From the IMG/VR virus record IMGVR_UViG_3300033998_000198, positions 1 through 64,000 of that record: a stretch of 64,000 nt of DNA; one strand, given 5' to 3'. How positions within the stretch are numbered: the first letter of the stretch is position 1; the number at the start of each line of letters is the position of its first letter. The notes beneath the pieces were generated by a model. It did no database searches. It had not been told where the DNA came from and was given only the letters and a program-made list of their open reading frames with translations. This document shows, in pieces, positions 1-64,000 of this stretch. Made by a program: the position numbers and the translations under genes. The stretch is from a virus.

Positions 1-12
1 GGTTCATTCTCA

Positions 13-420
13 ATGGAAAACTTAAATGCTTTGGTTGACATGTTTACTGCACAATTATCGTTATTGCTTGTATTGGCAGGAACAGTCGAAAGGGTCACTG
101 AGTATGTAAAGTTGGGTATCACATCTTACACCAAGAAAGAGATACCAGGTTACGTAAAACAGATACTTGTACTTGCAGTCAGTATTCTGTTTTGTCTGAT
201 AACCGAAACGCAGTTCAATGTTGGACTTAAAGTTCCACCGTATGTGAATGAAGTTATCGCCGGTATATTGATCTCTTTCGGTAGTGATACACTCCATTCT
301 TTGCTGAACGTTATAAAATCCATTAAGGATACGAACGAAGCAAAGACAGCCAACATAACATCCTCAACTACTATACTTGTAGATCCCAGTATTAACAATG
401 ACAACAATGCAGTAGGTTAA
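13..420 (+). CDS. Holin-like small membrane protein
   Basis: 135 aa with 2-3 hydrophobic segments and the pattern 'LAGTVERVTEYVK...GILISFGSDTLHSLL', which resembles small phage membrane proteins/holins; polar C-tail. Confidence 0.5.
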   Translation: MENLNALVDMFTAQLSLLLVLAGTVERVTEYVKLGITSYTKKEIPGYVKQILVLAVSILFCLITETQFNVGLKVPPYVNEVIAGILISFGSDTLHSLLNVIKSIKDTNEAKTANITSSTTILVDPSINNDNNAVG

Positions 421-432
421 GAGAAGGAGTGA

Positions 433-2334
433 GTGAGGGTAATGGGAGTTAAAGTATGGGCTGCAAGAAAACTTTATAATATATTGGTACAAGACGCTCC
501 CGCACCTTCCACTAAGACTGCTTCAAGTGGGTCCGGCAAGGCAAGGGACCTGGTAAAGGGGATTATTAAGAGGTTAGGGTTAAGAACCGGAGAAGCGTCG
601 AATGATTTTGAACCTCCCGAAGATGATTTCTCCGGTATAACCGCCGGATATGCTGCGGATTCGTACATACGTCAAGGCGTGGATAAATACGTAGACCAGA
701 TGTTCAAAGAGGGCTACGAGATATTCGGAAAGAACCAGGAAGCCGTCGATTATCTTAAATTAAGGCTGGCATTCATTGCTGAAGGAACCGGTATTCCTAC
801 CGGACAGCTTCTCCAGGATATTGCAGAAGACATCGTAAAATACTCGAATGCGATCATAGCAAAAGCAAGGATGACAGATCCTGCACAGCTTCCTCCTGGA
901 ATCAAGGTTCAAGGTCTTTACGGATTACAACCCGTAGTCGGATATTTCCCTTTGAATGTCACCACAATGTATGTCAAACGTGACAAAAACGGAACGGTCA
1001 AGGGATGGCAACAGCAATCCTCAAGTGGAAGTGGTACTGTAAACTTTAAGACAACAGACATAATACATATTTGGTACAAGAGGCAAAAAGGAAATGCGTT
1101 CGGAACACCTTTCTTGCTGCCTGTTTTGGATGATGTAAGGGCATTGAGACAAGCGGAAGAAAATGTGTTAAGATTAATGTATAGAAGCATATATCCTTTT
1201 TATCATATTGCAGTCGGTACTGACGAAGAACCCGGCCGCCCAGAAGAAGTAAAAGAAGTACAAGAAACAGTAAACAACATGGATGTTGAAGGTGGTATCG
1301 CAACAACCAACCGTGTTACCATAAAACCGATTGCAAGCGACCAAGTAATCAATGCTGAACCATACCTAAAATACTTTGAAGAAAGGGTATTTTCAGGAAT
1401 GGGAATACCTGCTATAATGTTTGGTAGAGGGAATACCGCTAATAGGAACACCGGGGATAATATGACAACCGAGATGGGTGACAGGGTTAGGGCTATGCAG
1501 TCAACCATCGAGATGTTTGTTACAGAGTTTATGTTCAAAGAACTGTTAATGGAAGGCGGATACGACCCTGTAATGAATCCTGATGATAGAGTCGAATTGG
1601 TGTTCCATGAAAATGATGTTGATAGACAAATTAAAGCCGAGACTCATGCTATATATCAGTATGAGCATAACGCAATTACTGAAGACGAAATGCGTAGTTT
1701 GCTTGGACGTGATCCTATTACAGACAGGGCACGTATGTATCTGCAACTTGTTGAGATACCTAAGGTTGAAGCTCAGGCTCAGGCTGATATAACTGTAGCT
1801 AAAGCTACAGGAAAGACAACAACCGGTACGTCAAGTAAATCTACTGAAGGAACGTCCGCAACTAAGGGGACAAAGGAAACCAACAATAAACAAAAACCTA
1901 CTAACCAATATGGCACCAAAATGTCACCTAAGAAGCAGACGAACCAACAGTACGAGCGTCTGATAGCTGATAGATACCAGATTTTACGTTACGCTATTGA
2001 CGACCTTCTTACCGCATACAATGCCTCGAAGGACCAAGCAAATATTGCTGGTGTCGCACAAGCTATCAAGAACACTTGTAAATATATTTACCAGATAAAC
2101 GACGAAATATACGGTGAAAATGGTGAAATTTCAAAAATATATTACACCAGGTTGTTCAAACAATTACACGACGACATTATGGAATACATAGCGGCTACAC
2201 ACGATATCCAGGAAGCTAAACACTTAATCAGCACAACCCTTGATATCTTTGAAGATAAACTTCATCTTATAGCAAGCAACACCAAACTTTTTGAAGGAAA
2301 GGAGGGCCAAGTTGATGAAGCACATACTGACTGA
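433..2334 (+). CDS. Portal protein
   Basis: 633 aa; portal-like segments 'IIHIWYK...NAFGTPFLLPVLDDVRALRQAEE', 'FSGMGIPAIMFG' and 'AITEDEMRSLLGRDPI'; sits directly before protease and capsid genes. Start may be GTG433 or ATG442. Confidence 0.85.
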   Translation: MRVMGVKVWAARKLYNILVQDAPAPSTKTASSGSGKARDLVKGIIKRLGLRTGEASNDFEPPEDDFSGITAGYAADSYIRQGVDKYVDQMFKEGYEIFGKNQEAVDYLKLRLAFIAEGTGIPTGQLLQDIAEDIVKYSNAIIAKARMTDPAQLPPGIKVQGLYGLQPVVGYFPLNVTTMYVKRDKNGTVKGWQQQSSSGSGTVNFKTTDIIHIWYKRQKGNAFGTPFLLPVLDDVRALRQAEENVLRLMYRSIYPFYHIAVGTDEEPGRPEEVKEVQETVNNMDVEGGIATTNRVTIKPIASDQVINAEPYLKYFEERVFSGMGIPAIMFGRGNTANRNTGDNMTTEMGDRVRAMQSTIEMFVTEFMFKELLMEGGYDPVMNPDDRVELVFHENDVDRQIKAETHAIYQYEHNAITEDEMRSLLGRDPITDRARMYLQLVEIPKVEAQAQADITVAKATGKTTTGTSSKSTEGTSATKGTKETNNKQKPTNQYGTKMSPKKQTNQQYERLIADRYQILRYAIDDLLTAYNASKDQANIAGVAQAIKNTCKYIYQINDEIYGENGEISKIYYTRLFKQLHDDIMEYIAATHDIQEAKHLISTTLDIFEDKLHLIASNTKLFEGKEGQVDEAHTD

Positions 2335-3874
2335 CGCTAATGGCAAAACCTTTGAGGTTACTCTCGATCAGCTTCGGGACATGACTTCTGAATTTGCTCC
2401 CGTAGTCGAAAGCGGCGAAGCCAAACCTAACTTCAAGATTTCAGTCAAAGATGCAGACGGCAATGACTTGGATATTGCAAAGATAGCTGATGAAGCTAAG
2501 GCTGATCCGAAGAAAATTCCGGCAGCTATTGACGTAACATTCGAAGCAACACATTCTGGTCAGAACCGAAATAATGTAGTATATCATTCAGATTCAATGG
2601 AGAAGGATGCGGAATCATGGATGAACCCATTTCCAAAACCTCTTATTAAGAATCATGATATATATGAAGAACCAATGGGGCGTGTAATCAGTTACATGTT
2701 CAAAAGGTCCAGCCTTAATCCTGAAAGGGATTGTATCGAAGTAACCTGGAGAGTAACAGACCAGGATGCGATACCAAAGTTCCTCGATGGTAGGTATAGT
2801 ACCATGTCAATCGGAGCGTCCGGTAACCATATAAGCTGCGGTATATGCGGCAAGGACATTCTGAAAGACGGTAAAGTAACATTCTGCGGCCACTGGAAGG
2901 GTGAAGTGTATAACGGACAGAAATGCCTGTGGAATGTTAGAGATATGGAGTACAAAGAAGGCTCCGTCGTAAACGTACCTGCTGACGACTGGGCACAGAA
3001 GACCAACGTTAAAGTAGTTGATCAGAAAGATAGCCAGCAGTCTGATAGCGGGAAAGGAGGTAATCAAATGGATCAATTGAAGGATAAGAGCCAGGAAGGC
3101 GATCTCTTTAACCAGATCGATAACCTTACTGCACCTGAAGCTGATGGCGACCAAACCGAAACTCCACCCGTTGCAGACGGAGACCAGACAGATAAAGGCA
3201 CTGAAAGCAATGATGGTGAAGGCGAAGGAGAAGCCGCAGGAGACGAAGCTGATGGCCAGGATGGCGATGGAGAAGACGTTCAAAAGGACGAAGAACTCGA
3301 AGCTATTAAGGCCGAAAGAGATAGGCTCAAAGCTGAAAATGAAACCTTGAGAGCTGACAATCAGAATTTAACAAATCAGTTGAATGCTGCAAATGACAGA
3401 ATCAAGGAACTTGAGAAGCAGCTTAGTGATGCTAAGGAATCCGAAGACGCTCTCAAGGAAGAAATTAAAGTGGCAGACGAGGAAGCGAAAGCAAATCGCA
3501 AACAGAGCATACAGCTCGCCATGATGAATAAGGACCTGTTAGCACAAAGAGTGGTCGACCATAAGATATTCTTAGGTGAGGCCCAACAGGAAGACAGGGA
3601 AACTTTGGTTGCTGAACTCAAAACCAAATCAGCCAAAGAGTTAAGTGATTCAATAGCAACACTGTCAGCCAAGAAGATTATGAGGCAACCTGCAAGCGTT
3701 AATTCCCCTGGATTGCCAAATCAGGACGACAAACATGTCGTTATTGATGACGACAATCATGGTGATAATAACAAAATACCAAAGGAGCCAACAATGGCCG
3801 ATTTTACAGAAACAGTGATCGATGCACTGACATCGAACAAACGTTTCTCATATAATGACAAGGAGGAATTCTAA
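2315..3874 (+). CDS. Prohead protease with C-terminal scaffold region
   Basis: HK97-type protease motifs 'ATHSG..NRN', 'KPLIKNHD..EEPMGRV', 'GRYSTMSIG' and 'EGSVVNVPAD', a CxxC...CxH Zn ribbon, then an acidic and coiled-coil tail. Start moved to ATG2315 behind AAGGAGG. Confidence 0.85.
   Translation: MKHILTDANGKTFEVTLDQLRDMTSEFAPVVESGEAKPNFKISVKDADGNDLDIAKIADEAKADPKKIPAAIDVTFEATHSGQNRNNVVYHSDSMEKDAESWMNPFPKPLIKNHDIYEEPMGRVISYMFKRSSLNPERDCIEVTWRVTDQDAIPKFLDGRYSTMSIGASGNHISCGICGKDILKDGKVTFCGHWKGEVYNGQKCLWNVRDMEYKEGSVVNVPADDWAQKTNVKVVDQKDSQQSDSGKGGNQMDQLKDKSQEGDLFNQIDNLTAPEADGDQTETPPVADGDQTDKGTESNDGEGEGEAAGDEADGQDGDGEDVQKDEELEAIKAERDRLKAENETLRADNQNLTNQLNAANDRIKELEKQLSDAKESEDALKEEIKVADEEAKANRKQSIQLAMMNKDLLAQRVVDHKIFLGEAQQEDRETLVAELKTKSAKELSDSIATLSAKKIMRQPASVNSPGLPNQDDKHVVIDDDNHGDNNKIPKEPTMADFTETVIDALTSNKRFSYNDKEEF
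3068..3874 (+). CDS. Probable scaffolding protein from an internal in-frame start of the protease gene
   Basis: AAAGGAGGT at 3053-3061, then an in-frame ATG at 3068 (MDQLKDK) exactly at the protease/acidic-coil boundary. Confidence 0.65.
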   Translation: MDQLKDKSQEGDLFNQIDNLTAPEADGDQTETPPVADGDQTDKGTESNDGEGEGEAAGDEADGQDGDGEDVQKDEELEAIKAERDRLKAENETLRADNQNLTNQLNAANDRIKELEKQLSDAKESEDALKEEIKVADEEAKANRKQSIQLAMMNKDLLAQRVVDHKIFLGEAQQEDRETLVAELKTKSAKELSDSIATLSAKKIMRQPASVNSPGLPNQDDKHVVIDDDNHGDNNKIPKEPTMADFTETVIDALTSNKRFSYNDKEEF

Positions 3875-3875
3875 G

Positions 3876-5075
3876 ATGGCACTTTTTGAAGGATTGAAAA
3901 GACAAGAAGGTAGCAGAAGCCATACCGCCCTGGTTAAATCGGGCCATATGTCTCCTGCGGAATACTGGATCTTGGACCCTAAGTTCAAAGATCCCACAAT
4001 GTCCAGCGTATTCAGAGATGGCGTACTCTTTGAGTATCAGTACGGCGGAGCTGGAATGACTGAAGTAGTTATTCCTAAAGGTAGGGTCGTTGGTGTAACC
4101 AACCCGACAAAAGACTTCACAACCAAGAAATTTGTGAACGTAATGACTTTACCTGGTTTGGCTAACGGTGCCAATACAATTGGTATGGTTCCTTACAATA
4201 TCACAAAGAACTGGTTCCAGGAAGACAAATTTGGTGGCAACCAGCCATCAATTATCACTCTTGACTATGTAGAACTTCCTTACATACCTTCAGTTGCTGC
4301 TGACTCTCGTTATGATGTTTCCGGCGTTCTTGCTGAAGAAATGGCACTTTCAGTTAACCTCAAGAATCCATGGGGAGCAGTAATCGGTGAAGGTCTCAAG
4401 TGTGGTGACTATGTAAAGGCAACTCCTTCTGGCCGTCTCACTAAATGGGACAAAGCTACAGATTCACCTATGGATGTTGTTGGTCAGATCCTCGCACAGG
4501 ACTTCAACAGCGAACCTTGGGGCTGGATGAAGTGGGTAATGTGGGATGATTCCCAGAAGTTCCAGGACGACGTTTATGTTAACAAGTCCGGATCAAGCAA
4601 CCTACCTTCTGATGCAGGATATCCTTTCGACCCGGCATACAGAGCCGGTACAAGAGAAATGGACGGCTACCTCAGCCAGTTCACAACCAATCCTACCGGT
4701 ATCCCTGGACTGCATGACGGTTCTGGTAACTATACTGGATATGGAAAGAACGACACAGAATTCAAGGATATGGTCCTTGGAGCTGTCCCTACCGGAGTTG
4801 CTGATGACATTGTACTGACTTACCAGGCAAAAGACTATGCTGGCGGTAATCTTACAAAACTCCAAAATGGCGTTGTTGTTAAGATTGATGGTGTTGAGGT
4901 TGATCCTACCAGAATCACTATTGACTACGTAAGAGGTTTAATCAGCATTAAGCATATAGCTGCTGATGCAGGCAAAGTTGTAACAGCAACTTACAAAGCG
5001 TTCATGTACGGTACTCCTACAGAGTGGGACTTCAAAGGTGTTGTAGGAGCGTTCAGGATTCTGCTCAAGAAATAA
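3876..5075 (+). CDS. Head decoration/cement-like structural protein
   Basis: Between scaffold and capsid genes; beta-rich; C-terminal small beta domain (VVVKIDG...ITIDYVRGLISI). Start moved to ATG3876 behind AAGGAGG. Confidence 0.55.
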   Translation: MALFEGLKRQEGSRSHTALVKSGHMSPAEYWILDPKFKDPTMSSVFRDGVLFEYQYGGAGMTEVVIPKGRVVGVTNPTKDFTTKKFVNVMTLPGLANGANTIGMVPYNITKNWFQEDKFGGNQPSIITLDYVELPYIPSVAADSRYDVSGVLAEEMALSVNLKNPWGAVIGEGLKCGDYVKATPSGRLTKWDKATDSPMDVVGQILAQDFNSEPWGWMKWVMWDDSQKFQDDVYVNKSGSSNLPSDAGYPFDPAYRAGTREMDGYLSQFTTNPTGIPGLHDGSGNYTGYGKNDTEFKDMVLGAVPTGVADDIVLTYQAKDYAGGNLTKLQNGVVVKIDGVEVDPTRITIDYVRGLISIKHIAADAGKVVTATYKAFMYGTPTEWDFKGVVGAFRILLKK

Positions 5076-5093
5076 TAACGTGAGATGTAAGAC

Positions 5094-5110
5094 GGGGGAT
5101 CGAATCCCCC
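5094..5110 (+). other. Intergenic GC-rich hairpin upstream of the capsid gene
   Basis: GGGGGAT-CGA-ATCCCCC perfect inverted repeat; no U-tract follows. Confidence 0.6.
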
Positions 5111-5140
5111 TCTACAGCAATCTAAGGAGGATAAACGCTC

Positions 5141-6340
5141 ATGAAGATATTGGATCAAATCAAAGAACAGGAAAAGCTCATCCAGGACAGAGTTCAGGAA
5201 AAGATGAAGAACGGCAAAGCGTCCGAAATCACTGATGCTGAAGCAGCTCTGTATAAATTGACGGATGAGGATAAAGAAGTAATGGAAGTGTTTAAGAAGA
5301 TCGCCGATGGTATCGACGTTCCCGGCTTCTCATTCAAAGACTTCCTCGCTACTCCACAGGCTTCCATATTGATTCCGAGAGTAATTATCGGAACAATGAG
5401 GAAAGCAGCAGAGCCTATGTATCTCGCTTCTCAGTTCTACAAGAGAATCAGGCTCAAACAGGGTAATGCAATTATGTTCCCGTCCATCGGCGTTATGAAA
5501 GCTCATGACGTAGCCGAAGGTCAGGAAATCCCACAGGAAACCATCGACTGGCAGCTCCACAAATCATCCTTGATTAAGGTTGGTAAGTCTGGAGTTAGAA
5601 TCCAGGTTACAGACGACCTTATCAGGGACGCTGAGTGGGATATCGTTGGAATGCTTCTACAGGAAGCAGGCCGTGCAATGGCAAGGCACAAAGAACAGAA
5701 AGCATTTGTTGAATGGCTTATGCATGGTTGGACAGTGTTCGACAATGCTCTGTACAGACAGAATCCAACTGTTTATAAAGAAGCTCGCACAACCGGCGTT
5801 GACTTCAAGGGGGATTACAATGATACCATGAGTATTGATGACTTCCTCGACCTCATCATCGCTGTATACAATAACGAGTACACTCCTACCGATTTGGTTA
5901 TGCATCCTCTTGCATGGACTGTATTCGCAAAGAATGGTCTGACTGGCAGCCTGGCTGCTCCTATGGACAGAGATGCCAAGAGAGAAACTCCTACAGCTTC
6001 ATTCAAGCTCGGACCTGAAAGCATTCAGGGCAGAATCCCGTTTGCATTTAATGTAAACCTCAGCCCGTTTGCTCCTATCGACAAGATCAACAAGACATTC
6101 GATATGTTCTGTGTAGACAGAAACAATGTCGGTGTTCTGATTGTACAGGACGACCTCAAGACTGAGGAATTCAGAGATCCTGCTCGTGATATCAGAAACG
6201 TGAAGATTGTAGAAAGATACGGCTACGGTACATACAACGAAGGTCGTGCAATTTGTTCTGCGAAGAACATCAGCATGGCTAAGAGCTGGCCGATGCCTGA
6301 AAGGTATATTGCTGTTGATATGCCTACACCTACTCCGTAA
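5141..6340 (+). CDS. Major capsid protein (HK97 fold)
   Basis: 399 aa; 'LIPRVI...AAEP', 'VAEGQEIP', 'KVGKSGVRIQVTDDLIRDAEWDIVGMLLQEAGRAMARHKE' and 'VERYGYG'; position after protease/scaffold; RBS AAGGAGG. Confidence 0.9.
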   Translation: MKILDQIKEQEKLIQDRVQEKMKNGKASEITDAEAALYKLTDEDKEVMEVFKKIADGIDVPGFSFKDFLATPQASILIPRVIIGTMRKAAEPMYLASQFYKRIRLKQGNAIMFPSIGVMKAHDVAEGQEIPQETIDWQLHKSSLIKVGKSGVRIQVTDDLIRDAEWDIVGMLLQEAGRAMARHKEQKAFVEWLMHGWTVFDNALYRQNPTVYKEARTTGVDFKGDYNDTMSIDDFLDLIIAVYNNEYTPTDLVMHPLAWTVFAKNGLTGSLAAPMDRDAKRETPTASFKLGPESIQGRIPFAFNVNLSPFAPIDKINKTFDMFCVDRNNVGVLIVQDDLKTEEFRDPARDIRNVKIVERYGYGTYNEGRAICSAKNISMAKSWPMPERYIAVDMPTPTP

Positions 6341-6366
6341 TGATAACCGATAAGGGGGATAAGTAA

Positions 6367-6852
6367 ATGACCAGTTTCAGATTAGGACTTAATAGAGGGT
6401 CCAGTAACTATAGTTTCTTTGATCCCGAGTCTGGAGTTAGCTTATCCATTGGAAATCCGGTTGGTTTTGCCAACCGGATAACTCCAATGATATTGAGAGG
6501 TTTGAAGTACAAAACGATTATTGACCTCGATAATGTCATAGACTTGTCGACAGGCAACTTCAAGACGGCTCAGGAAACTATTACACCTGCTAATGCAGCA
6601 GTACCGCCAGCGGAACCTCAAAAGGATAAAATCCCAAACGAGGAACCGCCGAAGTCAGATGCTACAGAACAGTCGGCTTCGGCAGAATCCAAGGCTCCAG
6701 AAGCTACAGTTGAAACACCTACAGAAGCTCCTGCTGATGAAACTCCGGAAGTTTCAGTAGAGACTGAAGCAACAACTCCTGCTGTAGAAGAAAAGGCGGG
6801 AAATGACGGTGAAGAAAAGAAGACCACTACCAAAAACTCCAAGAAGAAATAA
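6367..6852 (+). CDS. Virion-associated hypothetical protein with an acidic Pro/Ala/Glu low-complexity tail
   Basis: 161 aa right after the capsid gene; ~65-aa folded N-terminus, then ETP/EAP-rich disorder. Confidence 0.5.
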   Translation: MTSFRLGLNRGSSNYSFFDPESGVSLSIGNPVGFANRITPMILRGLKYKTIIDLDNVIDLSTGNFKTAQETITPANAAVPPAEPQKDKIPNEEPPKSDATEQSASAESKAPEATVETPTEAPADETPEVSVETEATTPAVEEKAGNDGEEKKTTTKNSKKK

Positions 6853-6863
6853 GGTGAATTCGA

Positions 6864-7871
6864 GTGAATAACAATCTTGTGCTTTATGGATTAGATGTAA
6901 TACAGATAACTCCAAATCCGTTTCAGCCTGATGTAAATGTCAATACTGCAATCAGGTTGGTCTTTAATGGTGAGCTGAATGAGAATACTGTCTTCGGCAA
7001 TATTTTCATTCTGGAGGACCCTGCACACATCTATAAGGGCGATAAGATAATCGATACCACCAAATATCTTCAGGTAAATGGCAGCCTGGTCTGTGGCGAT
7101 AAAGTAGTGTTGTTCACTCCCGAAAAACCTTTGAACAAGGGTAGCCAATACATTGTGTATATACCTGCCCGCTCAATCAAGGATATACTCGGGAAGACGC
7201 TGGAGTTGGATTATGTATCGTATTTCACCACACAGACTGAAGCAAGCCTGCCTCCATGTGAAATCGTATTTCCGACCCCGTCGCTTGTTATTGACAAAAT
7301 AAATGGCATCGTGTGGAAATCACAGAATGCCAGCACATATATCATAGAGATATCGAAGTTTAAGACCTTCGAACATCTTGTGATAAATGAAATGCTTATA
7401 GATCCTTTGTCCGACTCAGATGGAAATGTGTCATTTGACATATCAAACATCAATCTGGCAGAAGGATTGTATTATGTTAGGGTAAGGGCCCTTAACGGAG
7501 CGTTTGGTGAACCGACAATGTTCTTTATCAAGGATCATGAGAGGCTCCCTGTTTCACAAGACGATTCTGAAATAGTAGACATTGCGGAAGAAATACCGGA
7601 CGAAATTGAAGTTCTGGAATTCTTTCCGGAAGACGGATTCTCCAATGTAGCCCTAAACCTTAAAACTATATATGTACGGCTGAACAGAATTCTTACAACC
7701 GAAGAATCGAACTCAATTATCTGTTCTGTTTCAAGCACTTATTCCGATGAAAGTGATTCTGACAACACAGAGGTTAAGGTTCACGGCGAAGTTCGTGGCG
7801 TATGGACAGTAATAAACGACTCTGTATTAAATGAGAGTTACATAGTATTCACGCCGGATAAATTGGCTTAG
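6864..7871 (+). CDS. Ig-like (SbsA/Big_5-type) domain structural protein
   Basis: 'P...DVNVNTAIRLVFNGELNENTV...VLFTPEKPLNKGSQYIVYIP...IKDILGKTLELDYVSYFTT' is the Big_5 pattern; a second, partial copy is at the C-terminus. Confidence 0.7.
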   Translation: MNNNLVLYGLDVIQITPNPFQPDVNVNTAIRLVFNGELNENTVFGNIFILEDPAHIYKGDKIIDTTKYLQVNGSLVCGDKVVLFTPEKPLNKGSQYIVYIPARSIKDILGKTLELDYVSYFTTQTEASLPPCEIVFPTPSLVIDKINGIVWKSQNASTYIIEISKFKTFEHLVINEMLIDPLSDSDGNVSFDISNINLAEGLYYVRVRALNGAFGEPTMFFIKDHERLPVSQDDSEIVDIAEEIPDEIEVLEFFPEDGFSNVALNLKTIYVRLNRILTTEESNSIICSVSSTYSDESDSDNTEVKVHGEVRGVWTVINDSVLNESYIVFTPDKLA

Positions 7872-7883
7872 GGAGGGATTTTA

Positions 7884-8348
7884 GTGGGTGTTAACGTAAG
7901 TTATAACGCCGGTGGTACTATTGATACCATTGGTGAAATTAAAAGGATACACTTTCCCGAAGCCATGTTCCCTGATGCAGATACGGCCAGGATGAAGGGA
8001 TTCAGACTTGACATACCTGCCGGGGTGACCGCTCCTCAGACCGTCGAGACAACTTTTACAATGGACATCTATCTTGTAGATATCGGTGTCGCATGTAGTG
8101 GATATAACGACGGAGATTACTGGGAACTCGAACTGGTAACAGTAAACGGAACCGACGAGCAAACCGAAAAGATGTGCGAAACAATGTATACTAAGGAGCT
8201 ACCGGAGAACATTGCAATAGGGAATTCTCTAAACTTGGCACAGAAGATTCCAGCAGGAACAAAGATTCGGTTCGTATTTTACAATATCAGCGGCACATCC
8301 AAAAAGGTATGGCCGACAATGAGGTATTTATTCAAGAAGGAGGGCTAA
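7884..8348 (+). CDS. Hypothetical virion protein (beta-sandwich-like)
   Basis: 154-aa ORF with RBS in the structural operon. Confidence 0.45.
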   Translation: MGVNVSYNAGGTIDTIGEIKRIHFPEAMFPDADTARMKGFRLDIPAGVTAPQTVETTFTMDIYLVDIGVACSGYNDGDYWELELVTVNGTDEQTEKMCETMYTKELPENIAIGNSLNLAQKIPAGTKIRFVFYNISGTSKKVWPTMRYLFKKEG

Positions 8349-8352
8349 GATA

Positions 8353-10719
8353 ATGGCATGGGTTGAAGGTTTAACAAATTCACAGCGTATATTGTTTACT
8401 CTTGCCAATATCCTGACTACTGCCAACAAGAAGTTGGTCGTCAAGTATCGTAAGACTGTCAACGGAACACCGACAGACTTTGAACTTACCGAAGTAACTC
8501 CTGGCGTATGGCGGGACCAAGAGGGTAACACAGTAGACATCGCTGAATATACGAAAGTCATGGTTCCCACGAACGAGGTGGACCCGACAAAGAACTGGGA
8601 GGTTGTTTACGCTACAGGCGGAAGCACTGACCTGGCTCAAATGGAGATCAACCTCATGAGTTCCGAAAAGTGGGAAGTAGTAAATGGCTTTGACGCAAAA
8701 CGTGTCATACTCAGGACCGTAACTACTCCAGTAACTGTTAATGCAGGTTATGACGAGTACAATACAGACCCAGATTCAAAGGTCGACAAGATTGAAATGT
8801 TCCTTGAGATCGTCAAGTACAGATATGCTATCAATCCTGAAGAAAACCTTGAGGAAACGGTAGATCCTGTAACCGGCGACTTACTCAAGATGCCAAACAA
8901 CCACTATATCGAAATAAGATATGGTGATAAAATGAAAATTGACAGACAGTATGTTGTAGACAAAGCCACAAGGACCGAACAGCCTGATAAAGCTGTTTAT
9001 AACGGTGTAATCTGCAATGTAACCATAGACGATCAGACACAACAGCCGGTATATACTCCTATAACCGGTGAGGAACTTGATCTCTATGAGATTGTAACAA
9101 TATACGGTAACCAGTTGCTTACCAAGGAAGAAGGCGGACATCCTTCAGAGTATGCTAAATTCTCCTGGTACTTGGATTACAAGGAAGAACTGGTTGACGC
9201 AATGGACGGAGGTCCTTCTCAGGATGACATATCCAAAGGTATCAGGCTGATGCCACAGATTCTAACCGGTATGAGCGAAACCATTCCTATTCAATTCTGG
9301 ATCAACTGTAATAACGACAGAATATCTATGGTTCTCATGGGTGACCCGACAATTGACTACGACCGTTACCTCACATCATTTGCTTATATCGGAAAGATAG
9401 ACAGCTTTGAAGGTGAAGGTGTTGTCAATGATACAGCAGGTAACTTTGCACTTACTGTAGGATCTTCTACGGTTCCGTGTAAACGTCCTAAGCCTTTACA
9501 GGAACCTATTAAAGGTAAGGTTGAAATTCTTGACTTCCAGGCTGAACTCAAGAATGTTCTTGAGGTATCAAAAGCCAATGACAATGGCATAGTAACTATT
9601 GACAAAACTTCACAGTTTGATGCAACAAAGTATGCTGTACAGGGGTATCATGCATTTACTCCCATACCTACATCTACTCCGTCTGCACCTTATACATCTC
9701 CGACGGATTATGTAGATAAGTTCAGAGTCGGATATAAGTTCGTTTCTTACTCAAAAGACGACGAAACAATGCCAAGCAACAACTTTGATTTCGTATATTC
9801 GAAGGCTTTGATTGATGTAAATAATCCTGGTGTAAAAGGTGTATGTATTGACGGTGACACTCGTACAGGTGGTTTCCAGCCAAAGTGGGAGCCTCAACCT
9901 GAAAAAGCCACAGTCATTGACTGCTCGGAAGGAACGTATACATTTACTCTGAAGATTCCAAAACCGGCTAACAGGTTAAGAATCTTTAAGATTGCCAATA
10001 CAGCAAATACCATCATCAATAATCCATCCCCGCCGGCCCCTTATGTATATGGTGCTTTTGAACCTATGTATGAGATAGCAAGCATTGACCTTAGTGTTGC
10101 AACCGGTATTGTTGACAAAGGTGATTACTATGAGTTTACATGGACTGAAACCGACGTTTCTGCTCCTGTAGATACAACTGACAAATCCAAAATGATGCCG
10201 CTTGTCAAGAGTTCAAAGGCTCAAAAATCAGTTGAACGTGACATGGTTCTAAACTTCGTATTGTCAGTTAAATTCCCTGACACATGGGGTGACGAAACTA
10301 CAGCAACCGGTGTAACCGACATATCCATGTTCAAGACTCGTTCCGGAGTTTACAACCAGAGGCACTATGCTTCGTTCATAACTCCTGAAGAATACATGAG
10401 GAAGGATGCATTTAACCCGTCAAGATGGACCGGCAAGTTCCACTTGTCTCCAACTTACGTTGTACATGGTTACGATGGATACAGAGGCTGGCTGAAAGAT
10501 ACAGTAATCGTTGACAACACCAGTATCGTTCACCTGGATGAACTGATTGTTAACAAGGATTCCAAAGATCCTGAAAAACCACAGGAGATATTCAAATACT
10601 TTAAGCTGAATTCTCCGTTCTGCTTCCTTAACAACTCACCTAACTTCAATTACGGTGTTGGTATCCTGAAGTCCAGAAGCTATATCGACAGCCAGGGTAA
10701 CAGGATAGAATTGTACTAA
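8353..10719 (+). CDS. Large virion structural protein (appendage/fibre base)
   Basis: 788 aa, beta-rich, operon context; C-terminal 'GYDGYRGWLKDTVIV...HLDELIV...FKYFKL' block. Confidence 0.5.
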   Translation: MAWVEGLTNSQRILFTLANILTTANKKLVVKYRKTVNGTPTDFELTEVTPGVWRDQEGNTVDIAEYTKVMVPTNEVDPTKNWEVVYATGGSTDLAQMEINLMSSEKWEVVNGFDAKRVILRTVTTPVTVNAGYDEYNTDPDSKVDKIEMFLEIVKYRYAINPEENLEETVDPVTGDLLKMPNNHYIEIRYGDKMKIDRQYVVDKATRTEQPDKAVYNGVICNVTIDDQTQQPVYTPITGEELDLYEIVTIYGNQLLTKEEGGHPSEYAKFSWYLDYKEELVDAMDGGPSQDDISKGIRLMPQILTGMSETIPIQFWINCNNDRISMVLMGDPTIDYDRYLTSFAYIGKIDSFEGEGVVNDTAGNFALTVGSSTVPCKRPKPLQEPIKGKVEILDFQAELKNVLEVSKANDNGIVTIDKTSQFDATKYAVQGYHAFTPIPTSTPSAPYTSPTDYVDKFRVGYKFVSYSKDDETMPSNNFDFVYSKALIDVNNPGVKGVCIDGDTRTGGFQPKWEPQPEKATVIDCSEGTYTFTLKIPKPANRLRIFKIANTANTIINNPSPPAPYVYGAFEPMYEIASIDLSVATGIVDKGDYYEFTWTETDVSAPVDTTDKSKMMPLVKSSKAQKSVERDMVLNFVLSVKFPDTWGDETTATGVTDISMFKTRSGVYNQRHYASFITPEEYMRKDAFNPSRWTGKFHLSPTYVVHGYDGYRGWLKDTVIVDNTSIVHLDELIVNKDSKDPEKPQEIFKYFKLNSPFCFLNNSPNFNYGVGILKSRSYIDSQGNRIELY

Positions 10720-10728
10720 AAAGGATGG

Positions 10729-13700
10729 TTGCCGATGAAACCGATCATATACAATATGACGGTTGGTACAGCAGATCAAAAATTAGTAAAGAATAGTGTT
10801 AGCAGGGCTTATGCCCTGCTTAACACTAAAGTAAAGAATGGCAAGGTCTTCGGCTTCCAGTACCGGTTCTTTAGCCAGTACAAATCACAGGTTGAGGAGG
10901 AATTCTCCAGAGCGGAGAGGCCAATAGATCAACCGTCAAAAGACTTATCCGGACTGATTCAGGCTGAAGATAACACCATATCAAGGACTCATATTCTTAA
11001 CGGCTCCGATTTGGCTGAATCAGCGGTCACAAAACAATATACCATCTTGAATAACATGAAAACAGGAAGCTCTGGGGTCGACAATGACACAGAGTTATTG
11101 TCGTTGTTTAAAGTTTCTGTAAGCGGAACCGATACTGTAGGAGAACATCTGAAGGTATTTGGTAACGCATCAAATCTTGAATCCATAGCTTACGTAGAAC
11201 CTGTATGTATTCAGGCGACACATAGTATTTCAGGAATATCTGAAATATTCCACACAATGGTAGAGGCGATAAATAAAGAATCCGAAGCTATCAGTCAGCA
11301 TGGATTAAAACTCATGGATGAACTTGATAAGCCTCAAGGTTGTATGCTTGATTTTATCCTGATGGATAAAGGAAATGACAACAATTCATTTATCCAAAAA
11401 GGACACAAGTTGATGGTGAATAGCCCTAATCTGTCAAGAATCACGGGTAACAATATTAAGTTTGCAATTGATAGAGCTGAACTGTCTACACTCCTTCTGG
11501 GTCAGCCGAAATTTGGCTATTGGTACGATGACGAAGGCGTTTTCTTCAAAGAACTCATTCGTGCAAATGCAGATAGCGATATCGACGCTAAGTTCTTTGA
11601 CAAGCTGATTGCTGTTGAAAATGCAAATGCCGACAATATCGCACAGATAGATGCTCTGATTAAATATGCATCAAGACAGTATATCAACAGCATGATACCA
11701 AGAGTTACATTCGGAATGGATAGGATACAAAAACATGCTGAAGACTTTGCCGATCTTATTGCATATGACCGTTCCGGGAAGGATAATTCTATTGTTGTTG
11801 AGAAGACTACATTTGCCAACAGGTACGGAAAAGACAGTCTCATTAACACATATAGTCATATATTTTCTGACAGGCAGATGAAGCCGAGTTCTGTCGTTGT
11901 AAACCACATATTGTTCAATAAGCAGCAACGTCCAGGAAGAATAAACGAAGACCATAAAGATACATACAACCGTGGTGAGCAGATGTTAAGACCTGGCCGT
12001 GTTGTCGAAGATGTTAGTATGGTTGACCGTATCAGGAGAGCGGCGGAAATATTCCCTGATAATGTTATTATATACAGTCACAGAATAAACGACGAAGTAT
12101 ACTGGATGAACCCATATATACTTGCCGCCCAAACGTTCCGCCCTATGATGCGTGTTCACAAGGTACAATACGCCGTAACCCAAAACAGGCCGGTATTCAG
12201 ATTGTTTAACGTGTTCGAACCACGTGCAATGACGAAGGTTATATTTTCAGACAGAGCAAATAAGCCTTTTATGATGCTTCGTAGTTTTGAGCCTGCTGAA
12301 CGTCCGGGAAAAGAATGTATCCTGATAGTAGATATGAGGGTTGCTCTAAACAAAGAGGCTATCGCAGAGATCAAAGAAGAAATCAAATTTGCACTTTCAA
12401 ACGAGGCAGAATCAGTTATCATGATAGGGCTGGTTGAATCCGACAACAGGGAGTCAGAATGTGATATCCTTGTTACTGAGATTGCTGACAGTAAAAACAG
12501 CGTCGATGCATCTGTTGATCTGTTATCTGTAGGATGGAGTAAGGCAGAACACCTTACAGAATTCACTAACGTTATAGACGCAGATAGTGACAGGTTTGGA
12601 GAAGCGGTAAAAGCAGTCTTATCATTAGCTATAGACATAAACAAGAAACGTATGGCATTGAAGGAAGGAATACAGGATATAGGTGAAAGTTTTAGACAAC
12701 ATAACACGCCTGCAATGCACAGCGGATATCTTGTACCTCTTGCAAAAGTAAGAGCTTCATTACAGGGGGACAAACTGAGCGGAATTATAGATGCCGATTG
12801 GGACACAGAATGGAATCAGCTCACAAAAATCTATATAGATTCAAAAGACAGAGATGATAGAATCAAGGTTCCAAACGACGATTACAACTATGAGAAGATA
12901 ACTAAGAACCTATACGACCCAGTGACCGGTATTCCGAAAGATCCGATAGGACCAACAAATAAACCAGAGGTACAGGTAAAATTTCCAAATGCTCATTATA
13001 ATCCTAAGTATAAGGATCTATACCGTGAGATTATACCTGTTGACCTATACTGTTATAAAGATATGATGCTCCTAATCTGGATATTCTGGTGTAAACACAG
13101 GTCAAGCGAGAAGGTTCTTGAAACACTAAAAGAGTTTTACCAGACTGAGAATATCGAAATGACGATGATACAGGAATATGCAAAGATCGTACAGTTTGAT
13201 GCATCAAGAGCAATAAATTATGTTCTCGACAATATAAACCAATGGATACAGCGTACAATTGCCTATTTCGACAAGAACAGAATGAAGCAATACGAGAGGA
13301 TTATGAAACAGGTTCGTTGGTTTGGCGAGAAGATAGCCCATGACATGAGTAAATACATTCTTGTGAGAGAGTATGATCCGTTTGACCTTGACAACTCAAC
13401 ATGGGAAGTAAAGAATCATGTGCTTCCGATAGATGGAGAAGTTATGGTTGAGGCGTTTGTGGCAATCGGCGACAAAGTAAGCCTTTATATAAATGACGAA
13501 GTGAAGTTGGAAATTACAGAACCTGGAGTGTACAGGATATCAAATCCAACCAATTCCGAGTACATAAAACCTGCTCCATCAATACCGCTTGAGGCAGGAA
13601 CATATGATATTAAGCTCATTAAATCTGGAACAGGCACAAGCATTATTTATAAGTGTATCGTGAGCAATTCCGTATTTAAGGGAGCCACGATCCGGTACGA

Positions 13701-13821
13701 GGGTGAGCCCGGGAGAGGTGGGCAAGCTATTGATAAACTTCTCCAAATGATGTATGATTATTATGAGATACATCATAAGAACAAGGCCAAAGGACCGAGA
13801 GAATTCTGGATGTGGTCATAA
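10729..13821 (+). CDS. Fibrous virion protein with a periodic central stalk
   Basis: 1030 aa; central region of degenerate ~15-aa units, often ending in DR/NR/RP; globular-looking C-terminus. Confidence 0.45.
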   Translation: MPMKPIIYNMTVGTADQKLVKNSVSRAYALLNTKVKNGKVFGFQYRFFSQYKSQVEEEFSRAERPIDQPSKDLSGLIQAEDNTISRTHILNGSDLAESAVTKQYTILNNMKTGSSGVDNDTELLSLFKVSVSGTDTVGEHLKVFGNASNLESIAYVEPVCIQATHSISGISEIFHTMVEAINKESEAISQHGLKLMDELDKPQGCMLDFILMDKGNDNNSFIQKGHKLMVNSPNLSRITGNNIKFAIDRAELSTLLLGQPKFGYWYDDEGVFFKELIRANADSDIDAKFFDKLIAVENANADNIAQIDALIKYASRQYINSMIPRVTFGMDRIQKHAEDFADLIAYDRSGKDNSIVVEKTTFANRYGKDSLINTYSHIFSDRQMKPSSVVVNHILFNKQQRPGRINEDHKDTYNRGEQMLRPGRVVEDVSMVDRIRRAAEIFPDNVIIYSHRINDEVYWMNPYILAAQTFRPMMRVHKVQYAVTQNRPVFRLFNVFEPRAMTKVIFSDRANKPFMMLRSFEPAERPGKECILIVDMRVALNKEAIAEIKEEIKFALSNEAESVIMIGLVESDNRESECDILVTEIADSKNSVDASVDLLSVGWSKAEHLTEFTNVIDADSDRFGEAVKAVLSLAIDINKKRMALKEGIQDIGESFRQHNTPAMHSGYLVPLAKVRASLQGDKLSGIIDADWDTEWNQLTKIYIDSKDRDDRIKVPNDDYNYEKITKNLYDPVTGIPKDPIGPTNKPEVQVKFPNAHYNPKYKDLYREIIPVDLYCYKDMMLLIWIFWCKHRSSEKVLETLKEFYQTENIEMTMIQEYAKIVQFDASRAINYVLDNINQWIQRTIAYFDKNRMKQYERIMKQVRWFGEKIAHDMSKYILVREYDPFDLDNSTWEVKNHVLPIDGEVMVEAFVAIGDKVSLYINDEVKLEITEPGVYRISNPTNSEYIKPAPSIPLEAGTYDIKLIKSGTGTSIIYKCIVSNSVFKGATIRYEGEPGRGGQAIDKLLQMMYDYYEIHHKNKAKGPREFWMWS

Positions 13822-13857
13822 CATAAACCGCATTAATATATAAGGGGGATAAACAAA

Positions 13858-14247
13858 ATGGCTAATAACAATAAGATGGGAATAGTCCAGTATTGGGTAT
13901 TTAAAAGACCCAAGAACGCCCGTGGAAGAATCATATATGGAGCCGAGCTTGGGGCAACCAAGGACGATTTCGGCCAGATATTCCAGGGTGAGACACTTCT
14001 TATGAACAACGGGGGAACCATAGAACAGCCGTTATCAACAGACCCGACAAACATCCGCAACACTATTGATGTTGCTCCTGATGCTGTGTGGGAACCTATC
14101 ATAGGGCAACCTTGGATTCTTCACTCCGTTCACTTCGGTGTTGACGAAGCCTTGAAAACAGCTAAACCTTTGATTATAGCAAACGGTGAAGATAACGTTA
14201 AGATCTGCAAAATTCTCAGCCACGAAACTATCGTTCAGATGGCGTAG
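13858..14247 (+). CDS. Hypothetical protein
   Basis: 129-aa ORF with GGGGGA RBS. Confidence 0.5.
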   Translation: MANNNKMGIVQYWVFKRPKNARGRIIYGAELGATKDDFGQIFQGETLLMNNGGTIEQPLSTDPTNIRNTIDVAPDAVWEPIIGQPWILHSVHFGVDEALKTAKPLIIANGEDNVKICKILSHETIVQMA

Positions 14248-14262
14248 TAGGAGGAGATATAT

Positions 14263-15435
14263 ATGCCAAGACTTGAAAGAGCAAGAACTGGCGATATATT
14301 CTTCGATGACTTCGATGGACCTACATTGGACGAGAGATGGGTTGTCACCCCATCTCTCGCTTCAAGATATTCACTGTCCGAAAGACCAGGGTATCTTCGT
14401 GTAAAACATGCAGAGTCTTCAACGTACATACTTACTGATATACCTGCCACTAATGAAATGCTGTTTGAGATCAAGAATGATTACAAACCGGTTGTTTCAA
14501 ATGACATTGGCGGTATTGTTGTATATAAGACATCAACAGACAGGGTTGAACTTATAGAATACTATGATCCGATTCTTGATGCAACGAGGAATTATCTTTA
14601 TGTAAGGATGTATAAGAGCGGAGATGTGTTCGATGGATATGGTTCACAGGACGGTATACTGTGGGAGCTTATTGGTAGTGCAAGAATCGAAGATGCAGTT
14701 AAGATCGGTATAGTGTTAAACGGAGTCCCGAATGTGCTTTCTGTTCCTTTGGATGTAGAATATGCAGCTATGTATTCTGACAGGTTTATCTATGTTGAGA
14801 ATCTTGAAGAAGGAATGATTACTAAACTGTTTGACAAGGATAATAACCTGATTGAGGAACAAACAGTACAACCAGGGTTCTCTGTCGTGAAGTTCGATAT
14901 GTTCTCACGTCTATTGCCGTTTGAAGGTTACATCGAATTATATTCGCCGTCTAATGTCCTGCTATACAAGACACCATGCGAACGGCTTTACCCGGGCGAC
15001 GAATTCCAGTACATCATGAATATTGATGTTCGGTTTCAACGAAGGGTGTTTGTCGTTGAATATGATAGTTACGGAACACCTGTATCCAAGCCAAAGTTTA
15101 TCAGTAATGTTGATCTTGAATTGGACCAGGTTACTCACATTGGCGACATGGAAGGTGCTTATGTTGAGGGTATTCTGACAATCAAGAATCTTGATGCTGA
15201 AGACATTATAAACCTTGAAGCGTCGATAGGTCTGTATAGTGAACTGTATGGGACCGGAATGATTCAACTTGCACTTGATAATTACGGAGAACCAGGAAAC
15301 TACCAGGACAAGGTAATCATCAATGTGCCGGCAGGAAGTAGTACAAACATATGGATTAAGATATCGGCTACGTCAATACCGACATTGTCGAAGTACGATG
15401 TGTTCAAATATAAACTCGTATTAAAGAATGTTTAG
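14263..15435 (+). CDS. Concanavalin A-like lectin/glucanase-fold adhesion protein
   Basis: 'FFDDFDGPTLDERW...YSLSERPGYLRVKH...GGIVVY...YVRMYKSGDVFDGYGSQDGILWELIG' resembles beta-xylosidase C-terminal ConA-like domains. Confidence 0.65.
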   Translation: MPRLERARTGDIFFDDFDGPTLDERWVVTPSLASRYSLSERPGYLRVKHAESSTYILTDIPATNEMLFEIKNDYKPVVSNDIGGIVVYKTSTDRVELIEYYDPILDATRNYLYVRMYKSGDVFDGYGSQDGILWELIGSARIEDAVKIGIVLNGVPNVLSVPLDVEYAAMYSDRFIYVENLEEGMITKLFDKDNNLIEEQTVQPGFSVVKFDMFSRLLPFEGYIELYSPSNVLLYKTPCERLYPGDEFQYIMNIDVRFQRRVFVVEYDSYGTPVSKPKFISNVDLELDQVTHIGDMEGAYVEGILTIKNLDAEDIINLEASIGLYSELYGTGMIQLALDNYGEPGNYQDKVIINVPAGSSTNIWIKISATSIPTLSKYDVFKYKLVLKNV

Positions 15436-15449
15436 AGGGGGTGTAAGAA

Positions 15450-16739
15450 GTGATAAGGTTAATGAGATACGGAATTACCGATATGGAAAGTTCCGTTATT
15501 AGTCATAATCTTTTGGTTGATCGTGAAACACCAAACCAACACCCTATCGAAGCAATATCCGGTCTTAGGCTTGAACTGAATGAGAAATATGTAAAACCCA
15601 ATACTGGAATCCCGATATCGGATATGGGCTATAACCCCGCAACACAGGAAGGGCTGATAGCGTTAAGTAATGAGGTTGATGCCAGAATGATTATTCTGAA
15701 CAGCGACCTTACTTCTGTTACAACACATGTAAACGCAATACAGGACTTTCTGAATAATATATTTAAAGATCAAACAACCGGTGTCCCTGGAAACCCTGTT
15801 ATCAATTTCGCTTATCGCAATGGTTTCAGGGAGGAATTCATTTCTGAAGAAGGAGACACCGATTTTTATTTAATCAATACCTTTATCGCAGACGGAAAAC
15901 ATCTAAAGGTATATCGTGACGGTGAATTGCTTGTTCCTGGCGTAGATTATGACGAAGTATCAGACAACAAGGTTGTCTTCAAATATCCTCTTGAAAGTGA
16001 TATTTATTTGTCGTTTATCTGCGAGTCAATGTCTATTGTGGTTTCTCCAATACATGAGGAAATTATAAGCATTGCAAACCAGACAGAATTTACGTTGAAG
16101 AACACCTACAAACCCGGCGATAACGTAATGAACATATTCGTTCAGGGGTTAAGGCTTGAATGCGGGACAGATTATGAAGAAGTCAATCCTTCCACGATAC
16201 GTCTGCTAAGACCACCGTATAGTCCCGGTACAAAACTTATCTTCCGTCAGGAGGGTGTTCAGAATGCCGGAACAGTGTTGTACCATGAAAAAGATTACCA
16301 GCAGAAGACATGGAAATTAAATTATATAGCCGAAAAGAACCAGAGGCGTTTTAATCTTACCGAATCATATATTCCAGGAACAAATATGATTAACGTGTTT
16401 GTCCAGGGGTTGCTTCAATGGCCTGGAGTTGATTTTGACTATGTTGAAATTGACGACAAGACCATAGAGTTTAATTATGAATTGGAAGAAGGAGAGAACG
16501 TATCGGTAGTATGTACGGCAGCTCTATATAATTGGTCAGAACGTTTTGTGTCATTGCAGGGGCAGACAATATATGAATTACAAAACGTTTATTATACCGG
16601 CAGAGATGATATCCTCGTCTATGAGAACGGAATACAGTTAACAGAAGGCGACGATTATATAGAGATAAGCAACAGGGCAATAGAACTTGTTGAAGCCCCT
16701 CCTGTGGGGTCAAAGATAACTGTATTAAAAAGGAGGTAG
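15450..16739 (+). CDS. Fibre/appendage protein with four tandem ~68-aa beta domains
   Basis: Four copies of F..x.GQT.F.L...Y..G...l.Vy.nG..l..G.DY.E.....i.f; N-terminal 'NQHPIEAISGL' fibre motif. Confidence 0.65.
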   Translation: MIRLMRYGITDMESSVISHNLLVDRETPNQHPIEAISGLRLELNEKYVKPNTGIPISDMGYNPATQEGLIALSNEVDARMIILNSDLTSVTTHVNAIQDFLNNIFKDQTTGVPGNPVINFAYRNGFREEFISEEGDTDFYLINTFIADGKHLKVYRDGELLVPGVDYDEVSDNKVVFKYPLESDIYLSFICESMSIVVSPIHEEIISIANQTEFTLKNTYKPGDNVMNIFVQGLRLECGTDYEEVNPSTIRLLRPPYSPGTKLIFRQEGVQNAGTVLYHEKDYQQKTWKLNYIAEKNQRRFNLTESYIPGTNMINVFVQGLLQWPGVDFDYVEIDDKTIEFNYELEEGENVSVVCTAALYNWSERFVSLQGQTIYELQNVYYTGRDDILVYENGIQLTEGDDYIEISNRAIELVEAPPVGSKITVLKRR

Positions 16740-16744
16740 GCTAC

Positions 16745-17725
16745 GTGAGCAGCAGAACAAAGATAGGTGGAAACCGAATAGCCGATAAGACAATCCGTAC
16801 TGCTCATCTTGCTGATGACTTCATCATTCCGGAAAGAATGGTATTGCTCGAACATCCTACCCATGCCCATCCGAACAAATCGGTTCTCGATATCATCAAG
16901 AACTCGAACCCGGAACTGGTTAAGATAATCGACCTGAAAGATATTTTGCTAACCATTACAGAAGTAGCTGAGGCCAGGGAGCAGGGAAAGACTCTTGCAA
17001 ATACCATAGCAGGTAAAGCACCGAAAGATGTAGTTGATAGCTTTACAAAAGAGGTGCAGGAAGCAAGAGGAGATTTCGCATCACTGTCTGAAGCTCTCAG
17101 GGTTGTTATAACAGAAGCACAGCAGATTATAGATGCACACGCCGGTGTGAAATCTCATCAGGAATTGGATCTTTTATATGCTGAAATACAATCAGCACGT
17201 GGAATATATGAGAGCCTCGGATCAAGACTTGACAATATACTTGGTGGAGGCGGCAGCGGAAACACAAATGTGTCAATGATTACCCCTTGGACATTCAGGG
17301 TAACACTTACAGCCGGCCAGACTGTTATTGATCTTCCTAACTCATATACCGTAGGTGCCAATAATCTTCAGGTATTTGAAGGGCCTACACTACTGTATCC
17401 CGGGAGTGACAATGACTATGTAGAAACATCACCGACACAGATTACACTCAATTATGAACTTCCTGAAGGTACAGAGTTATATATTACAGGCACAGGGTCG
17501 GGAAGATTGTTTGAATGGGTTCTCTACATGATAAGTGAAGACAATCAAATGGAGATCAATTTCATTGATACATACCGTCCAGGTGAAAGGGACCTGATGA
17601 TTTATGAAGATGGCTTGTTGCTTCAACCCGGCAATGACTATGAAGAAGTCGACGACCGTACCGTGCGAATGACAATACCATTCGCCGCTCAAAGCAATAT
17701 AGCAGTATTCAAAAGGAGGTACTAA
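16745..17725 (+). CDS. Fibre protein (segmented coiled coil plus two beta repeat domains)
   Basis: Two 'ARG.....L..rL' hinge motifs, a GGGGSG linker and two copies of the ~68-aa repeat. Confidence 0.6.
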   Translation: MSSRTKIGGNRIADKTIRTAHLADDFIIPERMVLLEHPTHAHPNKSVLDIIKNSNPELVKIIDLKDILLTITEVAEAREQGKTLANTIAGKAPKDVVDSFTKEVQEARGDFASLSEALRVVITEAQQIIDAHAGVKSHQELDLLYAEIQSARGIYESLGSRLDNILGGGGSGNTNVSMITPWTFRVTLTAGQTVIDLPNSYTVGANNLQVFEGPTLLYPGSDNDYVETSPTQITLNYELPEGTELYITGTGSGRLFEWVLYMISEDNQMEINFIDTYRPGERDLMIYEDGLLLQPGNDYEEVDDRTVRMTIPFAAQSNIAVFKRRY

Positions 17726-17727
17726 AA

Positions 17728-20697
17728 ATGGGAGTTAGTAAAATCAAAGGTCACAGAATTGCAGACAAGGCTATAGAAAACAAGCATCTTCATGATAACT
17801 TCAAACTTCCTGAAGACCGTCTTATTCTTAATTATCCTACTCATTCAAATGCCGGTGACCTTACAGAGGCTGAGAAGAATATCCTAACGCAAAGAGGAAA
17901 CGCAGACAGCCTGCATTACCATACCGGAGGTGGCGGCGGACCGAATGGTATATACACAAATGAAGAAAGGGACGTTCAGCTCCTCAAGTTAAGCATGTTG
18001 ATAAACTCAACAAAATACGGCATGGATAAGTCGGTAAAAGATTTGTTTGACGATGATGCATCCATTTATTACGGAATACGTGCAGCAAAAGCTCCTACGC
18101 TTGTCAATATAACTGACGACCCTGCGATAGGAGGATTGTTGCTGCCTAATACTTCATACACTTATGGCATCGTCTATAAGACAATCTACGGTGAAACCGA
18201 CCTTATCAATACTTCTGTTATAACCACAGGAGCCGGTGCATATAATTCTGTTGAGCTTGCATATGAAGACGCTCCGGCAGAAAATACCGGTGCAAAGATA
18301 TTCAGAAGTATAGGCAATGTTCCGAAAATGATTGTCGAGAACGAGAATGTATCAGAGTGGGAAAATCCATATAATTTTGACACATCCATTGACAGTACAG
18401 ATAAAACCAGTGGTCTTGGTTGTTACCGTGTATCTGTTAAAGGATTTAATTCCGGCGGAAACCCGATATACAATGTAACCAATATAGCATTTGGTATCGG
18501 CAAAAGGGCTTTAAATGACGGGCAGCAGTTTAACTCTGTCGTTGGTATCAATGCTCCGTTTGAGTATCTGATCCAGATTAACAACAAGGCGGTAGTCAAT
18601 AAAATGGATATCGTGTGGGACAGCAATCCTGCGAATATTCCTATAGACTATGAAGTCTATTATACAACGGACTTACTGCCTACTGATATAACCAAGATCA
18701 CATGGCATAAGTTTGAGAGGCTTAGTAAATTAAAGAACACTTACAATATACCGTTAAGTGTTTCGACAGACGGTGTGATTAACAACGACTGCATGATAGT
18801 TGGGAACACACGTTCTCTTAATTCATTCTCGTTTAAGTCTGTAAGGAATATTACCGGCATCAGGATTGTTGTAAAGACATTGATGTCAAAATGCATGTTG
18901 ACTGATTTAAGATTGTTTACTGAATTCAATGCAACTAATACAAATATCAACAAAGACTTTGGCGGACCACAAGATTTCAGGGAGTTTAAGACGCTGTGCG
19001 TTGACATGAAATCAAACCTTGCACACAAAGACAACCTTAGAATGGGATTCCTTGCAAGCACCGAGGTTGTTTCATCTGTAGTAAATGAGTGGAGTGTGTC
19101 ACCTAATACTACAGAACAACTGACAGGAAAGATTATAAGACAGTCTATAAGACTTAGCTCACGTAACAGAAACACATATGATAGGATAAGAATTTCATTC
19201 CGGCCAGAACCAAACCAGTACATAAGGATTGAGAATATCTATGTGATGCTGGATACAAGAAATATAGACAACAATACCGGCCTGGCCGATTGTAATGTAG
19301 AAACTATTATCGTTCCTGTCACATTCGATAATGGTTTGCCGTACTTTGATGGCACACCTACAGGTGACATCACGAGCGATTGGGTGTTCATTAAATTCCC
19401 GAATTTGTCGTTCTATACATACAAGGTTACGTTTAAAGTTGTATCTGGTTCGCTGCGTAAGGTAAATCACGCACAGGCTGAGGTTTTCTTGGCTGATGCT
19501 GCACTCTATAGCGGGTATGAAAGTTCGCTTATATGGAACGGATATGTTTCATATACTGCATCATGGGACCAGGCGTATGTGTCAAAGATTGAAATAGGAA
19601 AGAGCAATGCTCAATATCTTGATCTTGACTACTTTGATCCTTCTGTGTCAGAGAAGTGGCACAGGCACTACATTCCTATGCCTACCGGTACTGGAGCTCA
19701 AGATATACGCAAGTTGGTGTTATATTTTAATAACATCCTCAACGACCAGGACGTGTTCCTTGATAATATTAAACTTACAAGGTCAAACAATCTGATTCCT
19801 TCTGCAACTATGACATCAAGTAGTGGATGCTTAAACGAAGATAAGGTAAAGGAAAACAGTAATACTTACTTCTATTCTGACCTGACACCAACAAACGCAG
19901 TACCAAAATCAATTGTTGCTTCGTTTGATACAGCTCAGAATATTAATAAGCTCTTAATTCTGTTTGGAGAAAGGAACAGTGCTGGAAAGAATTATTCGCT
20001 ACAGTACACTGTAGACGGCTCTGCTTCAGCAAACGATCCGTATGATTCACCGAAGTGGCTTCCGATGACAAGCATTATAATTGGTGAAGACGGCATACCG
20101 CAGGAGTTCAAAGGCCGTATCGTAGACAACACGATTTACGATAATAACATCTGGGCAAACCATATAACTCATAAGTTTGCACCGATAACATGCCTAAAAG
20201 TGCGTGTGATTGTCTATGCAACAATTGGTGACCAGCCGTTAAGGATCATGAACATGAAAGTCATGACAGCAGACGATACAGGAGAGATGCATCTTATCCA
20301 TGACAGGAATACTCCGGTAACTGTTGGACAAAAGTTCATTGACGACGGTAAACCTACGCTGCCTGACATTCCAAGCCTGTTTAACACGACAGGAAGTTAC
20401 AATGTCATCTATGATAGTGCTTTAAGGATTGTGAAGCTGATTGACCCAAGCAAGAATGGTGTGCTTCACTTAAAAGAAATAGACTTTGGAGAACTGTTTA
20501 TGAGCTTGATCCTGACATCTCAGTATTCAGGTGAATGTGACTTCTATATAAGTAACAATCACGGCGGCTCATATGTAAAGGTTGACCTTGACAAAGTGTA
20601 TAAGTTCACCACACAATCCCAGCATCTAAGGATCAAGATTGAATTTAAGTCGCCGGATGCAATGGTGAGTGCGATAGCGTTACTATATACTTTATAG
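17728..20697 (+). CDS. Tail fibre/receptor-binding protein with discoidin/galactose-binding-like domains
   Basis: 989 aa; N-terminus paralogous to 16745; beta-sandwich segments such as 'SIVASFDTAQNINKLLILFG...NYSLQYTVD...ITCLKVRVIV'. Confidence 0.55.
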   Translation: MGVSKIKGHRIADKAIENKHLHDNFKLPEDRLILNYPTHSNAGDLTEAEKNILTQRGNADSLHYHTGGGGGPNGIYTNEERDVQLLKLSMLINSTKYGMDKSVKDLFDDDASIYYGIRAAKAPTLVNITDDPAIGGLLLPNTSYTYGIVYKTIYGETDLINTSVITTGAGAYNSVELAYEDAPAENTGAKIFRSIGNVPKMIVENENVSEWENPYNFDTSIDSTDKTSGLGCYRVSVKGFNSGGNPIYNVTNIAFGIGKRALNDGQQFNSVVGINAPFEYLIQINNKAVVNKMDIVWDSNPANIPIDYEVYYTTDLLPTDITKITWHKFERLSKLKNTYNIPLSVSTDGVINNDCMIVGNTRSLNSFSFKSVRNITGIRIVVKTLMSKCMLTDLRLFTEFNATNTNINKDFGGPQDFREFKTLCVDMKSNLAHKDNLRMGFLASTEVVSSVVNEWSVSPNTTEQLTGKIIRQSIRLSSRNRNTYDRIRISFRPEPNQYIRIENIYVMLDTRNIDNNTGLADCNVETIIVPVTFDNGLPYFDGTPTGDITSDWVFIKFPNLSFYTYKVTFKVVSGSLRKVNHAQAEVFLADAALYSGYESSLIWNGYVSYTASWDQAYVSKIEIGKSNAQYLDLDYFDPSVSEKWHRHYIPMPTGTGAQDIRKLVLYFNNILNDQDVFLDNIKLTRSNNLIPSATMTSSSGCLNEDKVKENSNTYFYSDLTPTNAVPKSIVASFDTAQNINKLLILFGERNSAGKNYSLQYTVDGSASANDPYDSPKWLPMTSIIIGEDGIPQEFKGRIVDNTIYDNNIWANHITHKFAPITCLKVRVIVYATIGDQPLRIMNMKVMTADDTGEMHLIHDRNTPVTVGQKFIDDGKPTLPDIPSLFNTTGSYNVIYDSALRIVKLIDPSKNGVLHLKEIDFGELFMSLILTSQYSGECDFYISNNHGGSYVKVDLDKVYKFTTQSQHLRIKIEFKSPDAMVSAIALLYTL

Positions 20698-20709
20698 GGG
20701 TGATGATTT

Positions 20710-20853
20710 GTGGGGTTCCAATTTGAGAAGATAGAGAGCATCGCTACCGTGTTAAAACAGGAGAATGAAGCTCTTAAGGCAGAACTTCAAGCTGCCAAGA
20801 AGCAGGACAGTGGCAATAAAACTACCAAGAGAAAAACCAAAGCTGCAAAATAG
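20710..20853 (+). CDS. Small coiled-coil protein (47 aa, absent from the ORF track)
   Basis: GTG20710 behind AGGGGTG reads MGFQFEKIESIATVLKQENEALKAELQAAKKQDSGNKTTKRKTKAAK to TAG20853 and fills the intergenic gap. Confidence 0.6.
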   Translation: MGFQFEKIESIATVLKQENEALKAELQAAKKQDSGNKTTKRKTKAAK

Positions 20854-20865
20854 GGGGAGATGTAG

Positions 20866-21831
20866 ATGAGAACTTCAGGTAGGCCAACCTATATCGATCC
20901 CGCAAAGACAGGTTATGCAAATCTTAGAGAAGAAATCCTGGATTTGCATAGCAAGTCCGAAGCTCAGGAAGCAGCGTTACAAAACACCGCTACCGAGTTT
21001 GAAGTCATAAAACAGGAAATGCAGGATATAAAGAACCTGGATTTAGAGAATATCAATGCTCCTCTGGTTGCCGAGTTACAGGATGCAAGAGGCGTGTTCC
21101 CAACTGTCAATGACAGGCTGAATTCAATGGCTGCCTATAACATCCTTAACGTCCTGGAGAAACTCACTACCAATCGTGAATATGAATACGATAGTGAAGG
21201 CTATATCGTAAAGGAAATTGTACGAGGCGACCTGAATTATGATATCGTCTACCATTACGATTCCCAACGCAATATAAAGCGTGAGGAAAGGTATGACACT
21301 AACGGGGTTCTTCTTGGATATAAGGATTATACATATGACGATCTTGGACAGATAAAAACCATATCAGGTGAAAATGCCGACGATGTAGCTCTTGCAACAA
21401 ATACACATGAAATGGCTGAACTTCGGATTCGCCTGGCCGCACTTGAATCGATAGATTTCGTGAATCTTGCAAACTCTATTAAGGGTTCAGATGTAAAGTC
21501 TTTGCTGAATTCAATCCAGGAGATTTTAACAAGGGTACAGAACCTTGAGATGTATCTTCCTGGTAACGAGAATAGATTGATTGAAATAGGGAGTGTTCTT
21601 GACAGGCTGGATGCTATAGAACGCCGACTTAATACGAATTACGTAACTTATACTTTTGATGTAAAAAGTGATGTCACAGAATACACCATACCAGACAATA
21701 TTACCGGTAATTATGCAATTTACATGGAAGGTATATTGTTAGACGAAGGCGACGACTATATAATAGAAAGTGGAAAAATAAAGTTCCTAATACCGTTAAT
21801 CGATGATTTTACGGTAACTTGTAGGTACTAA
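20866..21831 (+). CDS. Fibre protein with YD-like repeats, coiled coils and a terminal beta repeat domain
   Basis: 'DARGVFPTVNDRL' hinge; 'EYEYDSEG...YHYDSQRN...YTYDDLGQ' YD-like repeats; one copy of the ~68-aa domain. Confidence 0.6.
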   Translation: MRTSGRPTYIDPAKTGYANLREEILDLHSKSEAQEAALQNTATEFEVIKQEMQDIKNLDLENINAPLVAELQDARGVFPTVNDRLNSMAAYNILNVLEKLTTNREYEYDSEGYIVKEIVRGDLNYDIVYHYDSQRNIKREERYDTNGVLLGYKDYTYDDLGQIKTISGENADDVALATNTHEMAELRIRLAALESIDFVNLANSIKGSDVKSLLNSIQEILTRVQNLEMYLPGNENRLIEIGSVLDRLDAIERRLNTNYVTYTFDVKSDVTEYTIPDNITGNYAIYMEGILLDEGDDYIIESGKIKFLIPLIDDFTVTCRY

Positions 21832-21842
21832 GGGGGTCCATT

Positions 21843-24800
21843 ATGCAGAATAAGATATATACCACTCTTGCGAATATATTCAATGAGCTGAAACAAGCCA
21901 AGGGGTCAAGTGCTTCCTTGGCTGAAGCTATTGATGAAAAGGTTAAAGGCCAGCAGGAGATTGTAGAGGCCAGAGATGGATATGCGACTTTAAATGACAG
22001 ACTGGATGATATGAAGGCAAAGACTTCTGTAAACATGTCTGATATTGGCGTTATTAAACATGATGTCGATATGCTAAAGAATCAGCCTGTCAATACAGAC
22101 CCTGCACCGACAATCGTACAGATGAATGGCAATGAAATGATTGTCAGAATAGAAGACAGGATTACATATAAAGAGGATAATTTTGTACTTCTCCCTGGAA
22201 CACAGAAACTGATAGTAAACGACCAACCAAACGTAATCGTCGACGCATACCGAAAGACCCAGGATATTAACGCAGTAAAAGCCGCAATTGAATATACGGG
22301 TGATGATGTTGTAAAGTATGACAAAGAGAGAAACGTATTGTCAAACAATATGGTAATACCTGTTGCAACAAACAATCTATACAAACTGCCTTTCCATACT
22401 GCTAATGTGTTTTTAACAGAGGGACTTGATTCGTGCCTGATTCCTTATGTTGGCACTTGCATTGCCGATTATGCTGCCAGTCAGTTTAATGAAGACGGTT
22501 CACAGAACTGGAGCAACCATCTTATAAATGCACTTGAGGGAAAAGGTGCTATATGGACAATCAAAAGGTCATTCGTTAATGTGACGTTCTCATTGTTCAG
22601 AGCTATAGAGGTTGCAAGAGTTGCGTCGAAGTTTGCATCAAACAGTACAGTCGGCAAAGTTACTATTCAGATATCAAACGACCAGCAAGTATGGACAACA
22701 TTATACACCGGAAGTGACAGGGATCTTGATTATACTTTACCAACAGTACAGACCGCAAAGTATATAAGGTTCTCATACAACATTTTTGACAACCTGAGAA
22801 CAAACTATCAAATCGATGTCAGCAAGATATCGGTATACGCATATGAATATAACAAAGAATCAGGAGTTATCACAACCGTAAATCCGACACCAATTAACGA
22901 CAGAAGCGAAACTTTGAAGATTGTTCAAAAGAGTCCTACAGCAAAGGACCCATTCCTGATTACAAGATTTGCTATTGCAAACAGTAAAGACAATGGAGAG
23001 AACTGGGTAACTTATATCCCGCAAAGACTGACAGTAATGCCGGATGACTTCTATGACGACCTTGGGTATAAATATGTCGGTGACTCTCTTACAAATAACA
23101 TAAAACTTAACGCAACATCAAAATACCTGTTTAGTAACAAGAATGTATATGTTAATCCTTTACCGACAGTTGATGGTGTTCTTGGTACTGCTACAATTTC
23201 CGAACACGCCAGTAGAACGCTTGATTTAACATGGAAGCCTTATAAATACGTATTTATTAGGGCATACATAAAGATTGATGGGATGGAGTATCAGATTCCT
23301 ATAAGTCCGGACAATCTTAATAGAAATATAAGCGTTGCAATTGCAGGTTATAGCCTTGTGTTAAAGATTACACCACTTAGCAACAAAGTGTTGAAACTAT
23401 ATGTTTGGTCTGAACTTGACAAAGTAATCAGGCTCGATGAAGCAAAGGTTGTAGTAGACAGTGCGTATAGGCTATATTACCCTGAATGGTACGACTCGCA
23501 TGACTATGCTGTTATTTATAGTTCTGCAAGTTCAGTTGACGCAAGAAAATACATCAACGGATATCCTATTGATGAGAATGAAATATATACAAATTATGAC
23601 GTTCATAGATATTCAAGGTGGTATGGTCATTCGTCTGACGAAGGGTCATCTGCCTTTAAAGGTAATGAGTATACCAGCATAGCAATTATTCCGAAAGATA
23701 TGTATGGCGGCGGTGCTTTAAGGTCCTCTGTGACAAAGACAAATGATGGACAGTGGATTACACATACTTATATAAGATCCGGAGCTACACTTCCGGTCTC
23801 AATGTATCTATGCGGAGATAAGGCAGATGTGCTTAATCCTGTAATAGAAAGCGATACCGAAGGAATCACAGGTTCGTCGTTACAGCCAAGGTTTGAGTAT
23901 AAGAAAGACTATACTGCAAAAGTATATATTGCAAACAAGAAGATAGTTGGAATTCATTCAATACAAAGCGTATCGGATATCAGTAATATCCAGTACAGTA
24001 TATCTTTTGACGGCACAAACTTCTACACATATAATAACGATACTTTCCGATGGGACGGAATGTTTGACAGGGGAATGACATATACTGAGCTTAATGCGTT
24101 AAATGACAGCCACTTTGAACAATTAAGAGCTGGTGAATGGCTATACATCAAGGTACGGCTTATATCCCCTGACGCAAAAGTAGACAGCATCCAGATTGAT
24201 TTTGAGAACGATACATTTGTAAGTATTCACGAGAGTGAGATCATCGACAAAGGTATGCCGGCAAGGGTCCTTGAAACAATTAACCCAAGTTCACTGTTCT
24301 CGTATATCACAACAAAGCACTCTGCTATTAAACTGGCTACAGCAGCAATGTCTGTATTACCGATATATCAGTATCAATTGGCCGGGTTTGATTTAATGAA
24401 CTACAATGACTCACAGTGGCAGGAGATAGACCCTACAACTGTAATTAAATACTTGCTGCCGAATAACAATTTTATATTCAAGAATATAACAACATCCCCA
24501 CAACACGTAAAAGTAATGAGGAGGATTGTCAGCAACCAGACTGCTGTAATCGATATGGTTGAAGACGCAAAACAGAAACTTGCGGATCTCGAACGGCAGC
24601 AGAACGAATACAAGGTAGAAACTGATGACAGATTTACCTTGATGCAGCAAAGCATTGATTTAATGTACCAGTCAATGCAAGATGGTACTCCGCCTCCGCC
24701 ACTTCCTTCATTTATATTACCGCAGGTAAGAGAAATCGACGTTCCTGATCTTGCCCCACAGGGGTATTACACTGTGGATAAAGTAGGAGAATTAAGAGGA

Positions 24801-25943
24801 GTACAAGTATGGGAACAAAAGACATCGTATGTGCCGTTCACAGAACAGCTCATTTTCACAAAAGGAAACGAAGATTTGTTCGCAACATATGGTGTTGTTC
24901 TTAAAGATACCGGTGCGGAAATCTTTAGAGAATATGACATCACAAATGTATATGAGGTTCCGATAGGATGGGTGACGAGCAATAATTGGTCCCGGATGCA
25001 GGGAACTTATTTTGATGTGACCATCGATTCTAATGGCGTTAGTACAACTTCAGGTTCTGGGATTGTTGGTCTCTTTAATGACAGCTATCCCACTTTCACT
25101 TTTCAATGGTACGGAGTTGAAAATCTTTACGATTTTCATGAAATCTGGACACTACCAGGCGAAGATAAGCGTATGGTTGATATTATATTAGACTTTAGGC
25201 AATTTAGGTATATCAACTATATGACTGCATGTTTTGGTCAATTAAACGGCAGCCAACAGACTTCATTTTGGGCTTCTAAGGACGGATTAGAATTTCAGGA
25301 AGTTGCAAGATACACTGGAGAAAAGAGGTGGCAATCAATACAGTTTAATCGTGAATTACGGTATATCAGGGTAAGACTTGAAATTCCATATAGTGTAAAC
25401 AGAGGTGCTGGTCGTGTTAGTATCGTAAACATGAATATCTTCTGGTCACCTGTAAACTACTCGTGGGGTAAAGAGTATTATATCTATAATAAAACTCCTA
25501 TAAATACAACTCACTGGCTAAACTTTGAAGGAATTACAGCAGACAGATATATCGACCACAACCCTGCCGAAATGAGATTCCTGTTGTCAGACGACCCATC
25601 ACAGAATATATGGAAGTATTGGAATGGTACAAAATGGATAACAACGCAGTATATTAGGCTCGCAGAGGCTATGTCAATTGAAACGTTACTTTCGCTTACG
25701 AAAGAACAGTTAAATCAACTTGAACGTGGCTCGCTTACAATTGCTGCTATAATGAGAACTGACGATCGGTATAAGACTCCTGTACTAAGGAGTGTTAGTT
25801 TTAAGCATGATGTGACCAATGAAGAATTCTACACTCTTACAGACACAGACACCGTTGACTTCAGGTATTATCCTGAAACAGGACAGTTAACAATCGTGAA
25901 CAACTCCAGTGTTTCACGTAAGTTCAAACTAATTCAAATGTAA
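21843..25943 (+). CDS. Large tail fibre/adhesin with two F5/8 type C (discoidin)-like domains
   Basis: 1366 aa; 'VTIQISNDQQVWTTLY...AKYIRF' and 'FWASKDGLEFQEV...LRYIRVRL' discoidin signatures; internal duplication of a 'YSISFDG..FY.Y...W...GM....L..L' module. Confidence 0.65.
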   Translation: MQNKIYTTLANIFNELKQAKGSSASLAEAIDEKVKGQQEIVEARDGYATLNDRLDDMKAKTSVNMSDIGVIKHDVDMLKNQPVNTDPAPTIVQMNGNEMIVRIEDRITYKEDNFVLLPGTQKLIVNDQPNVIVDAYRKTQDINAVKAAIEYTGDDVVKYDKERNVLSNNMVIPVATNNLYKLPFHTANVFLTEGLDSCLIPYVGTCIADYAASQFNEDGSQNWSNHLINALEGKGAIWTIKRSFVNVTFSLFRAIEVARVASKFASNSTVGKVTIQISNDQQVWTTLYTGSDRDLDYTLPTVQTAKYIRFSYNIFDNLRTNYQIDVSKISVYAYEYNKESGVITTVNPTPINDRSETLKIVQKSPTAKDPFLITRFAIANSKDNGENWVTYIPQRLTVMPDDFYDDLGYKYVGDSLTNNIKLNATSKYLFSNKNVYVNPLPTVDGVLGTATISEHASRTLDLTWKPYKYVFIRAYIKIDGMEYQIPISPDNLNRNISVAIAGYSLVLKITPLSNKVLKLYVWSELDKVIRLDEAKVVVDSAYRLYYPEWYDSHDYAVIYSSASSVDARKYINGYPIDENEIYTNYDVHRYSRWYGHSSDEGSSAFKGNEYTSIAIIPKDMYGGGALRSSVTKTNDGQWITHTYIRSGATLPVSMYLCGDKADVLNPVIESDTEGITGSSLQPRFEYKKDYTAKVYIANKKIVGIHSIQSVSDISNIQYSISFDGTNFYTYNNDTFRWDGMFDRGMTYTELNALNDSHFEQLRAGEWLYIKVRLISPDAKVDSIQIDFENDTFVSIHESEIIDKGMPARVLETINPSSLFSYITTKHSAIKLATAAMSVLPIYQYQLAGFDLMNYNDSQWQEIDPTTVIKYLLPNNNFIFKNITTSPQHVKVMRRIVSNQTAVIDMVEDAKQKLADLERQQNEYKVETDDRFTLMQQSIDLMYQSMQDGTPPPPLPSFILPQVREIDVPDLAPQGYYTVDKVGELRGVQVWEQKTSYVPFTEQLIFTKGNEDLFATYGVVLKDTGAEIFREYDITNVYEVPIGWVTSNNWSRMQGTYFDVTIDSNGVSTTSGSGIVGLFNDSYPTFTFQWYGVENLYDFHEIWTLPGEDKRMVDIILDFRQFRYINYMTACFGQLNGSQQTSFWASKDGLEFQEVARYTGEKRWQSIQFNRELRYIRVRLEIPYSVNRGAGRVSIVNMNIFWSPVNYSWGKEYYIYNKTPINTTHWLNFEGITADRYIDHNPAEMRFLLSDDPSQNIWKYWNGTKWITTQYIRLAEAMSIETLLSLTKEQLNQLERGSLTIAAIMRTDDRYKTPVLRSVSFKHDVTNEEFYTLTDTDTVDFRYYPETGQLTIVNNSSVSRKFKLIQM

Positions 25944-25955
25944 AGGGGATGCCAT

Positions 25956-27044
25956 ATGAAGAAATTATCAATTCCGTACACAAAAGATATGAAGATTCTT
26001 GATTTACTGGGGGACAACCTCCAGTATGTCAAGGAAATCTACTTTCCTTTGCCGTCAAACATTATGGCTTCAGGAAGACCGTACTTTGAAAGTGAAATCC
26101 CAGAATATGCTGCAAAGTACGATAGTGAAATCAAGAGAGCGAAAGATATGGGATTGGATGTGTCTATACTGTTGTCCAAGACTATCATTGACTTTGACAA
26201 TGGCATGGCTTCACTGGTTATGGCCATAAGGGAAATCCAAAGACTGAAGGAAGCCTACAATATTGACAAGGTAGTTGTAGGAAACAACACATTGCTCAGG
26301 ATCTACGGAGAACAGTTAAAGGGTATTGGAGTAAAAGTAGAGATGACTGTCATGACGGATATCGACTGTGTCGATAAGGTAGAACAGATGGTCGCAATGT
26401 ATCCGTTTATTGACTCCATATGCTTGAACAGTACCTTCCTGTTTAACCTGGATGACATCAAATATCTCAGGCAGAAGTTCCCGAACCTCGAATTGAAGTT
26501 GCTCGTAAATCACGGATGCCTTATAAATTGCATGTCGTTTGTGAGTCATCACCATTACCTGTCAAGCGTACTGATTGATCCGAATATCGGGATAAATGAT
26601 CTTGAAAAGTGGAGACTGTTTAGCAACCAGAATGAGATCTTGCGGACATGCAAGACATGCGATCATTACTTCTTCAGCAAAGGCGACGACTTCAATCCGA
26701 TAAGGGAGATGTCCTATCTGCGTCCTGAAGACCTTCATCTGTACGACGATGTCATTACATTGTTCAAGATATCAGGTCGTGAAAGACCGGCAGAACATGT
26801 AGTACACATGATAAAGGCATTCGGGGAGAGAAGCCTGGATGGAGACATGAGAACCATTATAGATCTTCCATATCCTATCTATTACATGGATAACAAATCA
26901 TTCCCGGAGGATTTCGGAGAACACAGAATAAACTGTGGACACAAATGTCACAAGTGTAATTACTGTGACAGTTTGAAAGAGGCTGTAATCCGGCCTGGAA
27001 AAAATACAGATGATAATATACAACAACCCGTCTTTGATGTATAA
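25956..27044 (+). CDS. U32 peptidase-family (Fe-S hydroxylase-like) protein
   Basis: TIM-barrel pattern 'LELKLLVNHGCLINC', 'YLRPEDLHLY...LFKISGRE' and C-terminal CxxxCxxCxxC (C327/331/334/337). Confidence 0.7.
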   Translation: MKKLSIPYTKDMKILDLLGDNLQYVKEIYFPLPSNIMASGRPYFESEIPEYAAKYDSEIKRAKDMGLDVSILLSKTIIDFDNGMASLVMAIREIQRLKEAYNIDKVVVGNNTLLRIYGEQLKGIGVKVEMTVMTDIDCVDKVEQMVAMYPFIDSICLNSTFLFNLDDIKYLRQKFPNLELKLLVNHGCLINCMSFVSHHHYLSSVLIDPNIGINDLEKWRLFSNQNEILRTCKTCDHYFFSKGDDFNPIREMSYLRPEDLHLYDDVITLFKISGRERPAEHVVHMIKAFGERSLDGDMRTIIDLPYPIYYMDNKSFPEDFGEHRINCGHKCHKCNYCDSLKEAVIRPGKNTDDNIQQPVFDV

Positions 27045-27095
27045 TTAAATGAGAACATAATAGGGTAGAGATTAAAATATAAATGGGGTGTCAAA

Positions 27096-28940
27096 ATGGA
27101 TGTTATTTCTATGCAAATAGCAAATAAAGTTCTGAGACGAATGAATACCGAATTTAACGGGGTATATGACAAGTTCGTCGCAACCGCAGGACAGAAGACA
27201 TTCACCACTACGAAAGTGGTAGCTACCGACGGGAATGCTCTAAAAGTATTTGTGGACGGTATCCTGGCTGTAAAAGACATAGATTATACCGTCATAGACA
27301 GTCGAAATATTCAATTTATAAACGGCCTCGAAGCTGGAGCACAGGTTCTACTGACAACTGATGTTGTTGGCGTTCCAAAGTTTGAGATGGTAGCTCCGGC
27401 TTATGACGATACGCAGGTAAAGGCCGATATCAACTCTCTTGCAACAAGAGCTCAGAACTCTGAGAATGCAATTTTTGCATTGCAGACAAGAGTAACCAAT
27501 GCCGAGAGCGAGATCAACAACATCAAATCCGTGTTGGACGAAGACGGTGATGGAAGTATTACAGACACGATAGCCAATATAAAGGCTCAGTGGGAATCTG
27601 CTGACGGCAATCTCACAAACCTGATTAACAACAAGGCTGAACAGTCAGACCTTGAAGCGGTTGAAAACGAGATAGCAGCAGCAAGAGGTCTTAGTTCCGA
27701 CCTTGCAACAGAGCTTAATGCGATCAAATCTTCTATACCCGCTGCATATGATGATTCCGCTCTGTCAGATAGAGTTGCTGATATCGAGGATGAAATCAGT
27801 ACAGCACGGGCAACGCATGCATCCATTGGAGAGAGGATACAAGCAGTTGCTGATCAGATTCCTGTAACTGAAGTTGCAGCCATCAAGAATGAAATAGAGG
27901 CTGCTCGTGGAGGCAAGAACAATCTATCAGAGAAATTATCTGAGATTCAGTTGTCCATTCCTGAAGCATACGATGACTCTGATTTATCGCAGAGAGTCAC
28001 AGCACTCGAATCCAAGAAACTTGATGAATTTGTTCTTGTTGACACGGTAACCGGTTATGAATACAAAATCAAAGTTATAAATGGAGTATTGACTGCTGAT
28101 CTTCTGAAGAAACTTGCTTCAGTTACTGTATTACAGATTGGTACAGGAAACATTTATAAGGGTGACACGGTTGGGTTTACTGCAACTGCCAAGTTTGAAG
28201 ATAATACCGATGCTACATCGAACACTCTGTTTGTATACTCTGTTGATAACGAAACAATAGCAACCATTAATCCTTCAACAGGTGTTCTTACAGCTCTTGA
28301 TGAGGGTAATGTAATTGTAAGTGTAACTGGTACTGCATATGGTGTAAGTAAGTCAAACAATATTGCTATAACCATCATCCTTACAGATTCGCAGGCTGTA
28401 GAGAAGGCTAAAACAAACCTCGATCTTGCCGCATATAACAGCTTGCCAAACCTTGATGCTATAATAGGCAATCTTGTAATGCCGGCCACAATGAACGGCA
28501 CGACTGTAACATGGTCGTCAGATAATGTTTCCGTTATAGCAAACGACGGAACGGTTGTAAGACCTTCCGGACTTGACGGAAATGCAGTTGTAACATTAAC
28601 TGCTACAATCAGCAAAGGAACTGTTAGTGACACCAAGACATTTGTTGCTACAGTAATAGCACTTCCATTGACTGATGCTGAGAAAATTCAGATAGCAAAA
28701 GCAAACCTAACCCTTGGTGACACTTCAGCCGTAATATCTGATCTGACGTTACCGAATACTCAGAATGAAGCAACAGTAACTTGGGTATCAAGCGATCCTA
28801 CTGTAGTGTCTGATACTGGTGTAGTAACAAGACCTGCTGCTGGAAGTGGTGACGCTACAGTAACGCTGACTGCAACTATAACGGTTAACAGTGCAAGTGA
28901 CACTAAAGAGTTCACCGTAACTGTTCTTCAGGAAGAATAA
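27096..28940 (+). CDS. Fibre protein with coiled-coil shaft, Big_2 domain and two atrophied bacterial Ig domains
   Basis: Repeated 'AYDDS.L..RV..lE' and 'E.aARG' segments; 'YSVDNETIATINPSTGVLTALDEGNVIVSVT' (Big_2); two copies of 'L.lP....atVTW.S....V....G.V.RP....dA.VTLTATI'. Confidence 0.7.
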   Translation: MDVISMQIANKVLRRMNTEFNGVYDKFVATAGQKTFTTTKVVATDGNALKVFVDGILAVKDIDYTVIDSRNIQFINGLEAGAQVLLTTDVVGVPKFEMVAPAYDDTQVKADINSLATRAQNSENAIFALQTRVTNAESEINNIKSVLDEDGDGSITDTIANIKAQWESADGNLTNLINNKAEQSDLEAVENEIAAARGLSSDLATELNAIKSSIPAAYDDSALSDRVADIEDEISTARATHASIGERIQAVADQIPVTEVAAIKNEIEAARGGKNNLSEKLSEIQLSIPEAYDDSDLSQRVTALESKKLDEFVLVDTVTGYEYKIKVINGVLTADLLKKLASVTVLQIGTGNIYKGDTVGFTATAKFEDNTDATSNTLFVYSVDNETIATINPSTGVLTALDEGNVIVSVTGTAYGVSKSNNIAITIILTDSQAVEKAKTNLDLAAYNSLPNLDAIIGNLVMPATMNGTTVTWSSDNVSVIANDGTVVRPSGLDGNAVVTLTATISKGTVSDTKTFVATVIALPLTDAEKIQIAKANLTLGDTSAVISDLTLPNTQNEATVTWVSSDPTVVSDTGVVTRPAAGSGDATVTLTATITVNSASDTKEFTVTVLQEE

Positions 28941-28971
28941 CCTGAAGTAGAAGAATAGGAGGTAATGTTAC

Positions 28972-29244
28972 ATGAGAGCGATAGATAGGATGAGACGTCT
29001 CGAAGCAATGACTCTTGGTGTTGCCGCCAACTACGTTGTAGATTATACCTATGACAACAAAGGCAGGGTATCCCAGGAAATTGTAACCGGTGACATCAAT
29101 AAGACAACTACATATACTTATGACGATGCTACCGACAACATTATCACAGAAACAACTGTGGAAAACGGTATAACAATCACCAAGACATACGAATACGATG
29201 AAGCCTCTGGCAATATCGTCAAGGTAACCGTCGTTAAGTCATAA
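28972..29244 (+). CDS. Small YD-like repeat protein
   Basis: 'DYTYDNKGRVSQE...TYTYDDATDNIITE...TYEYDEASGNIVKV'. Confidence 0.6.
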   Translation: MRAIDRMRRLEAMTLGVAANYVVDYTYDNKGRVSQEIVTGDINKTTTYTYDDATDNIITETTVENGITITKTYEYDEASGNIVKVTVVKS

Positions 29245-29262
29245 CAGAAGGGAGGCCATTGT

Positions 29263-29760
29263 ATGGCTGCAAAGCAAGTCGTCAAGGCTGATCAGATAAA
29301 AGGGATGTATGGAGTGTCCCTTGAGGATGACATCAAGATCATTGTCGATAAGGCAATGAATTATGACAAGCCTGTGCAAACCAGAAATGACCTCCCTATG
29401 ACTGATAACCAGGTAGGAGATGTCCGCCTGGTTATGAGCGAAGGAAAGTTCTATCAATGGAACGGAACCGACTGGGAGCCGACTAAGGATATACATATTG
29501 AATCAAGGCAACTTGAATTTACAATTACACAGGACGGCCAAAGCATCATCCCGATAGATATAGAGGTTGGTGTAGTCAATGGAATAGCAAGTATGGACAC
29601 GATACAGCTCCTGGTGAACGGTATCATTCAAAAGAAAAACACAGACTACACAGCAGATATCCAGGACAATAAGGTTGTCATTACATGGATATCACCTGAT
29701 TTTATGCTCGAAACCACTGACTCTGTTCAAGTGGTTTACGATATATTATTACATGAGTAA
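29263..29760 (+). CDS. Short fibre/collar protein
   Basis: 'VQTRNDLP...GDVRLV...FYQWNGTDW' fibre module plus the ~68-aa repeat domain. Confidence 0.55.
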   Translation: MAAKQVVKADQIKGMYGVSLEDDIKIIVDKAMNYDKPVQTRNDLPMTDNQVGDVRLVMSEGKFYQWNGTDWEPTKDIHIESRQLEFTITQDGQSIIPIDIEVGVVNGIASMDTIQLLVNGIIQKKNTDYTADIQDNKVVITWISPDFMLETTDSVQVVYDILLHE

Positions 29761-29774
29761 AGGGGAATACCATC

Positions 29775-30512
29775 ATGGCATTGATTAAAGGCAAACAGAT
29801 TCAGTCACTGGCAGCTACCAAGGTAGTTGAAACCAGTGAAAAGCAGTTCATCTCCGCTGCGGAGAAAGCTGCATTTGCTGCCAAACAGGATGCTCTCGGA
29901 TTTGTTCCGATTGATAGTGCTCTTGTAGGTGCAGCTAACGGTGTAGCCGGTCTTGATGCTAACGGCAAGGTGCCATTGTCAGCAATGCCTGACATGTCTC
30001 AGAGCCAAACTTTCGTTAAAACAAACATTGCTGAAAGGGACGCTCTTACGGGGTTAAAGTCCGGAGATAGAGTTATCGTCCTCGACGACGGAGATGGTAA
30101 GAAAGCAGGTTACATATTTGATGGAACTACTTTCTTCAAAGACTTCGACGTTGACTGGGAGAACATCAATCTCCAGTGGAGCAATATTGTTGACGCTCCT
30201 ACTTCAACCACAGCAGAAATTGATGCAGCCGTTGCTAAAACTGCTGAAATCGGTTATGCAAAGACCATCGTTTTGACTGGTATAACTGGTACTACCATCA
30301 ATACCGGTATCAGGACTGATGGAACCGGGGCAAACAAAACCAACAAGACAGACATCGTTCTGGCTGTTAATGGTTATGTTCAGACACCTGGAGCTGACAA
30401 GGATTACACTGTTGCAGAAGTTTCAAACGAACTCGTTGTTACATGGCTTACAAGACACTTCGCTCTTGAGGCTGATGACGAAATCGCAATTACTTTCACG
30501 CAGTTGGCGTAA
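29775..30512 (+). CDS. Short fibre protein
   Basis: 'GAANGVAGLDANGKVPLSAMP' fibre motif, 'NIAERDAL..LKSGDRVIV' module and a terminal repeat domain. Confidence 0.6.
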   Translation: MALIKGKQIQSLAATKVVETSEKQFISAAEKAAFAAKQDALGFVPIDSALVGAANGVAGLDANGKVPLSAMPDMSQSQTFVKTNIAERDALTGLKSGDRVIVLDDGDGKKAGYIFDGTTFFKDFDVDWENINLQWSNIVDAPTSTTAEIDAAVAKTAEIGYAKTIVLTGITGTTINTGIRTDGTGANKTNKTDIVLAVNGYVQTPGADKDYTVAEVSNELVVTWLTRHFALEADDEIAITFTQLA

Positions 30513-30524
30513 TCAAAGCAAATG

Positions 30525-30547
30525 TCGGGGGAGCTTGTCTCCCCTGA
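30525..30547 (+). terminator. Intergenic hairpin, possible terminator
   Basis: GGGGAG-CTTGT-CTCCCC core with extension; weak AT-rich tail. Confidence 0.45.
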
Positions 30548-30580
30548 TAATTTGACTAATTGATGGTAGGGAGATGACAT

Positions 30581-30868
30581 ATGGCAAGATTAAAGGCGAA
30601 AATGTTGGAAGACATTCCAATCACAAAGATCATACTGAGACAAAGAACACTGACAGATGTTAATGGTACTGTCGACAGTCCACACATTGAAACCATACCG
30701 ATACAAGCTACCGATGATTTTATTGTGCCATATGTTAATGTTCTTATTATGGAAGGCGGTATTTATCGCCAAGCAATTCCAGGAGTAGATTTTATGGTGA
30801 CCTACATTTCACCAAATGAAATGCAGGTTGAACTGTTCTTCTCAGGCAACTGTAAGATCAATTACTAA
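30581..30868 (+). CDS. Hypothetical virion protein
   Basis: 95-aa ORF with GGGAG RBS. Confidence 0.5.
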   Translation: MARLKAKMLEDIPITKIILRQRTLTDVNGTVDSPHIETIPIQATDDFIVPYVNVLIMEGGIYRQAIPGVDFMVTYISPNEMQVELFFSGNCKINY

Positions 30869-30873
30869 CATAC

Positions 30874-30903
30874 TGGACACATGTGTGTTTTTTATATTAT
30901 AAT
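30874..30903 (+). promoter_or_regulatory. Sigma-A/70-like promoter overlapped by a palindrome
   Basis: TGGACA (30874-30879), 18 bp, TATAAT (30898-30903); perfect palindrome ACACATGTGT at 30877-30886. Confidence 0.55.
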
Positions 30904-30949
30904 TAAGATAACGGCTAATGTATAAATTTAGCTTTTGTGGGGGATAGAG

Positions 30950-31768
30950 ATGGCTATAGGGTTCAACGACAGATATGTGGCCACTGAGGGGCAAACCGAA
31001 TTTCATACATCTCGGGATTATATGGTAGGCACGGGTACATTATTTGTTTACGTAAATGGTATCCTTGCTTTTTGTGGCCCTGACCAAAACTACGTAGAAA
31101 CGGACTCCCGCACGGTTACATTCAATTATCCGATGAGCGAAGGAGATGTCGTGGTTCTTACAACCAGCATTGTAAACTCGAACATCGAAATCATTTCTAT
31201 TCAATCCAACCCCTCTCTCCTTACAAAATACGGAGCTGAAAACCGGTTAATAAATAATAACCGGTATACTGTTGAGATCAGGGTTGCAGGAAAGCAACTA
31301 AAATGGTCTTTTACATCACGATATTCACCGCTATACAGCACAGTTCAGAATATTCGTTCCGATCTTGGAGGACTGGCTGATGCGTTTACCAACGACCAAA
31401 TAAACTTTGTCATATACCAGAATAGCAAGGAAGGGTTTGAAATCTATTCGGCAAGATCAGATTATTCCTCTGTAAACGCAATACCGACCTCACTGAAGAA
31501 CTGGGTTCGGTATAAAACCTGTATAGATTTAATATTCGCTGTATATGAAACTATATCGGGAAATGCGGGAAAACGAATGAAAATTATCGGCCCTATGCAG
31601 GTTGACAGAGAAACGAAGATTCCGTTTGTGAACGATATGTTAAAGAAGTTCCAGAGGGCATTTGAAGATGCAGATGTAAAACTTCGTGAGGCGACGAGAG
31701 TGGCTGCATTCGTTAAAGCTGGTACAAGCATGGCTTTCCCGCTCGCATCGAGGGGGTCGTCATTCTAA
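30950..31768 (+). CDS. Head-tail adaptor/neck protein with an N-terminal beta repeat domain
   Basis: N-terminal ~68-aa repeat, then a helical adaptor-like domain ('SPLYSTVQNIRSDLG...LKNWVRYKTCIDL'); first gene of the neck/tail block. Start moved to ATG30950. Confidence 0.55.
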   Translation: MAIGFNDRYVATEGQTEFHTSRDYMVGTGTLFVYVNGILAFCGPDQNYVETDSRTVTFNYPMSEGDVVVLTTSIVNSNIEIISIQSNPSLLTKYGAENRLINNNRYTVEIRVAGKQLKWSFTSRYSPLYSTVQNIRSDLGGLADAFTNDQINFVIYQNSKEGFEIYSARSDYSSVNAIPTSLKNWVRYKTCIDLIFAVYETISGNAGKRMKIIGPMQVDRETKIPFVNDMLKKFQRAFEDADVKLREATRVAAFVKAGTSMAFPLASRGSSF

Positions 31769-32283
31769 TGAAGGTTGATCTTGATTTTAGAGATGAAATG
31801 AATGAATGGATAAGAGATTATGGGGTTACAGTTCTGTACCAGAGAAGCAGCAATTACATAAAGTGTTCATGTGTAGACCCATTATATAAAGCTCCAGATT
31901 CAAGATGCACCAAATGTAATGGTACTGGCAAATTGATTAAAACTCAGAAGTTGAAGATCCTGATGCAGGAGCAATACCCTCCAAACAGAAAAGGACAGAG
32001 AAAAGGACAGTATGATTACTCTCAAGTTGGACAAATATACGCTCCTCAGATAACTTTCTACTTTGTCCATAACGAACCACCTAAAGTAAAAGATATAGTT
32101 TATATAGTCGGTTGGGATAAAGGAAGACCAGTAAATCTTATCAATATGTATGAGATCACGGGATTCCAAGGACATAGAGGGGAAGACGGAAGAATAGAAT
32201 TCTATATGATATCGGCAACAAGCAAGCCAGAACTGATGAGCAGGGGTAAAGAGTATTTAGATAGATTGAGGCGAATGAGATGA
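31768..32283 (+). CDS. Head-closure/neck protein with a Zn finger
   Basis: 'CSCVD...PDSRCTKCNGTG'; position between adaptor and sheath; overlapping start/stop. Confidence 0.55.
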   Translation: MKVDLDFRDEMNEWIRDYGVTVLYQRSSNYIKCSCVDPLYKAPDSRCTKCNGTGKLIKTQKLKILMQEQYPPNRKGQRKGQYDYSQVGQIYAPQITFYFVHNEPPKVKDIVYIVGWDKGRPVNLINMYEITGFQGHRGEDGRIEFYMISATSKPELMSRGKEYLDRLRRMR

Positions 32284-33830
32284 ATTATGATATCGTATCT
32301 CAGTTAAATACAGTTGAAAATTACGGTAAAGTAATTTACCTTCTTGGTTCCGCAGAAAGCGGGCCTGTCCAAACTCCTGTAAAAGTCAGGACAACGGAAG
32401 TGTTAAAAGATGTCTTCGGCAGCCTCGGTACTATTGTTGAAGCATTCAACCAGATTACAGATGTTGCCGGCAGCAATTGTGAAATATACTGTGTAAAGGT
32501 AACAGGTACGCATGCAACATTGACGATGGATGTAAACGTAAAAGGCCAGAATGTAATCAACGACGGATTTATTATGAAATCCAAATATGCAAATGAGATA
32601 TATAATAACATCTATGTTGCACTTGATAACCAAGGTATGACATTTTATTTTCCAACAGAACTTGGTGGAGGTACAAGACGGTATACTTTCTCCGATTACG
32701 AAATACTCGGCTTGCTAATCAGAGCGATCAATGAAGATACAAAGAAAGGTCTTAACCATGTATGGGTACATGCAACAATAGGACACGGCACACCGCTTGA
32801 TGGATTGCTATTCTCAGTCAATCCATCAATGATGAATTTCTCGGGAGGAAACAGCGGACTGTATTACAGTAAGGACCAATACTGGTTTTGTCTGTGCGAT
32901 ACATATGATTTGCTTGAAAGTGAATATATTGATATAATATTACCATTGGATGCTTTTATGGACGATGTCCATCCGAGATTTTATTACGGTGACCAATTTG
33001 AGTCATCGGTTACATATTCAAGCGACAGAGACTACCTGGATCTTGAGGATTCAGATGGTAGACCGATAACGTTCCATCGGCCGCTTATAGACTTCTGTAA
33101 GAAGCAGATGCGGTTCGGTCTGATTACTCACGGTATCATGGGGTTTAATAAAATTCCAGATATTGAAGAATTGAATAATCAGGCGTATAATTATATTGAT
33201 GTAATAAAAGGAAGTCCGCTCGGAGACCGGATCGGATTCTTGAAAGCACCGGAAACCGACGACGGGTTCTTTATTTCGGTAGTAGCTGGAGAATTGGAAT
33301 ACAGTGATGGTACAATTGCAAACGGCTACACTGGTTATGCTGGCCTTATGGCAAGCACAACAATAGCATCAAGTTTGACAAATAAACCATTGGGAGATAA
33401 GGTCAAGCTGGCAACAACATTCACCAGCGAACAATTAGAGGCTATGGCCAATTTGGGGGTTGTGTCGTTTAGAGACAGTATTTTGAAGGGGTTAGTCGTA
33501 TCGAATGCGGTTACACCTGTAGCTGACATTTCTAATGAACTGCATTACTCATGCAATGTGAGAATGATTCAGTTAACACTATCCTTCATAAAATTACAAC
33601 TCGACAAATTCCTTGGCGAAGATATAAACAAACTCATTGACGACAATGCCATAGACACTACTATCAAAGGTGTGCTTGAGTATTTGAAAGAACAGGATGT
33701 TCTAAAGGATTACACTTACACACAGAATATCGATAGGATAAACGGAGTTCTTCAAATAACTCTCGACCTGAAGACCCTTTACATGGTTGAATCCTGCTCG
33801 GTATCTGCCGAAGCTACATTCAAAGTGTGA
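32280..33830 (+). CDS. Tail sheath-like protein 1 (short paralogue)
   Basis: Sheath N-terminus 'IYLLGSAESGPVQTPV' and C-terminus 'SSLTNK...FTSEQLEAMANLGVVSF...CNVRM..L...FLGE...LDLK..YMVE'. Confidence 0.75.
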   Translation: MNYDIVSQLNTVENYGKVIYLLGSAESGPVQTPVKVRTTEVLKDVFGSLGTIVEAFNQITDVAGSNCEIYCVKVTGTHATLTMDVNVKGQNVINDGFIMKSKYANEIYNNIYVALDNQGMTFYFPTELGGGTRRYTFSDYEILGLLIRAINEDTKKGLNHVWVHATIGHGTPLDGLLFSVNPSMMNFSGGNSGLYYSKDQYWFCLCDTYDLLESEYIDIILPLDAFMDDVHPRFYYGDQFESSVTYSSDRDYLDLEDSDGRPITFHRPLIDFCKKQMRFGLITHGIMGFNKIPDIEELNNQAYNYIDVIKGSPLGDRIGFLKAPETDDGFFISVVAGELEYSDGTIANGYTGYAGLMASTTIASSLTNKPLGDKVKLATTFTSEQLEAMANLGVVSFRDSILKGLVVSNAVTPVADISNELHYSCNVRMIQLTLSFIKLQLDKFLGEDINKLIDDNAIDTTIKGVLEYLKEQDVLKDYTYTQNIDRINGVLQITLDLKTLYMVESCSVSAEATFKV

Positions 33831-33840
33831 GGTGCAGACA

Positions 33841-34638
33841 ATGGATATGGGAAACGTCTTCAAGGACGACGAATTGCTTGATAGAGTGTATAATGAATAT
33901 TTCGGAGAGAAGGAAAGCCCTCCGGAAAAAGCTGTACAACAGACTGAAGACCTGAAAGGTTATACATACAGGGAGTACAGCAAACGTAACGGATTAGTTG
34001 AGGGTACCGGCGACATACCTGGTTCAAATAAACAGAGATGGCTTGCGGAAGATAACATAGATGATGTCGATGAACTTGCAGAACACATCAGACTTATACT
34101 GAATGCTGCGTGGGGAGACAATTGGGGAGAGTTTGGTCCTGAGCTGAAAGAGGGTGAAAACCCTGAAGACATTCAGTTACCACAGATAACTTACGACGTT
34201 GTTACGAGGATCATTCCCGACAAGAAACCATTAAAACCTATTCTTATGGATACGGTTCAGGAGATTGTAAACGGGAAGCCCACCGGAGATTATTTTAATC
34301 TCTACCGTCAATGGTTTGACAGCGTAATAGAGTTTAATATCTGTGGAGCGAACAGTCTCGAAACACGACGGCTCATGAAGAAATTCGAGACGATCCTGGC
34401 AACATACACAGGGCATCTCAAGAAAGTCGGAGCAAGCGAAATCCTGTTTCTAAAAGAAGTACACCCAACGCAATCATCAAACTTTCGTGAAGGGATACCG
34501 ATGAAGTGTCTTCTGTACTTAGTCAGGATTGAAAGAATAACAGTAGTCAAGACAAGTACAATCAGGAAGATGGAGTTGGCTCTACAAACAGTTAACAATG
34601 CGGGACAAAATTCCGCACCAAAAACCTATAAACTTTAA
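33841..34638 (+). CDS. Tail terminator/completion protein
   Basis: 'LPQITYDVVTR...RQWFDSVIEFNICG...ETRRLMKKFETIL'; position next to the sheath. Start moved to ATG33841 behind GAGGTG. Confidence 0.5.
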   Translation: MDMGNVFKDDELLDRVYNEYFGEKESPPEKAVQQTEDLKGYTYREYSKRNGLVEGTGDIPGSNKQRWLAEDNIDDVDELAEHIRLILNAAWGDNWGEFGPELKEGENPEDIQLPQITYDVVTRIIPDKKPLKPILMDTVQEIVNGKPTGDYFNLYRQWFDSVIEFNICGANSLETRRLMKKFETILATYTGHLKKVGASEILFLKEVHPTQSSNFREGIPMKCLLYLVRIERITVVKTSTIRKMELALQTVNNAGQNSAPKTYKL

Positions 34639-34651
34639 GGAGGAAGCGTAA

Positions 34652-36961
34652 ATGATCGCATTTCGCAACTTATACCCAAATCTTCCAGGTCATCTGGTAG
34701 AGTTCAAGGATGGCGGATTGGCTCTCAGAGTTGAAGCAGATCCACCAAAAACCGACAGTATGCTCATTCTCGGAACCGCAATTGACGGTCCTGTTATGGA
34801 GCCTGTAGCTGTAGATGCAACTACTGCTGAATTGCTGTTCGGTAAGGCAGTAAAGGGTAACGGCGTACCCAATGGATCAACACTGATTCCCGCATTTGAA
34901 GAAGCATGGAACGCTGGATGCCGTGATATTCGTCTTATGAGGATATCTGGTGATTACGCCGTAGCGGAAATCAAAGCTGAAGATTTAACATCAACAACCC
35001 AGAAGCTCAAGACAGAACAGTTAGGAGTTGCCCCAGGTAATGATGAAACAGTTATTACACTGGCAAACAAGCATATCGTTCCTAACTCTGCAAAAGTATA
35101 CGTAAAAGGCACTCAGCTTCTGACAGGCTTTACTGTTGATGAAGCAGCAGGTAAGGTAACCATTGCTGCTGGTGTTGACGATGCTGGGGCGTCAGTATCT
35201 GTAAGTTACAAATACTTCGCTATTGAAGATGTCGCTAACGAAGCGGCTACTGTAGAAGGAGGCAAAGTAACACTTACATATGATATTGACTCTATAGTGT
35301 CCATTAAAGTCAATGGAGATCCTGCAACACCCGTTTATACTGTGTCCGGAAAAGACATTACTTTTGAGTCCGGCGTTGCTGAAGGTGACAACGTAGCTGT
35401 TACATACAAAGGTATCACTACTAACGAAATCACCGCTCAGGAGAACGGAACCGGTACTGATCCTTTCCTTACTGCAACATCTTTGATGGTAGTGCCAATC
35501 GGACAGAGCCCTGTTCCCGGAACAATGCATCTGTATGCTAACGGAACTGAAATCCTCACTTCCGGAGCTTTCACAGTTGACGGTACTGCAAAGACCATCA
35601 GTATAAAGAAGGAAATGGTTTCTAAGGGAGCTCTCCTTGAAATCAGCTACATGTATAACGAAACTGCAACTCAGACTCCTAAGATTGAAATAACATCCAT
35701 ATATGGCGGCGAAGTTTACAATCAGGCAAAAGTTGAAGTTGTAGATGTCAAGGACTCCAGCGGTAATGTAATGGGTAAGAAAGTTATTCTTACCAAACCC
35801 GAATCCAAGAAAGCACAGGTCGCAGAAGAACCTTTGAGCTACAGCTCACTGGATTATCCGAACTTCATGCTCTTGGTACAGGCAATCAACAACGACCCGA
35901 TGAATAATGTGTTCAAGGCTTCAACTAAGTTCAACAACGTTGAAACCTCCAAGTTGTTAACCAAAACCCCAACTTTCTTTCTCGGTGGAGCAGATGGAAT
36001 CAACCTCACAAAAGAGGAATTGTTCGAAGCTCTGTCTGGTAAGAGAAATGAAGCCGGCCTGTTGACTAAACAGGGAGCGTATCAGTTGCTCGAAGATTAT
36101 CAGGTTGACTGGGTCGTTCCTGTTGGTGTTTATGCTGACGACGAACTTCCTGGTAAATTCCAGAACTTTGCATATGAGCTGGCTATGTTCTGTGCGGTTC
36201 TCTCCTACAGGAACAAGATGACCTTCGGTGCAATCAATATGAAGCCTGTAGAAGACACCGGTCTGTCTTCAATTCAGGAACACGCTAAGAAACTTGCTGC
36301 ATTCGAGAACCTCTACTACATGAGAGATTCATACGGCAATATAATCAAAGACAGCAACGGAAACTTTATCGATCTCGGAGGATTCATTAACGTTGTTGCC
36401 GGACCTGAAATAGCTGTTAGAGGCACAAGCCTTGGAACATATAACGCAGATCCTGCGGTTTCATATGTTGCATTCAGTACGACACTGAATCCTCAGTCCG
36501 CAGCAGGCAATAAGACAATACCTAATGGTAGGGGGCTTCGTTACAGATTCTCCAATGCACAGCTCGACAGTATCGTCGCAAGACGTTTAACCGTACTGAA
36601 ACTCAAACAGGACGGCAGCGTTTCTGTAGTAGATGATGCAACCTGTGCAGCTCCTGGTTCTGACTACGCAAGAAGAACCACTGGTAAGGTTGTAAGAGAA
36701 GTCGTCGATCAGATCAGAGAAGTCTGTGATCCTTTCATCGGCGAACCTAACACAATCGAACAGAGAAACGCAATGTCTGCCACCATCAGTAAGAGACTTG
36801 GACAGTTGAAAGATGCTGGAGTAATCCAGGACTATGACTTCCAGGTAGTTGCAACATTGCAGGATCAACTGCTTGGTCAGGCAAAGATCGAGTTAACCCT
36901 CGTTCCACCTCAAGAATTGAGGAAGATCACTACAGTTGTAAGCCTCAAGCCTTCTCTGTAA
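34652..36961 (+). CDS. Major tail sheath protein with inserted beta domains
   Basis: 'ILGTAIDGPVMEPV', 'FFLGGADG', 'YQLLEDYQVDWVVPVG', 'CDPFIGEPN..EQRNAMSATI...IELTLVPPQELRKITTVV'; about three inserted small beta domains. Confidence 0.9.
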   Translation: MIAFRNLYPNLPGHLVEFKDGGLALRVEADPPKTDSMLILGTAIDGPVMEPVAVDATTAELLFGKAVKGNGVPNGSTLIPAFEEAWNAGCRDIRLMRISGDYAVAEIKAEDLTSTTQKLKTEQLGVAPGNDETVITLANKHIVPNSAKVYVKGTQLLTGFTVDEAAGKVTIAAGVDDAGASVSVSYKYFAIEDVANEAATVEGGKVTLTYDIDSIVSIKVNGDPATPVYTVSGKDITFESGVAEGDNVAVTYKGITTNEITAQENGTGTDPFLTATSLMVVPIGQSPVPGTMHLYANGTEILTSGAFTVDGTAKTISIKKEMVSKGALLEISYMYNETATQTPKIEITSIYGGEVYNQAKVEVVDVKDSSGNVMGKKVILTKPESKKAQVAEEPLSYSSLDYPNFMLLVQAINNDPMNNVFKASTKFNNVETSKLLTKTPTFFLGGADGINLTKEELFEALSGKRNEAGLLTKQGAYQLLEDYQVDWVVPVGVYADDELPGKFQNFAYELAMFCAVLSYRNKMTFGAINMKPVEDTGLSSIQEHAKKLAAFENLYYMRDSYGNIIKDSNGNFIDLGGFINVVAGPEIAVRGTSLGTYNADPAVSYVAFSTTLNPQSAAGNKTIPNGRGLRYRFSNAQLDSIVARRLTVLKLKQDGSVSVVDDATCAAPGSDYARRTTGKVVREVVDQIREVCDPFIGEPNTIEQRNAMSATISKRLGQLKDAGVIQDYDFQVVATLQDQLLGQAKIELTLVPPQELRKITTVVSLKPSL

Positions 36962-36978
36962 GTGATCTGAGCCGTAAA

Positions 36979-36998
36979 GGGGCGGCCAACACCGCCCC
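36979..36998 (+). other. GC hairpin between sheath and tube genes
   Basis: GGGGCGG-CCAACA-CCGCCCC; no U-tract. Confidence 0.6.
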
Positions 36999-37031
36999 AA
37001 TATTAAATCCTAACTCAAGGAGGAATATGAC

Positions 37032-37838
37032 ATGGCAAGTCCATTCATTCACACTTTAACTTCATTCAGTGGAGCGGACCTGGTTGTTAACTTTGCTAAT
37101 CAGGTAGTAGGTGAGTTGCAACAGATCTCCTGGGCAATCCAGAGAGAAAAAGCTCCTGTATTCACACTCGGTTCCTCTGACCCACGTTCTTTCAGTCGTG
37201 GTAAGAGAGGTATAGCAGGTTCAATGGTGTTCGCTGTGTTCGATAACGACGCAATCGTAAACGCACTATTAAAAGAGTGGCAGAACATAGCACCAAAAGC
37301 AATGTTCTCTGCTGCCGGAAACGTAGCTGTAAGAGGTTCTGAAGACTTTTCAAAAGCTATGGACCTTACAAACTGGAATAAAGCTGCAACAGATGCTGCT
37401 AATTATACTCAGGGTACTACCGGAATAGGTAATGGTTATGGTTATGCCGGAACCCAATCTTTGAGTCCTGGTCAACAGCCTGGATCAAACAACATCCCAA
37501 CAGTTGATACTGAAGGTAACATTATTGGTTGGACTCCATCAACAGACCAGATTTATGTACCTGCCGGATTCTCTCCTATCAGAGGAGACAATATCCTGTA
37601 TGCAGACATGCTGCCTCCATTCGATGTCACTATGACATTTGCAAACGAATATGGTCAGTGTGCATTCCAGAAGATTTATGACGTTGATATCCTGAACGAA
37701 GGTTCCGGTGTATCCGTTGACACAATCGTAATGGAAAGACAGATGACCTATATAGCAAGAAGGATAAGTCCTTTGATCAAGGGTGTATACTCAAGAGATC
37801 AGGGCGGAGCCGTAAAAGGTTTAAGAAATCCTCGCTAA
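37032..37838 (+). CDS. Tail tube protein
   Basis: Follows the sheath; 'SFSGADL...GELQQISWAIQREKAPVFTLG...RGKRGIAGSMVF' and 'LPPFDVTMTFANEYG...VDILNEGSGVSVD...TYIAR'. Confidence 0.85.
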   Translation: MASPFIHTLTSFSGADLVVNFANQVVGELQQISWAIQREKAPVFTLGSSDPRSFSRGKRGIAGSMVFAVFDNDAIVNALLKEWQNIAPKAMFSAAGNVAVRGSEDFSKAMDLTNWNKAATDAANYTQGTTGIGNGYGYAGTQSLSPGQQPGSNNIPTVDTEGNIIGWTPSTDQIYVPAGFSPIRGDNILYADMLPPFDVTMTFANEYGQCAFQKIYDVDILNEGSGVSVDTIVMERQMTYIARRISPLIKGVYSRDQGGAVKGLRNPR

Positions 37839-37850
37839 TATGGCTAAAAT

Positions 37851-37885
37851 ATAGAGCCGGGCCGGTGTTATCGGCTCGGCTCTAT
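37851..37885 (+). terminator. Strong stem-loop after the tube gene
   Basis: ATAGAGCCGGGCCG-gtgttat-CGGCTCGGCTCTAT, a 14-bp stem with one G-U pair. Confidence 0.65.
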
Positions 37886-37903
37886 TGATAAAGGAGAATA
37901 TCA

Positions 37904-39430
37904 ATGGCTAACGAAAAGTTAACAGATCAAATACATAAATATTTTAAGTCTTTCAGCGGAGTGGATGCTCTTGCTTTCCTTCTGTTCCCTGAATCCTCAC
38001 CGGTTCTTATTGGTACATTGACAACCATTAGCTACTCCATATTCAGAGAAAAAGTTCCAGTAAAACTCATGAGTAGAGTCAGTGTTCCGGTGTATACCAA
38101 GGGACTTCGTTACTGTGCAGGAACCATGATATTCACCATGATTAACAAGCACTGGGTCAATGAACTTATCGCTCAGGTCCCCTGGCTTAAATATTACGGC
38201 AAGATTAAGGCAGATGAACTTCCAAACTTCGATATTATGATTGTCTGTGCGAACGAGTATGGAGCTTCTGCTTCTATGTACATTTATGCTGCTGAAATAT
38301 CTGATGAATCACAGACCCTTTCGATTGAAGATATTTTTACAGAGAATCAGTTTAGCTTTGTAGCAAAAGATATCGACGTAATGGACAGTGATGACACTGG
38401 AAACATCGTTATCCCTGGACGGTCTACGAGTTTTATCCAGCCTATTGAAAGCATCGTGTCGCTTGATATGGTTGCTCCTACAGAAGGTCAAATCAACAGC
38501 CAGAAACAGAGTGCAACCAAAAGAAATGATGAACTTACAATCTATGTAGATAGTGTTAAGGTTGATATTCCAGCGGAAGAAAAGGAACGTCCACGAATTA
38601 ATGAACATGGCAATGCAATTGCACCAATGCGTTTTGTGTTCAATGCAATGGGATGGAATGTTCAATGGATACGGCCTGAAGACAACGGAGGGATAAGTAA
38701 AGGCGTATTCTATCTTATGGCTCAGGACGGCGATCCTCAGTTTACCCTTGAAATCAACCATAACAACCAGACCGGTGTGTTCTATAAAAGAGATCTTAAC
38801 ACTAATAAGACCACAAAGTATAACATACCGTTTTCAACTCCTCCATTTGTTGAATACGGAAGAACTGTGTGTGAGTTAAGACCGCTGTTTGATTTTCTGT
38901 CGAACCATATAGGTGCATACACTGTAACATGGGGGTATGATTCAAACAGTGTATTTATAGATAGCCAGTCGGTAAAAAACAAACCGACACTCGATGAGAA
39001 CTCAAATTCAAAAGACAACATTGATGAGATACAGAATCTGCAATCCCTTTTGAACGACAATGGGTATAGGCCGACACTTAATATCTCAGGTGTATTTGAT
39101 TATACGACCAAATGGGCTTTGATGACGTTTCAGGCAAACGCAGGTCTCGAACCTACCGGTATTTGTGACAAGGCCACATGGGCCGCACTGTTGAAGCACA
39201 CAAAAATCAATAACGATACATGGCCAAAGACAGGGAAATGTATTACTGCAAGCGGAGCTTATATGCGTAAGGAGCCAAAAATAGACGACAAAAATATCCT
39301 TACAACTATTTTATATAAGAGTTCCGTCAAAGTGTATAGTCATGGCTCCGGAGGGTGGGTTCCTGTGATAACTACCGTCAGAGGTGTTGAGCTAAAAGGC
39401 TTTATGGAAGCGAAAGATTTGAAATTCTAA
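37904..39430 (+). CDS. Tube-fold paralogue fused to copper-amine-oxidase N-terminal-like, peptidoglycan-binding and SH3-like domains
   Basis: Complete tube motifs (FSGVD...REK.PV...AGTMIF...LPNFDI...NEYG...FVAKDI); 'APMRFVFNAMGWNVQW'; PG_binding_1 'IQNLQSLLNDNGY...ISGVFDYTTKWALMTFQANAGLEPTGICDKATW'; SH3b-like end. Confidence 0.75.
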   Translation: MANEKLTDQIHKYFKSFSGVDALAFLLFPESSPVLIGTLTTISYSIFREKVPVKLMSRVSVPVYTKGLRYCAGTMIFTMINKHWVNELIAQVPWLKYYGKIKADELPNFDIMIVCANEYGASASMYIYAAEISDESQTLSIEDIFTENQFSFVAKDIDVMDSDDTGNIVIPGRSTSFIQPIESIVSLDMVAPTEGQINSQKQSATKRNDELTIYVDSVKVDIPAEEKERPRINEHGNAIAPMRFVFNAMGWNVQWIRPEDNGGISKGVFYLMAQDGDPQFTLEINHNNQTGVFYKRDLNTNKTTKYNIPFSTPPFVEYGRTVCELRPLFDFLSNHIGAYTVTWGYDSNSVFIDSQSVKNKPTLDENSNSKDNIDEIQNLQSLLNDNGYRPTLNISGVFDYTTKWALMTFQANAGLEPTGICDKATWAALLKHTKINNDTWPKTGKCITASGAYMRKEPKIDDKNILTTILYKSSVKVYSHGSGGWVPVITTVRGVELKGFMEAKDLKF

Positions 39431-39440
39431 GGAGGCTGTC

Positions 39441-39791
39441 ATGTATAATTTATATCCGTATGATTATGACTATATTACCCCGATTGGGAAGCAAGATGTT
39501 ACTTTTGATAGCCTAAACGCAAAAGACTATGGTATAATATATAGGTGGGCATCCAAAGATTTGAAAGTCAAAGTATACGCCATTGCATATTACCCAGGAG
39601 GTATTTACAAAGAATTTTACGCTGATGTTTTGATACAGCAAAATACAAATGGCGAAATAACAGGAGAATTTGTAGAAGATGCCTTTAAAGAAGCTGAGGA
39701 TTTAATTGTCGGCAAACCGGAGTACATAGAATTTATCATTACACCGTTTAAATGTGCTCCTATGAAATGGATGTTATATATCAAGGGGTGA
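39441..39791 (+). CDS. Hypothetical protein
   Basis: 116-aa ORF with AAGGAGG RBS. Confidence 0.55.
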   Translation: MYNLYPYDYDYITPIGKQDVTFDSLNAKDYGIIYRWASKDLKVKVYAIAYYPGGIYKEFYADVLIQQNTNGEITGEFVEDAFKEAEDLIVGKPEYIEFIITPFKCAPMKWMLYIKG

Positions 39792-39796
39792 GGTAA

Positions 39797-40603
39797 ATGG
39801 GCGAAACAATCAAGCCGTTAGAGCAACGGTATTCACATAATCCTAACAGCAGAGAATATATCCTGTTCCCTGAAGAATATTTTTCAGGAGCAAGCTGCTC
39901 AATCTTCTTTGGACATAGACCTATCGTTGATATATCTGGACTCCAGTTTATGTTGCAGGAACAAATGAAACCGATATATAGTTATGCTTCAAGAACATTC
40001 GATGAAATGGCCATAGGAAACCGTATCATCACCGGCACATTCAAAGTTGCATTCAAAGAGGCCGGCCTTCTTAATGCCATCCTTGATGAAATTGAGAATT
40101 ATAAGGTAGACGCAAATGCGGCCGCTGCACTGTTCACAGAAGGCGAAGACATACCGGCATGGGTCGGCGAAGCAGGATACACTCCGGAAATACTCCTTGG
40201 TATGGCTATGATGAACAATCCTACTGTTGTAGATTCTGATATATCAGAAGTAAAGATATACTTTCTTGGTAACAGAATCTTCTTTCCACCGGATCAACCT
40301 GCAAGGGTTATTCCAATTGACGGACAGAATGCAGTATGGGTTCCACTTCGTTTTATGTTGGATAACATAGGATATTCTTATATATACGATGATGTGAACG
40401 AAATCCACACATGGTACAATCGTGACAAATCCACTGTAATCAATGTAAACCTGAAGACCAATGAGTTTTTTCTAAACGGCAATAAACTCAATATAAAGAT
40501 GCAGATTATAGATGACAGAACATTTATTCCTATATATACATTGTTTGAAAATCTTGGGTATAAAGTTACCTGGGACAATTCGGGATGTAAAGTTACACTG
40601 TAG
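39797..40603 (+). CDS. N-terminal half of a tube-fold paralogue plus a copper-amine-oxidase N-terminal-like domain
   Basis: 'YFSGAS...LQEQMKPIYSYASRTFDEMAIGNRIITGTF'; 'WVPLRFMLDNIGY...DDRTFIPIYTLFENLGYKVTWD'. Confidence 0.7.
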   Translation: MGETIKPLEQRYSHNPNSREYILFPEEYFSGASCSIFFGHRPIVDISGLQFMLQEQMKPIYSYASRTFDEMAIGNRIITGTFKVAFKEAGLLNAILDEIENYKVDANAAAALFTEGEDIPAWVGEAGYTPEILLGMAMMNNPTVVDSDISEVKIYFLGNRIFFPPDQPARVIPIDGQNAVWVPLRFMLDNIGYSYIYDDVNEIHTWYNRDKSTVINVNLKTNEFFLNGNKLNIKMQIIDDRTFIPIYTLFENLGYKVTWDNSGCKVTL

Positions 40604-40615
40604 GAGGGTGGAGAT

Positions 40616-41746
40616 GTGGCTACTCAGAATTACACAATTAAGTCAGGCGATACATTGAGCGGAATTGCTGCTAAATTTGGCACTTCAGTCAACACTCTCA
40701 TGAGCCTTAACAGTGACAAGATAACAAACCCAAATTACATCCAGGCCGGCTGGGTTATAAAAGTTCCTGTAAGTGGAGGGTCGACGACCAAGGCTTCAGG
40801 AGGAACCAGTCTTAATATAGATACCAGCATAGTTGACTATTGTAAATACATAGGTGTCGATTCAAGTCACAATGCAAGGGCAAAATATGCTGTCGCATAT
40901 GGTATCGTTGCAAGTGCGTCAGCTTATACCGGTTCTTATAACCAGAATGTAAGTCTTCTTTCTGCAATGAAAAAAGACGGAGGAGCGAAAGCAAAAGGTG
41001 AAAGCAGTTCTGGTGGTGGTGGAAGCGATGCAGGAGCAAAACCTCAAGTAGGAGATTATGTTTATGCCACAGGATATGTATACAAAAGTTCTGACGCTCT
41101 TGGCCGCGGAATCCACCTTGATAATCGTCATTGCAAAGTTACGCATACCAATTATGGTCCGTCGTGGTCTGTCAAGCCTGTTCATGTAGCCACACAAGAT
41201 GGTTCGGGCCCTCTTGGGTGGATGGAAGTAGGTGAGGTTAAGATATGTACGCAAAAACATGACGCTCATGGTAATCATATTTCTGATCCGACACCTGCTC
41301 CAAAACCAGAACCTCCTAAGACCAATCCCACGCCAACTCCTGCATCCAACACAAAGGATACCGATGGTATTGACAGGGCAGGAGACAAAAACAGCAAAGC
41401 AGAATTTCAAGACAGCATCAATGATTACACAGCAAAGGTATGGGATGATAACAAGAAAGACACAAGAATGGATAGAAAGTTTGAACCATTCTTCTATGAC
41501 AGTACCAAACCTAATATGAGGGAAAAAGGTTTTGATATAAACATTATATACGGCGGAGCTATTCAGAGCTTGATAGAACTCAATAAGTACGTTAAGACGG
41601 GAAACTCGGCAGCGTTTGAACAATTTAAGCACAATACGATCCGTGCATTGCGTGGTGTATATATAAGATCTGTTGGTCAGGAATTGGATGCCTCTGGCAA
41701 CCCTGTATATGAGATATACGAGTTCGTCGCCAGAGATATCGAATAA
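40616..41746 (+). CDS. LysM protein ending in the C-terminal half of a tube fold
   Basis: LysM '[27 protein letters not shown]...[14 protein letters not shown]'; C-terminal 'GFDINIIYG...[32 protein letters not shown]'. Confidence 0.8.
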
Positions 41747-41762
41747 ATAAGGGGGTAATTAA

Positions 41763-42359
41763 ATGTTTGATCCAAAACAAGTAGACACGTTAGTAGCTAC
41801 AGCAAGAGAGACTTTGCGTAGACAACAGGAGGAGATGACACCAGGAGAGCCGGAGAATTTCTATCAGGACTTGATAGATGAGCAAAACGGAGAACAGGAA
41901 AAAGTTAAAGTACCTGAGAACGATTATGAAATAAAGAATGCTCCGGATAGTTACGAAGAAAGACCACATATTGCAAACAAACCAAGTGCAGAAGATTATC
42001 AGGAATATCCTAAAATTGATGAATTCGATAAACCAATATTCCCTGGCGGTCCGCTGCAATCTCAAATCAACTCCTGGAAGAAACAGTTCACAGGATATGA
42101 CATTTACGTTACAGAAGTGGCCGGAGAATACTTTGTATTCAGGACTTTGAACCGTTTTGAATACAAACAGATTGTATCTTTGCAAAATACAGATCCTCTC
42201 ATGCGTGAGGAAATTATCTGTGAAACCGTTACACTGTGGCCGGCAGGTTATAAATGGGATAGCATGGCAACGGGGAAGGCCGGCATTCCATCTACTTATT
42301 CTCAGATTATCATGGAGAAATCAGGATTCACTAAAGATTACGCTATCCAAATACTATAA
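41763..42359 (+). CDS. Tail assembly chaperone 1
   Basis: 'YFVFRTLNRFEYKQI...EEIICETVTLWP...AGIPSTYSQIIMEKSGF'; position between tube and tape-measure loci. Confidence 0.7.
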   Translation: MFDPKQVDTLVATARETLRRQQEEMTPGEPENFYQDLIDEQNGEQEKVKVPENDYEIKNAPDSYEERPHIANKPSAEDYQEYPKIDEFDKPIFPGGPLQSQINSWKKQFTGYDIYVTEVAGEYFVFRTLNRFEYKQIVSLQNTDPLMREEIICETVTLWPAGYKWDSMATGKAGIPSTYSQIIMEKSGFTKDYAIQIL

Positions 42360-43066
42360 TGGAACAATTACAAGCATTCGATCTTTTGGTATTCAAGGAG
42401 CAGAATGAAGGTCACAGGGTCATGTATATCAATATTTGTAATCGTGAGTTTGTATTTAGGACTCTTGGAAAGAAGGAATACAAGAACATCCTGAATGTTG
42501 CAAATAATGAATTTGATCTCGAAGATATGATATGCCAGATTGCTTTGATATACCCTGAAGACTTTGACTTCAAGGATTGTCCTCTTGGAGGGTTGTCAAA
42601 GACAATTGCTCCTTTGATTACCGAACTTTCCGGATTTACCAATCCTGAGATCGTCCAGGAGACTTACGACCAGTATCGCCTGGAAATGAATAGTTTTGAG
42701 AATAAGGCATATGCCCTCATTAAGATGGCATTCCCCGAATTTACGTTTGAAGAAATGGAAGAATGGACATGGGATAAGGTTCTCAAGGTTGCAACAAAGG
42801 CAGAGTTTATCCTGAATGAAACTCACTTTAGAGATAACCCTATCGAGCTTGTCAAAGTAGACACTACGCCGCAGAAACAAATGGAACGCACTGAGTTTGT
42901 TCAGGAACTGCGGCAACAGGGTATTGACCCGATGAAATATTTCTGGAATGAAATTAATGTCAAGCCTCAATATGTAGACTTTCCGTTAATCGGTGGTGTG
43001 CATTGGCAGAACGAGGGGATATTGAATGAGATCAGACGACAGATGGAGAGAGCATCTAAGAGGTAA
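42359..43066 (+). CDS. Tail assembly chaperone 2 (paralogue)
   Basis: 'EFVFRTLGKKEYKNI...EDMICQIALIYP...GGLSKTIAPLITELSGF'; TAATG coupling to chaperone 1. Confidence 0.7.
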   Translation: MEQLQAFDLLVFKEQNEGHRVMYINICNREFVFRTLGKKEYKNILNVANNEFDLEDMICQIALIYPEDFDFKDCPLGGLSKTIAPLITELSGFTNPEIVQETYDQYRLEMNSFENKAYALIKMAFPEFTFEEMEEWTWDKVLKVATKAEFILNETHFRDNPIELVKVDTTPQKQMERTEFVQELRQQGIDPMKYFWNEINVKPQYVDFPLIGGVHWQNEGILNEIRRQMERASKR

Positions 43067-46000
43067 ATATCCAGAGTATCTGGGCAGACAGAGAAAATGG
43101 GCCGAAGATTATGACAGAGACGATACCGTAAAAGACGACAGCATCTTATCAAAACTGCTTATCGCTGCGGCGATAGGTGCTGCCGGATATGGTTTATATA
43201 AAAGCGGTGCATTAAGAAAGGCCATCAGTAAAGGCATTGATGAATTAGGGGAGTATAAAGGCGTTATCCCTGAAGCATTCAATGCCTTAAAAGCATGGAC
43301 TAAAACTGATGTGGATGTTCCAATCGGAAGCATATTCCGTCAGAATTTTTCCTCCTTAAAGTCTGTATCTAACTTTGTAAAGAACAAGGACATTATAAAT
43401 GACACCCTTGCCGATTTACGTGGTCTTCGTGAAATGGTTCAAAAGAGGATCGCACAGGTTAAAGATGAAGCCGACAGGATTACCAAAATGGCTGTCAAGG
43501 AAACAGACTTATTGTTTGAGATAGGTAATCTCAATGAAATGATGGATTCTGTCAAAGCAGACGATATACTGAAACGCCACCAAATGGAAATCGGAAACAA
43601 GGCACTTCAGACACTGATAGAAAAGAGAAGCGAAGGAGCTATGTCAAAGGCTGCCCAAGCAAAGCTCAAACAAAATGGATACAGGCTTCTTACTATAGGT
43701 GATGTTCTCAAGGTAGACACACAGACAAATAAACCGTTGCTTATTAACAGCACAAGCAGGTTCGAAGTAGAAGAACAGACATTAAAAGAACTGACAGATT
43801 TCTTCTCTACCTTTGAGGTAATAGACAAAAAGACCGGGAAGAAGTCTCTTGCAATCAATAACTTTGACATGATCAAAGACATCACATTCGATAGAGGACT
43901 CATGATCAATGAGTTCGGAAAGATTGCAGACATAAGGCGAGCTGACAGACACTTTGCACAGATGATGGTTTCTGCTTCGCTTGATTTTCATATACCGTTA
44001 ATAAAGATACGTCCGTTTGAAATGGTCGGACTGCATAACAAATTCATGCGTCAGGAAGTAAAATACGGTTATCTGTCTGCAAAAACATTTCAGCCAATAC
44101 TTACAGGTAAGCCCGGTCAGGAGTATCTCGGCAAGAGCATGGTGTTCATGCACGGTAATGTATTTGACATAGATAAAAACGGTAACATGAAATTAGTTGC
44201 CCAGGGAGGTAAACTGCTCCATATTCGTGACGACGCAAACGTTGGATATGGAATCAGCAAACACGCCGATATCATAAGAAAAATGGCAAACCTTCAGAAT
44301 GTACACTTCCAGACGTACACAGCCGAGGACGGACGAATCAAGGCGGCTTACTCTAAAGTGATGGAATGGTTCGGGCTTGGTTTCCAGGACAAGAAGATAT
44401 CAACGGAATTTGAACTCTTTAAGCCTTCAACATGGGATTCTCTACTTAATAAATGGCAGCCGTTCAGGCCATACAAATCCTCATTTGTAACAAGACCGCA
44501 GGATTCTTTCGGACATTCTCCGACAGGTCCTACGTATTTGTTTATGTATCAAGGCAAGACATTTAAAGACGTAATGCAAGGCAGCGTATCTATAGAGGAT
44601 TTCTTCAAGCAGTTTGTTGCAGGAAGAAAGAACTTGAAGAATGTAACTACGGCAACAATGGTTCCGTATCATCTTCTTGACCGTCTCAGCAACTCGCTGA
44701 GAGCTGTTAGTGCAGGTGGTATTAGCCTTGGCTTAAAGACAGAAGACCTTGGATCGGTCCAGGATATCTTCAAGAACTTGATGCTAAAGCGTATACTTCC
44801 GGTTTATCTTGGCATACAGGCTTGGATATACATAAATAACAAAGAAGAAGGCAAACAGCCTGAAGACAAGATTGCAAATACTGTTGTAAACCTCGACCTT
44901 GCATGGCATGGAGTAAAAGACAGGCTCGGCCTTACATCTTGGGCAAAACGTGTATCTCAGCTTATGCCAGGAGGAGAGCAGATAAGTGACATTCCCGGTC
45001 TTGGAGTTCTCGATATGACTTCAACCAGGGAGGAAAAAGAACAATGGTACAAGACTGGTATGGAGCCAATTCGTAAAGGGCGTTACTGGAGTCTTGGCAA
45101 TACTCCATTTACTGGAGGCAAGATAGAATATTATGCACCAAATTGGTACAGAAGGGTAATCAGCGATTACAAGTGGACAGATTCACAGTGGGGAAGTCGG
45201 GATGAATACTTTGCAAATGCTCCATTTCCGACTCCAAAATATCCTTTCGCTCCAATACGGCACTTTATTACTGACCCGTATCATTGGGAGAAAAAGCATT
45301 ATCATGACAGACCATATATGCTGTCGTCTCCGGCATTCAGTAATGTACCAATAGTAGGTCCTGTACTCAGTGCAACTCTTGGCCGGCTGTTAAAACCACA
45401 GATTCGCATGCATCCTGAAGCATGGGCACCAAAACTTGAAGGGTATTCGGTCGTGGATCAAGGAACAGGAGATAACACCGGTACTGTTCTTCCTGACCAA
45501 TTGGTTGCAACAAATAGGTTTCCTGGAACTGAAATCACAGTTGTCCCTGAAGCAGAAATGGGACAGAAGCCGCTTGATTCATTGTTTCATTGGAGCAGGA
45601 AACCGAAGACCAATACAAATGATATTATATATGTTACGCCAAGCGGGCAAACAAGCATTGTCAGCATACCTAACAGCATCTCAATCAAGGATTTGAACGA
45701 CCAATTACGTAAAGAATCAATCAGGAAAGTCCGTGGTGCGTCTGAGAAACGTGATGGTGGTCTGATTAAAGATAACGCTGTTGCAAAACAACTCATCAGC
45801 AATATCGAGAATACGTTAAATGACCAATACGATGTATTCTCTGAAATTGGAGGTATATATGGATTCGGTATCAATGCTCTTATAGGTAATGGTTCTGATG
45901 TTGGTGGTGTGGAAATCGAAACACCCGCCTATGCGACATCCTTAAATAAAGCATTCTGGGATCAGGATCTCGGTGGACTTGGTGGAGAATTCTCTGAAAT

Positions 46001-48617
46001 CTATCGTAGGTTTATACCAAAGAGAAGGCGTGAGATTGAATATTACAATCCAATCAGAAACACCATGCCTACATGGATGCCGGGAACAGATTATTTTACA
46101 GACTTCCAGCATGGTGATCCTTACGCCAAGATTAAACGTGGAGAAGCAAGACTTCCTGGAGAAGGGTATGAGAAGCTATATGGAATCAGAGACCCTATGG
46201 AGCTCGGAATAGGTTCGTCGTTTATAGGTAAATCAGTTGATGATATCGTTAAACATTTCTTACACCAGGACGAAATCATAGACGAAGACCAGCTTGATAT
46301 TGTGCAATCTGGTACAGATTTTCATGAGAAAGTTCAGTCGGCATGGAAAAAGAAAGGCTTGCTTCTTGATGCAGAAGTTGAAGTTAATGACAGGAAACAC
46401 AATGTCATTGGATTCTATGATGCACGTATTCTTGATGAATCTTCACCAACAGGCGACGCTATTGCTGAAATAAAGACAATCAACGATAATGGGTTTAAGG
46501 AACTTGACAAAAAAGGGCCAATGGATTACCACCAGAAACAGCTTAACTTCTATCTGTGGGCAACACATAGGCCAAAAGGTTATATTTATTACATCAACAG
46601 GGATCATCCGGAACAGGAAGCAAAAATATTCCCTATGGCATATGACCAGAAGATGATGGAAGAAACATTCAAGAATCTTGAGCAAGCCAGGAAGATCATC
46701 AAAGACAAAATAGCCTTAAATGAGATCCAAAGAGGAGACTTGTACGATTACTTTGACAGGTTCCGCATACTTGCAGATGTAGCACCATACTCAAAAGAGT
46801 TCAAAGAATACAGGGCTTTGATAAGCAAGATGCAGCTAACCAAGGAACAAGAGGCTGAAGCAAAGGAAATACGTAAGCGTGTAATTGAACAAAACAAACC
46901 GCTTAGGATATATCCTTATAAATTCCAGACTTCAAACATAAAAGTACAGACTGTAACTGTAAAACGCAAGATAGACAACGAGAAGTTCCTTACATATGAG
47001 TTCCCTGACAACCCAATAGAGCTTGCCGGCGTTAATCTTCCTAACAGCAAAACTTCCAAAGAAGGGAGGGCAGCAACTCAGTTTATTGACCGGTTTATCC
47101 ATGAAGGAGCCAGGATACAGGTCGGAGTTGATGCAGACCCGTTGAACCTTATACAGGATAACACTTATAAGACGATCAAAGCTGTCGTATACTCAGGCAA
47201 GACAAACATCAACCGCACGGCAATACAGCAGGGAGTAGGAAAGGAAAATGAAGATGACTTCTCGCCTGCCGGTGTTCATGCTCGTTTTACCGAAGGTGAA
47301 ATCAGATTCGGCAAAGTATGGGAGAAATTCGCTCACTTGAATACTATGTTCCATATAAAGTTCTTGCAGGTAAGGTCTGCACTTGAGAGTTATGAACGCA
47401 GGGATTTATACGGCAAAGACTTTCAAAGATGGGAGCATCCTATCCGGGACTTCCTCCGCCCAGCAATCGACCAGAATATAAACAACAAGTATGGAATACT
47501 GGTTGGCGGTTTGGTCGGCTCATTGTTTGGCCGTACACTTTATGGTAAAATTATAGGAGCAACAGTTGGTGTTGCAGTAATTGGTTCAGGTAAGGCATAC
47601 AAGAAAGCATATGAATTAATTTCAGGTGAGAAATGGATACCTGAACGCAGGGAAAAAGAACGTGATTTAAACGAATACATTGACATCCTGAAATTTATCA
47701 AATACAAGCGATTGTATGTTGAGTATGCACAGAAATCAAAACTCAAGGAGAACTTTGATGTTCAGAAGTTCCTTGACGCTCAGAAAGCTCGTGGTGAAAA
47801 AAATAAAGCAAGAATCAAGGATCTTGAAGAAGCAAAGAGGTTAATAAAAATCAAGGGCGACAGTGCAATACGGTCGATGTATAAACAGTATAGACCAAAA
47901 TACGGCACCCCAGGAATGAACGTGGACGAGATGATATCTGCAATCAACAAAGAAATGACAGAACTCATGAATGAACGAAAGGCCGTTAAAGTTCCAAAGA
48001 TTGCACAAAAGGCCATTGCATACTACAACTTATCAGAGAAGACCATGTACGGATACGATGTCGGAGAGCCTATCCAAAACATCCTGGCCGCAATGCCAAA
48101 GAAGGATAGACAGTATCTCAGTTACTTTATGAAAGCTCCGGAAGAAGAACGCATGAAGATTCTTGAGGTGGCTCCACGGTATGTCCGCAGGGTTCTCGAA
48201 CAAACATGGGGGCTGCCTGTTGAGGGCAAACCAGATCTTATTCAGTATTTCAAGCACCATCAACTTCCAGGACCTGACTGGGAAGGATGGGATGAAAACA
48301 TAAACCTGGATCTGGTTAAAGTTAAAATGGTTCGTAATGAAGCCCTTGATATTTCAGATTTTAATATCTGGGAAGACGACGTGCAGCAGGCAAAAGCAAT
48401 GGGACCTATTCCGCTGCCTAAACTATATATAAGTGACTATGCAGAGAAGGTAAAGGCAAAACTCGAAGATCTACTGCACGGAATAGGACTAAACGACGTA
48501 TCTGTAAGCTATTCTCTATCATCAAAGGATATTGATGTAGATATAGACCTGCAAAGAGACAAAAAGAAAGAGATAGAGAGGTACATTAACGAAAAAGGTG
48601 CATCTCTATTCCAATAG
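43026..48617 (+). CDS. Tape-measure-position protein with a PD-(D/E)XK nuclease and an SNase-like domain
   Basis: 1863 aa directly after the chaperones; Gly/Ala hydrophobic stretches; motifs GTDFH1100, E1117, D1132, E1148-I-K1150 and Q1172LNFY; SNase-like segment at ~46950-47260. Confidence 0.75.
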   Translation: MRSDDRWREHLRGKYPEYLGRQRKWAEDYDRDDTVKDDSILSKLLIAAAIGAAGYGLYKSGALRKAISKGIDELGEYKGVIPEAFNALKAWTKTDVDVPIGSIFRQNFSSLKSVSNFVKNKDIINDTLADLRGLREMVQKRIAQVKDEADRITKMAVKETDLLFEIGNLNEMMDSVKADDILKRHQMEIGNKALQTLIEKRSEGAMSKAAQAKLKQNGYRLLTIGDVLKVDTQTNKPLLINSTSRFEVEEQTLKELTDFFSTFEVIDKKTGKKSLAINNFDMIKDITFDRGLMINEFGKIADIRRADRHFAQMMVSASLDFHIPLIKIRPFEMVGLHNKFMRQEVKYGYLSAKTFQPILTGKPGQEYLGKSMVFMHGNVFDIDKNGNMKLVAQGGKLLHIRDDANVGYGISKHADIIRKMANLQNVHFQTYTAEDGRIKAAYSKVMEWFGLGFQDKKISTEFELFKPSTWDSLLNKWQPFRPYKSSFVTRPQDSFGHSPTGPTYLFMYQGKTFKDVMQGSVSIEDFFKQFVAGRKNLKNVTTATMVPYHLLDRLSNSLRAVSAGGISLGLKTEDLGSVQDIFKNLMLKRILPVYLGIQAWIYINNKEEGKQPEDKIANTVVNLDLAWHGVKDRLGLTSWAKRVSQLMPGGEQISDIPGLGVLDMTSTREEKEQWYKTGMEPIRKGRYWSLGNTPFTGGKIEYYAPNWYRRVISDYKWTDSQWGSRDEYFANAPFPTPKYPFAPIRHFITDPYHWEKKHYHDRPYMLSSPAFSNVPIVGPVLSATLGRLLKPQIRMHPEAWAPKLEGYSVVDQGTGDNTGTVLPDQLVATNRFPGTEITVVPEAEMGQKPLDSLFHWSRKPKTNTNDIIYVTPSGQTSIVSIPNSISIKDLNDQLRKESIRKVRGASEKRDGGLIKDNAVAKQLISNIENTLNDQYDVFSEIGGIYGFGINALIGNGSDVGGVEIETPAYATSLNKAFWDQDLGGLGGEFSEIYRRFIPKRRREIEYYNPIRNTMPTWMPGTDYFTDFQHGDPYAKIKRGEARLPGEGYEKLYGIRDPMELGIGSSFIGKSVDDIVKHFLHQDEIIDEDQLDIVQSGTDFHEKVQSAWKKKGLLLDAEVEVNDRKHNVIGFYDARILDESSPTGDAIAEIKTINDNGFKELDKKGPMDYHQKQLNFYLWATHRPKGYIYYINRDHPEQEAKIFPMAYDQKMMEETFKNLEQARKIIKDKIALNEIQRGDLYDYFDRFRILADVAPYSKEFKEYRALISKMQLTKEQEAEAKEIRKRVIEQNKPLRIYPYKFQTSNIKVQTVTVKRKIDNEKFLTYEFPDNPIELAGVNLPNSKTSKEGRAATQFIDRFIHEGARIQVGVDADPLNLIQDNTYKTIKAVVYSGKTNINRTAIQQGVGKENEDDFSPAGVHARFTEGEIRFGKVWEKFAHLNTMFHIKFLQVRSALESYERRDLYGKDFQRWEHPIRDFLRPAIDQNINNKYGILVGGLVGSLFGRTLYGKIIGATVGVAVIGSGKAYKKAYELISGEKWIPERREKERDLNEYIDILKFIKYKRLYVEYAQKSKLKENFDVQKFLDAQKARGEKNKARIKDLEEAKRLIKIKGDSAIRSMYKQYRPKYGTPGMNVDEMISAINKEMTELMNERKAVKVPKIAQKAIAYYNLSEKTMYGYDVGEPIQNILAAMPKKDRQYLSYFMKAPEEERMKILEVAPRYVRRVLEQTWGLPVEGKPDLIQYFKHHQLPGPDWEGWDENINLDLVKVKMVRNEALDISDFNIWEDDVQQAKAMGPIPLPKLYISDYAEKVKAKLEDLLHGIGLNDVSVSYSLSSKDIDVDIDLQRDKKKEIERYINEKGASLFQ

Positions 48618-48628
48618 GGGGTTAAAGC

Positions 48629-51600
48629 ATGGCAATTAGACCGGTAATGAGTGCTAATATGAACAGTAACCTGAAGATGAACAGGTATAGTGATTTCTTC
48701 AATGGCATGGATGAAGAAAAGATTGACGCATATAAAAACGTCCGTGGAATGATAGATGAGTTAAAAGGTACTGAAGCCGACGTATCATTAAAGGACTTTT
48801 ATTTCAAGTCATTCAATGCAGGAGTAATGGATTATAACATTCCTGCACTTGAGCAAGGCATGAATATGTTTAATGATATGCTGGACGCCGGTGCCGGTTC
48901 TGTGTACGCAATGGACCTTGAAACTCTCGGCAACCCTTTTGGTGATGCATCAGAAAAGGGTTTGTTTGCCATTACAGAAATGACTCTTACCAAGAAAGAT
49001 CTCGCAACAGGTACTGTCCTTGACGTACAAAACGTCCTGTTCGGCCTTACTGAAGAACAAAGGCTTGCTTACGAAAATCTGATTGCCAGAGCTGAACTCG
49101 GATACAACTCATTGACCAGTTCAGAAAAGGCAACTATAGAACGTCTTGCAAGGTATGGAGCAAAGGATACTAAGATTATTAACAGAGGAGGCAAAGCAAT
49201 ACTTGCCAACCTCGGTATAGCTAATCCTATGGATCTTACCGCAGCAAAGAAGGGTTTAAATAGACTTGTAGATATAGGTCCCGGGCAGGCATGGGGTAGC
49301 CAGTTTGCCCGTGACCAGCTAATCATTGCATCAAATCACTTAAATCAGATAAAAGGCCCAAACAATATTTTGTTCACACACAACGGCAGCAAGTTTGATA
49401 TGCCTGCTTTTAACGAAGCATTACGTATGCATGGTATTAGCAATACAATTAACGACATAAACCATGTTGACTTTCAAGCTGCCATTCATACAGCATATGG
49501 TGGAGATACACTGAATCTTCACTTAACAGCCCGTGAAACAAACGGTGTAAAAGGTAAGATTAAAGGGGCTCTTGAAACTCTTGATAAACTTGCAGAATCT
49601 TTTGGTATAAGGACTCACGCCCATGTTGCCTCAAACGACAACAGGACGTTGATTAACCTTTTAACTGCTCCGTACAGGAAAACTGAGCATGGTACAATCA
49701 ATCTTGGCCAGGACTTAAAGTCCAGACTGAATGCATATTCAGTTCTGTCAAAACACCAGGACATTGATCCAAGCACTGTTGCTGACAAGGTTATATTCGT
49801 AAAGAATGCCGTATATACAAATGGTCTTGACTACATAAAAACAAGTGAAGGAATCAAACCTTACGGAGACTGGCCATTACAAAGGAATAATTTCTATAGG
49901 ATTGAAAATGTCGGGAAAGTAAATATCAAAGACACCGCTTCTTTGCGGAAGATAGGCATAAATGTGCCTGCCGGAAGCACTGGAAGTGATCTTTATTATA
50001 TGACACTACGCAATGTGGCTACCGGTAAAGAAGAAGAAACAATAAATATAGTACGTAGTTCAAGAGAAGAACTTCAGGCATTGTTCCAGAAAAATCTTGA
50101 GGTGTTCCGGTACACTAAAGACCTTAAAGATATAAGTTCAGACCTTGACGCAAAGATGGCATTGCAAAACCAGATTGTAAGCCAGGCAATGATTGATGAA
50201 ACGACAAGGCTTGCCACAAGGGACAATGCAAGACGTAAGTTTGAAGGTATGTTCCAGACTTCAGGTAAAGGGTTTAATTATGCCAAAGGAATGTACCAAA
50301 CCTATAATAATTTATACCAGAACGGCATTACAACAGCGGAAGAAGCGGCACTCTATATCCAAAACAATCCTACAAGTGAATTGTTAAGAGGTCTTCAGTA
50401 TAAAGGAGATATTATACCCGAACGTCGTAGTGATTTCCTTGAGATGTTCAACCTCATCAGAGATACTTCAGACACGATGACTACTGTAATCAACAGAATT
50501 GAATCCAACATCCCAGTCAAAGGAGAAGCTGGAACCGTCAAAAGGACTGTTGCTCTCGGACGTGCGTATGAGAATCTTCAGAATGCAATTATGCAAGCCT
50601 CCGGTGTTGCTGAGAACATAGCAAAGAACAGGAAGCTGATAACCCCATATCCAATGGATATTGACGTTATTAATATAGGTGTTGATGACATTCATAGAAT
50701 CACTGTAAGGGCTCGTTCTGTTGAAGAAGCAAGGATTAACATATTAAATGGAATAGACAAACTGGTAGGTACAGAGAAGAACAAGAGGGCAAGAGAAAAC
50801 AAACGAATGTTCTATCTAAGACGGCTTGCAGAGAATGTCTATGGAAAAGATTCAGAGAAGCTGGAACGTATGTTTGGTCAGCTTGACAGTGCATACTATA
50901 CTGCCGGAGAAATTGCAGGCGACCTTAACAAACAGTTCCTTGACGGAACATTAAATATCGGCCGTGACGAGATATACGCTACAGATCTTGATAGTTATGT
51001 CATCAATTCATCTACATTTGACCAGTTCATGGTTGATAATAACATTAACGTTCTTGGCTTGACCGACGCTGCAAGTGCCCATATCGGGTCTTTAACCGAG
51101 GCTTCTCTTGGCGATACAGTTGTCATGGAAAAAGGCGTGTTTACCATTAAGGATGAAAACCTTAGAAAACTCTTGATGGAGGATTATCACTATAGTGCAG
51201 ATAACGTGCACGACCTTATGAGAGGATTATATGGTAAAAGTCCGGATGGTACTGAATACGGCCTTGTCAATAAACATGGTTTGGTTGCCGAATTGTTTGT
51301 TGACGAAGAAGGGTATCTTTCTATAGCATTGACAGACAAGAAACATGCAACAGAATTATACGAATCTCTGGCAAAGAACGAGGTTCCAAAGAACGCGGCC
51401 ATATCAAGGCTTCCGCAGGTAAGCTATTATGGCGATGACACTGACCTGTTAAAGAAGGTGTCATTTGGAAGCGTTGAGAAACAGGTAACTACTGAACTTA
51501 ATACATATTATTCTCCTGGTTCGAGCGAAAGCTATTATAATAACATCAGGATAGCTGCAAGGGACACAACCAGCGAATCGCTAAACTCCCTTGTTAAACT

Positions 51601-54600
51601 CCACAGGGTTCTTCCTGACCTGATAGAAGCAGGAGAGTACGACAGAGCTTCAAGGCAGCTTACAAATACAATGGCTGCTCCTATATTTGGAGGTTCTGGT
51701 TTCTCAGGAAATACAACAGTAGCAATTGACGATATTCTTGCTGAAAAAGCTCTGCGTCCGAACGTATCCGATATTATCACGGCATCGACCGTAGATATGA
51801 CCGGACTTGTAAACTTCATCCCTGAGCTCTATAAAAGAGACGAAGAAATAAGAAATGACCTTAACCGCATACTTGTAAACAACAAAGCGATCGACGACAG
51901 ATTTATTGATAACTGGATAAGGGATATCCAGGCAGGAAACCTCAAACAATTCAGTGACATGGACATCGAGTTACGTGAATGGTACACGATGAATATGTTT
52001 GAAGGTCATAAGATACTGCATAAAATCCGCGACCTTAAAGCTGAAGGAGGACGTTTATTCCAGAAGGAAGTCTCATTACTTGACAGCTTGATTGCAAATG
52101 GAGCTTCGTTCTTTAACAAGGCTGAAAAAGTATCTGAGGGTATTGCTGTATTGGAAAATCCATTTGAGTATGTAACATATGGATTCATGAATGAGCTTTC
52201 CCGTCCTGTCGCAAGGCAATCACTTGCATTTCACGCCCTTGACCCAAGAGAACTTACAGGTGCTTCAGTTAAGCTCGAAGCGGCCGGTATGAAACTTGGA
52301 CAGACTGTAGTTACAGACAAAATGTATAACAAGTATCTGAAAAAGTATAGGTTTGAAACAGGAATTACCGGTGACATAAAGAATTTGAATGACACCGAGA
52401 TACTTGATGCAATAGAATCTCTTGACAAAGAAGAATTATACAAGAAGTATGGTAGGTCAAGAGTTGATAAGGTTATAAATGAATATAAGACAATCGGTAG
52501 TACATTCCAGCAGCACTCATTGATTAATCCGATGCTGACTGCTGACATATACAACAAACCTGAGCTTATAAAATTTGATGTGACAGGCAATAGTTTTGAG
52601 TTTGCCGAAGGGCTTGGTGTTGGTAAAAAAATCAAATCCGGTTCTTTACTCGGATACGAAATAGACGGAGAAACAAGAAGGGCTGTTGTATACAATGGTC
52701 AGGATGGAATAATCTCTGGATTTATCAACAGAAAGAACGCACAAAAAGTTGTCATAAAACCATTTAATGCACAGATAGATGAAATAAAGCTCATCATGGG
52801 AGGTGTTGAAAAATCTGTTGCATCTGTTGTAAACCGAGATGCCGAAATGCTTCCTATAGCTCAGGAAATCTGGGATAAACTATTTGGTAAGAGTACAGCG
52901 GTCGTAGGGCGATTTGAAATAGGAAAGCACGAAGCTGCAAGCATCGCATACGGTAGCACTATTACCAGAATGGCTGAAAGAGCTCTTGAGCATGGAGAAG
53001 CTGTACAGAATGAATTCGCCAATCTTTTAAACCAGAACCTTCCCGAATGGAATGGCCGATGGGAAGGAAACAAGTTTGTCATTTCAGGGAATCCGAATGC
53101 TGCCGGAGGACATTTCAGCGGCATACGAAACCTTGTTGATGCAATGAGAGATAAGGGTATTTATGATGATATCATAGCCGACTTTGACAATCCGAACACA
53201 AATACGCTGCGTACTTTGATATCTAAAGGTCAGATGTCCGAAATGTTTTCTGTCATGGAAGACGAAGCGGATATTTACGGAAAAGGTCTCAAAATTACAG
53301 ACCGTGAGTTACAGATTGCAGGTATTAGATCTGGAGAACAACCGACGGATTTCTTTTTCCAGGATGCCAACGGTAAATGGCAAAAGAAATTACAACCTGT
53401 TATTGACGCATGGCGTGAGGAAATCACACGAGAAAATATCGAGCTTGAGAACGGTAAATTACTTGAAACCAATTACAGCAAAGCAAAGAAAGACCTTAGA
53501 AATATAACCAACACATACAGTGCATTGCGTGGCGAAACACCGACAGCAGCTATTAAAGAACTTCATTTTGATGATGTAAAACCGATATTAAAAGGTGTTG
53601 ATGCTGCAACACTCGAAGATGCTTTAAAAGGGACTGTGTTTGAAGATGTTGCCGATGTGTTTAAGATTACCCTTCCAAATAATATGAAGGTCTTAAACAT
53701 GGTTACAGGCGAAATGGATGACCATATTTATATACCGTATCTGCACTCATACGATATTGACGGCAAGGTTATTACACATAACGCCCACAGAAAATCAGCA
53801 GACCTTCTAAGGATGCTTGACAGTATTGCCGAAGGCAAACTTCCTAACGGCGTAAGAAGCATGAGTCAATTACAGAGTGCATTAAATGACGCTTATGCTG
53901 AAGCTATGGCCGCATACGGGCGTGAACTGTCTGATGACAAGAACAGTATATTAAAGAGACATCTGGTGTCCGGAAGATTATCACATTCGGGACAGGGACT
54001 TGCTGGTGCTGTTGTTTCACCTGAATTATTCAAAAACGGCGAAGTAGATTCACGGCTTGCCGGAATTGTGCATAGCGATGTTGTAGAGAAGGTCGGAGAT
54101 AAAATACTCTATAAGGATGTTGCTTATACATCTGCTGAGATGCTCGAAGACATGGGTGTTAACTTTGCAGAGATAGGGCGGCAGGTTCTTGAAGACAAGA
54201 AAATACGTTCTCAGATTGGTGACGTGGACGCATTTATTGCAAGATCCGGATTTAACCGCTATGATCTTACAAAGGCACCTATAGACATTGACATGCTCCA
54301 TGAGATCATCAAGCAGAAGATACTGAAAGACAACAATCCTTATACAATAGATGATGCAAGGGAAGCCCTTGAGAACCTCACTCAGCTTGGTAAATATTAT
54401 GCAAGAGAAAAGGGTATCATGAGTATAATGCTTCGTTATCCGTCATTCTTGCAAACATCTCTTGGAGTAACAAATATCAGATTGTCTCCTTACATGCATG
54501 GTCGTAAATTCAACATCATGAGTTGGACGGCAGCAGGATTAAACGCCGACATTGACGCTGATAGACTTTCTGTATGGCTCAATCTTACAAAAACCGGAGG

Positions 54601-57523
54601 ACTTCAAGCTGATACTGAAGTTAAACAGAAAGCACTGATAGATGTATTTAACGCTCAAGCAAGAAACAATGCCAAGCTATTTAAGAAGGCTCTTGAAGAT
54701 TATGCCGACGTAGAGCCTGACGGACTCAAGGCTTATAGTGCAAAAGGCTTCGATGAATTTCTTGTCAAGAAGATTTCAAAGAAGTTAGGGTACACCGGAA
54801 CAGATCAGGAAATCTTCGACCAGTTTGATGCAAGATCCAACAAACTGATGGACCCTGAAAGAAGAATGACAGCCGTAAAGGCCAACTTTGACAAGGCCGG
54901 TATCGGTTATATATCAAACACTAATGTGATTGTAAGGGATATAGCTTTTGAACAATTCAGAGATTCTGGTGATATATATACACTTTCAAACATCCTTGAG
55001 TTTACAGACAAGACAGAGCAGAAACTGATTGACGTTAAGCATATGAAAACAATGGGCGAGGGAAGCGGTAATATTGATGATATCATTATCAAAGCCGGAC
55101 GATACAGAACTGCAATAAACACCCTCGCAACAGGTGATGCAAGGCAAAAAGATGAAGCAATCAACAAACTTCGTGAAATTTTGTTCAATAGTGATGTTTA
55201 CAAGAGAGAGCAGTCCGTAAGGGTTGATGAAGTTCTCAGTTCGCTCCGTCAATTGTTTGACAGCAAGTATGCAAAACAATGGACAAACCCAATCAGAAGC
55301 AAGATGTCAGGAAAAAATTATGCCGAACAGATTAAGGACGTCAATAACTTCCTGAAGAATCCCACAGCATACGGCGGGACTGAGTTAACAAATCTTTCTG
55401 TCAATGAAGTGATTCATGCAAATGATATAGACACTATAAGCATTGACGATACAGCTCTTGTTCCTCCATCAAAAGGAACAGAATATCCCGTCTTGCTAAA
55501 GGACAGTGCTGGCAAAACATCTCCACCAATAGGTGCATATGTATATAGTGGTTCAGGTGTTGGTGCCAATACCAATATGAAGTATGTTGAGCTTGAAGAA
55601 TTCATCACAGATCCTTCTGTAAACAAAGCAAGAAGCAAACGTTACAGGATATACGGCAATACAATGGCTGATATCCAGCGTCAGATGAGAGATGAGTTCA
55701 GAGTAGCAACTGACATCAATGATGTCCAGAATTTGATTGATGTTGAGAAGGGTAGAATCCTTGACTCGGCGATGTCAAGCGGTTTTGAGTTCGAGAAAGA
55801 GCGTATTACGGCTGAATTCTTAAACGGTGGAAGTATTGATGATATTTTGGCCAAATCAACCATAGGGGTAGAGAACCGTCAGGATATCATCGATCATCTT
55901 ACCAATCTTAACCCTACTCAATATCAAAGCGAAGCATACAGGCAATTGGCTTCAGAGTTCTTTGACAACGAAATGACTGGCCGGCCAATGCGTAGATTCT
56001 CTGCCGCAGTATCAGAACTGGCTGAAAGAAATTACATTGGAAACCAGGCAAGTCTTATACAGGCATTTAATAACTATATACGGCAACGTGGTGCTGAAGG
56101 CCCTTCAGACAAATGGAATCCTGCAATGATTTCAGATGTCCATGATGAATTAATCCGAAAGGCATTGTATCAGGTTCCAGGTCTTCCATCAGCACAGATA
56201 GAAGGAATCCTAAACCAGGTTAACACCGTAGCGGACGATATGATAGCCCGTAAAGGAGAAATACGGTTAAGACCTGCTAAAGTACAGAATGTTGCCGAGA
56301 CTATTGCAAGAATACAGGATACTCCATTGTATGACATGAAAAGTGCCTTCTCTCAACTTGAGAACATGGCAAACGATATGTTAGGCAATATAACAAAAAC
56401 TCAACTGGAAAGTTTTGCTGAAGCAACACGGCTTAGTCCCGAAGATGCTATCGCAAAACTTAGGCATACTGTAAAGAACGAGAATATCCAACTTCCATTC
56501 AAGGCAATCACTCAGGCTGAAAGCGTTAAGATAGCTTCGCTTAACCAAATGTATTCAGAGCTTCTTGCGTCAAAGAACCAAGAAGCAATGGATTTCCTTG
56601 GCTGGAAACCTATAAATGAAGTTGTCAACGCATACAACCCAAGTGCGGCAGCAAGAGCTGTAGGTGAAACTTACGACCCAATTGCGGCCATACGTGAAAT
56701 TGGCCAATCCAAAGTTACTTATGGAAGATATGCCGGCATGGAGTTCTCGTCATTATCAATCGGGGAGCTCAAGGAAATTATGAATCTCCGTCCTGAAACT
56801 GCAAAGACCAGAATTGAAGCGGACAATATTGTAGCTCTCAAACAAAGAGTAAATCAATATTTCTCATTGCTTGACCAGAATACATCAGCAGTAAGAGCTG
56901 AAGGAATTAGTATAAATATTCCTGAAGCTGTACGCAAATCGAGGTATGTTGATGTAGATATAAACGAACTTTTAAAGTCCAATGGTATAAAGTTAAAGAA
57001 CTTGGACGATTTATTGGATACAACCAAAAGGGACTTAAAATTTGATATGGCTCGTGGTACAATAAAAGAAGGGGTAGAAAATGCTGTCAAGCGTTCCGAA
57101 GATTTGTTTGGAAGCAGTAAGTTCGGAAAGATAGCTCTTGCCGGTTTGGCTCTTGGTCTTGCAGGATATATTGTTGGACAGATGAGTGCAAAACCAGGAC
57201 CGCTACAACCGGAGCATAGACCTTCAGGCGAAGGAGCTCCCGCACCAGATGGAACTTACGAACCGAAAGTCAACTATAAAACACCACAACCGCAGATGCC
57301 AAAGAAAGCAGTAATGCAGGAAAACAATTCTGGAATGCGGATAAAGATAAGTGCAAAGAATGGAACCAGCATGTCAAACAGTGATGTTGCTGGAGCAGTA
57401 AACAAAGCCATCGCTGATTCCTTGCCAAATAGAATGAATGTCAACGTGGTTTCAAGAGACGACACCAGTGCAGTCAATGACAGTTGGTTGGAAGAACAGT
57501 TTAAGAGGCTTATAGGAGGGTGA
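48629..57523 (+). CDS. Giant single-chain two-barrel RNA polymerase with an N-terminal DEDDh exonuclease (putative virion RNAP)
   Basis: beta-like: PF...RQ1197, K1387LIMGGVEK1395, G1553LKITDRE. beta'-like: SGR1783LSHSG, LR1936YP, N1972ADIDAD1978. Exonuclease: D96LE98, H251NGSKFD257, H332VASND337. Confidence 0.85.
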   Translation: MAIRPVMSANMNSNLKMNRYSDFFNGMDEEKIDAYKNVRGMIDELKGTEADVSLKDFYFKSFNAGVMDYNIPALEQGMNMFNDMLDAGAGSVYAMDLETLGNPFGDASEKGLFAITEMTLTKKDLATGTVLDVQNVLFGLTEEQRLAYENLIARAELGYNSLTSSEKATIERLARYGAKDTKIINRGGKAILANLGIANPMDLTAAKKGLNRLVDIGPGQAWGSQFARDQLIIASNHLNQIKGPNNILFTHNGSKFDMPAFNEALRMHGISNTINDINHVDFQAAIHTAYGGDTLNLHLTARETNGVKGKIKGALETLDKLAESFGIRTHAHVASNDNRTLINLLTAPYRKTEHGTINLGQDLKSRLNAYSVLSKHQDIDPSTVADKVIFVKNAVYTNGLDYIKTSEGIKPYGDWPLQRNNFYRIENVGKVNIKDTASLRKIGINVPAGSTGSDLYYMTLRNVATGKEEETINIVRSSREELQALFQKNLEVFRYTKDLKDISSDLDAKMALQNQIVSQAMIDETTRLATRDNARRKFEGMFQTSGKGFNYAKGMYQTYNNLYQNGITTAEEAALYIQNNPTSELLRGLQYKGDIIPERRSDFLEMFNLIRDTSDTMTTVINRIESNIPVKGEAGTVKRTVALGRAYENLQNAIMQASGVAENIAKNRKLITPYPMDIDVINIGVDDIHRITVRARSVEEARINILNGIDKLVGTEKNKRARENKRMFYLRRLAENVYGKDSEKLERMFGQLDSAYYTAGEIAGDLNKQFLDGTLNIGRDEIYATDLDSYVINSSTFDQFMVDNNINVLGLTDAASAHIGSLTEASLGDTVVMEKGVFTIKDENLRKLLMEDYHYSADNVHDLMRGLYGKSPDGTEYGLVNKHGLVAELFVDEEGYLSIALTDKKHATELYESLAKNEVPKNAAISRLPQVSYYGDDTDLLKKVSFGSVEKQVTTELNTYYSPGSSESYYNNIRIAARDTTSESLNSLVKLHRVLPDLIEAGEYDRASRQLTNTMAAPIFGGSGFSGNTTVAIDDILAEKALRPNVSDIITASTVDMTGLVNFIPELYKRDEEIRNDLNRILVNNKAIDDRFIDNWIRDIQAGNLKQFSDMDIELREWYTMNMFEGHKILHKIRDLKAEGGRLFQKEVSLLDSLIANGASFFNKAEKVSEGIAVLENPFEYVTYGFMNELSRPVARQSLAFHALDPRELTGASVKLEAAGMKLGQTVVTDKMYNKYLKKYRFETGITGDIKNLNDTEILDAIESLDKEELYKKYGRSRVDKVINEYKTIGSTFQQHSLINPMLTADIYNKPELIKFDVTGNSFEFAEGLGVGKKIKSGSLLGYEIDGETRRAVVYNGQDGIISGFINRKNAQKVVIKPFNAQIDEIKLIMGGVEKSVASVVNRDAEMLPIAQEIWDKLFGKSTAVVGRFEIGKHEAASIAYGSTITRMAERALEHGEAVQNEFANLLNQNLPEWNGRWEGNKFVISGNPNAAGGHFSGIRNLVDAMRDKGIYDDIIADFDNPNTNTLRTLISKGQMSEMFSVMEDEADIYGKGLKITDRELQIAGIRSGEQPTDFFFQDANGKWQKKLQPVIDAWREEITRENIELENGKLLETNYSKAKKDLRNITNTYSALRGETPTAAIKELHFDDVKPILKGVDAATLEDALKGTVFEDVADVFKITLPNNMKVLNMVTGEMDDHIYIPYLHSYDIDGKVITHNAHRKSADLLRMLDSIAEGKLPNGVRSMSQLQSALNDAYAEAMAAYGRELSDDKNSILKRHLVSGRLSHSGQGLAGAVVSPELFKNGEVDSRLAGIVHSDVVEKVGDKILYKDVAYTSAEMLEDMGVNFAEIGRQVLEDKKIRSQIGDVDAFIARSGFNRYDLTKAPIDIDMLHEIIKQKILKDNNPYTIDDAREALENLTQLGKYYAREKGIMSIMLRYPSFLQTSLGVTNIRLSPYMHGRKFNIMSWTAAGLNADIDADRLSVWLNLTKTGGLQADTEVKQKALIDVFNAQARNNAKLFKKALEDYADVEPDGLKAYSAKGFDEFLVKKISKKLGYTGTDQEIFDQFDARSNKLMDPERRMTAVKANFDKAGIGYISNTNVIVRDIAFEQFRDSGDIYTLSNILEFTDKTEQKLIDVKHMKTMGEGSGNIDDIIIKAGRYRTAINTLATGDARQKDEAINKLREILFNSDVYKREQSVRVDEVLSSLRQLFDSKYAKQWTNPIRSKMSGKNYAEQIKDVNNFLKNPTAYGGTELTNLSVNEVIHANDIDTISIDDTALVPPSKGTEYPVLLKDSAGKTSPPIGAYVYSGSGVGANTNMKYVELEEFITDPSVNKARSKRYRIYGNTMADIQRQMRDEFRVATDINDVQNLIDVEKGRILDSAMSSGFEFEKERITAEFLNGGSIDDILAKSTIGVENRQDIIDHLTNLNPTQYQSEAYRQLASEFFDNEMTGRPMRRFSAAVSELAERNYIGNQASLIQAFNNYIRQRGAEGPSDKWNPAMISDVHDELIRKALYQVPGLPSAQIEGILNQVNTVADDMIARKGEIRLRPAKVQNVAETIARIQDTPLYDMKSAFSQLENMANDMLGNITKTQLESFAEATRLSPEDAIAKLRHTVKNENIQLPFKAITQAESVKIASLNQMYSELLASKNQEAMDFLGWKPINEVVNAYNPSAAARAVGETYDPIAAIREIGQSKVTYGRYAGMEFSSLSIGELKEIMNLRPETAKTRIEADNIVALKQRVNQYFSLLDQNTSAVRAEGISINIPEAVRKSRYVDVDINELLKSNGIKLKNLDDLLDTTKRDLKFDMARGTIKEGVENAVKRSEDLFGSSKFGKIALAGLALGLAGYIVGQMSAKPGPLQPEHRPSGEGAPAPDGTYEPKVNYKTPQPQMPKKAVMQENNSGMRIKISAKNGTSMSNSDVAGAVNKAIADSLPNRMNVNVVSRDDTSAVNDSWLEEQFKRLIGG

Positions 57524-57530
57524 GGTCATA

Positions 57531-60500
57531 GTGGCAGACTATAGAAAAAGCACTTCCCTGTTCTCTAAATACAGAGATCCGGGAGGTATTAGCACAGGCG
57601 AGCTATTAGACAGATATTACAACATTCCCGAAGGCAGGACTACAGCTCCCCTGTCTTACCTTGATAATGTCGATTTTCCGCATAGGATATTCGATTTCCA
57701 TTATAACTTCAGACTTGGCGATTGTCAGTTCAAGATCCCTCCGGAATTCATACAGGTAAAGACAATTACCGAAACAAATTCCGTTGTAGGAATTAGACAG
57801 TCTACTTCGCTAAAAACCAAATCCGGGTATAGCCGTAAACAGATCGTTATTACTCTGTTTTTCAACGGACTTAACCAGATCAACGGATATAAATGTGAAT
57901 CGCCTTTTTCATATCCTTACTACATGGACGGTCTCCGGAGTCTTCTTGCTCAATTCAAGAGGACCCCGTTCCTTCCTGTTGTAAATGAACTTATTAATGG
58001 AGTACATGGAATATACAATGTAGCATTATCAAACATTACAATCAACACCGTACAGGGGTTTCCTGAATGTCTCCAGGCGGAACTCACGTTGCTTGACTTT
58101 AACGTCGTACCGTTGATTGAAGCTCCTCCTTTTATGTATCATAACATGATAGACTGGGATATGTTCAGATGGTACTATCAGCAATTACTTCGCCCTGATG
58201 ACAGGGTATACGACAGGAACGAACATGCTACAACAAGACTTCAGCCGATACAGAATACAAACCTTACAGGTAAGTTCGGATTGTATATATTAAGCGAAGA
58301 AGCTCTTGCTGCAATGAACGACGGAAAGTACAAGCCAGACCTAAGCGACAGCAGTAACTATATACTGTGTGTTGACGACGAAACCGGTATACGCCTGACA
58401 GATATATTCTGCGGTTACTCAAACGTGCTTCCTGCAATACAGTTAAGCAAAGAAGGGACGCCTACGTATCAGTATCTTGGAGGTACAGATGCGACGTTTA
58501 CCTTTATATTTGAAACTCAGGACAGAGATGTCGTTACGGCTCTGGTTGACTTAAATGAACGATGCCAGAGGATGGTAAGGGAGTACCGCAAACTTCACGG
58601 CCTCGGCTTCATCAAAATAGAGAACGAATTAGTGCAAATGCTCGGTGCACAGTATGTCATGTTCAATACAATGGACATCACTACTGTGCCCGACTTCCCA
58701 GATTTGTTTAGAATACAGATAGAGGCTGTAAGTTACGATATTGACCAGAGTAAGAAAGAAACATTGACTGGCATGAAGCCTTTCGATGGCGATGGCACAT
58801 TGCTTGCCAGAAAAGTAGGTACAACCTATGATTGGACTGAAGTCGCAGAACCAAACACAACCATCACTAACACTTATATGGGTCTTATCACAAAGATCCG
58901 GCAGGACAATTACATAGAACACAAGATGAAGCTCATGGACCTTTATCCGGACCTTCAGCTACCTACGTTTGAAGAATTGGATGATTTTATCACAACCATA
59001 AGAGAATGGAGAAGGAGTAAGGGGCTTCAGGCATATCCTTTGTCTGGACCGTACCCGAAAGACGACGGTAGAATTAAATTCTCAGATCCTGATTTCTACG
59101 TTTTCTACCCTATTAAATACGGAGACGCACAGAATATTATAACAGGAACCGGAGGAAATGTAGGAGGAGAAACTTACGATCCTGATGACGGTGCAATTTC
59201 AGTTGCCGGTATATTCAAGTCTGGATTGTATGGTGCAACAGAAACTACGCCCGGACAGCACCCAAAGACACAAGAATTGCTTAAACTTCTTGAGAGCAAA
59301 ATAGGATGCGGATATGTATGGGGTGCTGAAGGAGAGATTCTTACTCAGGAAGGTCTTGCTGCCTTAAAGAAGCAATTTGGAGCAAGTCATTATGATTTTG
59401 TTGATGATGATGGCACTCGTGTTCTTGCAAGTAAATGGATAGGTAAACAGGTGTTCGACTGCTCTGGATTTATTAACTGGGGGCTTATCCAGGTTGGAAT
59501 TGCTCCAAAAGGATACAGAACCACACATTCAACTACTTTTAATGACTGGTGTATCGAAATCAAAAAGAGCGAAATACTCCCTGGCGATATAGCCATGAAT
59601 TCAACCCATATCGCAATGATATCTGATCCTGACAAAGATCAAACAATCGAGGCTATGGGTACACGGTACGGTGTTGTTCACGGAAAGATAGGGAATAGAT
59701 TCACAAAGTTTGGAAGACTAAAAGGCGGAAAGACAAAGAGCTCAACAACTCCAACACCGAATGCCGCAACTCAACAGGTTAGCAAGGCACAGACTACAGA
59801 TTACAATGCAAAGCGTGATGCTTATAACCCGACATACCAGGCAATTTACGATTATGCAAACATACAGTGCACAAAGCTCGGCGTTCCAATTCGTCTAATG
59901 TGTGCAATGATGGAGATAGAAAGTAATTGGACACAATGGTGGACGACAGCAGGGAAGAAAGCGGATGGCAAGTACCATAACGCAGGAGATGTTGTAAGGT
60001 CTTACGCAAATGCTGTTGGTATCTGCCAAATTGTGCACCATAGTCCTAACGGTACTCCTGTCAATAATCAATACGATTATGACAAACTGCAAAATGACTG
60101 GAGATATAATATAGAGTGCGGGGCCAAAGAACTTTATGAATGCTATAAGGGGGCATCACAAAGATTTACAAATGAAGAAGACCGAGCAAGAGCTGCATGG
60201 TGTGCATATAACATGGGGCGTTATGCAAGTCAGAGCTATACAAGATGGAGAGATAACCCTAACAGGGATGATATAAAGTTTAAGGAATATTATGAGAAGC
60301 AACCCTGGTTATCGAGAATTGACACCGCAAAGATTCCGACTTCCAATGGGACAGATTACACTGGAAGCGTAGAAGTTCCAGAAACCGACCTTAGTGTTAC
60401 AAACAACTTTGCAAGTCTTAACTTCAACAGGGAGGAATTCGGCAAAGATATACGCAGACTGTCCGACATCCACGGCGGTGTAAAAGAAACCAAGAACTTT

Positions 60501-63161
60501 AACGGCCATAAACAAGACAAATATCCTATTGAGCATATGTGTCATGATATGACCCAGTACAATAAACGTGGAAGACTCCTTAGAGCATTCCCGACATTTA
60601 TATTTATGATGCTTGATGAAAACGGGGATTGGCTTGATGGAAAGAAATTGTGGACTAACTATTATTTCTATAGATCCATTATGGATATCCAGATTCATCA
60701 GGACAGGAAACAGCCCGTACATACTGCTATAATTAAGATCAGCAATGTGTACAACAACCTGGGAAAATCACCACCAAGGGAGTACGACTGGGTAAAAGAA
60801 CAGATGGGTGGAGGTATACAGGGATGGTTGTATGAAACCTTTGGTATTCAGGTTGGAACACCAAAGGCAACACAATCAATGGTTGAGAACAAGAACAAGG
60901 TTTTAAAACATGTTTACCTTGATGCAGGATGTAGAATTCATTTGAGAATTGGATACGGAAATGATGCCGAGATGCTGCCAATAACATTTACCGGCCAAAT
61001 AACCGAAATGGATACTGCTGAAATCATTACATTTGTAGCCCAGAGTGACGGTGTCGAACTTATTAATAGAGCTGTAGGGACAAACAACAAGAGTCAAACC
61101 AACACGCTGTTTAACATAGGCACAGAGCCTTCAAATATCATTAAGTCCTTGCTGTGTGACCGTGAGAGCGATTTCATATCATGGTGTAACCACAAATGGT
61201 ACGAGAACAGCAAGTATGGTATTCAGCATTTTGGAACTCCTACATTGGTTGATGACACCGGTTTTGTCAAGTTTAACATTGACAGGTTTGTTGATGTTAG
61301 TATGAACATGGCTTTTGATACTGAAACAATGAAAATGGTTCAGGCAATTAAGGCCGAGAAAAATCCTATGGCGGCTATAGGAGAATACTTTGAACAGACA
61401 TTTAAAGACTGGAAATGGACAGATCCTTCTACATGGTGGGAATCGTTCAAGAACATGTTCAAAGTTTTAGCCGCACTCACTCTTGAAGCCGGTATGAAGT
61501 TGGAGCTCAGTGTCGGACAGGCGATAGTTGATTTTGTTGCCGGTAACTACAAAAACATGTCGTGGCCTGAGTATTATGACATCATCAAGAACATTTATCT
61601 TGGAGGCATCAAGGGTGATGAAGAAAGGATGGAGGACTATGCCGCTATCCATATGAACCTTAATGGTAAATTGGCGATTGATCCGTTTGACGGCGAGGAA
61701 AATTTACGTGTGTTTATTTATAACAAATGTGTATGGGATATCATGCAGGTTGTAACACAGTCAATTCCTGAATTTGTATGCCAACCAATGTATCATCAGT
61801 TTGAAACAAGAGTATTCTTTGGTCATCCTTTTTGGCTCGCAAAATACAAATACTATTACGATGCCAAAGATAGGAAGATATACGAACATGAGAAACCTTT
61901 TACTCAGTTTCATCTGTATGATTCGTTGAGTGACATTATAGATAACCAAATCAAGGCTGATGGCAGGGGGCTTGCTACTAACATTATTGGTATGTATACA
62001 CTTGGCCATAGCTTAAAGACAACACCCACTATATTCGCAGACAAGACGATTGCGTGGGACTATCAGAAAACAAGGGTTATTGATACATCGTTTGTTCAGA
62101 ACTGGTTTGGGCCGGATATGTTGTACGAGTTTTTTGACGACTATAAGGCAGAGCGTACAGCAATCAGGATATGCACATCAAACCTGATAGACGGCTTCCA
62201 GTGTATTTACAAAGGCCCACTGATAGTAATAGGTGATTCCAGTGTAAAACCGTGCGATATCATAGGAATAACCGATAGCTACACTGGTATGTACGGATTA
62301 GCAGAGGTAAGGGAGGTATCACACTCGTTTAGTGTGGATACAGGATTTGTAACATCCATAACTCCAGACCTATATACAACCGGTGCTGGGTTTATGATGA
62401 AGCAGGATGCTCAGAGCGTATTCTTATCTCTTGCGATGGGATTTGGTGGTATTGTAGCACAACGTTCAGCAGGTATATTTGCTGCAAATACAGCCGTAAG
62501 ATATGCGGCTGCCGGTACTGGAGTTGCTATAGGGCTTGTTGCAATACGGGTTGGTGGACTGATAATCGATGGGTTCAGGACTGGGCGAATACTCCTTAAT
62601 GTCAAGGATTTTGCAGACACATTAAAGACAGCCAAAGAGATAAAGAACCTTACGAAAACGATTAAAGAAGTCAAGAACATAAAAACAGCCGTCAATGTTG
62701 CAAAACAGGCTGGCATGGCAGCAAAGTCAATACAGGCTGAAGCTGCATTGCTCGGCACTGAGATACTCCCAGGTATAGGTACTATCGTCCTGTGGCTTGC
62801 AGCTACGATCGCAACCGAATGTCTATTAAAGGCAGTAGTTGACTTCTTTAGCTATCAGAACTGCATTAAGTGTTTCCCGCTCTTATATAATGGCAAACCA
62901 TTTATAGCAGGAGTTAAAGGACACACACAACTCATACCTGGATACAACGACATGGGTATGCTGGCTGACGACACAAGCAAGCCAATAGAAGAAGGTATTG
63001 AGATTGAAGGCGAATATGCAAACAGCTCTGCCGGCACAGCATCTGGTGGTTATGACGATGGACTTGGTTATACTGAAGGTCCTAAGATGAGCGGCGGCCC
63101 AATTGATGGTGCAAAGCCTGGAGAAGATGGCTATATGCCTGGTGCAGGATTATACGCATAG
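57531..63161 (+). CDS. Baseplate hub/tail-associated lysin with NlpC/P60 and lytic transglycosylase domains
   Basis: 'IGCGYVWG...FDC644SG...PGDI...H693I...IE707A' (NlpC/P60); 'MMEIE797S...AVGICQI...YNIECGAKEL...AYNMG' (SLT); hub-like 'CRIHLRIGYG...FTGQITE' and 'GDSSVKPCDII...EVSHSFS...GFVTSITP'. Confidence 0.8.
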   Translation: MADYRKSTSLFSKYRDPGGISTGELLDRYYNIPEGRTTAPLSYLDNVDFPHRIFDFHYNFRLGDCQFKIPPEFIQVKTITETNSVVGIRQSTSLKTKSGYSRKQIVITLFFNGLNQINGYKCESPFSYPYYMDGLRSLLAQFKRTPFLPVVNELINGVHGIYNVALSNITINTVQGFPECLQAELTLLDFNVVPLIEAPPFMYHNMIDWDMFRWYYQQLLRPDDRVYDRNEHATTRLQPIQNTNLTGKFGLYILSEEALAAMNDGKYKPDLSDSSNYILCVDDETGIRLTDIFCGYSNVLPAIQLSKEGTPTYQYLGGTDATFTFIFETQDRDVVTALVDLNERCQRMVREYRKLHGLGFIKIENELVQMLGAQYVMFNTMDITTVPDFPDLFRIQIEAVSYDIDQSKKETLTGMKPFDGDGTLLARKVGTTYDWTEVAEPNTTITNTYMGLITKIRQDNYIEHKMKLMDLYPDLQLPTFEELDDFITTIREWRRSKGLQAYPLSGPYPKDDGRIKFSDPDFYVFYPIKYGDAQNIITGTGGNVGGETYDPDDGAISVAGIFKSGLYGATETTPGQHPKTQELLKLLESKIGCGYVWGAEGEILTQEGLAALKKQFGASHYDFVDDDGTRVLASKWIGKQVFDCSGFINWGLIQVGIAPKGYRTTHSTTFNDWCIEIKKSEILPGDIAMNSTHIAMISDPDKDQTIEAMGTRYGVVHGKIGNRFTKFGRLKGGKTKSSTTPTPNAATQQVSKAQTTDYNAKRDAYNPTYQAIYDYANIQCTKLGVPIRLMCAMMEIESNWTQWWTTAGKKADGKYHNAGDVVRSYANAVGICQIVHHSPNGTPVNNQYDYDKLQNDWRYNIECGAKELYECYKGASQRFTNEEDRARAAWCAYNMGRYASQSYTRWRDNPNRDDIKFKEYYEKQPWLSRIDTAKIPTSNGTDYTGSVEVPETDLSVTNNFASLNFNREEFGKDIRRLSDIHGGVKETKNFNGHKQDKYPIEHMCHDMTQYNKRGRLLRAFPTFIFMMLDENGDWLDGKKLWTNYYFYRSIMDIQIHQDRKQPVHTAIIKISNVYNNLGKSPPREYDWVKEQMGGGIQGWLYETFGIQVGTPKATQSMVENKNKVLKHVYLDAGCRIHLRIGYGNDAEMLPITFTGQITEMDTAEIITFVAQSDGVELINRAVGTNNKSQTNTLFNIGTEPSNIIKSLLCDRESDFISWCNHKWYENSKYGIQHFGTPTLVDDTGFVKFNIDRFVDVSMNMAFDTETMKMVQAIKAEKNPMAAIGEYFEQTFKDWKWTDPSTWWESFKNMFKVLAALTLEAGMKLELSVGQAIVDFVAGNYKNMSWPEYYDIIKNIYLGGIKGDEERMEDYAAIHMNLNGKLAIDPFDGEENLRVFIYNKCVWDIMQVVTQSIPEFVCQPMYHQFETRVFFGHPFWLAKYKYYYDAKDRKIYEHEKPFTQFHLYDSLSDIIDNQIKADGRGLATNIIGMYTLGHSLKTTPTIFADKTIAWDYQKTRVIDTSFVQNWFGPDMLYEFFDDYKAERTAIRICTSNLIDGFQCIYKGPLIVIGDSSVKPCDIIGITDSYTGMYGLAEVREVSHSFSVDTGFVTSITPDLYTTGAGFMMKQDAQSVFLSLAMGFGGIVAQRSAGIFAANTAVRYAAAGTGVAIGLVAIRVGGLIIDGFRTGRILLNVKDFADTLKTAKEIKNLTKTIKEVKNIKTAVNVAKQAGMAAKSIQAEAALLGTEILPGIGTIVLWLAATIATECLLKAVVDFFSYQNCIKCFPLLYNGKPFIAGVKGHTQLIPGYNDMGMLADDTSKPIEEGIEIEGEYANSSAGTASGGYDDGLGYTEGPKMSGGPIDGAKPGEDGYMPGAGLYA

Positions 63162-63205
63162 CATAACTATAAAATTTATGGTATGATGATTACGGGGGTG
63201 TAATT

Positions 63206-63586
63206 GTGAGTTTAAAAGAATTCATTCAAAAAGAGATTGTTCAACCACAACTCGATAATTACCATCAACCTGTCAAAGCTAAAGTATTAGGCTACAATGA
63301 AGTCATGAACCGTGCGACGATCCAGTACAAGGATTCATTTCAGCCGAACGGTTATACAGTATTAAGTGATGTGCCAGTCCAGTTAGGTTCCGGCGGGGTT
63401 CATTCCGCCGGACCATTCTACGGGGACGAGGTATGGGTAACTTTCCTTGGAGGAGATGTTAAGCGACCAACAATTGTTGCTCTTGTTGATGAAGGTTATG
63501 CACAAAGAACAAGAGCTCAAAGATATAAACATTCACGAAAGGGATCTTATATTGCAGATTCCATATGTGGCAGGGAGGATTGGTGA
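63206..63586 (+). CDS. Baseplate spike/gp5-like N-terminal OB-fold protein
   Basis: 'KAKVLGYNEVMNRATIQY...LSDVPV...GPFYGDEVWVTFLGGD..RPTIV'; follows the hub gene. Confidence 0.6.
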   Translation: MSLKEFIQKEIVQPQLDNYHQPVKAKVLGYNEVMNRATIQYKDSFQPNGYTVLSDVPVQLGSGGVHSAGPFYGDEVWVTFLGGDVKRPTIVALVDEGYAQRTRAQRYKHSRKGSYIADSICGREDW

Positions 63587-63587
63587 T

Positions 63588-64000
63588 ATGGGTGTGTACA
63601 AGTCAAGTAATACAATTCCAGGAACAAGTGACTGGTTGCAACCATCCAGCAACTTAATTCGTGGAAAGGACGATAATCCTTTAGCCGATCTTGACGCAAA
63701 GACTTCCTGGATTGGCCACCATTCACAATCAGAACCCGGTCTTGTCCATCCTTTTACAACATCTGTTGTAAAAATGAGGGATAATGGAATGATTGATATA
63801 TTTGTATCAACAAACCAAGGAATCAGGGTAGATCCAAACACACGTTCTATTACAATTATGGTTGACAACACAAAGATTAGAACACATGATTACAGAGCGT
63901 GGGTTGAGAATCACAGCATCACAAACGTAAGAAAGAACTTTGAAGCCAATGCTGATGTTAATATTAACCTTAATGCAAAGAAGGATATTAACATGAAGGC
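63588..64000 (+). CDS. Baseplate spike-like beta-helix protein (runs off the window end; absent from the ORF track)
   Basis: ATG63588 behind AGGGAGG is open to base 64000: MGVYKSSNTIPG...PGLVHPFTTSVVKMRDNGMIDIF...NADVNINLNAKKDINMK. Confidence 0.55.
   Translation, partial: MGVYKSSNTIPGTSDWLQPSSNLIRGKDDNPLADLDAKTSWIGHHSQSEPGLVHPFTTSVVKMRDNGMIDIFVSTNQGIRVDPNTRSITIMVDNTKIRTHDYRAWVENHSITNVRKNFEANADVNINLNAKKDINMK

Follow-up and report, generated by a model that had tools for sequence, protein, structure and literature searches.

The block described here lies at positions 41763-63161 of the window, which comprises 64,000 nucleotides (positions 1 to 64,000) of the IMG/VR virus record IMGVR_UViG_3300033998_000198. 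It encodes the tail interior and the hub of an uncultured jumbo myophage of the 0305phi8-36 type. Five open reading frames on the plus strand (41763-42359, 42359-43066, 43026-48617, 48629-57523, and 57531-63161), each with a good ribosome-binding site, overlap or are separated by gaps of 7-16 nt, in agreement with the four contiguous, tightly packed gene blocks described in an earlier note on this DNA. All features given below are on the same strand. The gene order, consisting of a two-gene tail chaperone, a gp145-like giant (giant 1), a giant in the tape-measure slot (giant 2), and a gp27-type hub (giant 3), is syntenic gene for gene with gp143-gp148 of Bacillus phage 0305phi8-36. The synteny comparison proposed in the note recovered an equivalent context of the giant 2 gene in the contigs of two metagenomic relatives and in vB_BceM_WH1 and vB_BauM_KLEB27-3, two cultured members of the lineage, in whose records the homologues of giant 1 and giant 2 are annotated as virion or structural proteins. 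The enzyme labels assigned to the blocks were likewise correct (PD-(D/E)XK in giant 1, exonuclease and RNA polymerase (RNAP) in giant 2, NlpC/P60 and SLT in giant 3). In agreement with the lack of a classical repetitive tape measure described in the note, self-BLAST gave zero internal repeats in any of the three giants. No match to a tape-measure family, and no separate canonical tape measure of the kind the note had held to speak against its proposal, was found among the other large reading frames examined, namely those of the window (PHROGs) and five located just downstream (Pfam).

Tail assembly chaperone 1 (41763-42359) is a homologue of gp143 (phrog_29362, E 1e-42), whose position it shares and which is annotated as 'hypothetical tail chaperonin'. 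Tail assembly chaperone 2 (42359-43066) is a homologue of gp144 (phrog_29368, E 1e-32), and its residues 11-101 also match phrog_29362. The two are partly paralogous, the C-terminal half of chaperone 1 (aa 105-196) matching the N-terminus of chaperone 2 (E 1e-9). Together, they correspond to the G/GT chaperone in its two-gene form, an arrangement already described for 0305phi8-36 (PMC2147016).

Giant 1 (43026-48617; 1863 aa) is homologous over its full length to gp145, a virion protein of 0305phi8-36 (34% identity), and a region of it is common to at least 82 database clusters, many of them on contigs of ~200 kb. An N-terminal Gly/Ala hydrophobic segment (aa 44-58; 43155-43199; Kyte-Doolittle peak 1.56) has a counterpart at the equivalent place in the aligned homologues, and a second, Gly-rich hydrophobic segment (aa 1491-1525; 47496-47600) is kept in gp145 and in the homologues of MTATph1, WH1, and KLEB27-3. 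The putative PD-(D/E)XK nuclease insert (aa ~1085-1235; 46278-46730) matched phrog_1990, a Cas4-domain exonuclease, with an E of 1.2e-5, and its closest Atlas clusters were PD-(D/E)XK, Cas4, and YqaJ at 0.94-0.96; the match to Pfam PDDEXK_1 (E 0.013) was below the family cut-off. The motif residues D1132, E1148-x-K1150, and Q1172xxxY1176 are conserved in 32 relatives. Judged from the homologous sequences, the insert is an optional module, with one present in gp145 and none in WH1, KLEB27-3, and MTATph1. A staphylococcal-nuclease-like OB region follows at aa 1300-1410 (46923-47255; family profile against thermonuclease 3sr1_A, E 8e-4). In this profile alignment, the catalytic residues appear not to be kept, and the region is probably non-catalytic. 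The KLEB27-3 homologue of giant 1 is encoded by two separate genes.

Giant 2 (48629-57523; 2964 aa) is placed between giant 1 and the hub and hence, as synteny with gp146 indicates, in the tape-measure slot. The gp146 protein is annotated as 'hypothetical tape measure protein', and the C-terminal module of giant 2 (57062-57520) is common to both: BLASTP aligned aa 2812-2958 with gp146 2379-2525 (E 1.6e-6), and the giant 2 family HMM matched gp146 with an E of 1.7e-15. The note's idea of a tape-measure function split across, or fused with, enzymes is supported in part by the slot of the exonuclease-RNAP giant and by its C-terminal ~150 aa, which are homologous to gp146 including the hydrophobic helix. 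This membrane-like helix, FGKIALAGLALGLAGYIVG, was located at aa 2832-2850 (nt 57122-57178; Kyte-Doolittle peak 1.64) and, like the two segments of giant 1, stands where the earlier note had placed it. The C-terminal motif V.V..RD, which the note had ascribed to both giants, occurs in giant 2 (VNVVSRD, aa 2938), whereas giant 1 has VDIDLQRD. An alignment of the two C-termini, although in register, fell short of significance (hhalign E 0.17), and a common motif thus has no statistical support. The giant 2 family comprises 24 very diverged representatives, mostly of 2500-3170 aa. From the N- to the C-terminus, the protein consists of a DEDDh exonuclease, a beta-like and then a beta'-like RNAP half, a poorly conserved linker, the Gly-zipper helix, and finally the C-terminal module. 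In the AF2 models, the domains are compact and folded, without the long helices typical of a classical tape measure.

The DEDDh (DnaQ-like) 3'-5' exonuclease domain (aa 82-375; 48872-49753) was supported by invariant residues, profile, and structure. D96, E98, N252, D257, H332, and D337 are all invariant in 19 of 19 sequences, and the profile matched TREX1-like proteins and ExoI in the PDB (E 8e-5 to 3e-4). The AF2 model reached a top Z of 13.7 in VIA, with a Z of 12.8 to DnaQ epsilon (168 of 174 residues aligned), and matched ExoI in Foldseek (E 3e-4); both searches additionally indicated a resemblance to the exonuclease domains of DNA polymerases. Sequence and model therefore point to an intact exonuclease of the DNA/RNA-trimming type.

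The predicted two-barrel RNAP core extends over aa ~1300-2230 (52526-55318), as indicated by AF2, Foldseek, VIA, and profile data, and includes a barrel-sandwich hybrid domain at aa 1310-1380 (52556-52768). The AF2 model (pLDDT 75.6, pTM 0.73) gave more than 330 Foldseek matches in the PDB at E ≤ 1e-3, the best 50 of which were all RNAP beta' (E 3e-6). VIA returned 516 chains at Z ≥ 8, with Z values of 9.7-10.1 over 350-395 residues for Rpb1, Rpo147, and beta', 8.6 for QDE-1, and, below that threshold, 7.4 for P74-26 gp62. The family profile matched the beta' of the phiKZ nvRNAP (E 8e-4). Within the beta'-like barrel (aa ~1780-1985), the catalytic loop NADIDAD (aa 1972-1978; 54542-54562) is the counterpart of the beta' NADFDGD motif. 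D1974, D1976, and D1978 are each present in 24 of 24 sequences and N1972 in 21; upstream, R1936 and P1938 (24/24) and S1944 (22/24) match 'RQPSLHKMS' of Rpb1. N1972 and R1936 thereby preserve the residues that read the NTP ribose in multisubunit RNAPs (beta' N458 and R425). The second, beta-like barrel is supported by the motif K1555-x3-R1559-x2-Q1562 and by alignments to single-chain enzymes, with no separate fold match. Altogether, giant 2 is predicted to hold an intact, cell-type two-barrel RNAP in a single chain, with the beta-like half preceding the beta'-like half.

Giant 3 (57531-63161; 1876 aa) is a baseplate hub with lysin domains and a homologue of gp147 (phrog_20474, E 6e-287; BLASTP down to E 1e-61), which carries a T4 gp27-like domain. 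By tblastn, it matched the hubs of six phages of Bacillus and Moorella. The NlpC/P60-like peptidase region (aa 639-711, DCSGF at 643-647; 59445-59663) scored below the 23-bit cut-off of Pfam NLPC_P60 (18.7 bits, E 0.0017), while the SLT lytic transglycosylase domain (aa 779-907; 59865-60251) exceeded its cut-off of 21.3 bits with 25.5-29 bits; the homologous hub in L007 has precomputed matches to both families. A cluster of hydrophobic segments was found at aa 1661-1770 (62511-62840; Kyte-Doolittle peaks 1.6-1.9).

To our knowledge, an RNAP injected as part of a tail ruler has so far been proven only in an unrelated Thermus phage. In P23-45, gp96 is an active, tape-measure-fused virion RNAP accompanied by a second, non-virion RNAP (Chaban et al. 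2024, PMC10770324); phages of this type also include P74-26, G20c, and TSP4. Like gp96, giant 2 unites a two-barrel RNAP with a DxDxD loop, a membrane segment, and a tape-measure part, its gene sits in the tail module, DNA entry is proposed to be coupled to pre-early transcription, and its relatives carry a second, stand-alone two-barrel RNAP. This YonO/QDE-1-like enzyme (PF05183) is encoded in each of the five related IMG/VR contigs searched, of which two are partial and three at least 99% complete, and was not found in 132 kb of the present genome (~61% complete). In contrast to gp96, giant 2 has an N-terminal DEDDh exonuclease and no metallopeptidase domain, and its structural matches, among those listed of which gp96 does not appear, favor the multisubunit beta'/Rpb1 type. 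Further differences from gp96 are the position of the RNAP in mid-protein instead of at the N-terminus, its occurrence in contractile-tailed jumbo phages of the Firmicutes type instead of a siphophage, and the absence of detectable sequence kinship (hhalign E 0.16).

With 0305phi8-36, the block shares its gene order and homology of the chaperone pair, gp145 including the PD-(D/E)XK insert, the gp146 C-terminus, and the gp147 hub, and mass spectrometry has placed gp145 and gp146 in the virion (Thomas et al. 2007; Hardies et al. 2007, PMC2147016). However, gp146 lacks the exonuclease, the DxDxD loop, and the RNAP region, all of which are present in giant 2, and the only recognized RNAP of 0305phi8-36 is the separate orf99 (PF05183), to which giant 2 has no significant profile match (hhalign E 0.098). 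Both barrels lie in one chain in giant 2 as in YonO (SPbeta), QDE-1, and the PF05183 RNAPs; nevertheless, its RNAP belongs to a different family, because related phages carry the PF05183 enzyme as a separate gene. The crAss-like phi14:2 gp66 and the N4 vRNAP are likewise giant polypeptides with an embedded RNAP, their genes being located among those of the tail, and this RNAP is virion-borne and co-delivered with the DNA; crAss-like RNAP giants also gave fold matches to giant 2. Unlike giant 2, both lack a tape-measure context and a fused DEDDh exonuclease, they belong to podoviruses that store the RNAP in the capsid, and the N4 enzyme is T7-like and not two-barrel.

The reading we favor as a whole, and consider rather likely, is a 0305phi8-36-like tail block with an enzyme-bearing tape-measure-slot giant that is delivered via the tail. 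Counted against it were the ~330 kDa of foldable enzyme to be accommodated in the tube lumen, compact AF2 domains instead of tape-measure helices, chaperones adjoined by giant 1 and not giant 2, the second RNAP being absent from the 132 kb, the beta-like barrel without its own fold match, and the fact that gp146, the only giant 2 homologue with mass-spectrometry virion proof, is devoid of the enzyme parts. The order of chaperones and then giant 1 would also fit a true tape measure in giant 1, with giant 2 as a separate ejected pilot protein, not a ruler, stored in the capsid or tail end like the N4 vRNAP or crAss-like cargo proteins; we regard this as unlikely, though worth considering. The conserved length of giant 1 and its two Gly-zipper segments conserved across the family would suit such a ruler, and globular models and a fold common to crAss-like RNAP giants would suit a pilot protein. 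However, the 0305phi8-36 genome authors saw the ruler in gp146, as its length agrees with that of the tail (PMC2147016), and it is giant 2 whose C-terminus is homologous to gp146. Furthermore, the length of giant 2 is held at about 2400-3170 aa across a very diverged family, while giant 1 of KLEB27-3 is divided between two genes.

Two-barrel enzymes include PolD, and proofreading classically relies on a 3'-5' exonuclease fused to its polymerase, a layout which the resemblance to exonuclease domains of DNA polymerases would also suit. Nevertheless, an archaeal PolD-type DNA polymerase/primase with a DEDDh proofreader, repairing or priming the incoming genome end, is very improbable: the top structural matches are all largest subunits of RNAPs, the best 50 matches listed contain zero PolD chains, the ribose-reading N1972 and R1936 are conserved, and ~1000 residues separate the exonuclease from the polymerase core. 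It is very improbable, too, that the enzyme-like domains are structural relics without catalysis in giants serving only as tail or baseplate building blocks. Several relatives do without the PD-(D/E)XK insert, and catalytic residues seem to be lost from the SNase-like region, but those of the RNAP and exonuclease are all invariant among representatives only 20-40% identical, which would not be expected of relics.

Returning to the enzyme-bearing giant delivered via the tail, the chaperones would help to load giant 2, and probably giant 1 too, into the lumen of the tail tube in an extended state. Upon sheath contraction, the hub lysins would open the wall, the giants would leave ahead of the DNA, and their hydrophobic segments would enter the membrane. 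Mirroring the P23-45 gp96 model (PMC10770324), we infer tail delivery of the giants and refolding at the membrane; by the same analogy, it is plausible that the giants are threaded unfolded, that they form a channel, and that the membrane helix tethers the RNAP. The giant 2 polymerase would refold at the entry site and transcribe the first genes entering, probably including that of the second, YonO/QDE-1-like RNAP, and the exonuclease and PD-(D/E)XK module may act on nucleic-acid ends, either of host DNA/RNA or of the incoming genome. Since the giant in the tape-measure slot encodes a predicted exonuclease together with a cell-type RNAP, this phage probably brings a transcription enzyme of its own into the cell by injection through the contractile tail.

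The window forms the first 64 kb of a 131,934-bp IMG/VR viral contig with an estimated completeness of ~61%. Its large ORFs all lie on the + strand, the GC content is ~41%, and no tRNAs were found in it. A PHROGs search identified a portal, a major head protein, two sheath paralogues (32280-33830 and 34652-36961, + strand) and two tube paralogues. The region 41763-63161, as delimited in the earlier note, comprises five ORFs: two predicted chaperone genes (41763-42359 and 42359-43066) and the genes of three giant proteins, giant 1 (43026-48617, 1863 aa), giant 2 (48629-57523, 2964 aa) and giant 3 (57531-63161, 1876 aa). Neighboring ORFs overlap or are separated by 7-16 nt, and each is preceded by a Shine-Dalgarno sequence.

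When the sheath and giant 3 were used as tblastn queries, the only relatives were the Bacillus phages 0305phi8-36, vB_BceM_WH1, Edson and vB_BauM_KLEB27-3 and the Moorella phage MTATph1; Acinetobacter phage ME3 was matched weakly by giant 3 and not by the sheath. The jumbo phage 0305phi8-36 is annotated with a sheath (ORF139), a tube and a tube paralogue (ORF140 and ORF141), ORF142 between the tube paralogue and the chaperonins, two 'hypothetical tail chaperonins' (ORF143 and ORF144), the 1930-aa ORF145, a virion protein by mass spectrometry, the 2537-aa ORF146, a 'hypothetical tape measure protein' also detected in virions by mass spectrometry, and the 1903-aa hub/endolysin ORF147, followed by a P2 gpV-like gene. 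This is the order of the window, and 41763-63161 therefore matches ORF143-ORF147 gene for gene. The synteny search proposed earlier returned an identical neighborhood of giant 2 in two distant metagenomic members (L006 and L007), with peptidoglycan (PG)-binding proteins, two chaperones, a giant of ~1950 aa, the RNA polymerase (RNAP) giant discussed below and a hub of ~1840 aa with NlpC/P60 and SLT domains. In the window, endolysin families are matched by the C-terminal region of the tube paralogue at 37904-39430 (+). A 376-aa ORF ahead of the chaperones (40616-41746, +) matches endolysin and L-alanyl-D-glutamate peptidase PHROGs; in L006 and L007, three PG_binding_1 proteins are found at this position.

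The chaperone genes match phrog_29362 and phrog_29368. Residues 105-196 of the first product are paralogous to residues 12-100 of the second (30% identity, E 1e-9), and two products with a common domain just upstream of the tape-measure region correspond to the layout of the lambda G/GT type, i.e., predicted chaperones. The two-gene form without a frameshift has been described for 0305phi8-36 (PMC2147016).

No classical repetitive tape measure had been seen in the region earlier, and self-comparison revealed no internal repeats in any of the giants. Nor was a separate tape measure found by PHROGs among the other large ORFs examined. A 4110-aa ORF outside the window (genome 68019-80351; L010:4019-16351) was considered as an alternative and rejected. 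Based on its invasin/Big_1 Ig-like C-terminus and its position downstream of Baseplate_J, it is probably a giant fiber or adhesin, comparable to the intimin-domain proteins of 0305phi8-36.

At full length, giant 2 had no significant match in Pfam or PHROGs, no phmmer match in the PDB and no tblastn match at E<=1e-5 in 50,697 phage records. Its family was detected only by a family HMM and by a full HMMER scan of residues 1500-2500 against 1.84 billion representatives; the HMMER scan yielded 24 proteins, most of them 2500-3170 aa long. In the alignment of 24 relatives, G1929, R1936, P1938, D1974, D1976, D1978, G2093, S2096, E2130 and K2137 are invariant. The three aspartates belong to the loop NADIDAD (aa 1972-1978; each 24/24, N1972 21/24), which is the counterpart of beta' NADFDGD. 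Upstream, SGRLSHSGQG at aa 1781-1790 (R1783 and S1787 each in 20 of 21) corresponds to beta' GKRVDYSGRS, and R1936-Y-P-S-F-L-Q-T-S1944 (R and P 24/24, F and S 22/24) to Rpb1 RQPSLHKMS. GKRVDYSGRS-, NRxPSLH..S- and NADFDGD-type motifs are universal signatures of the largest RNAP subunit. Pfam RNA_pol_Rpb1_2 coincides with exactly this stretch of giant 2, at an E of only 0.054. Further upstream, a beta-like motif, K1555-x3-R1559-x2-Q1562 (each 19/21), has the spacing of Rpb2 KFASRHGQ and is assumed to be its counterpart. When the family profile was compared with PDB sequences, the beta' subunit of the phiKZ nvRNAP was found at E 8e-4, together with dozens of bacterial beta' chains (E 0.08-0.25) aligned exactly on the NADIDAD loop.

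An AlphaFold2 model of residues 1300-2300, built on the family alignment, reached a pLDDT of 75.6 and a pTM of 0.73. Foldseek returned more than 330 PDB matches at E<=1e-3, the best 50 of which were all RNAP beta' (best match E 2.8e-6, probability 1.00). With VIA-align, the largest RNAP subunits were matched at Z 9.7-10.1 over 350-395 residues (rmsd 4.7-5.5), and 516 of Foldseek's top 1000 chains had a Z of at least 8. In an exhaustive VIA-align search, largest RNAP subunits came first, with alignments of 355-385 residues: vaccinia Rpo147 (Z 9.7), Pol II Rpb1 (Z 9.6) and M. tuberculosis beta' (Z 8.8). The single-chain enzymes QDE-1 (Z 8.6), P74-26 gp62 (Z 7.4) and RDR2 (Z 7.0) ranked lower. 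Double-psi barrel chains align to aa ~1786-1985, and model residues 11-81 (aa 1310-1380) form a barrel-sandwich hybrid domain, a fold that also forms the beta flap. The stretch aa ~1530-1715 is beta-rich in the model and QDE-1, RDR2 and P74-26 gp62 align across it, with no separate beta-barrel fold match. We conclude that aa ~1300-2230 constitute the core of a two-barrel RNAP in a single chain, in which a beta-like half precedes a beta'-like one. The beta'-like half is firmly supported; the beta-type barrel is supported at the level of motifs only.

The N-terminus of giant 2 carries a second enzyme. D96/E98, N252/D257 and H332/D337 form the motifs Exo I (DxE), Exo II (NxxxFD) and Exo III (HxxxxD) and are invariant in 19 of 19 full-length relatives, and the family profile matched TREX1-like proteins and Exonuclease I in the PDB (E 8e-5 to 3e-4). 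A model of residues 1-1200 (pLDDT 74.8) was used for the fold comparison, in which aa 82-375 matched DnaQ-like exonucleases at Z up to 13.7 (VIA), with E. coli DnaQ epsilon at Z 12.8 (168 of 174 residues aligned). A total of 59 chains reached Z>=8, with DnaQ/RNase H-like nuclease domains throughout the matches listed, and Foldseek found ExoI at E 3e-4. Judged by motifs and modeled fold, this domain is a DEDDh (DnaQ-like) 3'-5' exonuclease with an RNase H-like fold and intact motifs. Between the exonuclease and the RNAP core lies a conserved region of ~900 aa (aa ~380-1300; 49769-52525, +) with invariant D401, D532, R535, R536, D1048 and R1192, which resembles no recognizable family. It may represent the beta lobe of the polymerase in diverged form, or else another enzyme. 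Pfam searches with giant 2 aa 381-1780 and 2230-2964, and with the rest of giant 1, gave no significant match.

The C-terminal end links giant 2 to a tape-measure candidate. Its last ~150 residues, in which the Gly-zipper hydrophobic helix lies, share homology with the C-terminal end of gp146, the ORF146 product (BLASTP E 1.6e-6; family HMM E 1.7e-15), and the helical part of the family HMM behind the RNAP is matched by gp146 as well. The exonuclease, the DxDxD loop and the RNAP region are all absent from gp146 according to BLASTP and the family HMM. The full architecture is present in vB_BauM_KLEB27-3 gp034 (2434 aa, KADYDGD), annotated as 'structural protein', and vB_BceM_WH1 gp095 (2515 aa, KADHDGD), annotated as 'virion structural protein' (both family HMM). 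The virion status of these two homologues is taken from the record annotations, and that of gp146 from mass spectrometry. With the chaperones and the gp145 homologue ahead of its gene and the hub behind it, giant 2 is an RNAP in the tape-measure slot of the tail module. In the cultured relative MTATph1 (L003:11739-19095), a transposase gene interrupts the tape-measure-slot gene, which is split into one piece of 1309 aa and small ones; the final small piece has kept the family C-terminus. The hydrophobic segments claimed earlier were recovered, in giant 1 at aa 44-58 and 1491-1525, in giant 2 at aa 2832-2850 (57122-57178). The proposed resemblance of the two C-termini is not supported: the exact V.V..RD motif occurs in giant 2 only, and the extreme C-termini of both families are in register, yet an hhalign E of 0.17 lends their kinship no statistical support.

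Along its full length, giant 1 shares 34% of its residues with gp145. Its aa ~1085-1235 contain a PD-(D/E)XK core (D1132, E1148-I-K1150) and a QxxxY motif (Q1172LNFY1176); in 32 relatives, D1132 and N1174 are invariant and Q1172 nearly so. This region matched phrog_1990, a 'Cas4-domain exonuclease', at E 1.2e-5 and Pfam PDDEXK_1 at E 0.013 (15.8 bits, below the 22-bit cut-off), and the nearest Atlas clusters are viral PD-(D/E)XK, Cas4 and YqaJ at 0.94-0.96. As aa 1085-1240 contain no cysteine and thus lack a four-cysteine Fe-S cluster, the module is a member of the PD-(D/E)XK superfamily and not Cas4 proper. It is present in gp145 and missing from the WH1, KLEB27-3 and MTATph1 homologues. Many other homologues carry inteins (LAGLIDADG_3, Intein_splicing, Hint_2), and others SNase (PF00565) modules; these entries include P0033, P0050, P0053, P0055, P0056, P0060, P0062 and P0106, and some sources name giant 1 homologues thermonuclease or RNase Sa. 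The PD-(D/E)XK module is therefore cargo that can be exchanged, and the family seems to act as a scaffold carrying one nuclease or another. Behind this module, aa 1300-1410 (46923-47255, +) form a staphylococcal-nuclease-like OB region (profile against PDB, E 8e-4), in which the positions aligned with the SNase catalytic residues appear not to be conserved. In KLEB27-3, the giant 1 homologue is divided into two genes (1340 and 677 aa) that a small ORF separates (gp031-gp033, L004:4286-11439).

Giant 3 was matched to gp147 by BLASTP (E 1e-61, 8e-43 and 5e-38) and to phrog_20474 (E 6e-287), and it belongs with the baseplate hubs of the gp147 / T4 gp27 type. It follows the tape-measure slot and precedes gpV-like and gpJ-like genes, with Baseplate_J downstream. 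The label 'dual lysin' given to it earlier is correct: its SLT domain exceeds the Pfam cut-off, and its NlpC/P60-like region, which scores below the cut-off here (E 0.0017), is on record for the L007 homologue. Strongly hydrophobic segments, absent from the earlier note, cluster at aa 1661-1770 (62511-62840, +) ahead of a Gly-rich acidic tail and could possibly represent membrane-insertion elements of the hub.

No second RNAP was found in the 131,934-bp, ~61% complete contig. Five IMG/VR relatives with a giant-2-type RNAP (L011-L020), three of them at least 99% complete, all encode a separate PF05183 RNAP of 935-1409 aa. PF05183 comprises RdRP/YonO/QDE-1-like enzymes, and orf99 of 0305phi8-36 (L008) is of the same kind (also PMC2147016). 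A mutual exclusion of tape-measure RNAP and stand-alone PF05183 RNAP was first suspected because 0305phi8-36 carries the PF05183 enzyme only and no PF05183 match was found in WH1 and KLEB27-3 (nor in MTATph1), and was rejected as the five relatives carry both.

Among predicted viral structures, the RNAP model was matched best by a fragment of a giant protein (E 6e-16), followed by a BFVD model of an uncharacterized ME3 protein, which may not be gp036 (E 4.7e-10), a 'minor tail protein' of an uncultured siphovirus (E 4e-9) and a Microcystis phage MaMV-DC protein (E 7e-7); crAss-like RNAP giants were also among the matches. ME3 is a cultured Gram-negative jumbo phage. Its gp036 (vB_AbaM_ME3, L021:9954-14765) is a 1603-aa 'hypothetical protein' in the tape-measure slot, flanked by the gp145 homologue and the hub; it contains a hydrophobic helix at the N-terminus and a GGDHDQD loop.

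The concept of a tape-measure-borne RNAP was published in 2024 for Thermus siphophages (PMC10770324), where gp96 of P23-45 is an active virion RNAP. Comparison of the giant 2 RNAP region with gp96 aa 1-1250 gave an hhalign E of 0.16 with a misplaced alignment, and orf99 of 0305phi8-36 gave 0.098, so that sequence kinship to either was not demonstrated. By this measure, giant 2 is an analogue of gp96 and not a member of its family. Unlike the siphophage P23-45, the giant 2 phage is contractile-tailed and jumbo. The giant 2 RNAP is located mid-protein, with a multisubunit-type look, is fused to a DEDDh exonuclease and adjoins a nuclease-bearing companion giant, and the family has cultured members. 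The five relatives with two RNAPs parallel the pair of virion and non-virion RNAPs in P23-45. In the literature searched, no paper was found to report that the tape-measure-slot protein of 0305phi8-36-like phages contains an RNAP; a giant 2-type RNAP is unmentioned in PMC2147016, PMC7824862 and PMC10770324 with its supplements, and the YonO-like orf99 is the sole such enzyme given for 0305phi8-36 in the jumbo-phage survey PMC7824862.

By analogy with P23-45 gp96 (PMC10770324), giant 2 would be packed in the tube lumen with the help of the chaperones, expelled on contraction, enter the membrane via its Gly-zipper helix and refold. The tethered RNAP would then transcribe the first entering DNA and so launch a second RNAP. 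The domain identities, intact active sites, tape-measure-slot position and common tape-measure C-terminus are demonstrated, and the homologues' virion status is known from record annotations only. In a further reading, which we regard as rather unlikely, all three giants would work together as a single injection machine in jumbo phages with contractile tails, with a two-polymerase cascade evolved independently of P23-45. In such a machine, the hub lysins would breach the wall, and giants 1 and 2 would form a DNA conduit in the membrane. Alone or together with the PD-(D/E)XK module, the DEDDh exonuclease might resect the leading genome end or host nucleic acids. The tethered two-barrel RNAP would thereby be given its template or a free path, and it would transcribe the gene for the second, YonO-like RNAP.

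In the main rival to the P23-45-like model, giant 1 would serve as the ruler, with giant 2 as a pilot protein stored separately. Giants 1 and 2 are both candidates for the ruler role. Giant 2 could also be read as a PolD-like DNA polymerase, with the fused exonuclease as its proofreader. In beta', N458 and R425 contact the ribose of the NTP, and the retention of their counterparts in the giant 2 family favors RNA over DNA synthesis, which makes this reading less likely. A purely structural relic is likewise considered less likely; the catalytic motifs of giant 2 are conserved across its family.

The tape-measure-borne RNAP, so far described for one group of Thermus siphophages, is thereby extended to jumbo phages with contractile tails, a large and ancient lineage, with a polymerase unrelated in sequence to the Thermus one and an added, fused exonuclease. 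A function can be given to a 'hypothetical/structural' protein of ~3000 residues from cultured Bacillus phages (WH1 gp095 and KLEB27-3 gp034), and since cultured phages encode homologues, the idea is directly testable. It also sharpens the puzzle of how a tail tube can house a foldable enzyme exceeding 300 kDa and let it out again. If true, the two-polymerase cascade would be widespread in 0305phi8-36/ME3-like jumbo myophages, including cultured Bacillus phages and, less firmly, ME3. The tape-measure-borne RNAP also suggests that host-independent early transcription is common among 0305phi8-36-like phages.

Follow-up and report, generated by a model that had tools for sequence, protein, structure and literature searches.

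On balance we favour the view that the uncultured phage studied here carries a giant virion protein of the gp145 family, which is delivered through the tail and bears an accessory nuclease for DNA ends. The window (the whole stretch of DNA analysed) covers 64,000 nucleotides, positions 1 to 64,000 of virus record IMGVR_UViG_3300033998_000198, and by its homologies the phage is a jumbo myophage related to the Bacillus jumbo phage 0305phi8-36. The protein is the 1,863-aa product, with zero cysteines, of an ORF at 43026-48617 (+), and the boundaries given for this long ORF in an earlier note on the same DNA proved exact. Compared with 0305phi8-36 gp145 (ORF145, YP_001429636.1, 'virion structural protein'), it shows 34% identity with 97% of the length covered, and gp145 has been identified as a virion protein by mass spectrometry. 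By this homology the 1,863-aa protein is a structural, gp145-family giant virion protein, as the reading in the earlier note requires. The genes of the tail module around it are listed below.

41763 to 42359, plus strand: gp143-type tail assembly chaperone paralogue, 198 aa (BLASTP to ORF143 of 0305phi8-36, E 3e-35; phrog_29362)
42359 to 43066, plus strand: gp144-type tail assembly chaperone paralogue, 235 aa (BLASTP to ORF144, E 4e-30; phrog_29368 and phrog_29362)
43026 to 48617, plus strand: giant virion protein, gp145 homologue, 1,863 aa (homology; no cysteine)
48629 to 57523, plus strand: second giant, 2,964 aa, cysteine-free, in the gp146 position ('hypothetical tape measure')
57531 to 63161, plus strand: hub / cell-wall-degrading giant, gp147 homologue, 27 cysteines (phrog_20474, E 5.7e-287)

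The C-terminal domain of the gp143-type chaperone and the N-terminus of the gp144-type chaperone are paralogues (E 9e-13), and the ORF of the latter runs 41 nt into the start of the giant gene. Such a pair represents a frameshift-less G/GT-like arrangement (PMC2147016), and gp143 and gp144 of 0305phi8-36 were termed 'tail chaperonins'. These two upstream homologues bear out the earlier placement of the giant gene right after the tail chaperones. The order chaperone, chaperone, gp145 homologue, second giant and hub is kept in the 26 viral loci inspected. In the second giant a NADIDAD motif occurs once (aa 1974) and a hydrophobic segment lies C-terminally (aa 2832-2850), and in the hub giant Pfam SLT is found above the cut-off, together with a weak match to NlpC/P60 below it.

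The giant virion protein itself can be divided into the following parts.

43140 to 43196, plus strand: N-terminal hydrophobic helix of 19 residues, aa 39-57 (mean Kyte-Doolittle value 1.56)
44583 to 46175, plus strand: conserved scaffold core, aa 520-1050 (AlphaFold pTM 0.72)
46173 to 46733, plus strand: predicted PD-(D/E)XK nuclease cassette of Cas4/RecB/lambda-exo type, aa ~1050-1236 (profile, model and motifs)
46323, 46419, 46467, 46473, 46539 and 46551: predicted catalytic set H1100, D1132, E1148, K1150, Q1172 and Y1176, in this order
46731 to 46922, plus strand: conserved helical linker, aa 1236-1299, RGDLY...DRFRILADVAPYS, the right flank of the cassette
46923 to 47327, plus strand: SNase-like OB-fold domain, aa ~1300-1434, catalytically degenerate (profile, Foldseek and VIA)
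47493 to 47591, plus strand: glycine-zipper hydrophobic segment, aa 1490-1522 (mean hydropathy 1.33)
47592 to 48614, plus strand: conserved C-terminal region, aa 1523-1863 (strongest tblastn segment in all 76 viral loci)

The nuclease motifs are GTDFHEKVQ (aa 1096-1104), AEVEV (1116-1120), GFYDAR (1129-1134), IAEIKT (1146-1151), QKQLNFY (1170-1176) and KGYIYYINRD (1184-1193), all located within nt 46311-46604. When the domain is searched alone, it matches the Cas4-like family phrog_1706 (E 1.3e-16), the exonuclease phrog_2506 (E 2.9e-9), the Cas4-domain exonuclease phrog_1990 (E 4.9e-7) and the RecE-like phrog_434 (E 1.3e-6), and by these profiles the match is far above chance. Pfam PDDEXK_1 reaches 16.3 bits for the 1,863-aa protein, which is below its 22-bit cut-off, while it passes the cut-off in homologue P0045 (25.9 bits) and matches 4 of 14 domain sequences.

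AlphaFold models the nuclease domain with pLDDT above 90 throughout, and the model (helix 163-185 and strands 189-198, 203-212 and 220-228 in model numbering, with helices and strands after them) has the alpha-beta-beta-beta-alpha-beta core of restriction-endonuclease-like folds. It matches Cas4 SSO0001 (4ic1) with Z 14.3 (3.0 A over 147 residues), LHK-Exo (3syy) with Z 13.5, MGME1 with 12.8, lambda exonuclease (3slp) with 12.7, Dna2 with 10.7 and RecE with 10.5, all of which are DNA-end-processing enzymes. The restriction-endonuclease-like fold that the earlier note expected in this region is thus recovered. An HMM alignment to Cas4 SSO0001 pairs the D and ExK (GRADAII and IEIKT motifs) and the QxxxY (QLQIY), so both the D...(D/E)xK triad and the QxxxY motif of the RecB/Cas4/lambda-exo group are present. 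Among 120 homologues with identities of just 42-53% across aa 1040-1270, the residues H1100, E1117, D1132, D/E1148, K1150, Q1172 and Y1176 are 97-100% conserved (100% for each of D1132, K1150, Q1172 and Y1176). The motif III acid is Glu (E1148) here versus Asp in 97% of the homologues, and ExK is the form of motif III found in Cas4. Judged from profiles and models, aa ~1050-1236 form a PD-(D/E)XK fold nuclease with an intact, conserved catalytic set and predicted activity, and DNA cleavage by this domain is plausible. The full RecB/Cas4-like catalytic set described earlier therefore stands, with all quoted motifs present and supported by PHROG and structure matches.

The core fold is shared with Cas4, RecB, AddB, lambda exonuclease, MGME1 and Dna2 (PDDEXK_1, PF12705; Cas_Cas4, PF01930), and motif II D, motif III (D/E)xK and QxxxY align with this group residue for residue. 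However, the members of the group are stand-alone or helicase-fused enzymes, while the nuclease here forms part of a virion protein of 1,863 aa and has no link to CRISPR. The missing Cas4 cysteines had been noticed before; the absence in fact extends to the whole protein, which therefore has no Fe-S cluster. Cas4 sensu stricto has a four-cysteine 4Fe-4S cluster and lies in a CRISPR-cas context, whereas the surroundings here are those of a phage tail module. The full-length homologue gp145, in the same slot between gp143/gp144 and gp146, is likewise cysteine-free and keeps the H, D, DxK and QxxxY motifs as well as the SNase-like domain, but differs by ~60 additional residues that separate motif II from motif III. 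We found no paper describing the gp145-family nuclease, and the literature searched on 0305phi8-36 makes no mention of one in gp145.

The same record contains a separate, stand-alone PDDEXK_1 gene beside a RuvC-like resolvase on the opposite strand, unrelated to the tail nuclease by BLASTP. This gene belongs to the replication module, and the tail nuclease was rejected as a candidate for the general recombination nuclease of the phage.

The nuclease is a clean insert of ~185 aa in one scaffold loop, carried by 13 of the 76 viral relatives. The spacing between the flanks is 176-244 aa in the 13 loci with the domain, versus 1-28 aa, mostly 7, in the 62 measurable loci that lack it, and the insertion is assigned to one clade of the gp145 family. 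In four of the 13 cassette loci (L009, L011, L013 and L014) the PD-(D/E)XK motifs are decayed and the domain is kept. Since the cassette is dispensable for family membership and some lineages show it in decay, an accessory, conflict-type function is more likely for it. With the cassette lost or decayed in relatives, the scaffold functions without the nuclease.

The gp145-family proteins frequently host inteins, whose junctions in relatives fall at the scaffold-core motifs N692/T693 and Y1033/A1034, and the cassette sits 16 residues downstream of the second site. A clean insert at such a place in a frequent intein host would fit a domesticated selfish element, homing-endonuclease-like and with no role for the phage. 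We regard this origin as very improbable: the cassette contains no splicing motifs, and its fold and QxxxY are those of end-processing exonucleases, unlike known homing endonucleases. It is also stably inherited with its catalytic residues conserved: the profile of the domain matches 1,195 clusters (50% identity) and both scaffold flanks are found in 116 of the 135 top further matches.

Next to the nuclease, beyond the linker, lies the SNase-like domain. A thermonuclease profile (E 0.0067), Foldseek (SNase, E 6e-6) and VIA (1sta, Z 11.2; Tudor-SN, Z 10.9) all point to the SNase OB-fold, and Pfam SNase is above the cut-off in homologues P0011 and P0014. In the HMM alignment SNase R35, D40, E43 and R87 are replaced by A, P, K and T/S, so the catalytic and Ca2+-ligand residues are missing, and where SNase has R35-L36 the family keeps an Ala-Gly pair (98-100% conserved). 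The domain thus shares the OB-fold of Tudor-SN and staphylococcal nuclease (PF00565), but differs from the latter in its catalytic residues, which are replaced throughout the family, and resembles the inactive SN domains of Tudor-SN. From its sequence it is predicted to be catalytically dead, and it probably holds nucleic acid.

With such a neighbour devoid of catalytic residues, and with the four decayed cassettes in which the domain persists, the PD-(D/E)XK domain could itself act without cutting DNA, as a DNA-end-binding or structural module which, for example, holds or protects the leading genome end. T4 gp2 and Mu N are examples of such end-holding or end-protecting proteins. However, binding alone would not demand conserved catalytic residues, and their near-complete retention in the 120 close homologues therefore makes a non-cutting domain distinctly unlikely.

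Outside the nuclease and SNase-like domains, the gp145-family protein is predicted by the models to have no known fold. For the scaffold core (aa 520-1050), Foldseek gave no PDB match at E<=0.001 (best VIA Z 3.4), BFVD returned family members only, and neither Pfam nor PHROG gave a match; the C-terminal region (aa 1523-1863) has no Pfam or PHROG family match either. Among the structural relatives that BFVD gives for the scaffold, one bears the name 'Large polyvalent protein associated domain-containing protein'. The helical linker is found throughout the gp145 family. The Gly/Ala hydrophobic stretches reported earlier could be located at aa 39-57 and aa 1490-1522: Y58 and G61 are conserved just after the first, and in the second G1498 and G1502 are invariant and G1507, G1511 and G1515 nearly invariant.

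The first gene after the chaperone pair is the usual tape-measure position. The 1,863-aa protein is encoded directly downstream of the pair and contains hydrophobic, glycine-rich segments, and in the earlier note it was taken for the tape measure, that is, a ruler with an embedded nuclease. We consider this unlikely. At least 950 of its residues (aa 520-1475) model in AlphaFold as compact globular domains with no extended helix, and the gp145 family is conserved along its whole length and stable in size (about 1,600-2,250 aa). By contrast, the family of the second giant is hypervariable (1,236-3,134 aa), with only the last ~150 residues, hub-proximal and including the hydrophobic segment, conserved; the tape-measure pattern, with fast divergence everywhere but near the hub, is shown by this protein and not by the 1,863-aa one. 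The comparison of protein length with tail length, computed for the type phage only, gives about 290 nm for gp145 (1,930 aa x 0.15 nm/residue) versus a tail of 486 nm (PMC4113786). Moreover, the next gene, orf146, has been assigned as the ruler in the 0305phi8-36 lineage (PMC2147016). The 1,863-aa protein is thus probably not the tail-length ruler, which is more likely the second giant at the gp146 position.

Both giants share the absence of cysteine. The other genes of the window contain 0.755% Cys, and with this background zero cysteines in the two giants have P = 7e-7 and 2e-10. In 0305phi8-36 the cysteine numbers are 0 in gp145, 0 in gp146 and 10 in gp147, and in 23 diverse loci both giants are likewise cysteine-free while the hub protein is not. 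This composition suggests a shared passage of the two giants through the tail, and it could also be a mark of extracellular exposure of virion proteins, with no passage through the tube.

There are precedents for tape measures or injected giants that carry a fused enzyme domain. The tape measure gp96 of Thermus phage P23-45 contains an N-terminal virion RNA polymerase and is thought to be active at the entry pore during genome delivery (PMC10770324). Like the gp145 family, it is a giant tail-module protein with membrane segments and a nucleic-acid enzyme, but it comes from an unrelated siphovirus lineage with another enzyme, and it joins ruler and enzyme in one chain, whereas here the nuclease protein and the tape-measure-like giant have a gene each. 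The other precedent is the polyvalent proteins, giant multidomain proteins predicted to be packaged and injected with DNA (Iyer et al. 2017, PMC5512222). They resemble the gp145 family as multidomain giants among late virion genes with enzymes that target nucleic acids, and the chain described here also combines several unrelated domains (scaffold, PD-(D/E)XK and SNase-like). However, the gp145-family gene lies in the tail module and not beside head or MuF-type genes, and Pfam detected no zincin-like processing peptidase or LPD domain in this protein or in four relatives.

The nuclease might instead act in the producing cell or during assembly, as part of a virion component that is never delivered to the next host. 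Its possible roles there include trimming or processing of DNA at the portal-tail junction and clearing of host DNA. Virion membership is the only fact with experimental support, the Cas4, RecB and lambda-exo relatives work on DNA ends, and the 0305phi8-36 genome has blunt, defined ends with a terminal repeat of 6,479 bp (PMC4113786). On the other hand, most relatives with the same virion module lack the cassette, and the cysteine-free trait common to the tape-measure-like giant points to a shared exit route. Genome ends are normally made by terminase, and the separate PDDEXK_1 nuclease of the replication module is available for work inside the cell. Taken together, we find action confined to the producing cell quite unlikely.

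For the favoured tail-delivered nuclease, we infer location in the tail lumen, ejection, catalysis and target, and delivery of the protein into the host is plausible. The protein would be expressed along with the tail genes, travel in the virion and, like the neighbouring giant, exit via the tail either alongside the DNA or slightly before it. Compact domains of ~20 kDa fit poorly in a tube lumen of ~4 nm if several copies are present. The protein might also reside elsewhere in the virion, in the neck, the baseplate interior or the head. After entry, the nuclease, being already made, would act on DNA ends before phage gene expression, as a metal-dependent exonuclease or a single-strand endonuclease, and its candidate targets are host DNA, competitor DNA and defence-related DNA. 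A role in resecting the terminal repeats of the phage itself is possible but less likely.

More tentatively, the two giants could form a cysteine-free 'first-minute kit', in which the DNA-end nuclease and the tape-measure-like giant are delivered together via the contractile tail, and the nuclease acts before gene expression on the DNA of host, competitors or defence systems, or else on the terminal repeats; we would not yet lean towards it. Such a kit, if real, would provide the first demonstrated case of a nuclease injected via the lumen of a phage tail. As a virion protein carries the intact nuclease, the phage probably introduces, along with its genome, a DNA-end nuclease that is ready for use.

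The window belongs to an IMG/VR virus record of 131.9 kb with an estimated completeness of 61%, and the plus strand carries all large genes. Tail sheath and tube genes (PHROG matches) lie upstream of the studied ORF, which is the first of three giants:

Giant ORFs of the tail module
43026-48617, plus strand, studied giant, 1,863 aa
48629-57523, plus strand, second giant, 2,964 aa
57531-63161, plus strand, third giant (hub), 1,876 aa

Using tblastn against phage genomes, the closest relative is the Bacillus thuringiensis jumbo myophage 0305phi8-36, whose ORF145 is 34% identical to the studied protein over 97% of the latter. The order in the 0305phi8-36 record is sheath, tube, gp143, gp144, gp145, gp146 and gp147, the last being a hub with wall-degrading domains. 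The record labels gp143 and gp144 each as 'hypothetical tail chaperonin' and gp146 as 'hypothetical tape measure protein', and its entry for gp145 reads 'virion structural protein; identified as virion protein by mass spectrometry'. The two ORFs directly 5' of the studied gene are clear gp143 and gp144 homologues (E 3e-35 and 4e-30) and have a paralogous domain in common (E 9e-13), interpreted by Hardies et al. as marking a frameshift-less G/GT pair (PMC2147016). Public labels on relatives of the studied protein are 'virion structural protein', 'structural protein' or 'hypothetical protein', and no papers on KLEB27-3, WH1, Edson or MTATph1 were found in the literature search.

Cell-wall-related domains are also encoded in this region. 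In the hub, Pfam reports an SLT lytic transglycosylase domain above its cut-off and, below it, a weak match to NlpC/P60; the match of the hub to phrog_20474 is very strong. The small ORF 3' of it (63206-63586) has a weak, sub-threshold match to Phage_base_V (gpV-like spike OB), an arrangement resembling ORF147 and ORF148 of 0305phi8-36. Moreover, the tube-paralogue region (37904-41746) contains cell-wall-binding modules:

Domains in the tube-paralogue region
37904-39430, weak matches at aa ~357-438 to PHROG families annotated as endolysin
39797-40603, copper-amine-oxidase N-terminal-like domain
40616-41746, LysM and DUF3597

The motifs of a PD-(D/E)XK nuclease that the earlier note had quoted from the studied protein were all found at the positions given. 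Searched against PHROG, the whole protein reported only phrog_1990 (Cas4-domain exonuclease, E 1.2e-5), while the nuclease domain alone matched phrog_1706 (Cas4-like, 'CRISPR/Cas system associated') at E 1.3e-16, followed by exonuclease, Cas4-domain and RecE-like PHROGs. Pfam PDDEXK_1 scored 16.3 bits on this copy, under the 22-bit cut-off, and was above the cut-off in the protein homologue P0045; it matched 4 of 14 domain sequences. In an HMM alignment with Cas4 SSO0001 (PDB 4ic1), the motif II D, the motif III ExK and QxxxY are paired residue for residue. In 120 aligned homologues, which share only 42-53% identity over aa 1040-1270, H1100, E1117, D1132, D/E1148, K1150, Q1172 and Y1176 are 97-100% conserved.

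An AlphaFold model of aa 925-1475, built on a 64-row alignment and covering the nuclease and a following SNase-like region, has pLDDT >90 over about aa 1054-1434. In a structural search against representatives, the modelled nuclease was closest to Cas4 SSO0001 (Z 14.3; 3.0 A over 147 residues), followed by LHK-Exo (13.5), Cas4 of the Cas4-Cas1-Cas2 complex (12.8), MGME1 (12.8), lambda exonuclease (12.7), Dna2 (10.7) and RecE (10.5), and Foldseek was concordant (lambda exonuclease, E 1.9e-5). The proposed restriction-endonuclease-like fold thus stands, as does the remark that the Cas4 cysteines are missing: there is no cysteine in the whole studied protein, and therefore the Fe-S cluster of Cas4 is absent, as it is from lambda exonuclease. 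A three-copy complex prediction for the nuclease domain, addressing a lambda-exonuclease-like ring, scored 0.00 and gives no verdict either way.

To define the distribution of the nuclease, IMG/VR was scanned with the family alignment, which identified 76 loci with a gp145-family gene; a search of viral contigs with the single nuclease domain returned no loci, so that the full-length alignment was required to recover the family. By domain HMM, the nuclease is present in 13 of the 76 loci, including 0305phi8-36, where an insert of ~60 aa between motifs II and III concealed it from tblastn until HMM search and alignment recovered it. We measured the size of this cassette (aa ~1050-1236 of the studied protein) as the spacing between a conserved left flank (...RLPGEGYE) and right flank (RGDLY...DRFRILADVAPYS), located with flank HMMs. 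The flanks are separated by 176-244 aa in the 13 cassette-bearing loci and by 1-28 aa, in most cases 7, in the 62 cassette-less loci that could be measured. Furthermore, (D/E)xK and QxxxY are partly lost in 4 of the 13 cassette loci (L009, L011, L013 and L014). Since the cassette is missing or decayed in relatives, the scaffold, i.e. the rest of the protein, does not need the nuclease to work; this add-on is kept by strong selection in the studied clade and decays in others.

The domain profile was also searched against 1.84 billion cluster representatives, giving 1,195 matches at E<=1e-3 and 96 at E<=1e-30. Both scaffold flanks are present in 116 of the 135 newly recovered top matches, indicating that this nuclease subfamily resides almost only in this giant, and no stand-alone relatives (83-265 aa) of the domain were found by word-based search. 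Because so many clusters matched and nearly all inspected top matches lie in the giant scaffold, the virion-giant nuclease is, as judged from these sequence searches, widespread among uncultured jumbo phages.

The same record encodes a stand-alone PDDEXK_1 nuclease (G000:C1:101581-102306 (-); locus L079:1432-2253 (-)), which scores 46.5 bits, above the cut-off, and adjoins a RuvC-like resolvase and thymidylate synthase on the strand opposite to the virion giants. An intragenomic origin of the cassette from this gene was considered and rejected, as the two have no BLASTP similarity. The stand-alone nuclease is separate and, by BLASTP, unrelated, and therefore the virion-borne copy is not simply the recombination nuclease of the phage.

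Following the nuclease, aa ~1300-1434 fold like staphylococcal nuclease and Tudor-SN (Z 11.2 and 10.9; Foldseek E 6e-6), with a profile match to thermonuclease at E 0.0067. The positions aligned to SNase R35, D40, E43 and R87 are all substituted in the studied protein, and Ala-Gly at the R35-L36 positions is near-invariant across the family. With its catalytic positions replaced, this OB fold is inactive and most plausibly helps by binding nucleic acid.

The scaffold core (aa 520-1085) was modelled confidently (pTM 0.72). It had no PDB match by Foldseek and a best Z of only 3.4 by VIA-align, while BFVD returned family members only, one of them named 'Large polyvalent protein associated domain-containing protein'; likewise, Pfam and PHROG gave no family match on the non-nuclease segments of the studied protein. 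The core (window 44583-46175) may, judging by the model, represent a new fold. Its invariant polar residues are H796, E991, R994, R995, N1008, N1012, D1031, E1040, R1042 and E1049.

Class-1 inteins with the hallmarks Cys ... HN/Thr and LAGLIDADG domains occur in relatives at two sites, N692/T693 (GN/TPFTGGK) and Y1033/A1034 (HGDPY/xKI), which correspond to window 45093-45122 and 46110-46133. The intein-bearing homologues are P0007, P0011, P0026, P0030, P0042, P0043, P0048, P0064 and P0086, some of which have both inteins. The two sites are the best-conserved motifs of the scaffold core, and the second precedes the cassette junction by 16 residues. In the cultured Bacillus phage vB_BauM_KLEB27-3 (L080, OM634661.1, 6565-13718), the annotation splits the gp145 homologue into two 'structural protein' CDS, gp031 and gp033, on either side of a 211-aa hypothetical ORF, gp032; this split points to a mobile element between the two parts, or to an intein or intron that went unrecognised.

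The earlier note had also read the studied protein as the tape measure. It does occupy the classical slot in the gene order, but three observations point to the next gene as the ruler. The first is that orf146 is the published tape measure, the chaperones being 'one gene removed' from it (PMC2147016). Across relatives, the length of the second giant runs from 1,236 to 3,134 aa; it is sometimes split, and it can be aligned between them only over the last ~150 residues, including a hydrophobic segment (aa 2832-2850). Such variability with a conserved C-terminus is the pattern expected of a hub-docked tape measure. The gp145 family is conserved end to end with a steady size of about 1,600-2,250 aa, and about half of the studied protein consists of compact globular domains in the models. 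Moreover, gp145 (1,930 aa) would span only about 290 nm compared with the 486 nm tail of 0305phi8-36 (PMC4113786). We argue that the ruler is more likely the second giant than the gp145-family protein. Against a firm assignment, gp146 (2,537 aa, about 380 nm) disagrees with the tail length too. The second giant has no sequence match in PDB and contains one DxDxD motif, NADIDAD at aa 1974 (NADVDGD and NADVDAD in its two closest viral relatives); no motif of this type was found by regex in gp146 of 0305phi8-36.

Both of these giants exclude cysteine. At the frequency in the other genes of the window (0.755%), the absence of cysteine from 1,863 residues of the studied protein has P = 7e-7, and from 2,964 residues of the second giant P = 2e-10, whereas the hub has 27 cysteines. 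In 0305phi8-36, gp145, gp146 and gp147 have 0, 0 and 10. In a set of 23 diverse loci, some cassette-bearing and some not, each of the two giants has 0-1 cysteines, and the sole exception carries an intein. The exclusion is family-wide (window 43026-57523, loci L003-L074; 0-1 cysteines in 750-3,100 aa); cysteine content is normal in the hub giant and in ordinary virion genes. We read this sequence bias as a sign that both giants may share a fate barring disulfides or metal clusters, most likely that they are stored in the tail channel and pass through it. Extracellular exposure alone could also produce such a bias. The tail-channel reading would also account for the recruitment of a nuclease type free of Fe-S. 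Strict exclusion in both giants is a simple sequence marker, which may help to find other tail-delivered proteins.

In the proposed mechanism, the gp145-family protein would be assembled into the virion alongside tail-internal proteins and would probably exit together with the DNA or before it. Membrane insertion may occur via the hydrophobic and glycine-zipper segments of the protein, and the pre-made nuclease, assisted by the OB domain, would then work on DNA ends; its close structural relatives are all end-processing exonucleases or single-strand endonucleases. The optional nature of the cassette leads us to favour an accessory, conflict-type role. As a rough estimate, it is plausible, if short of probable, that the predicted target is DNA of the host, of a competitor or related to defence; a role in resecting the terminal repeats of the phage itself is possible though rather doubtful, and other roles are unlikely.

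The few pre-made enzymes that phages are known to inject include T4 Alt, muralytic domains of tape measures and the virion RNA polymerases of N4 and P23-45. It is established that tape measures and injected giants can contain enzyme domains, for example the RNA polymerase of P23-45 gp96 (PMC10770324), and the 'polyvalent protein' concept is a precedent for enzyme-bearing injected giants (PMC5512222). In the literature search, no paper mentioning a nuclease in gp145 or any tail-module giant was found. A direct experimental handle is offered by 0305phi8-36, which is cultivable and for which virion proteomics exist. If delivered and active, the nuclease would be a new class of weapon or tool for the first seconds of infection, and this would explain the selection of an Fe-S-free relative of Cas4.

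Follow-up and report, generated by a model that had tools for sequence, protein, structure and literature searches.

A giant protein in the tape-measure slot of a 0305phi8-36-like myovirus is predicted to combine an exonuclease with a one-chain two-barrel RNA polymerase

The window analysed here is a 64,000-nucleotide stretch of DNA (positions 1 to 64,000 of the IMG/VR virus record IMGVR_UViG_3300033998_000198) that includes a tail gene cluster with three giant genes. The middle one, at 48629..57523 on the + strand, is open throughout its length and, as the initial annotation had stated, translates into 2964 aa; a GGGGG ribosome-binding site lies 8-9 nt upstream of its ATG, and the gene is tightly packed against its neighbours on both sides. 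The features of the locus are as follows.

41763..43066, + strand: tail chaperone pair, two genes (198 and 235 aa), counterparts of gp143/gp144 (phrog_29362, phrog_29368; shared paralogous domain)
43026..48617, + strand: upstream giant, 1863 aa, counterpart of virion protein gp145 (phrog_1990, E 1.2e-5)
48629..57523, + strand: whole 2964-aa gene, with predicted exonuclease, middle region, one-chain two-barrel RNA polymerase (RNAP) core, variable tail and C-terminal module
48872..49747, + strand: predicted DEDDh (DnaQ-like) 3'-5' exonuclease domain, aa ~82-373 (conserved D96, E98, N252, D257, H332, D337)
49748..51943, + strand: mixed alpha/beta region, aa 374-1105 (AF2 pLDDT about 80; conserved D401, Y423, D532, R535, R536, D1048)
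51944..53428, + strand: beta-like half of the predicted RNAP core, aa ~1106-1600, including R1192-P-x3-Q1197 and a barrel-sandwich (flap-like) insert at aa ~1310-1382
52787..52813, + strand: K1387-x6-E1394-K1395, candidate basic pair of the beta-type barrel (from conservation and consecutive model strands 287-291 and 295-300)
53438..55228, + strand: beta'-like half of the predicted RNAP core, aa ~1604-2200
53939..53992, + strand: K1771-x-S-...-L-x-S-G-R1783-x3-S1787-G, equivalent to the 18-letter beta' motif by alignment to rpoC 316-355
54434..54562, + strand: predicted beta'-type double-psi barrel core, with R1936-Y-P1938 and the metal-binding loop N-A-D1974-I-D1976-A-D1978
55229..57061, + strand: poorly conserved C-terminal region, aa 2201-2811, no Pfam match, possibly a spacer or ruler part
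57062..57520, + strand: C-terminal module common to 0305phi8-36 gp146, with a hydrophobic helix, a Pro/Gly-rich stretch and an NVNV..DD.S..D.WLE.QF end
57122..57178, + strand: hydrophobic helix, aa 2832-2850, from a hydropathy scan
57531..63161, + strand: downstream giant, 1876 aa, baseplate hub and cell-wall hydrolases, counterpart of gp147 (phrog_20474, E 5.7e-287)

The order of chaperone pair, ~1870-aa giant, 2964-aa-type gene, hub/lysin giant and baseplate genes recurs in 0305phi8-36 and in four relatives from metagenomes, at identities as low as 24%, which confirms the proposed placement in a tape-measure locus. The assignment of the chaperone pair to gp143/gp144 rests also on PMC2147016 and the 0305phi8-36 annotation. 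The earlier description of the gene as lying between the tail chaperones and the baseplate hub was right as to the region, but a giant gene (43026-48617) intervenes after the chaperone pair, as it does in 0305phi8-36. At aa ~1119-1225, this upstream giant carries a RecB/Cas4-type nuclease motif set, in which D1122, D1132, K1150 and Q1172-x3-Y1176 are invariant in five homologues, and its profile gave no match in the PDB; the downstream giant has a Pfam SLT domain above cut-off and a weak NlpC/P60 match below it.

The 2964-aa gene thus occupies the tape-measure slot, after the chaperone pair and before the hub. The extended alpha-helical or coiled-coil architecture of tape measures is not seen, aa 1-1100 and 1100-2200 both being predicted as compact mixed alpha/beta, and no recognised tape-measure family was matched in Pfam or PHROGs. 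The sole link to such proteins is the C-terminal ~150 aa in common with gp146 (BLASTP 26% identity over 158 columns, E 2e-9; hhalign probability 91%, E 1.2e-6), which was itself designated a tape measure by length and position and was detected in virions by mass spectrometry (0305phi8-36 record annotation). Gene position and these ~150 residues suggest that the 2964-aa protein is probably packaged in the virion and ejected. A folded globular core of 1100 residues could not fit the lumen of a tail tube, so the protein would have to be stored unfolded or elsewhere. The host may be a member of the Firmicutes, judging from cultured relatives and cell-wall-binding domains, and the lysin domains point to Gram-positive hosts.

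An exhaustive protein search recovered 35 homologues of the 2964-aa protein, most of them 2800-3170 aa long, whereas a word-indexed search gave just two. Conservation was assessed across 29 full-length homologues from metagenomes (2512-3172 aa, 19-44% identity). R1192, K1387, E1394, K1395, H1434, R1936, P1938, D1974, D1976 and D1978 each occur in 97-100% of these (K1387 in 97%, E1394 and K1395 in 100%), followed by K1555 (93%), Q1197 (86%) and P1193, R1559, R1783 and S1787 (83% each). The catalytic RNAP signature is present in 28 of the 29, the exception being P0028, which is without the Asp triad; the conservation of D1974/D1976/D1978, on which the initial annotation had staked its reading, therefore holds. 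Column conservation is lowest in aa 2201-2811. Since the metal triad, R-x-P, K...EK and five exonuclease residues are near-invariant against a mean column identity of ~20%, selection appears to act on catalysis. Among 50,697 phage records, tblastn with the 2964-aa protein and with two distant homologues found no match. Scans for related loci found none in genome contigs, and none in viral contigs when the single 2964-aa protein was used; a three-sequence alignment picked out the P0003 contig as the sole related locus among viral contigs.

All seven strings quoted by the initial annotation are found at the residues given (PFEY 1178, SRPVARQ 1191, KLIMGGVEK 1387, GLKITDRE 1553, ILKRHLVSGRLSHSG 1774, IMLRYP 1933 and NADIDAD 1972), and their E. 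coli counterparts were also correctly placed, both in beta (MQRQ 685, K1065/K1073, GQRFGEME 1267) and in beta' (13-letter motif at 339, LLNRAP 422, NADFDGD 458). On their own, such strings are weak evidence, and the signal lies in family conservation: in shuffles of the 2964-aa protein, DxDxD arises in 63%, NxDxDxD in 7.5%, and RxP followed 30-45 residues on by NxDxDxD in 0.2%. The reading of the motifs as chance matches in a very long protein, which draws on the frequency of a lone DxDxD and on PFEY being unconserved, has a negligible probability and was ruled out by the agreement of conservation, fold matches and profile alignments.

The AF2 model of aa 1100-2200 (pLDDT 84.5, pTM 0.84) resembles beta-type subunits in its first half and beta'-type subunits in its second, and both halves together match known one-chain two-barrel RNAPs, packed as in the solved enzymes. 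Foldseek of the core model against the PDB returned 254 matches at E <= 0.001, and all matches listed were beta' (best E 1.7e-6); QDE-1 and RDR2 were found among whole-model fold matches, with no PolD chain among the matches listed. In the viral fold library, the best matches were giant phage proteins, one of them annotated 'minor tail protein' (E 5e-16), and crAss-like giant proteins also appeared. Single-sequence searches with the whole protein found nothing in Pfam, PHROGs or PDB sequences, and a shallow three-sequence profile had no match in the PDB; the family profile matches beta' chains in the PDB collinearly. Against E. coli rpoC, this profile aligned to 316-355 and 442-475 with a full-sequence E of 3.5e-8 (search space of one), versus 0.055 for the rpoB control, and the K1771...S1787-G motif aligned to rpoC 316-355 with an hhalign E of 0.004 and an hmmsearch E of 5.8e-5 for the stretch, confirming two previously proposed beta' motif matches, those to the 18-letter motif and to NADFDGD.

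The beta-half profile gave no meaningful alignment to E. coli rpoB, nor was there a sequence-level rpoB match, so the beta-likeness of the first half is drawn from its fold. Accordingly, of the three beta motif matches proposed earlier, the general resemblance to beta stands, while the individual equivalences are without sequence confirmation and PFEY itself is unconserved in the family. K1387 and K1395 are eight residues apart, as are K1065 and K1073 of beta, and lie on adjacent model strands, an equivalence based on spacing rather than residue-level alignment. Likewise, R-x-P is matched by spacing only, R1936 and D1974 being 38 residues apart versus 35 in E. coli. Several defining features of the two-barrel RNAP superfamily were found in the predicted core, namely a beta'-type double-psi barrel with a DxDxD loop, a beta-type catalytic region N-terminal to it in the same chain, and a beta' pre-barrel segment with R-x-P ~35 residues ahead of the triad. 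Family conservation, profile alignments to beta' motifs and AF2 fold matches to beta, beta' and one-chain RNAPs, the last being the structural check that had been proposed, thus support the prediction that aa ~1106-2200 form a one-chain two-barrel RNAP core in rpoB-then-rpoC order.

The initial annotation is supported as to the RNAP but overlooked a second enzymatic domain at the N terminus. Residues 82-373 are predicted to form a DEDDh 3'-5' exonuclease whose active site is intact: the region has the RNase H-like fold of such exonucleases, all three Exo motifs are present (DxE in Exo I, NxxxxD in Exo II, HxxxxD in Exo III), and its catalytic residues are invariant or near-invariant across homologues. 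VIA-align of the N-terminal model (aa 1-1100) recovers the exonuclease, with Pol III epsilon and family-B polymerase exonuclease domains among the best matches, and Foldseek of the same model returned nothing at E <= 0.001. For aa 374-1105, no Pfam or Atlas match was found; the fold list of the N-terminal model was taken up by the exonuclease domain and says little about this region. Pfam searches of aa 374-1100 and 2200-2964 in five family members gave sub-threshold noise only, and the ESM Atlas held no usable match to aa 380-1100. Atlas matches of the C-terminal part scored ~0.8, among them a cluster of lambda tape-measure C termini at 0.78, and do not count as evidence.

The initial annotation had known of no characterised example of such a protein, but a tape-measure-fused virion two-barrel RNAP had already been characterised, namely gp96 of Thermus siphovirus P23-45, found also in P74-26, G20c and TSP4 (PDB 8H2M/8H2N; PMC10770324). 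In print, this fused tape-slot design is known only from P23-45, a phage unrelated to the contractile-tailed, 0305phi8-36-like phage described here. In gp96, the polymerase is N-terminal (aa 327-1124 of 5002) and accompanied by a metallopeptidase, whereas in the 2964-aa protein it is central (aa ~1106-2200), lies behind the DEDDh exonuclease, and no metallopeptidase was seen. The fold match to gp96 is weaker than that to cellular and jumbo-phage beta/beta' subunits, no gp96 chain was among the matches listed in PDB sequence searches, and the gp96-type combination, in which a sequence homologous to gp96 has its polymerase at the N terminus and continues as a long tape measure, was not found. 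The fusion therefore looks like one independent of gp96 rather than an orthologue.

Closer to hand, 0305phi8-36 gp146 is a giant (2537 aa) in the same slot that has the C-terminal ~150 residues in common, but DxDxD is missing from it, nothing in it detectably matches aa 1100-2200, and its C terminus alone aligns to the family profile. Residues 1100-2200 likewise had no match in either 0305phi8-36 or Moorella phage MTATph1, and Moorella CDS0027 had no convincing match to the C-terminal profile. Compared with the non-virion RNAPs of AR9 and phiKZ (PDB 7S00, 7OGP) and cellular beta/beta', all of which are split into subunits, the core described here is a single chain, much shorter than beta plus beta', and embedded in a tail-module protein, and no other subunits were identified. 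RNAPs of the YonO/QDE-1 type (PF05183, including 0305phi8-36 orf99) are also one-chain enzymes; the 2964-aa protein has no PF05183 match, and hhalign against the orf99-like protein encoded by G001, a complete relative, gave a probability of 0.2% (shallow three-sequence profile), which places it outside that family. Giant size, virion delivery and early transcription, as proposed here, are also found in crAss-like phi14:2 gp66 and the coliphage N4 virion RNAP (PMC10770324). Those two polymerases likewise form part of larger proteins, but they come from podoviruses, which carry them in the head, and that of N4 is T7-like, not two-barrel.

The two-barrel architecture is also found in the DNA polymerase PolD and in the RNA-dependent QDE-1. 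It is conceivable, though unlikely, that the protein is packaged and injected while its core serves not as an early transcriptase but as a primer-making or DNA-synthesising/repair polymerase, or as a genome-pulling motor. Proofreading is classically achieved by a DEDDh exonuclease joined to a polymerase, in keeping with the fold matches to Pol III epsilon and family-B polymerases and with QDE-1 and RDR2 among whole-model matches, and polymerase-driven DNA entry has been raised for this lineage (PMC2147016). By far the strongest matches, however, are to DNA-dependent RNAP beta/beta', down to the flap-like insert and the beta' motifs, PolD is missing from the matches listed, and the precedent, gp96, is a transcriptase (PMC10770324).

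That the protein is a genuine RNAP encoded in the tail operon but left out of the particle, as a late-expressed non-virion enzyme, is quite improbable: 0305phi8-36 does manage with a polymerase-less protein, gp146, at the tape-measure position, but the strict chaperone-to-hub placement is kept across very divergent relatives, the C-terminal module and hydrophobic helix are common to a virion protein, and an unpackaged late product could not serve early transcription. Less probable still is a structural tape measure built around an exapted, catalytically dead polymerase-like scaffold; a fairly constant family length (2800-3170 aa), as for a ruler, and the loss of the triad in P0028 would fit it, against which stand the near-invariance of the triad, R-x-P, K...EK and five exonuclease residues over a poorly conserved background, and folded parts that are globular alpha/beta rather than extended helices.

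The 2964-aa protein is thus probably a virion protein of ~330 kDa with several enzymatic parts, encoded in the tape-measure slot of a large myovirus of the 0305phi8-36 type, and its RNAP, once injected, would carry out early transcription. Under this model, the C-terminal module would recruit the protein into the tail at assembly, beside the hub; upon sheath contraction, it would exit before the DNA, along with both neighbouring giants (RecB-like nuclease; hub and wall hydrolases), and the hydrophobic helix may hold it at the membrane channel. The polymerase would then transcribe the first-entering genes, probably including that of the phage's second, YonO-like RNAP, much as in the model put forward for gp96 and gp64 of P23-45 (PMC10770324). 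During entry, the exonuclease may shorten the 3' ends of nucleic acids, whether of host or phage DNA or RNA or of backtracked transcripts. G001, a complete relative of 199.8 kb with terminal repeats, encodes a YonO-like PF05183 RNAP (E 1.8e-34) as a separate gene elsewhere in its genome, in addition to the tail-slot polymerase, suggesting that these phages carry two polymerases, as does P23-45. In the genome record of the window, which is 61% complete, no second RNAP was found, and its candidate promoter motif, GTTA-N(2-6)-AAAANTTATAA, is absent from G001, 0305phi8-36 and MTATph1.

Tape measure proteins were held to be passive rulers and channel formers until 2024. P23-45 then provided a tape measure that carries the phage's first transcriptase (PMC10770324), and the present analysis suggests the same tape-slot solution in large phages with contractile tails that are relatives of a Bacillus phage known for many years. 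The different domain order, the added exonuclease and a core nearer to split jumbo-phage and cellular beta/beta' than to gp96 indicate that two-barrel RNAPs were recruited into the tail slot more than once and independently. More tentatively, and at somewhat less than even confidence, the 'tape measure' in this uncultured branch of 0305phi8-36-like myoviruses may have become an injected enzyme train, made of a DEDDh exonuclease and a fused beta-beta' RNAP and flanked by RecB-nuclease and hub-hydrolase giants, that arose independently of P23-45 from multisubunit-type rather than YonO-type RNAPs and couples contractile-tail genome entry to first-round transcription. The finding raises the physical question of how a multi-domain enzyme of 330 kDa is stored in and passes through a tail tube. 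It also gives a concrete re-annotation to a family of ~3000-residue 'hypothetical' or 'tape measure' proteins from metagenomes only, and provides a compact polymerase with fused beta and beta' parts in which structure and evolution can be studied.

The window, the initial 64 kb of a 131.9-kb IMG/VR record (G000) estimated to be 61% complete, encodes a portal, a major head protein, two tail-sheath paralogues (32280-33830 and 34652-36961) and two tube paralogues (37032-37838 and 37904-39430); Bacillus phage 0305phi8-36 likewise has two of each. The C-terminal segment of the longer tube paralogue matches endolysin PHROG families and is possibly a wall-binding part. The nearest cultured relatives of the sheath are Moorella phage MTATph1 and 0305phi8-36, and the tail gene order in the window is that of 0305phi8-36. 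Directly downstream of the baseplate genes, beyond the window, lies a 4110-aa open frame (G000 68019-80351, +).

Tail proteins of 0305phi8-36 and their counterparts in the window
gp139: tail sheath; also in the window
gp140/141: tail tube; also in the window
gp142: unnamed virion protein, listed between the tube and the chaperone pair
gp143/144: two-gene chaperone; 41763-43066
gp145: giant virion protein; 43026-48617, 1863 aa
gp146: "hypothetical tape measure protein", found in the virion by mass spectrometry; 48629-57523 (+), 2964 aa
gp147: hub and wall hydrolases; 57531-63161
gp148: P2 gpV-like, listed after gp147

The 2964-codon gene is open throughout, with a ribosome-binding site (GGGGG) 8-9 nt 5′ of the ATG, and the following gene begins 8 nt past its stop. 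Its counterpart gp146 was named a tape measure mainly by length, and prophage-like relatives align to gp146 over the final 60 residues only (Hardies et al., PMC2147016). The initial annotation had proposed that the 2964-aa protein is a single-chain two-barrel RNA polymerase (RNAP) in rpoB-then-rpoC order. Its observation is confirmed: all seven quoted motif strings were found at the residues assigned to them, and those cited for E. coli were likewise correct in both sequence and position. By themselves such strings are weak evidence: DxDxD turns up in 63% of shuffles that preserve the composition of the protein; the combination of RxP, 30-45 residues and NxDxDxD occurs in 0.2%.

With corrections, the interpretation is supported by conserved residues, fold matches and profile alignment to beta′. 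An AlphaFold2 model of aa 1100-2200 built on the family alignment (pLDDT 84.5, pTM 0.84) gave 254 Foldseek matches in the PDB at E <= 0.001, and those listed were RNAP beta′ chains throughout (best E 1.7e-6, probability 0.99-1.0). Double-psi-barrel domains match model positions 686-916, the segment with R-x-P and the Asp triad, and biotinyl-like barrel-sandwich domains match model positions 211-283, directly ahead of K1387, the place of the flap in beta. The family profile (30 sequences) has collinear matches to PDB beta′ chains (E 0.002-0.03) and also to phiKZ gp55. A local profile of the beta′-like half aligns to E. coli rpoC 316-355 and 442-475 (AYNADFDGDQ...), with a full-sequence E of 3.5e-8 on rpoC versus 0.055 on rpoB in a search space of one. 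On the beta′ side, two of the motif equations are confirmed by profile alignment, and R-x-P agrees in spacing. For the beta-like half, no match to E. coli rpoB was found in sequence; the three beta equations appear plausible, since the K-x7-K spacing is identical and the residues are invariant. That the protein truly has a two-barrel polymerase fold and that its site is intact is very strongly favored. In the viral fold library, the best matches cover about 1100-1175 alignment columns and come from fragments of giant uncharacterised phage proteins: BFVD A0A8S5SD80_1 (E 5e-16), recorded as a "minor tail protein" from an uncultured siphovirus, and A0A7R7G2L5_2 (E 3e-15). Giants of the crAss-like type also figure in the matches from this library.

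Exhaustive searching by HMMER, with aa 1100-2200 as the query, identified 35 homologues, mostly of 2800-3170 aa, all metagenomic and none named, and tblastn detected no homologue of the full protein in 50,697 deposited phage records, also when two distant homologues were used. Across 29 full-length homologues (19-44% identical to the query, ~20% mean column identity), near-invariant columns are for the most part charged or polar: D96, E98, E117, N252, D257, D281, H332 and D337 in the N-terminal part; R1192, K1387, E1394, K1395 and H1434 in the beta-like part; and G1929, R1936, P1938, D1974, D1976, D1978, K2089, S2096, E2130 and K2137 in the beta′-like part. This pattern of sequence conservation indicates a family of enzymes rather than a ruler. 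The motif l-N-a-D-x-D-G-D surrounds the Asp triad in 28 of the 29. The sole triad-less member, P0028 (3008 aa), has N-D-Y-V-E-G-H in its place, additionally lacks K1387 and R1936, and has possibly been inactivated.

In a further model, of aa 1-1100 (pLDDT 81.8), aa 82-373 form a predicted DnaQ-like DEDDh exonuclease, for which the family profile matches ExoI (E 6e-5) and five of five catalytic residues are conserved in the family; aa 374-1105 also have a confident predicted fold, with no usable match in Pfam or the ESM Atlas. Conservation is lowest at aa 2201-2811. Within the final ~150 residues are a hydrophobic helix (2832-2850), a stretch rich in Pro and Gly, and an end with conserved acidic and aromatic residues; this segment aligns to the gp146 C-terminus (BLASTP E 2e-9; hhalign probability 91%); gp146 has no DxDxD and nothing matching the polymerase region. 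The upstream 1863-aa giant carries a RecB/Cas4-type PD-(D/E)xK nuclease signature at aa ~1119-1225, with D1122, D1132, K1150 and Q1172-x3-Y1176 invariant in five homologues, and a hydrophobic glycine-rich stretch around aa 1490-1530; its profile had no match in the PDB. This giant may be another enzyme that is injected.

Contigs of four homologues (P0003, P0004, P0007 and P0027) share the order chaperone pair, giant (~1870-1976 aa), homologue of the 2964-aa protein, hub/hydrolase giant (1600-2289 aa) and baseplate genes, an order kept in P0027 despite only 24% identity. The P0003 contig (G001; homologue 41% identical) is a complete 199.8-kb genome with terminal repeats and encodes a second, YonO/QDE-1-type RNAP (PF05183, E 1.8e-34; locus L009, G001:62850-67682, ORF 73-3426, -, ~1117-1190 aa), as 0305phi8-36 likewise does (orf99; PMC2147016; PMC7824862). 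The lineage can therefore carry two unrelated-looking two-barrel RNAPs; a shallow three-sequence profile detected no sequence similarity between the L009 enzyme and the tail-slot polymerase. No second RNAP was found in the 61%-complete G000.

An AT-rich motif, GTTA-N(2-6)-AAAANTTATAA, occurs eight times in G000 versus 0.16 expected from shuffles. All eight copies are intergenic in the non-structural arm, with none in the structural arm, and the motif is absent from G001, 0305phi8-36 and MTATph1. It is a candidate phage-specific promoter.

Copies of GTTA-N(2-6)-AAAANTTATAA (G000, beyond the window)
92717, 93038, 93049, 94629(-), 98846(-), 111462, 125165, 126750(-)

Starting from the domain content and conserved catalytic residues demonstrated here, a mechanism can be proposed in which the C-terminal module would dock the 2964-aa protein at the hub as the tail assembles, the protein and both giant neighbours would be expelled before the DNA, the hydrophobic helix would keep it at the membrane, and its polymerase would transcribe the genes entering first. 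The main problem is a physical one, storing a folded 330 kDa enzyme and passing it through a tube. The full reading as an injected early transcriptase is considered fairly likely. A comparable working has been described for gp96, the 5002-aa tape measure of Thermus siphovirus P23-45, which has a two-barrel RNAP at its N-terminus, transcribes pre-early genes including that of the second RNAP, gp64, and was proposed to act at the tape-measure pore while DNA enters (Chaban et al. 2024, PMC10770324). Although gp96-like in proposed working, the 2964-aa protein falls outside the gp96 family: it has a different domain order, an added exonuclease and, among the PDB sequence matches listed, no similarity to gp96, and its fold is closer to beta/beta′ than to gp96. 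Neither 0305phi8-36 nor Firmicute myoviruses are named in the text or supplements of PMC10770324, and no report of a polymerase in the tape-measure slot of 0305phi8-36-like phages came up in full-text literature searches. The finding is of interest to specialists in phage transcription and tail assembly, and further polymerases embedded in tail proteins may lie unannotated in public data.

Follow-up and report, generated by a model that had tools for sequence, protein, structure and literature searches.

Virion-delivered RNA polymerases (RNAPs) let several phage groups begin infection without the host enzyme. Thermus phage P23-45 provides the only tape-measure-fused example to have been characterised, gp96, in which the polymerase is proposed to be ejected with the tape measure and to transcribe the entering DNA (Chaban et al. 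2024, PMC10770324). In phage 0305phi8-36 the assignment of gp146 as the tape measure protein is tentative and based on tail length, and a single two-barrel RNAP is present, encoded apart from it by the YonO-like orf99 (PMC2147016). Here we describe a protein of 2,964 residues, encoded within a 64,000-nucleotide window (positions 1 to 64,000 of the IMG/VR virus record IMGVR_UViG_3300033998_000198), for which gp96 is the closest precedent. An intact DEDDh exonuclease domain and a single-chain β + β′ two-barrel RNAP core are present in this one polypeptide. Literature searches did not find the combination of a DEDDh exonuclease with a cellular-type RNAP core described for any RNA polymerase, in agreement with the initial annotation of the locus, which could name no characterised RNAP with this architecture.

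The gene and its exonuclease domain

The gene occupies positions 48,629 to 57,523 of the plus strand, on which all features described below lie, and the open reading frame list and translation show that it is open for 2,964 codons. Direct reading of the sequence places a Shine-Dalgarno-like GGGGG (48,617 to 48,621) 8–12 nt 5′ of the ATG; it shares one base with the stop codon of the upstream gene (48,615 to 48,617), namely the last base of that codon. The encoded domains follow in the order exonuclease, region of unknown fold, β-like module, β′-like module and C-terminal anchor.

AlphaFold2 (AF2), Foldseek, VIA and PDB profile searches place a DEDDh (DnaQ-like) 3′-5′ exonuclease domain at residues ~70 to 372 (48,836 to 49,744), and the span of 48,860 to 49,660 proposed for it by the initial annotation falls within this modelled domain. 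The AF2 model has a pLDDT of ~90 across residues 70 to 370, and searches with it returned DEDDh exonucleases only, both in Foldseek (probability 1.00; TREX1/RNase T/DnaQ/ExoI) and in VIA-align (Z 12–13, rmsd ~3 Å, 165–190 residues aligned). The VIA matches include the DnaQ domain of Cas2-DEDDh, DinG-N, ExoI, TREX1/2 and Pol III epsilon, which are mostly DNA-acting exonucleases, and the DnaQ domain of 8h18 could be aligned to the model over 168 of its 172 residues. RNase T and TREX1-RNA complexes are found among the Foldseek matches. The DEDDh fold alone does not reveal whether an enzyme acts on DNA or RNA.

A PDB search with the exonuclease family profile gave TREX1-like chains as its best matches (E 2.5e-7), with further matches to TREX1, family-B polymerase exonuclease, RNase T and DnaQ. 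PF13482 (RNase_H_2) is matched by 13 of 15 family members, PF00929 (RNase_T) by 4 of 15, and phrog_403, which PHROG describes as 'DNA polymerase exonuclease subunit', by 8 of 15. Searched with its own sequence, the 2,964-residue protein gave only matches below the cut-off in Pfam (DUF7605 for the full protein; RNase_H_2 and XMAP215/CLASP TOG for residues 1–400), and single-sequence searches returned nothing in PHROGs or by phmmer against the PDB. The ESM Atlas search with the N terminus gave weak leads only (0.87–0.88), RNase_T clusters among them.

All three exonuclease motifs are complete, at exactly the residues that the initial annotation had listed. Exo I, D96-L-E98 (48,914 to 48,922), is part of the motif AMD96LE98T, which starts at nucleotide 48,908, and is invariant in alignments A1 and A2. 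Exo II, H251NGSKFD257 (49,379 to 49,399), aligns to the Exo II of TREX1-like enzymes, with N252 and D257 invariant and the phenylalanine nearly so. Exo III, H332VASND337 (49,622 to 49,639), has the H332-x4-D337 spacing that supplies the 'h' of DEDDh, is invariant, and aligns to the H-x4-D of TREX1. Across the 13–15 homologues in which they are invariant, sequence identity is only 20–40%. The N-terminal alignment of 15 sequences has a mean column identity of 33%, with just 14 of ~430 columns invariant, and these include D96, E98, N252, D257, H332 and D337. Conservation of the motifs is therefore far beyond chance. The initial annotation had named an unpredicted DnaQ fold and unconserved acidic residues as grounds for abandoning its proposal; the fold is predicted by AF2, Foldseek and VIA, and the acidic residues are conserved. 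Together, the motifs and the models show residues ~70 to 372 to be a genuine DEDDh exonuclease domain with all five catalytic residues present.

The domain has in common with known DEDDh exonucleases (epsilon/DnaQ, Cas2-DEDDh, the S. aureus DinG N-domain, ExoI, TREX1/2 and RNase T) the DxE of Exo I, the NxxxFD of Exo II, the Hx4D of Exo III and an RNase H-like fold. In contrast to them, it forms part of a virion protein that also bears an RNAP, is just 12–22% identical to them in sequence, and contains an insertion of ~100 residues that separates the strand of Exo I from that of Exo II (residues ~140 to 245; 49,046 to 49,363). This insertion is modelled as helices and a β-hairpin and bears a family-specific motif, LTxxExSTxERLxRY in the A1/A2 consensus, that is also recognisable in Moorella phage MTATph1.

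The position of the domain allows a role without catalysis to be considered. Tape measure proteins have their C terminus at the tail tip and their N terminus near the DNA end, and DEDDh folds bind 3′ ends, so that the domain could be a plug without catalysis, structural or binding DNA ends, at the end of a tail-lumen protein nearest the head, where it would hold or protect the genome terminus. We consider this very unlikely: the five catalytic residues, like the asparagine of Exo II, do not vary down to ~20% identity, which is not expected under selection for binding only.

The RNA polymerase core and its family

The exonuclease is followed by a region of unknown fold (residues 373 to 1166; 49,745 to 52,126) that gave no signal in Pfam, PHROG, PDB or ESM Atlas searches and contains columns that are invariant in the full-length alignment A1, for example D532, R535 and R536. 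The initial annotation described the exonuclease as fused to the N terminus of the RNAP. An intact exonuclease domain and a two-barrel core do belong to the same polypeptide, but they are not adjacent, with ~800 residues between the exonuclease and the β-like module.

Residues 1167 to 1541 (52,127 to 53,251) form a β/Rpb2-like RNAP module that, in a wide VIA-align search (Z 11–13.9), matched the second-largest subunits of Pol I (A135), Pol IV (NRPD2), Pol III and the vaccinia, ASFV, plastid, AR9 and phiKZ enzymes. Within the module, an SBHM/flap-like insert (residues ~1309 to 1383, model residues 160–234; 52,553 to 52,777) matches biotinyl/lipoyl-type hybrid barrels and RNAP β-flap chains in VIA (Z ~7); the meaning of an SBHM insert in RNAPs is discussed in PMC7824862. 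Reference residues for two-barrel RNAPs are K979 and K987 of Rpb2 and R446 and P448 of Rpb1 (PMC2919709). Two lysines, K1387 and K1395 (with E1394; 52,787 to 52,813), are invariant in A1 and A3, and from their spacing of 8 and their place inside the matched region we infer that they are the counterparts of Rpb2 K979 and K987. For the fourth invariant aspartate, Rpb2 D837 in the β-type subunit, inspection by eye could assign no invariant acidic column upstream of K1387, and at the ST-x-[EQ]-[QG] site considered as a candidate the 2,964-residue protein has a Q.

A β′/Rpb1-like module occupies residues 1631 to 2247 (53,519 to 55,369), as identified by Foldseek, VIA and PDB profile searches. The best 50 Foldseek matches are all β′ chains (probability ~1.00), VIA gives Z 8–9.8 against Rpb1, A190 and β′, and all 28 matches of the PDB profile search with the RNAP core are β′/γ. 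R1936-Y-P1938 (54,434 to 54,442) corresponds to the R-x-P of the β′ double-psi β-barrel, has invariant R1936 and P1938, and aligns to RNPTL/NRAPTL of phiKZ and bacterial β′. The metal-binding motif N1972-A-D-I-D-A-D1978 (54,542 to 54,562) aligns to NADFDGD of the same proteins; D1974, D1976 and D1978 are invariant, and DxDxD occurs once in the whole protein. AF2 models the RNAP region with a pLDDT of 78.7 and a pTM of 0.78. From sequence and model alike, residues ~1167 to 2247 are shown to be a single-chain β + β′ two-barrel RNAP core with the full set of lysines, R-x-P and DxDxD. The RNAP identity proposed in the initial annotation thus holds for both modules, by fold and by the invariant K1387/K1395, R1936/P1938 and D1974/D1976/D1978. 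In VIA comparisons the core resembles β/Rpb2 and β′/Rpb1 more strongly than QDE-1 or the related non-virion RNAP P74-26 gp62 (Z 7.6 for gp62). P23-45 gp96 itself was absent from the PDB profile matches and from the best 50 fold matches.

Two-barrel enzymes can reportedly be DNA polymerases, as in archaeal PolD, and a polymerase with a DEDDh exonuclease is the classic arrangement of a replicase. The polymerase could accordingly make or prime DNA, with the DEDDh domain as its proofreader. We regard this as extremely improbable, given that all sequence and fold matches of the core are RNAP β/β′ subunits, QDE-1/RDR2 or phage RNAPs, with PolD absent from the best matches, and that the family consensus of the metal-binding motif is NxDxDGD, as in RNAPs.

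The homologue survey suggested by the initial annotation recovered 12 full-length homologues, which fall in a narrow length range of 2,512–3,120 residues. All 12, together with a further relative, G001, keep both the exonuclease and the RNAP core, with the proviso that every relative was found by an exonuclease-domain query, which could miss RNAP-bearing relatives without the exonuclease. Some dozen distantly related proteins therefore preserve the arrangement, and the phages that encode them are large, long-tailed and make up a small family. Word-indexed protein searches (residues 1–420; RNAP profile) returned only the 2,964-residue protein itself and are uninformative on relatives without the exonuclease. 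Neither tblastn (whole protein; RNAP region) nor megablast (20 kb of DNA) gave a match among phage records, and searches of JGI metagenome contigs and GTDB genomes with the tighter alignment A4 were also without a relative; they yielded neither a prophage copy nor a host assignment. A second RNAP (PF05183) is present in the related genomes G002 and G001. In the source record neither the RNAP-core profile A3 nor PF05183 detected a second RNAP, an absence that carries no information because the record is only ~61% complete. PF00940 (T7-like RNAP) matched nowhere, controls included.

An exonuclease related to that of the family also occurs in Moorella phage MTATph1. CDS0027 of this phage (OR602862.1) is encoded by the gene next after a gp145 homologue and contains a DEDDh domain that is related, has every motif and shares the insertion motif. 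In contrast to the family, the domain is internal (residues ~861–1067 of 1,309), and the RNAP profile detected no RNAP core anywhere in the genome. The presence of the exonuclease without an RNAP core argues against obligatory coupling to transcription. A transposase follows CDS0027, and this gene may have been damaged, with loss of its RNAP.

Coronaviruses provide a DEDDh exonuclease, nsp14 ExoN, that has a functional link to a polymerase making RNA, the RdRp, and for which proofreading is proven, although that polymerase has another fold, the exonuclease is a separate protein and the template is RNA, making the comparison an analogy only. By this analogy, the exonuclease described here could serve the fused RNAP, removing misincorporated or backtracked nucleotides from the 3′ end of nascent RNA or trimming transcript 3′ ends, and so be a new solution to RNA proofreading. 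The joint occurrence of both modules in every full-length homologue fits this idea, as do the RNase T and TREX1-RNA fold matches and the existence of RNA exonucleases among DEDDh enzymes; to our knowledge, phage single-chain RNAPs also lack Gre-type factors. We nevertheless judge it unlikely. The nearest relatives in sequence and structure are DNA exonucleases, a related domain exists without an RNAP core in MTATph1, ~800 residues separate exonuclease and polymerase, and a virion RNAP that makes few early transcripts hardly needs high fidelity. It is likewise improbable that the protein is the first cellular-type (two-barrel) transcription enzyme with a built-in 3′-5′ exonuclease that edits or otherwise processes its own product, whether through RNA proofreading or as a two-barrel, proofreading DNA polymerase or primase that the virion supplies.

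Tail genes around the locus and a putative role

The gene lies among tail genes, in the order sheath, tube paralogues, two small genes in the chaperone position, gp145 homologue, exonuclease-RNAP gene and hub homologue. The upstream neighbour (43,026 to 48,617; 1,863 residues) is a homologue of the 0305phi8-36 virion protein gp145 (BLASTP, 34% identity over the full length, E 0) and gives a weak Cas4/PD-(D/E)xK nuclease signal. The downstream neighbour (57,531 to 63,161; 1,876 residues) is a homologue of gp147, a hub/cell-wall hydrolase protein (BLASTP, E 3e-62 in several blocks), with SLT and NlpC/P60 matches and a match to phrog_20474 at E 5.7e-287. The 0305phi8-36 record carries virion mass-spectrometry notes on gp145 and gp146 and none on gp147. 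Tail sheath genes are present in the window, the sheath being 36% identical to that of 0305phi8-36, and the synteny of three giant genes recurs at 10 other loci. Judged by these homologies, the source phage and the contractile-tailed Bacillus phage 0305phi8-36 are related. A crAss-like podovirus, at first suggested by the three giant genes, was ruled out by the tail sheath genes and the synteny with 0305phi8-36.

Between the two neighbours, the protein ends in a C-terminal module (57,155 to 57,517; ending ...WLEEQFKRL) that it has in common with gp146. In hhalign, A1 and gp146 match over 113 columns (probability 87.5, E 3.6e-6), and these C-terminal ~115 residues are the sole matching region. 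A hydropathy scan identified a Gly/Ala-rich, hydrophobic single helix at residues 2832 to 2850 (57,122 to 57,178); a C-terminal hydrophobic helix at the equivalent relative position was found in seven of eight family members scanned, and none in P0004. The sheath genes, the gp145-gp146-gp147 order, the flanking homologues, the gp146-type C-terminal module and the synteny at 10 loci together place the protein in a virion or tape-measure context. Because the full-length protein takes the place that the putative tape measure/ejection protein has in 0305phi8-36-like myoviruses, the preferred reading is that of a multi-domain protein delivered by the virion, not of an RNAP with an appended proofreader. 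The exonuclease and RNAP regions are modelled as globular, unlike a classical all-helical tape measure.

Delivery ahead of all phage gene expression, as P23-45 gp96 and N4 gp50 suggest by analogy, would also suit an injected nuclease for host takeover or counter-defence that, on entry into the cell, degrades DNA or RNA of the host, or small nucleic-acid signals, independently of the genome end and of the RNAP. Occurrence of the exonuclease with and without an RNAP, and the second nuclease-like domain in the neighbouring virion protein, are consistent with such an activity. Still, each virion would bring just a few copies into the cell, and an enzyme that would be tethered to a membrane-associated protein seems poorly suited to bulk degradation, and Pfam and PHROG searches gave no defence match; we think this role improbable.

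The initial annotation raised three possible functions, namely proofreading or trimming of transcripts, processing of the incoming genome ends and degradation of host nucleic acids. We favour DNA-directed end processing after ejection over transcript proofreading as the putative function. The best explanation, to which we give about an even chance, is that of a virion-delivered protein whose exonuclease processes DNA 3′ ends and whose RNAP transcribes the first genes. By analogy with P23-45 gp96, the tail or virion would contain the 2,964-residue protein and eject it C terminus first. Transcription of the first genes on the incoming DNA would fall to its RNAP, and a separate YonO-type RNAP, such as that found in two related genomes, might take over later. 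The N-terminal domain would act as a Mg2+-dependent 3′-5′ exonuclease on DNA 3′ ends and not on the nascent transcript, with the terminus of the entering genome as its likeliest substrate and host DNA as a fallback. Trimming of the terminus could expose single strand for a sigma-less RNAP or let terminal repeats anneal. DNA is proposed as the substrate because most of the nearest fold matches are DNA-acting and the PHROG is a 'DNA polymerase exonuclease subunit'; because the MTATph1 exonuclease has no RNAP core and a gap of ~800 residues separates the domain from the polymerase; and because the gp145 homologue carries a weak Cas4/PD-(D/E)xK signal and direct terminal repeats occur in the related genome G002. 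Counted against this explanation are the RNase T and TREX1-RNA fold matches, the possibly damaged MTATph1 gene, the tentative role of gp146 and the globular models. If the nuclease acts on the end of the incoming genome, ejection and first transcription would be coupled to a step of DNA processing that has gone unrecognised. The exonuclease domain is small, soluble-looking and directly assayable, and the family offers a compact single-chain β-β′ polymerase for structural and evolutionary work.

Comparison with known virion polymerases

Giant, multi-domain RNAPs that are packaged in the virion and ejected are also found as gp50 of N4 and gp66 of phi14:2, a phage of crAss-like type. These phages are podoviruses and their proteins are packaged in the capsid, and the polymerase of N4 is of the T7-like kind. 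The N4 paper makes no mention of a nuclease domain in gp50, nor does PMC10770324 for the crAss-like fusion.

In 0305phi8-36, gp146 resembles the protein described here in its place between gp145 and gp147, its similar size class and its homologous C-terminal ~115 residues. It differs from it by being without DxDxD and by matching neither the exonuclease nor the RNAP profile.

P23-45 gp96 is likewise a giant tail-gene product with a single-chain two-barrel RNAP bearing DxDxD and with hydrophobic or membrane segments, and the P23-45 genome also has a second, non-virion RNAP, here seen in the related G002 and G001. In P23-45, however, the tail is non-contractile and the RNAP is N-terminal and of the phage/RdRP-like clade, whereas here the tail is contractile and the RNAP central. 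No exonuclease is mentioned for gp96 in PMC10770324, whereas the present protein has a DEDDh domain at its N terminus and an SBHM-like insert. The resemblance to gp96 appears to lie in architecture and presumed role. The family would extend the idea of a tape-measure-fused RNAP to contractile-tailed, 0305phi8-36-like phages of ~200 kb, with a polymerase closer in appearance to cellular β and β′ subunits joined in one chain.

An intact DEDDh exonuclease domain

The window is a single, strand-biased phage structural module in which the ORF at 48629–57523 (+) encodes a 2,964 aa protein, starting 12 nt after an upstream stop codon with the ribosome-binding site GGGGG. Translation placed the three exonuclease motifs named in the initial annotation at the residues claimed, with Exo I (AMD96LE98T) starting at nt 48908, Exo II (H251NGSKFD257) at nt 49379, and Exo III (H332VASND337) at nt 49622. 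The protein alone is too divergent to be recognized by Pfam, PHROGs, or a phmmer search of the PDB. In alignments of its relatives, which share 20–40% identity (mean column identity about 30%), D96, E98, E117, N252, D257, H332, and D337 are among the very few invariant columns. The N-terminal profile matches TREX1-type exonucleases best in the PDB (E 2.5e-7), together with TREX1 itself, the exonuclease domains of family-B polymerases, RNase T, and DnaQ, and its alignment pairs Exo II and Exo III residue by residue with PDB exonucleases. Pfam RNase_H_2 is matched by 13 of 15 family members, RNase_T by four, and the PHROG ‘DNA polymerase exonuclease subunit’ by eight.

An AlphaFold2 model built with the family alignment has a pLDDT of about 90 for residues 70–370. 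Foldseek matched the N-terminal model solely to DEDD-family exonucleases and exonuclease-bearing family-B DNA polymerases (probability 0.87–1.00, with 1.00 for stand-alone DEDDh enzymes). With VIA-align (Z 12–13), 168 of 172 residues of the Cas2-DEDDh DnaQ domain (8h18) superposed at 3.0 Å, and further matches included S. aureus DinG-N, ExoI, TREX1/2, and Pol III epsilon. Together, the invariant motif residues, PDB profile, and structural comparisons confirm that the DEDDh domain is intact. Exo I and Exo II are separated by an inserted segment of about 100 residues, made up of helices and a hairpin, which bears its own conserved motif, LTxxExSTxERLxRY.

A single-chain RNA polymerase core

Invariant residues in the full-length family alignment include K1387, E1394, and K1395 (context KxxxxGxEKxVxS), R1936-x-P1938, and D1974, D1976, and D1978 (consensus NxDxDGD). 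The last three lie in NADIDAD (aa 1972–1978, nt 54542), the sole DxDxD in the protein. Seven of eight reference RNAP residues are present in the family; the eighth, equivalent to Rpb2 D837, could not be assigned. PDB profile matches of this region are β′ chains only, the best being the phiKZ non-virion RNAP β′ (E about 0.001–0.002), in which RNPTL...NADFDGD pairs with RYPAF...NADVDGD of the profile.

A model of aa 1150–2250 (pLDDT 78.7, pTM 0.78) matched β′ subunits exclusively in Foldseek. In VIA-align, run as an unbiased scan, model residues 18–392 resemble second-largest subunits (Z 11–13.9; Pol I A135, NRPD2, Pol III, vaccinia, ASFV, plastid β, AR9, and phiKZ) and residues 482–1098 resemble largest subunits (Z 8–9.8), while QDE-1, RDR2, and the P74-26 non-virion RNAP cover both halves (Z 7.6–8.6). 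Model residues 160–234 resemble hybrid-barrel/β-flap folds and were taken as an SBHM insert, which is typical of cellular-type β subunits and missing from YonO/RdRP types (PMC7824862). Because of the fold matches to both subunit types and the SBHM insert, the region is identified as a single-chain β plus β′ polymerase core nearer the multisubunit type. Thus, of the proposed fusion of an exonuclease to an RNAP N terminus, both identities are supported, but the domains are not adjacent, with about 800 residues between them. This spacer (49745–52126, +) is conserved in the family (e.g. D532, R535, and R536) and has no known match, as is the case for about 580 residues after the RNAP (55370–57121, +).

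Gene position and distribution of the family

Among the window's genes are one for a portal and two for tail sheath paralogues (32280–33830 and 34652–36961, both +; 516 and 769 aa), the larger 36–37% identical to the sheaths of Bacillus phage 0305phi8-36 and Moorella phage MTATph1. One 283-aa ORF separates the paralogues, as gp138 separates gp137 and gp139 in 0305phi8-36. At 37904–39430 (+), the N-terminal half of a 508-aa protein resembles a PHROGs family annotated ‘major head protein’ and noted as tail tube/tube paralogue in 0305phi8-36, and residues ~357–438 match endolysin-family profiles; a tube paralogue equipped for cell-wall binding or lysis is one possibility.

In 0305phi8-36, the sheath is followed by tube paralogues, two chaperone genes, gp145 (a 1,930-aa virion protein), gp146 (2,537 aa, a ‘hypothetical tape measure protein’ detected in virions), and gp147 (a hub/cell-wall hydrolase). 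The 1,863-aa upstream neighbor of the ORF is a clear gp145 homologue (34% identity over its full length) and the 1,876-aa downstream neighbor a clear gp147 homologue, which puts the ORF in the position that gp146 occupies. In a profile comparison, the match between the protein and gp146 was confined to the final ~115 residues of gp146, a stretch that is preceded by a Gly/Ala-rich hydrophobic helix and terminates in WLExQF. gp146 itself has no DxDxD motif and no match to the exonuclease or RNAP profile; in 0305phi8-36, the two-barrel RNAP is encoded apart from it, by the YonO-like orf99. In ten further metagenomic loci, a gp145-like giant precedes the ~3,000-aa protein and another giant follows it, the latter with cell-wall hydrolase Pfam matches in nine; locus L007 differs in having a smaller gene upstream. 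This gene order refines the context of the protein to that of a probable virion, tape-measure-position protein. The window's hub protein (57531–63161, +) gives SLT lytic transglycosylase (aa 779–907) and NlpC/P60-like (aa 639–709) signals and has several hydrophobic helices near aa 1661–1770; its homologues in related loci have glucosaminidase or lysozyme-like domains instead.

An exhaustive phmmer search with aa 1–420 against 1.8 billion cluster representatives (50% identity) found 16 relatives. Twelve, of 2,512–3,120 aa, keep the N-terminal exonuclease, with the RNAP residues invariant in the full-length alignment, so that the fusion is retained among homologues; the other four are short and resemble contig fragments. 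Pattern scans of genomes and JGI metagenomes gave no matches, and the family is rare.

Possible function and comparison with known virion polymerases

MTATph1 CDS0027 (loci L020/L021; OR602862.1 30512–34441; 1,309 aa) occupies the tape-measure position after a gp145 homologue. Residues ~861–1067 of its product form a related DEDDh domain (hhalign probability 91.6, E 8e-7) with complete motifs (VLDLET, VTEIA, NVVGFDIP, and HEALTD) and the insertion motif, and a profile search of the whole MTATph1 genome found no RNAP-core match. This exonuclease without an RNAP core suggests that the domain goes with the tape-measure-position protein rather than with the polymerase as such. CDS0027 is followed by a gene for a transposase and by three small ORFs and may encode an interrupted or damaged protein of this kind, and the comparison therefore calls for caution.

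In the gp145 homologue (43026–48617, +), aa ~1119–1225 give a weak Cas4/PD-(D/E)xK nuclease signal (phrog_1990, E 1.2e-5; Pfam PDDEXK_1, E 0.12; PDB 4ic1, E 0.012), with an E-I-K motif that aligns with D-I-K in 0305phi8-36 gp145. This region would be a candidate second nuclease-like domain in a neighboring virion protein. We favor a role for the exonuclease at DNA ends, whether of the entering genome or of host DNA, over transcript proofreading, because its nearest relatives are DNA exonucleases, the gap to the polymerase is long, MTATph1 has the exonuclease without the core, the gp145 homologue gives this second signal, and the complete genome of a relative is terminally redundant.

That relative, 38% identical, comes from a genome of 199.8 kb that is complete and has direct terminal repeats; the record of the window, at 132 kb, is a fragment with a completeness of about 61%. 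The complete genome and that of another relative each encode a separate PF05183 (YonO/eukaryotic RdRP-type) RNAP (L018, G002:64350–66182, −, 1,190 aa, E 1.8e-34; L019, G001:120172–121350, −, 1,409 aa, E 3.5e-24); the 61%-complete record of the window yielded none. Those phages therefore have two different two-barrel RNAPs, like Thermus siphovirus P23-45.

A full-text literature search of incomplete coverage described no exonuclease, DEDDh, or DnaQ domain joined to a virion RNAP, two-barrel RNAP, or tape measure, in keeping with the earlier remark that no characterized RNAP has this architecture; within that coverage, the conserved exonuclease is carried by no RNAP described so far. The 2026 structure paper on the N4 vRNAP likewise mentions no nuclease. 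In P23-45, the tape measure protein (5,002 aa) was shown to hold a two-barrel virion RNAP at its N terminus. This enzyme transcribes pre-early genes, one of which encodes a second RNAP of the non-virion type, and the authors propose coupling of transcription to DNA entry via the tape-measure pore (Chaban et al, 2024; PMC10770324). That paper mentions no nuclease, in contrast to the conserved DEDDh exonuclease here, and the family would represent a new lineage for tape-measure-type virion RNAPs, with a cellular-type fused β–β′ core.
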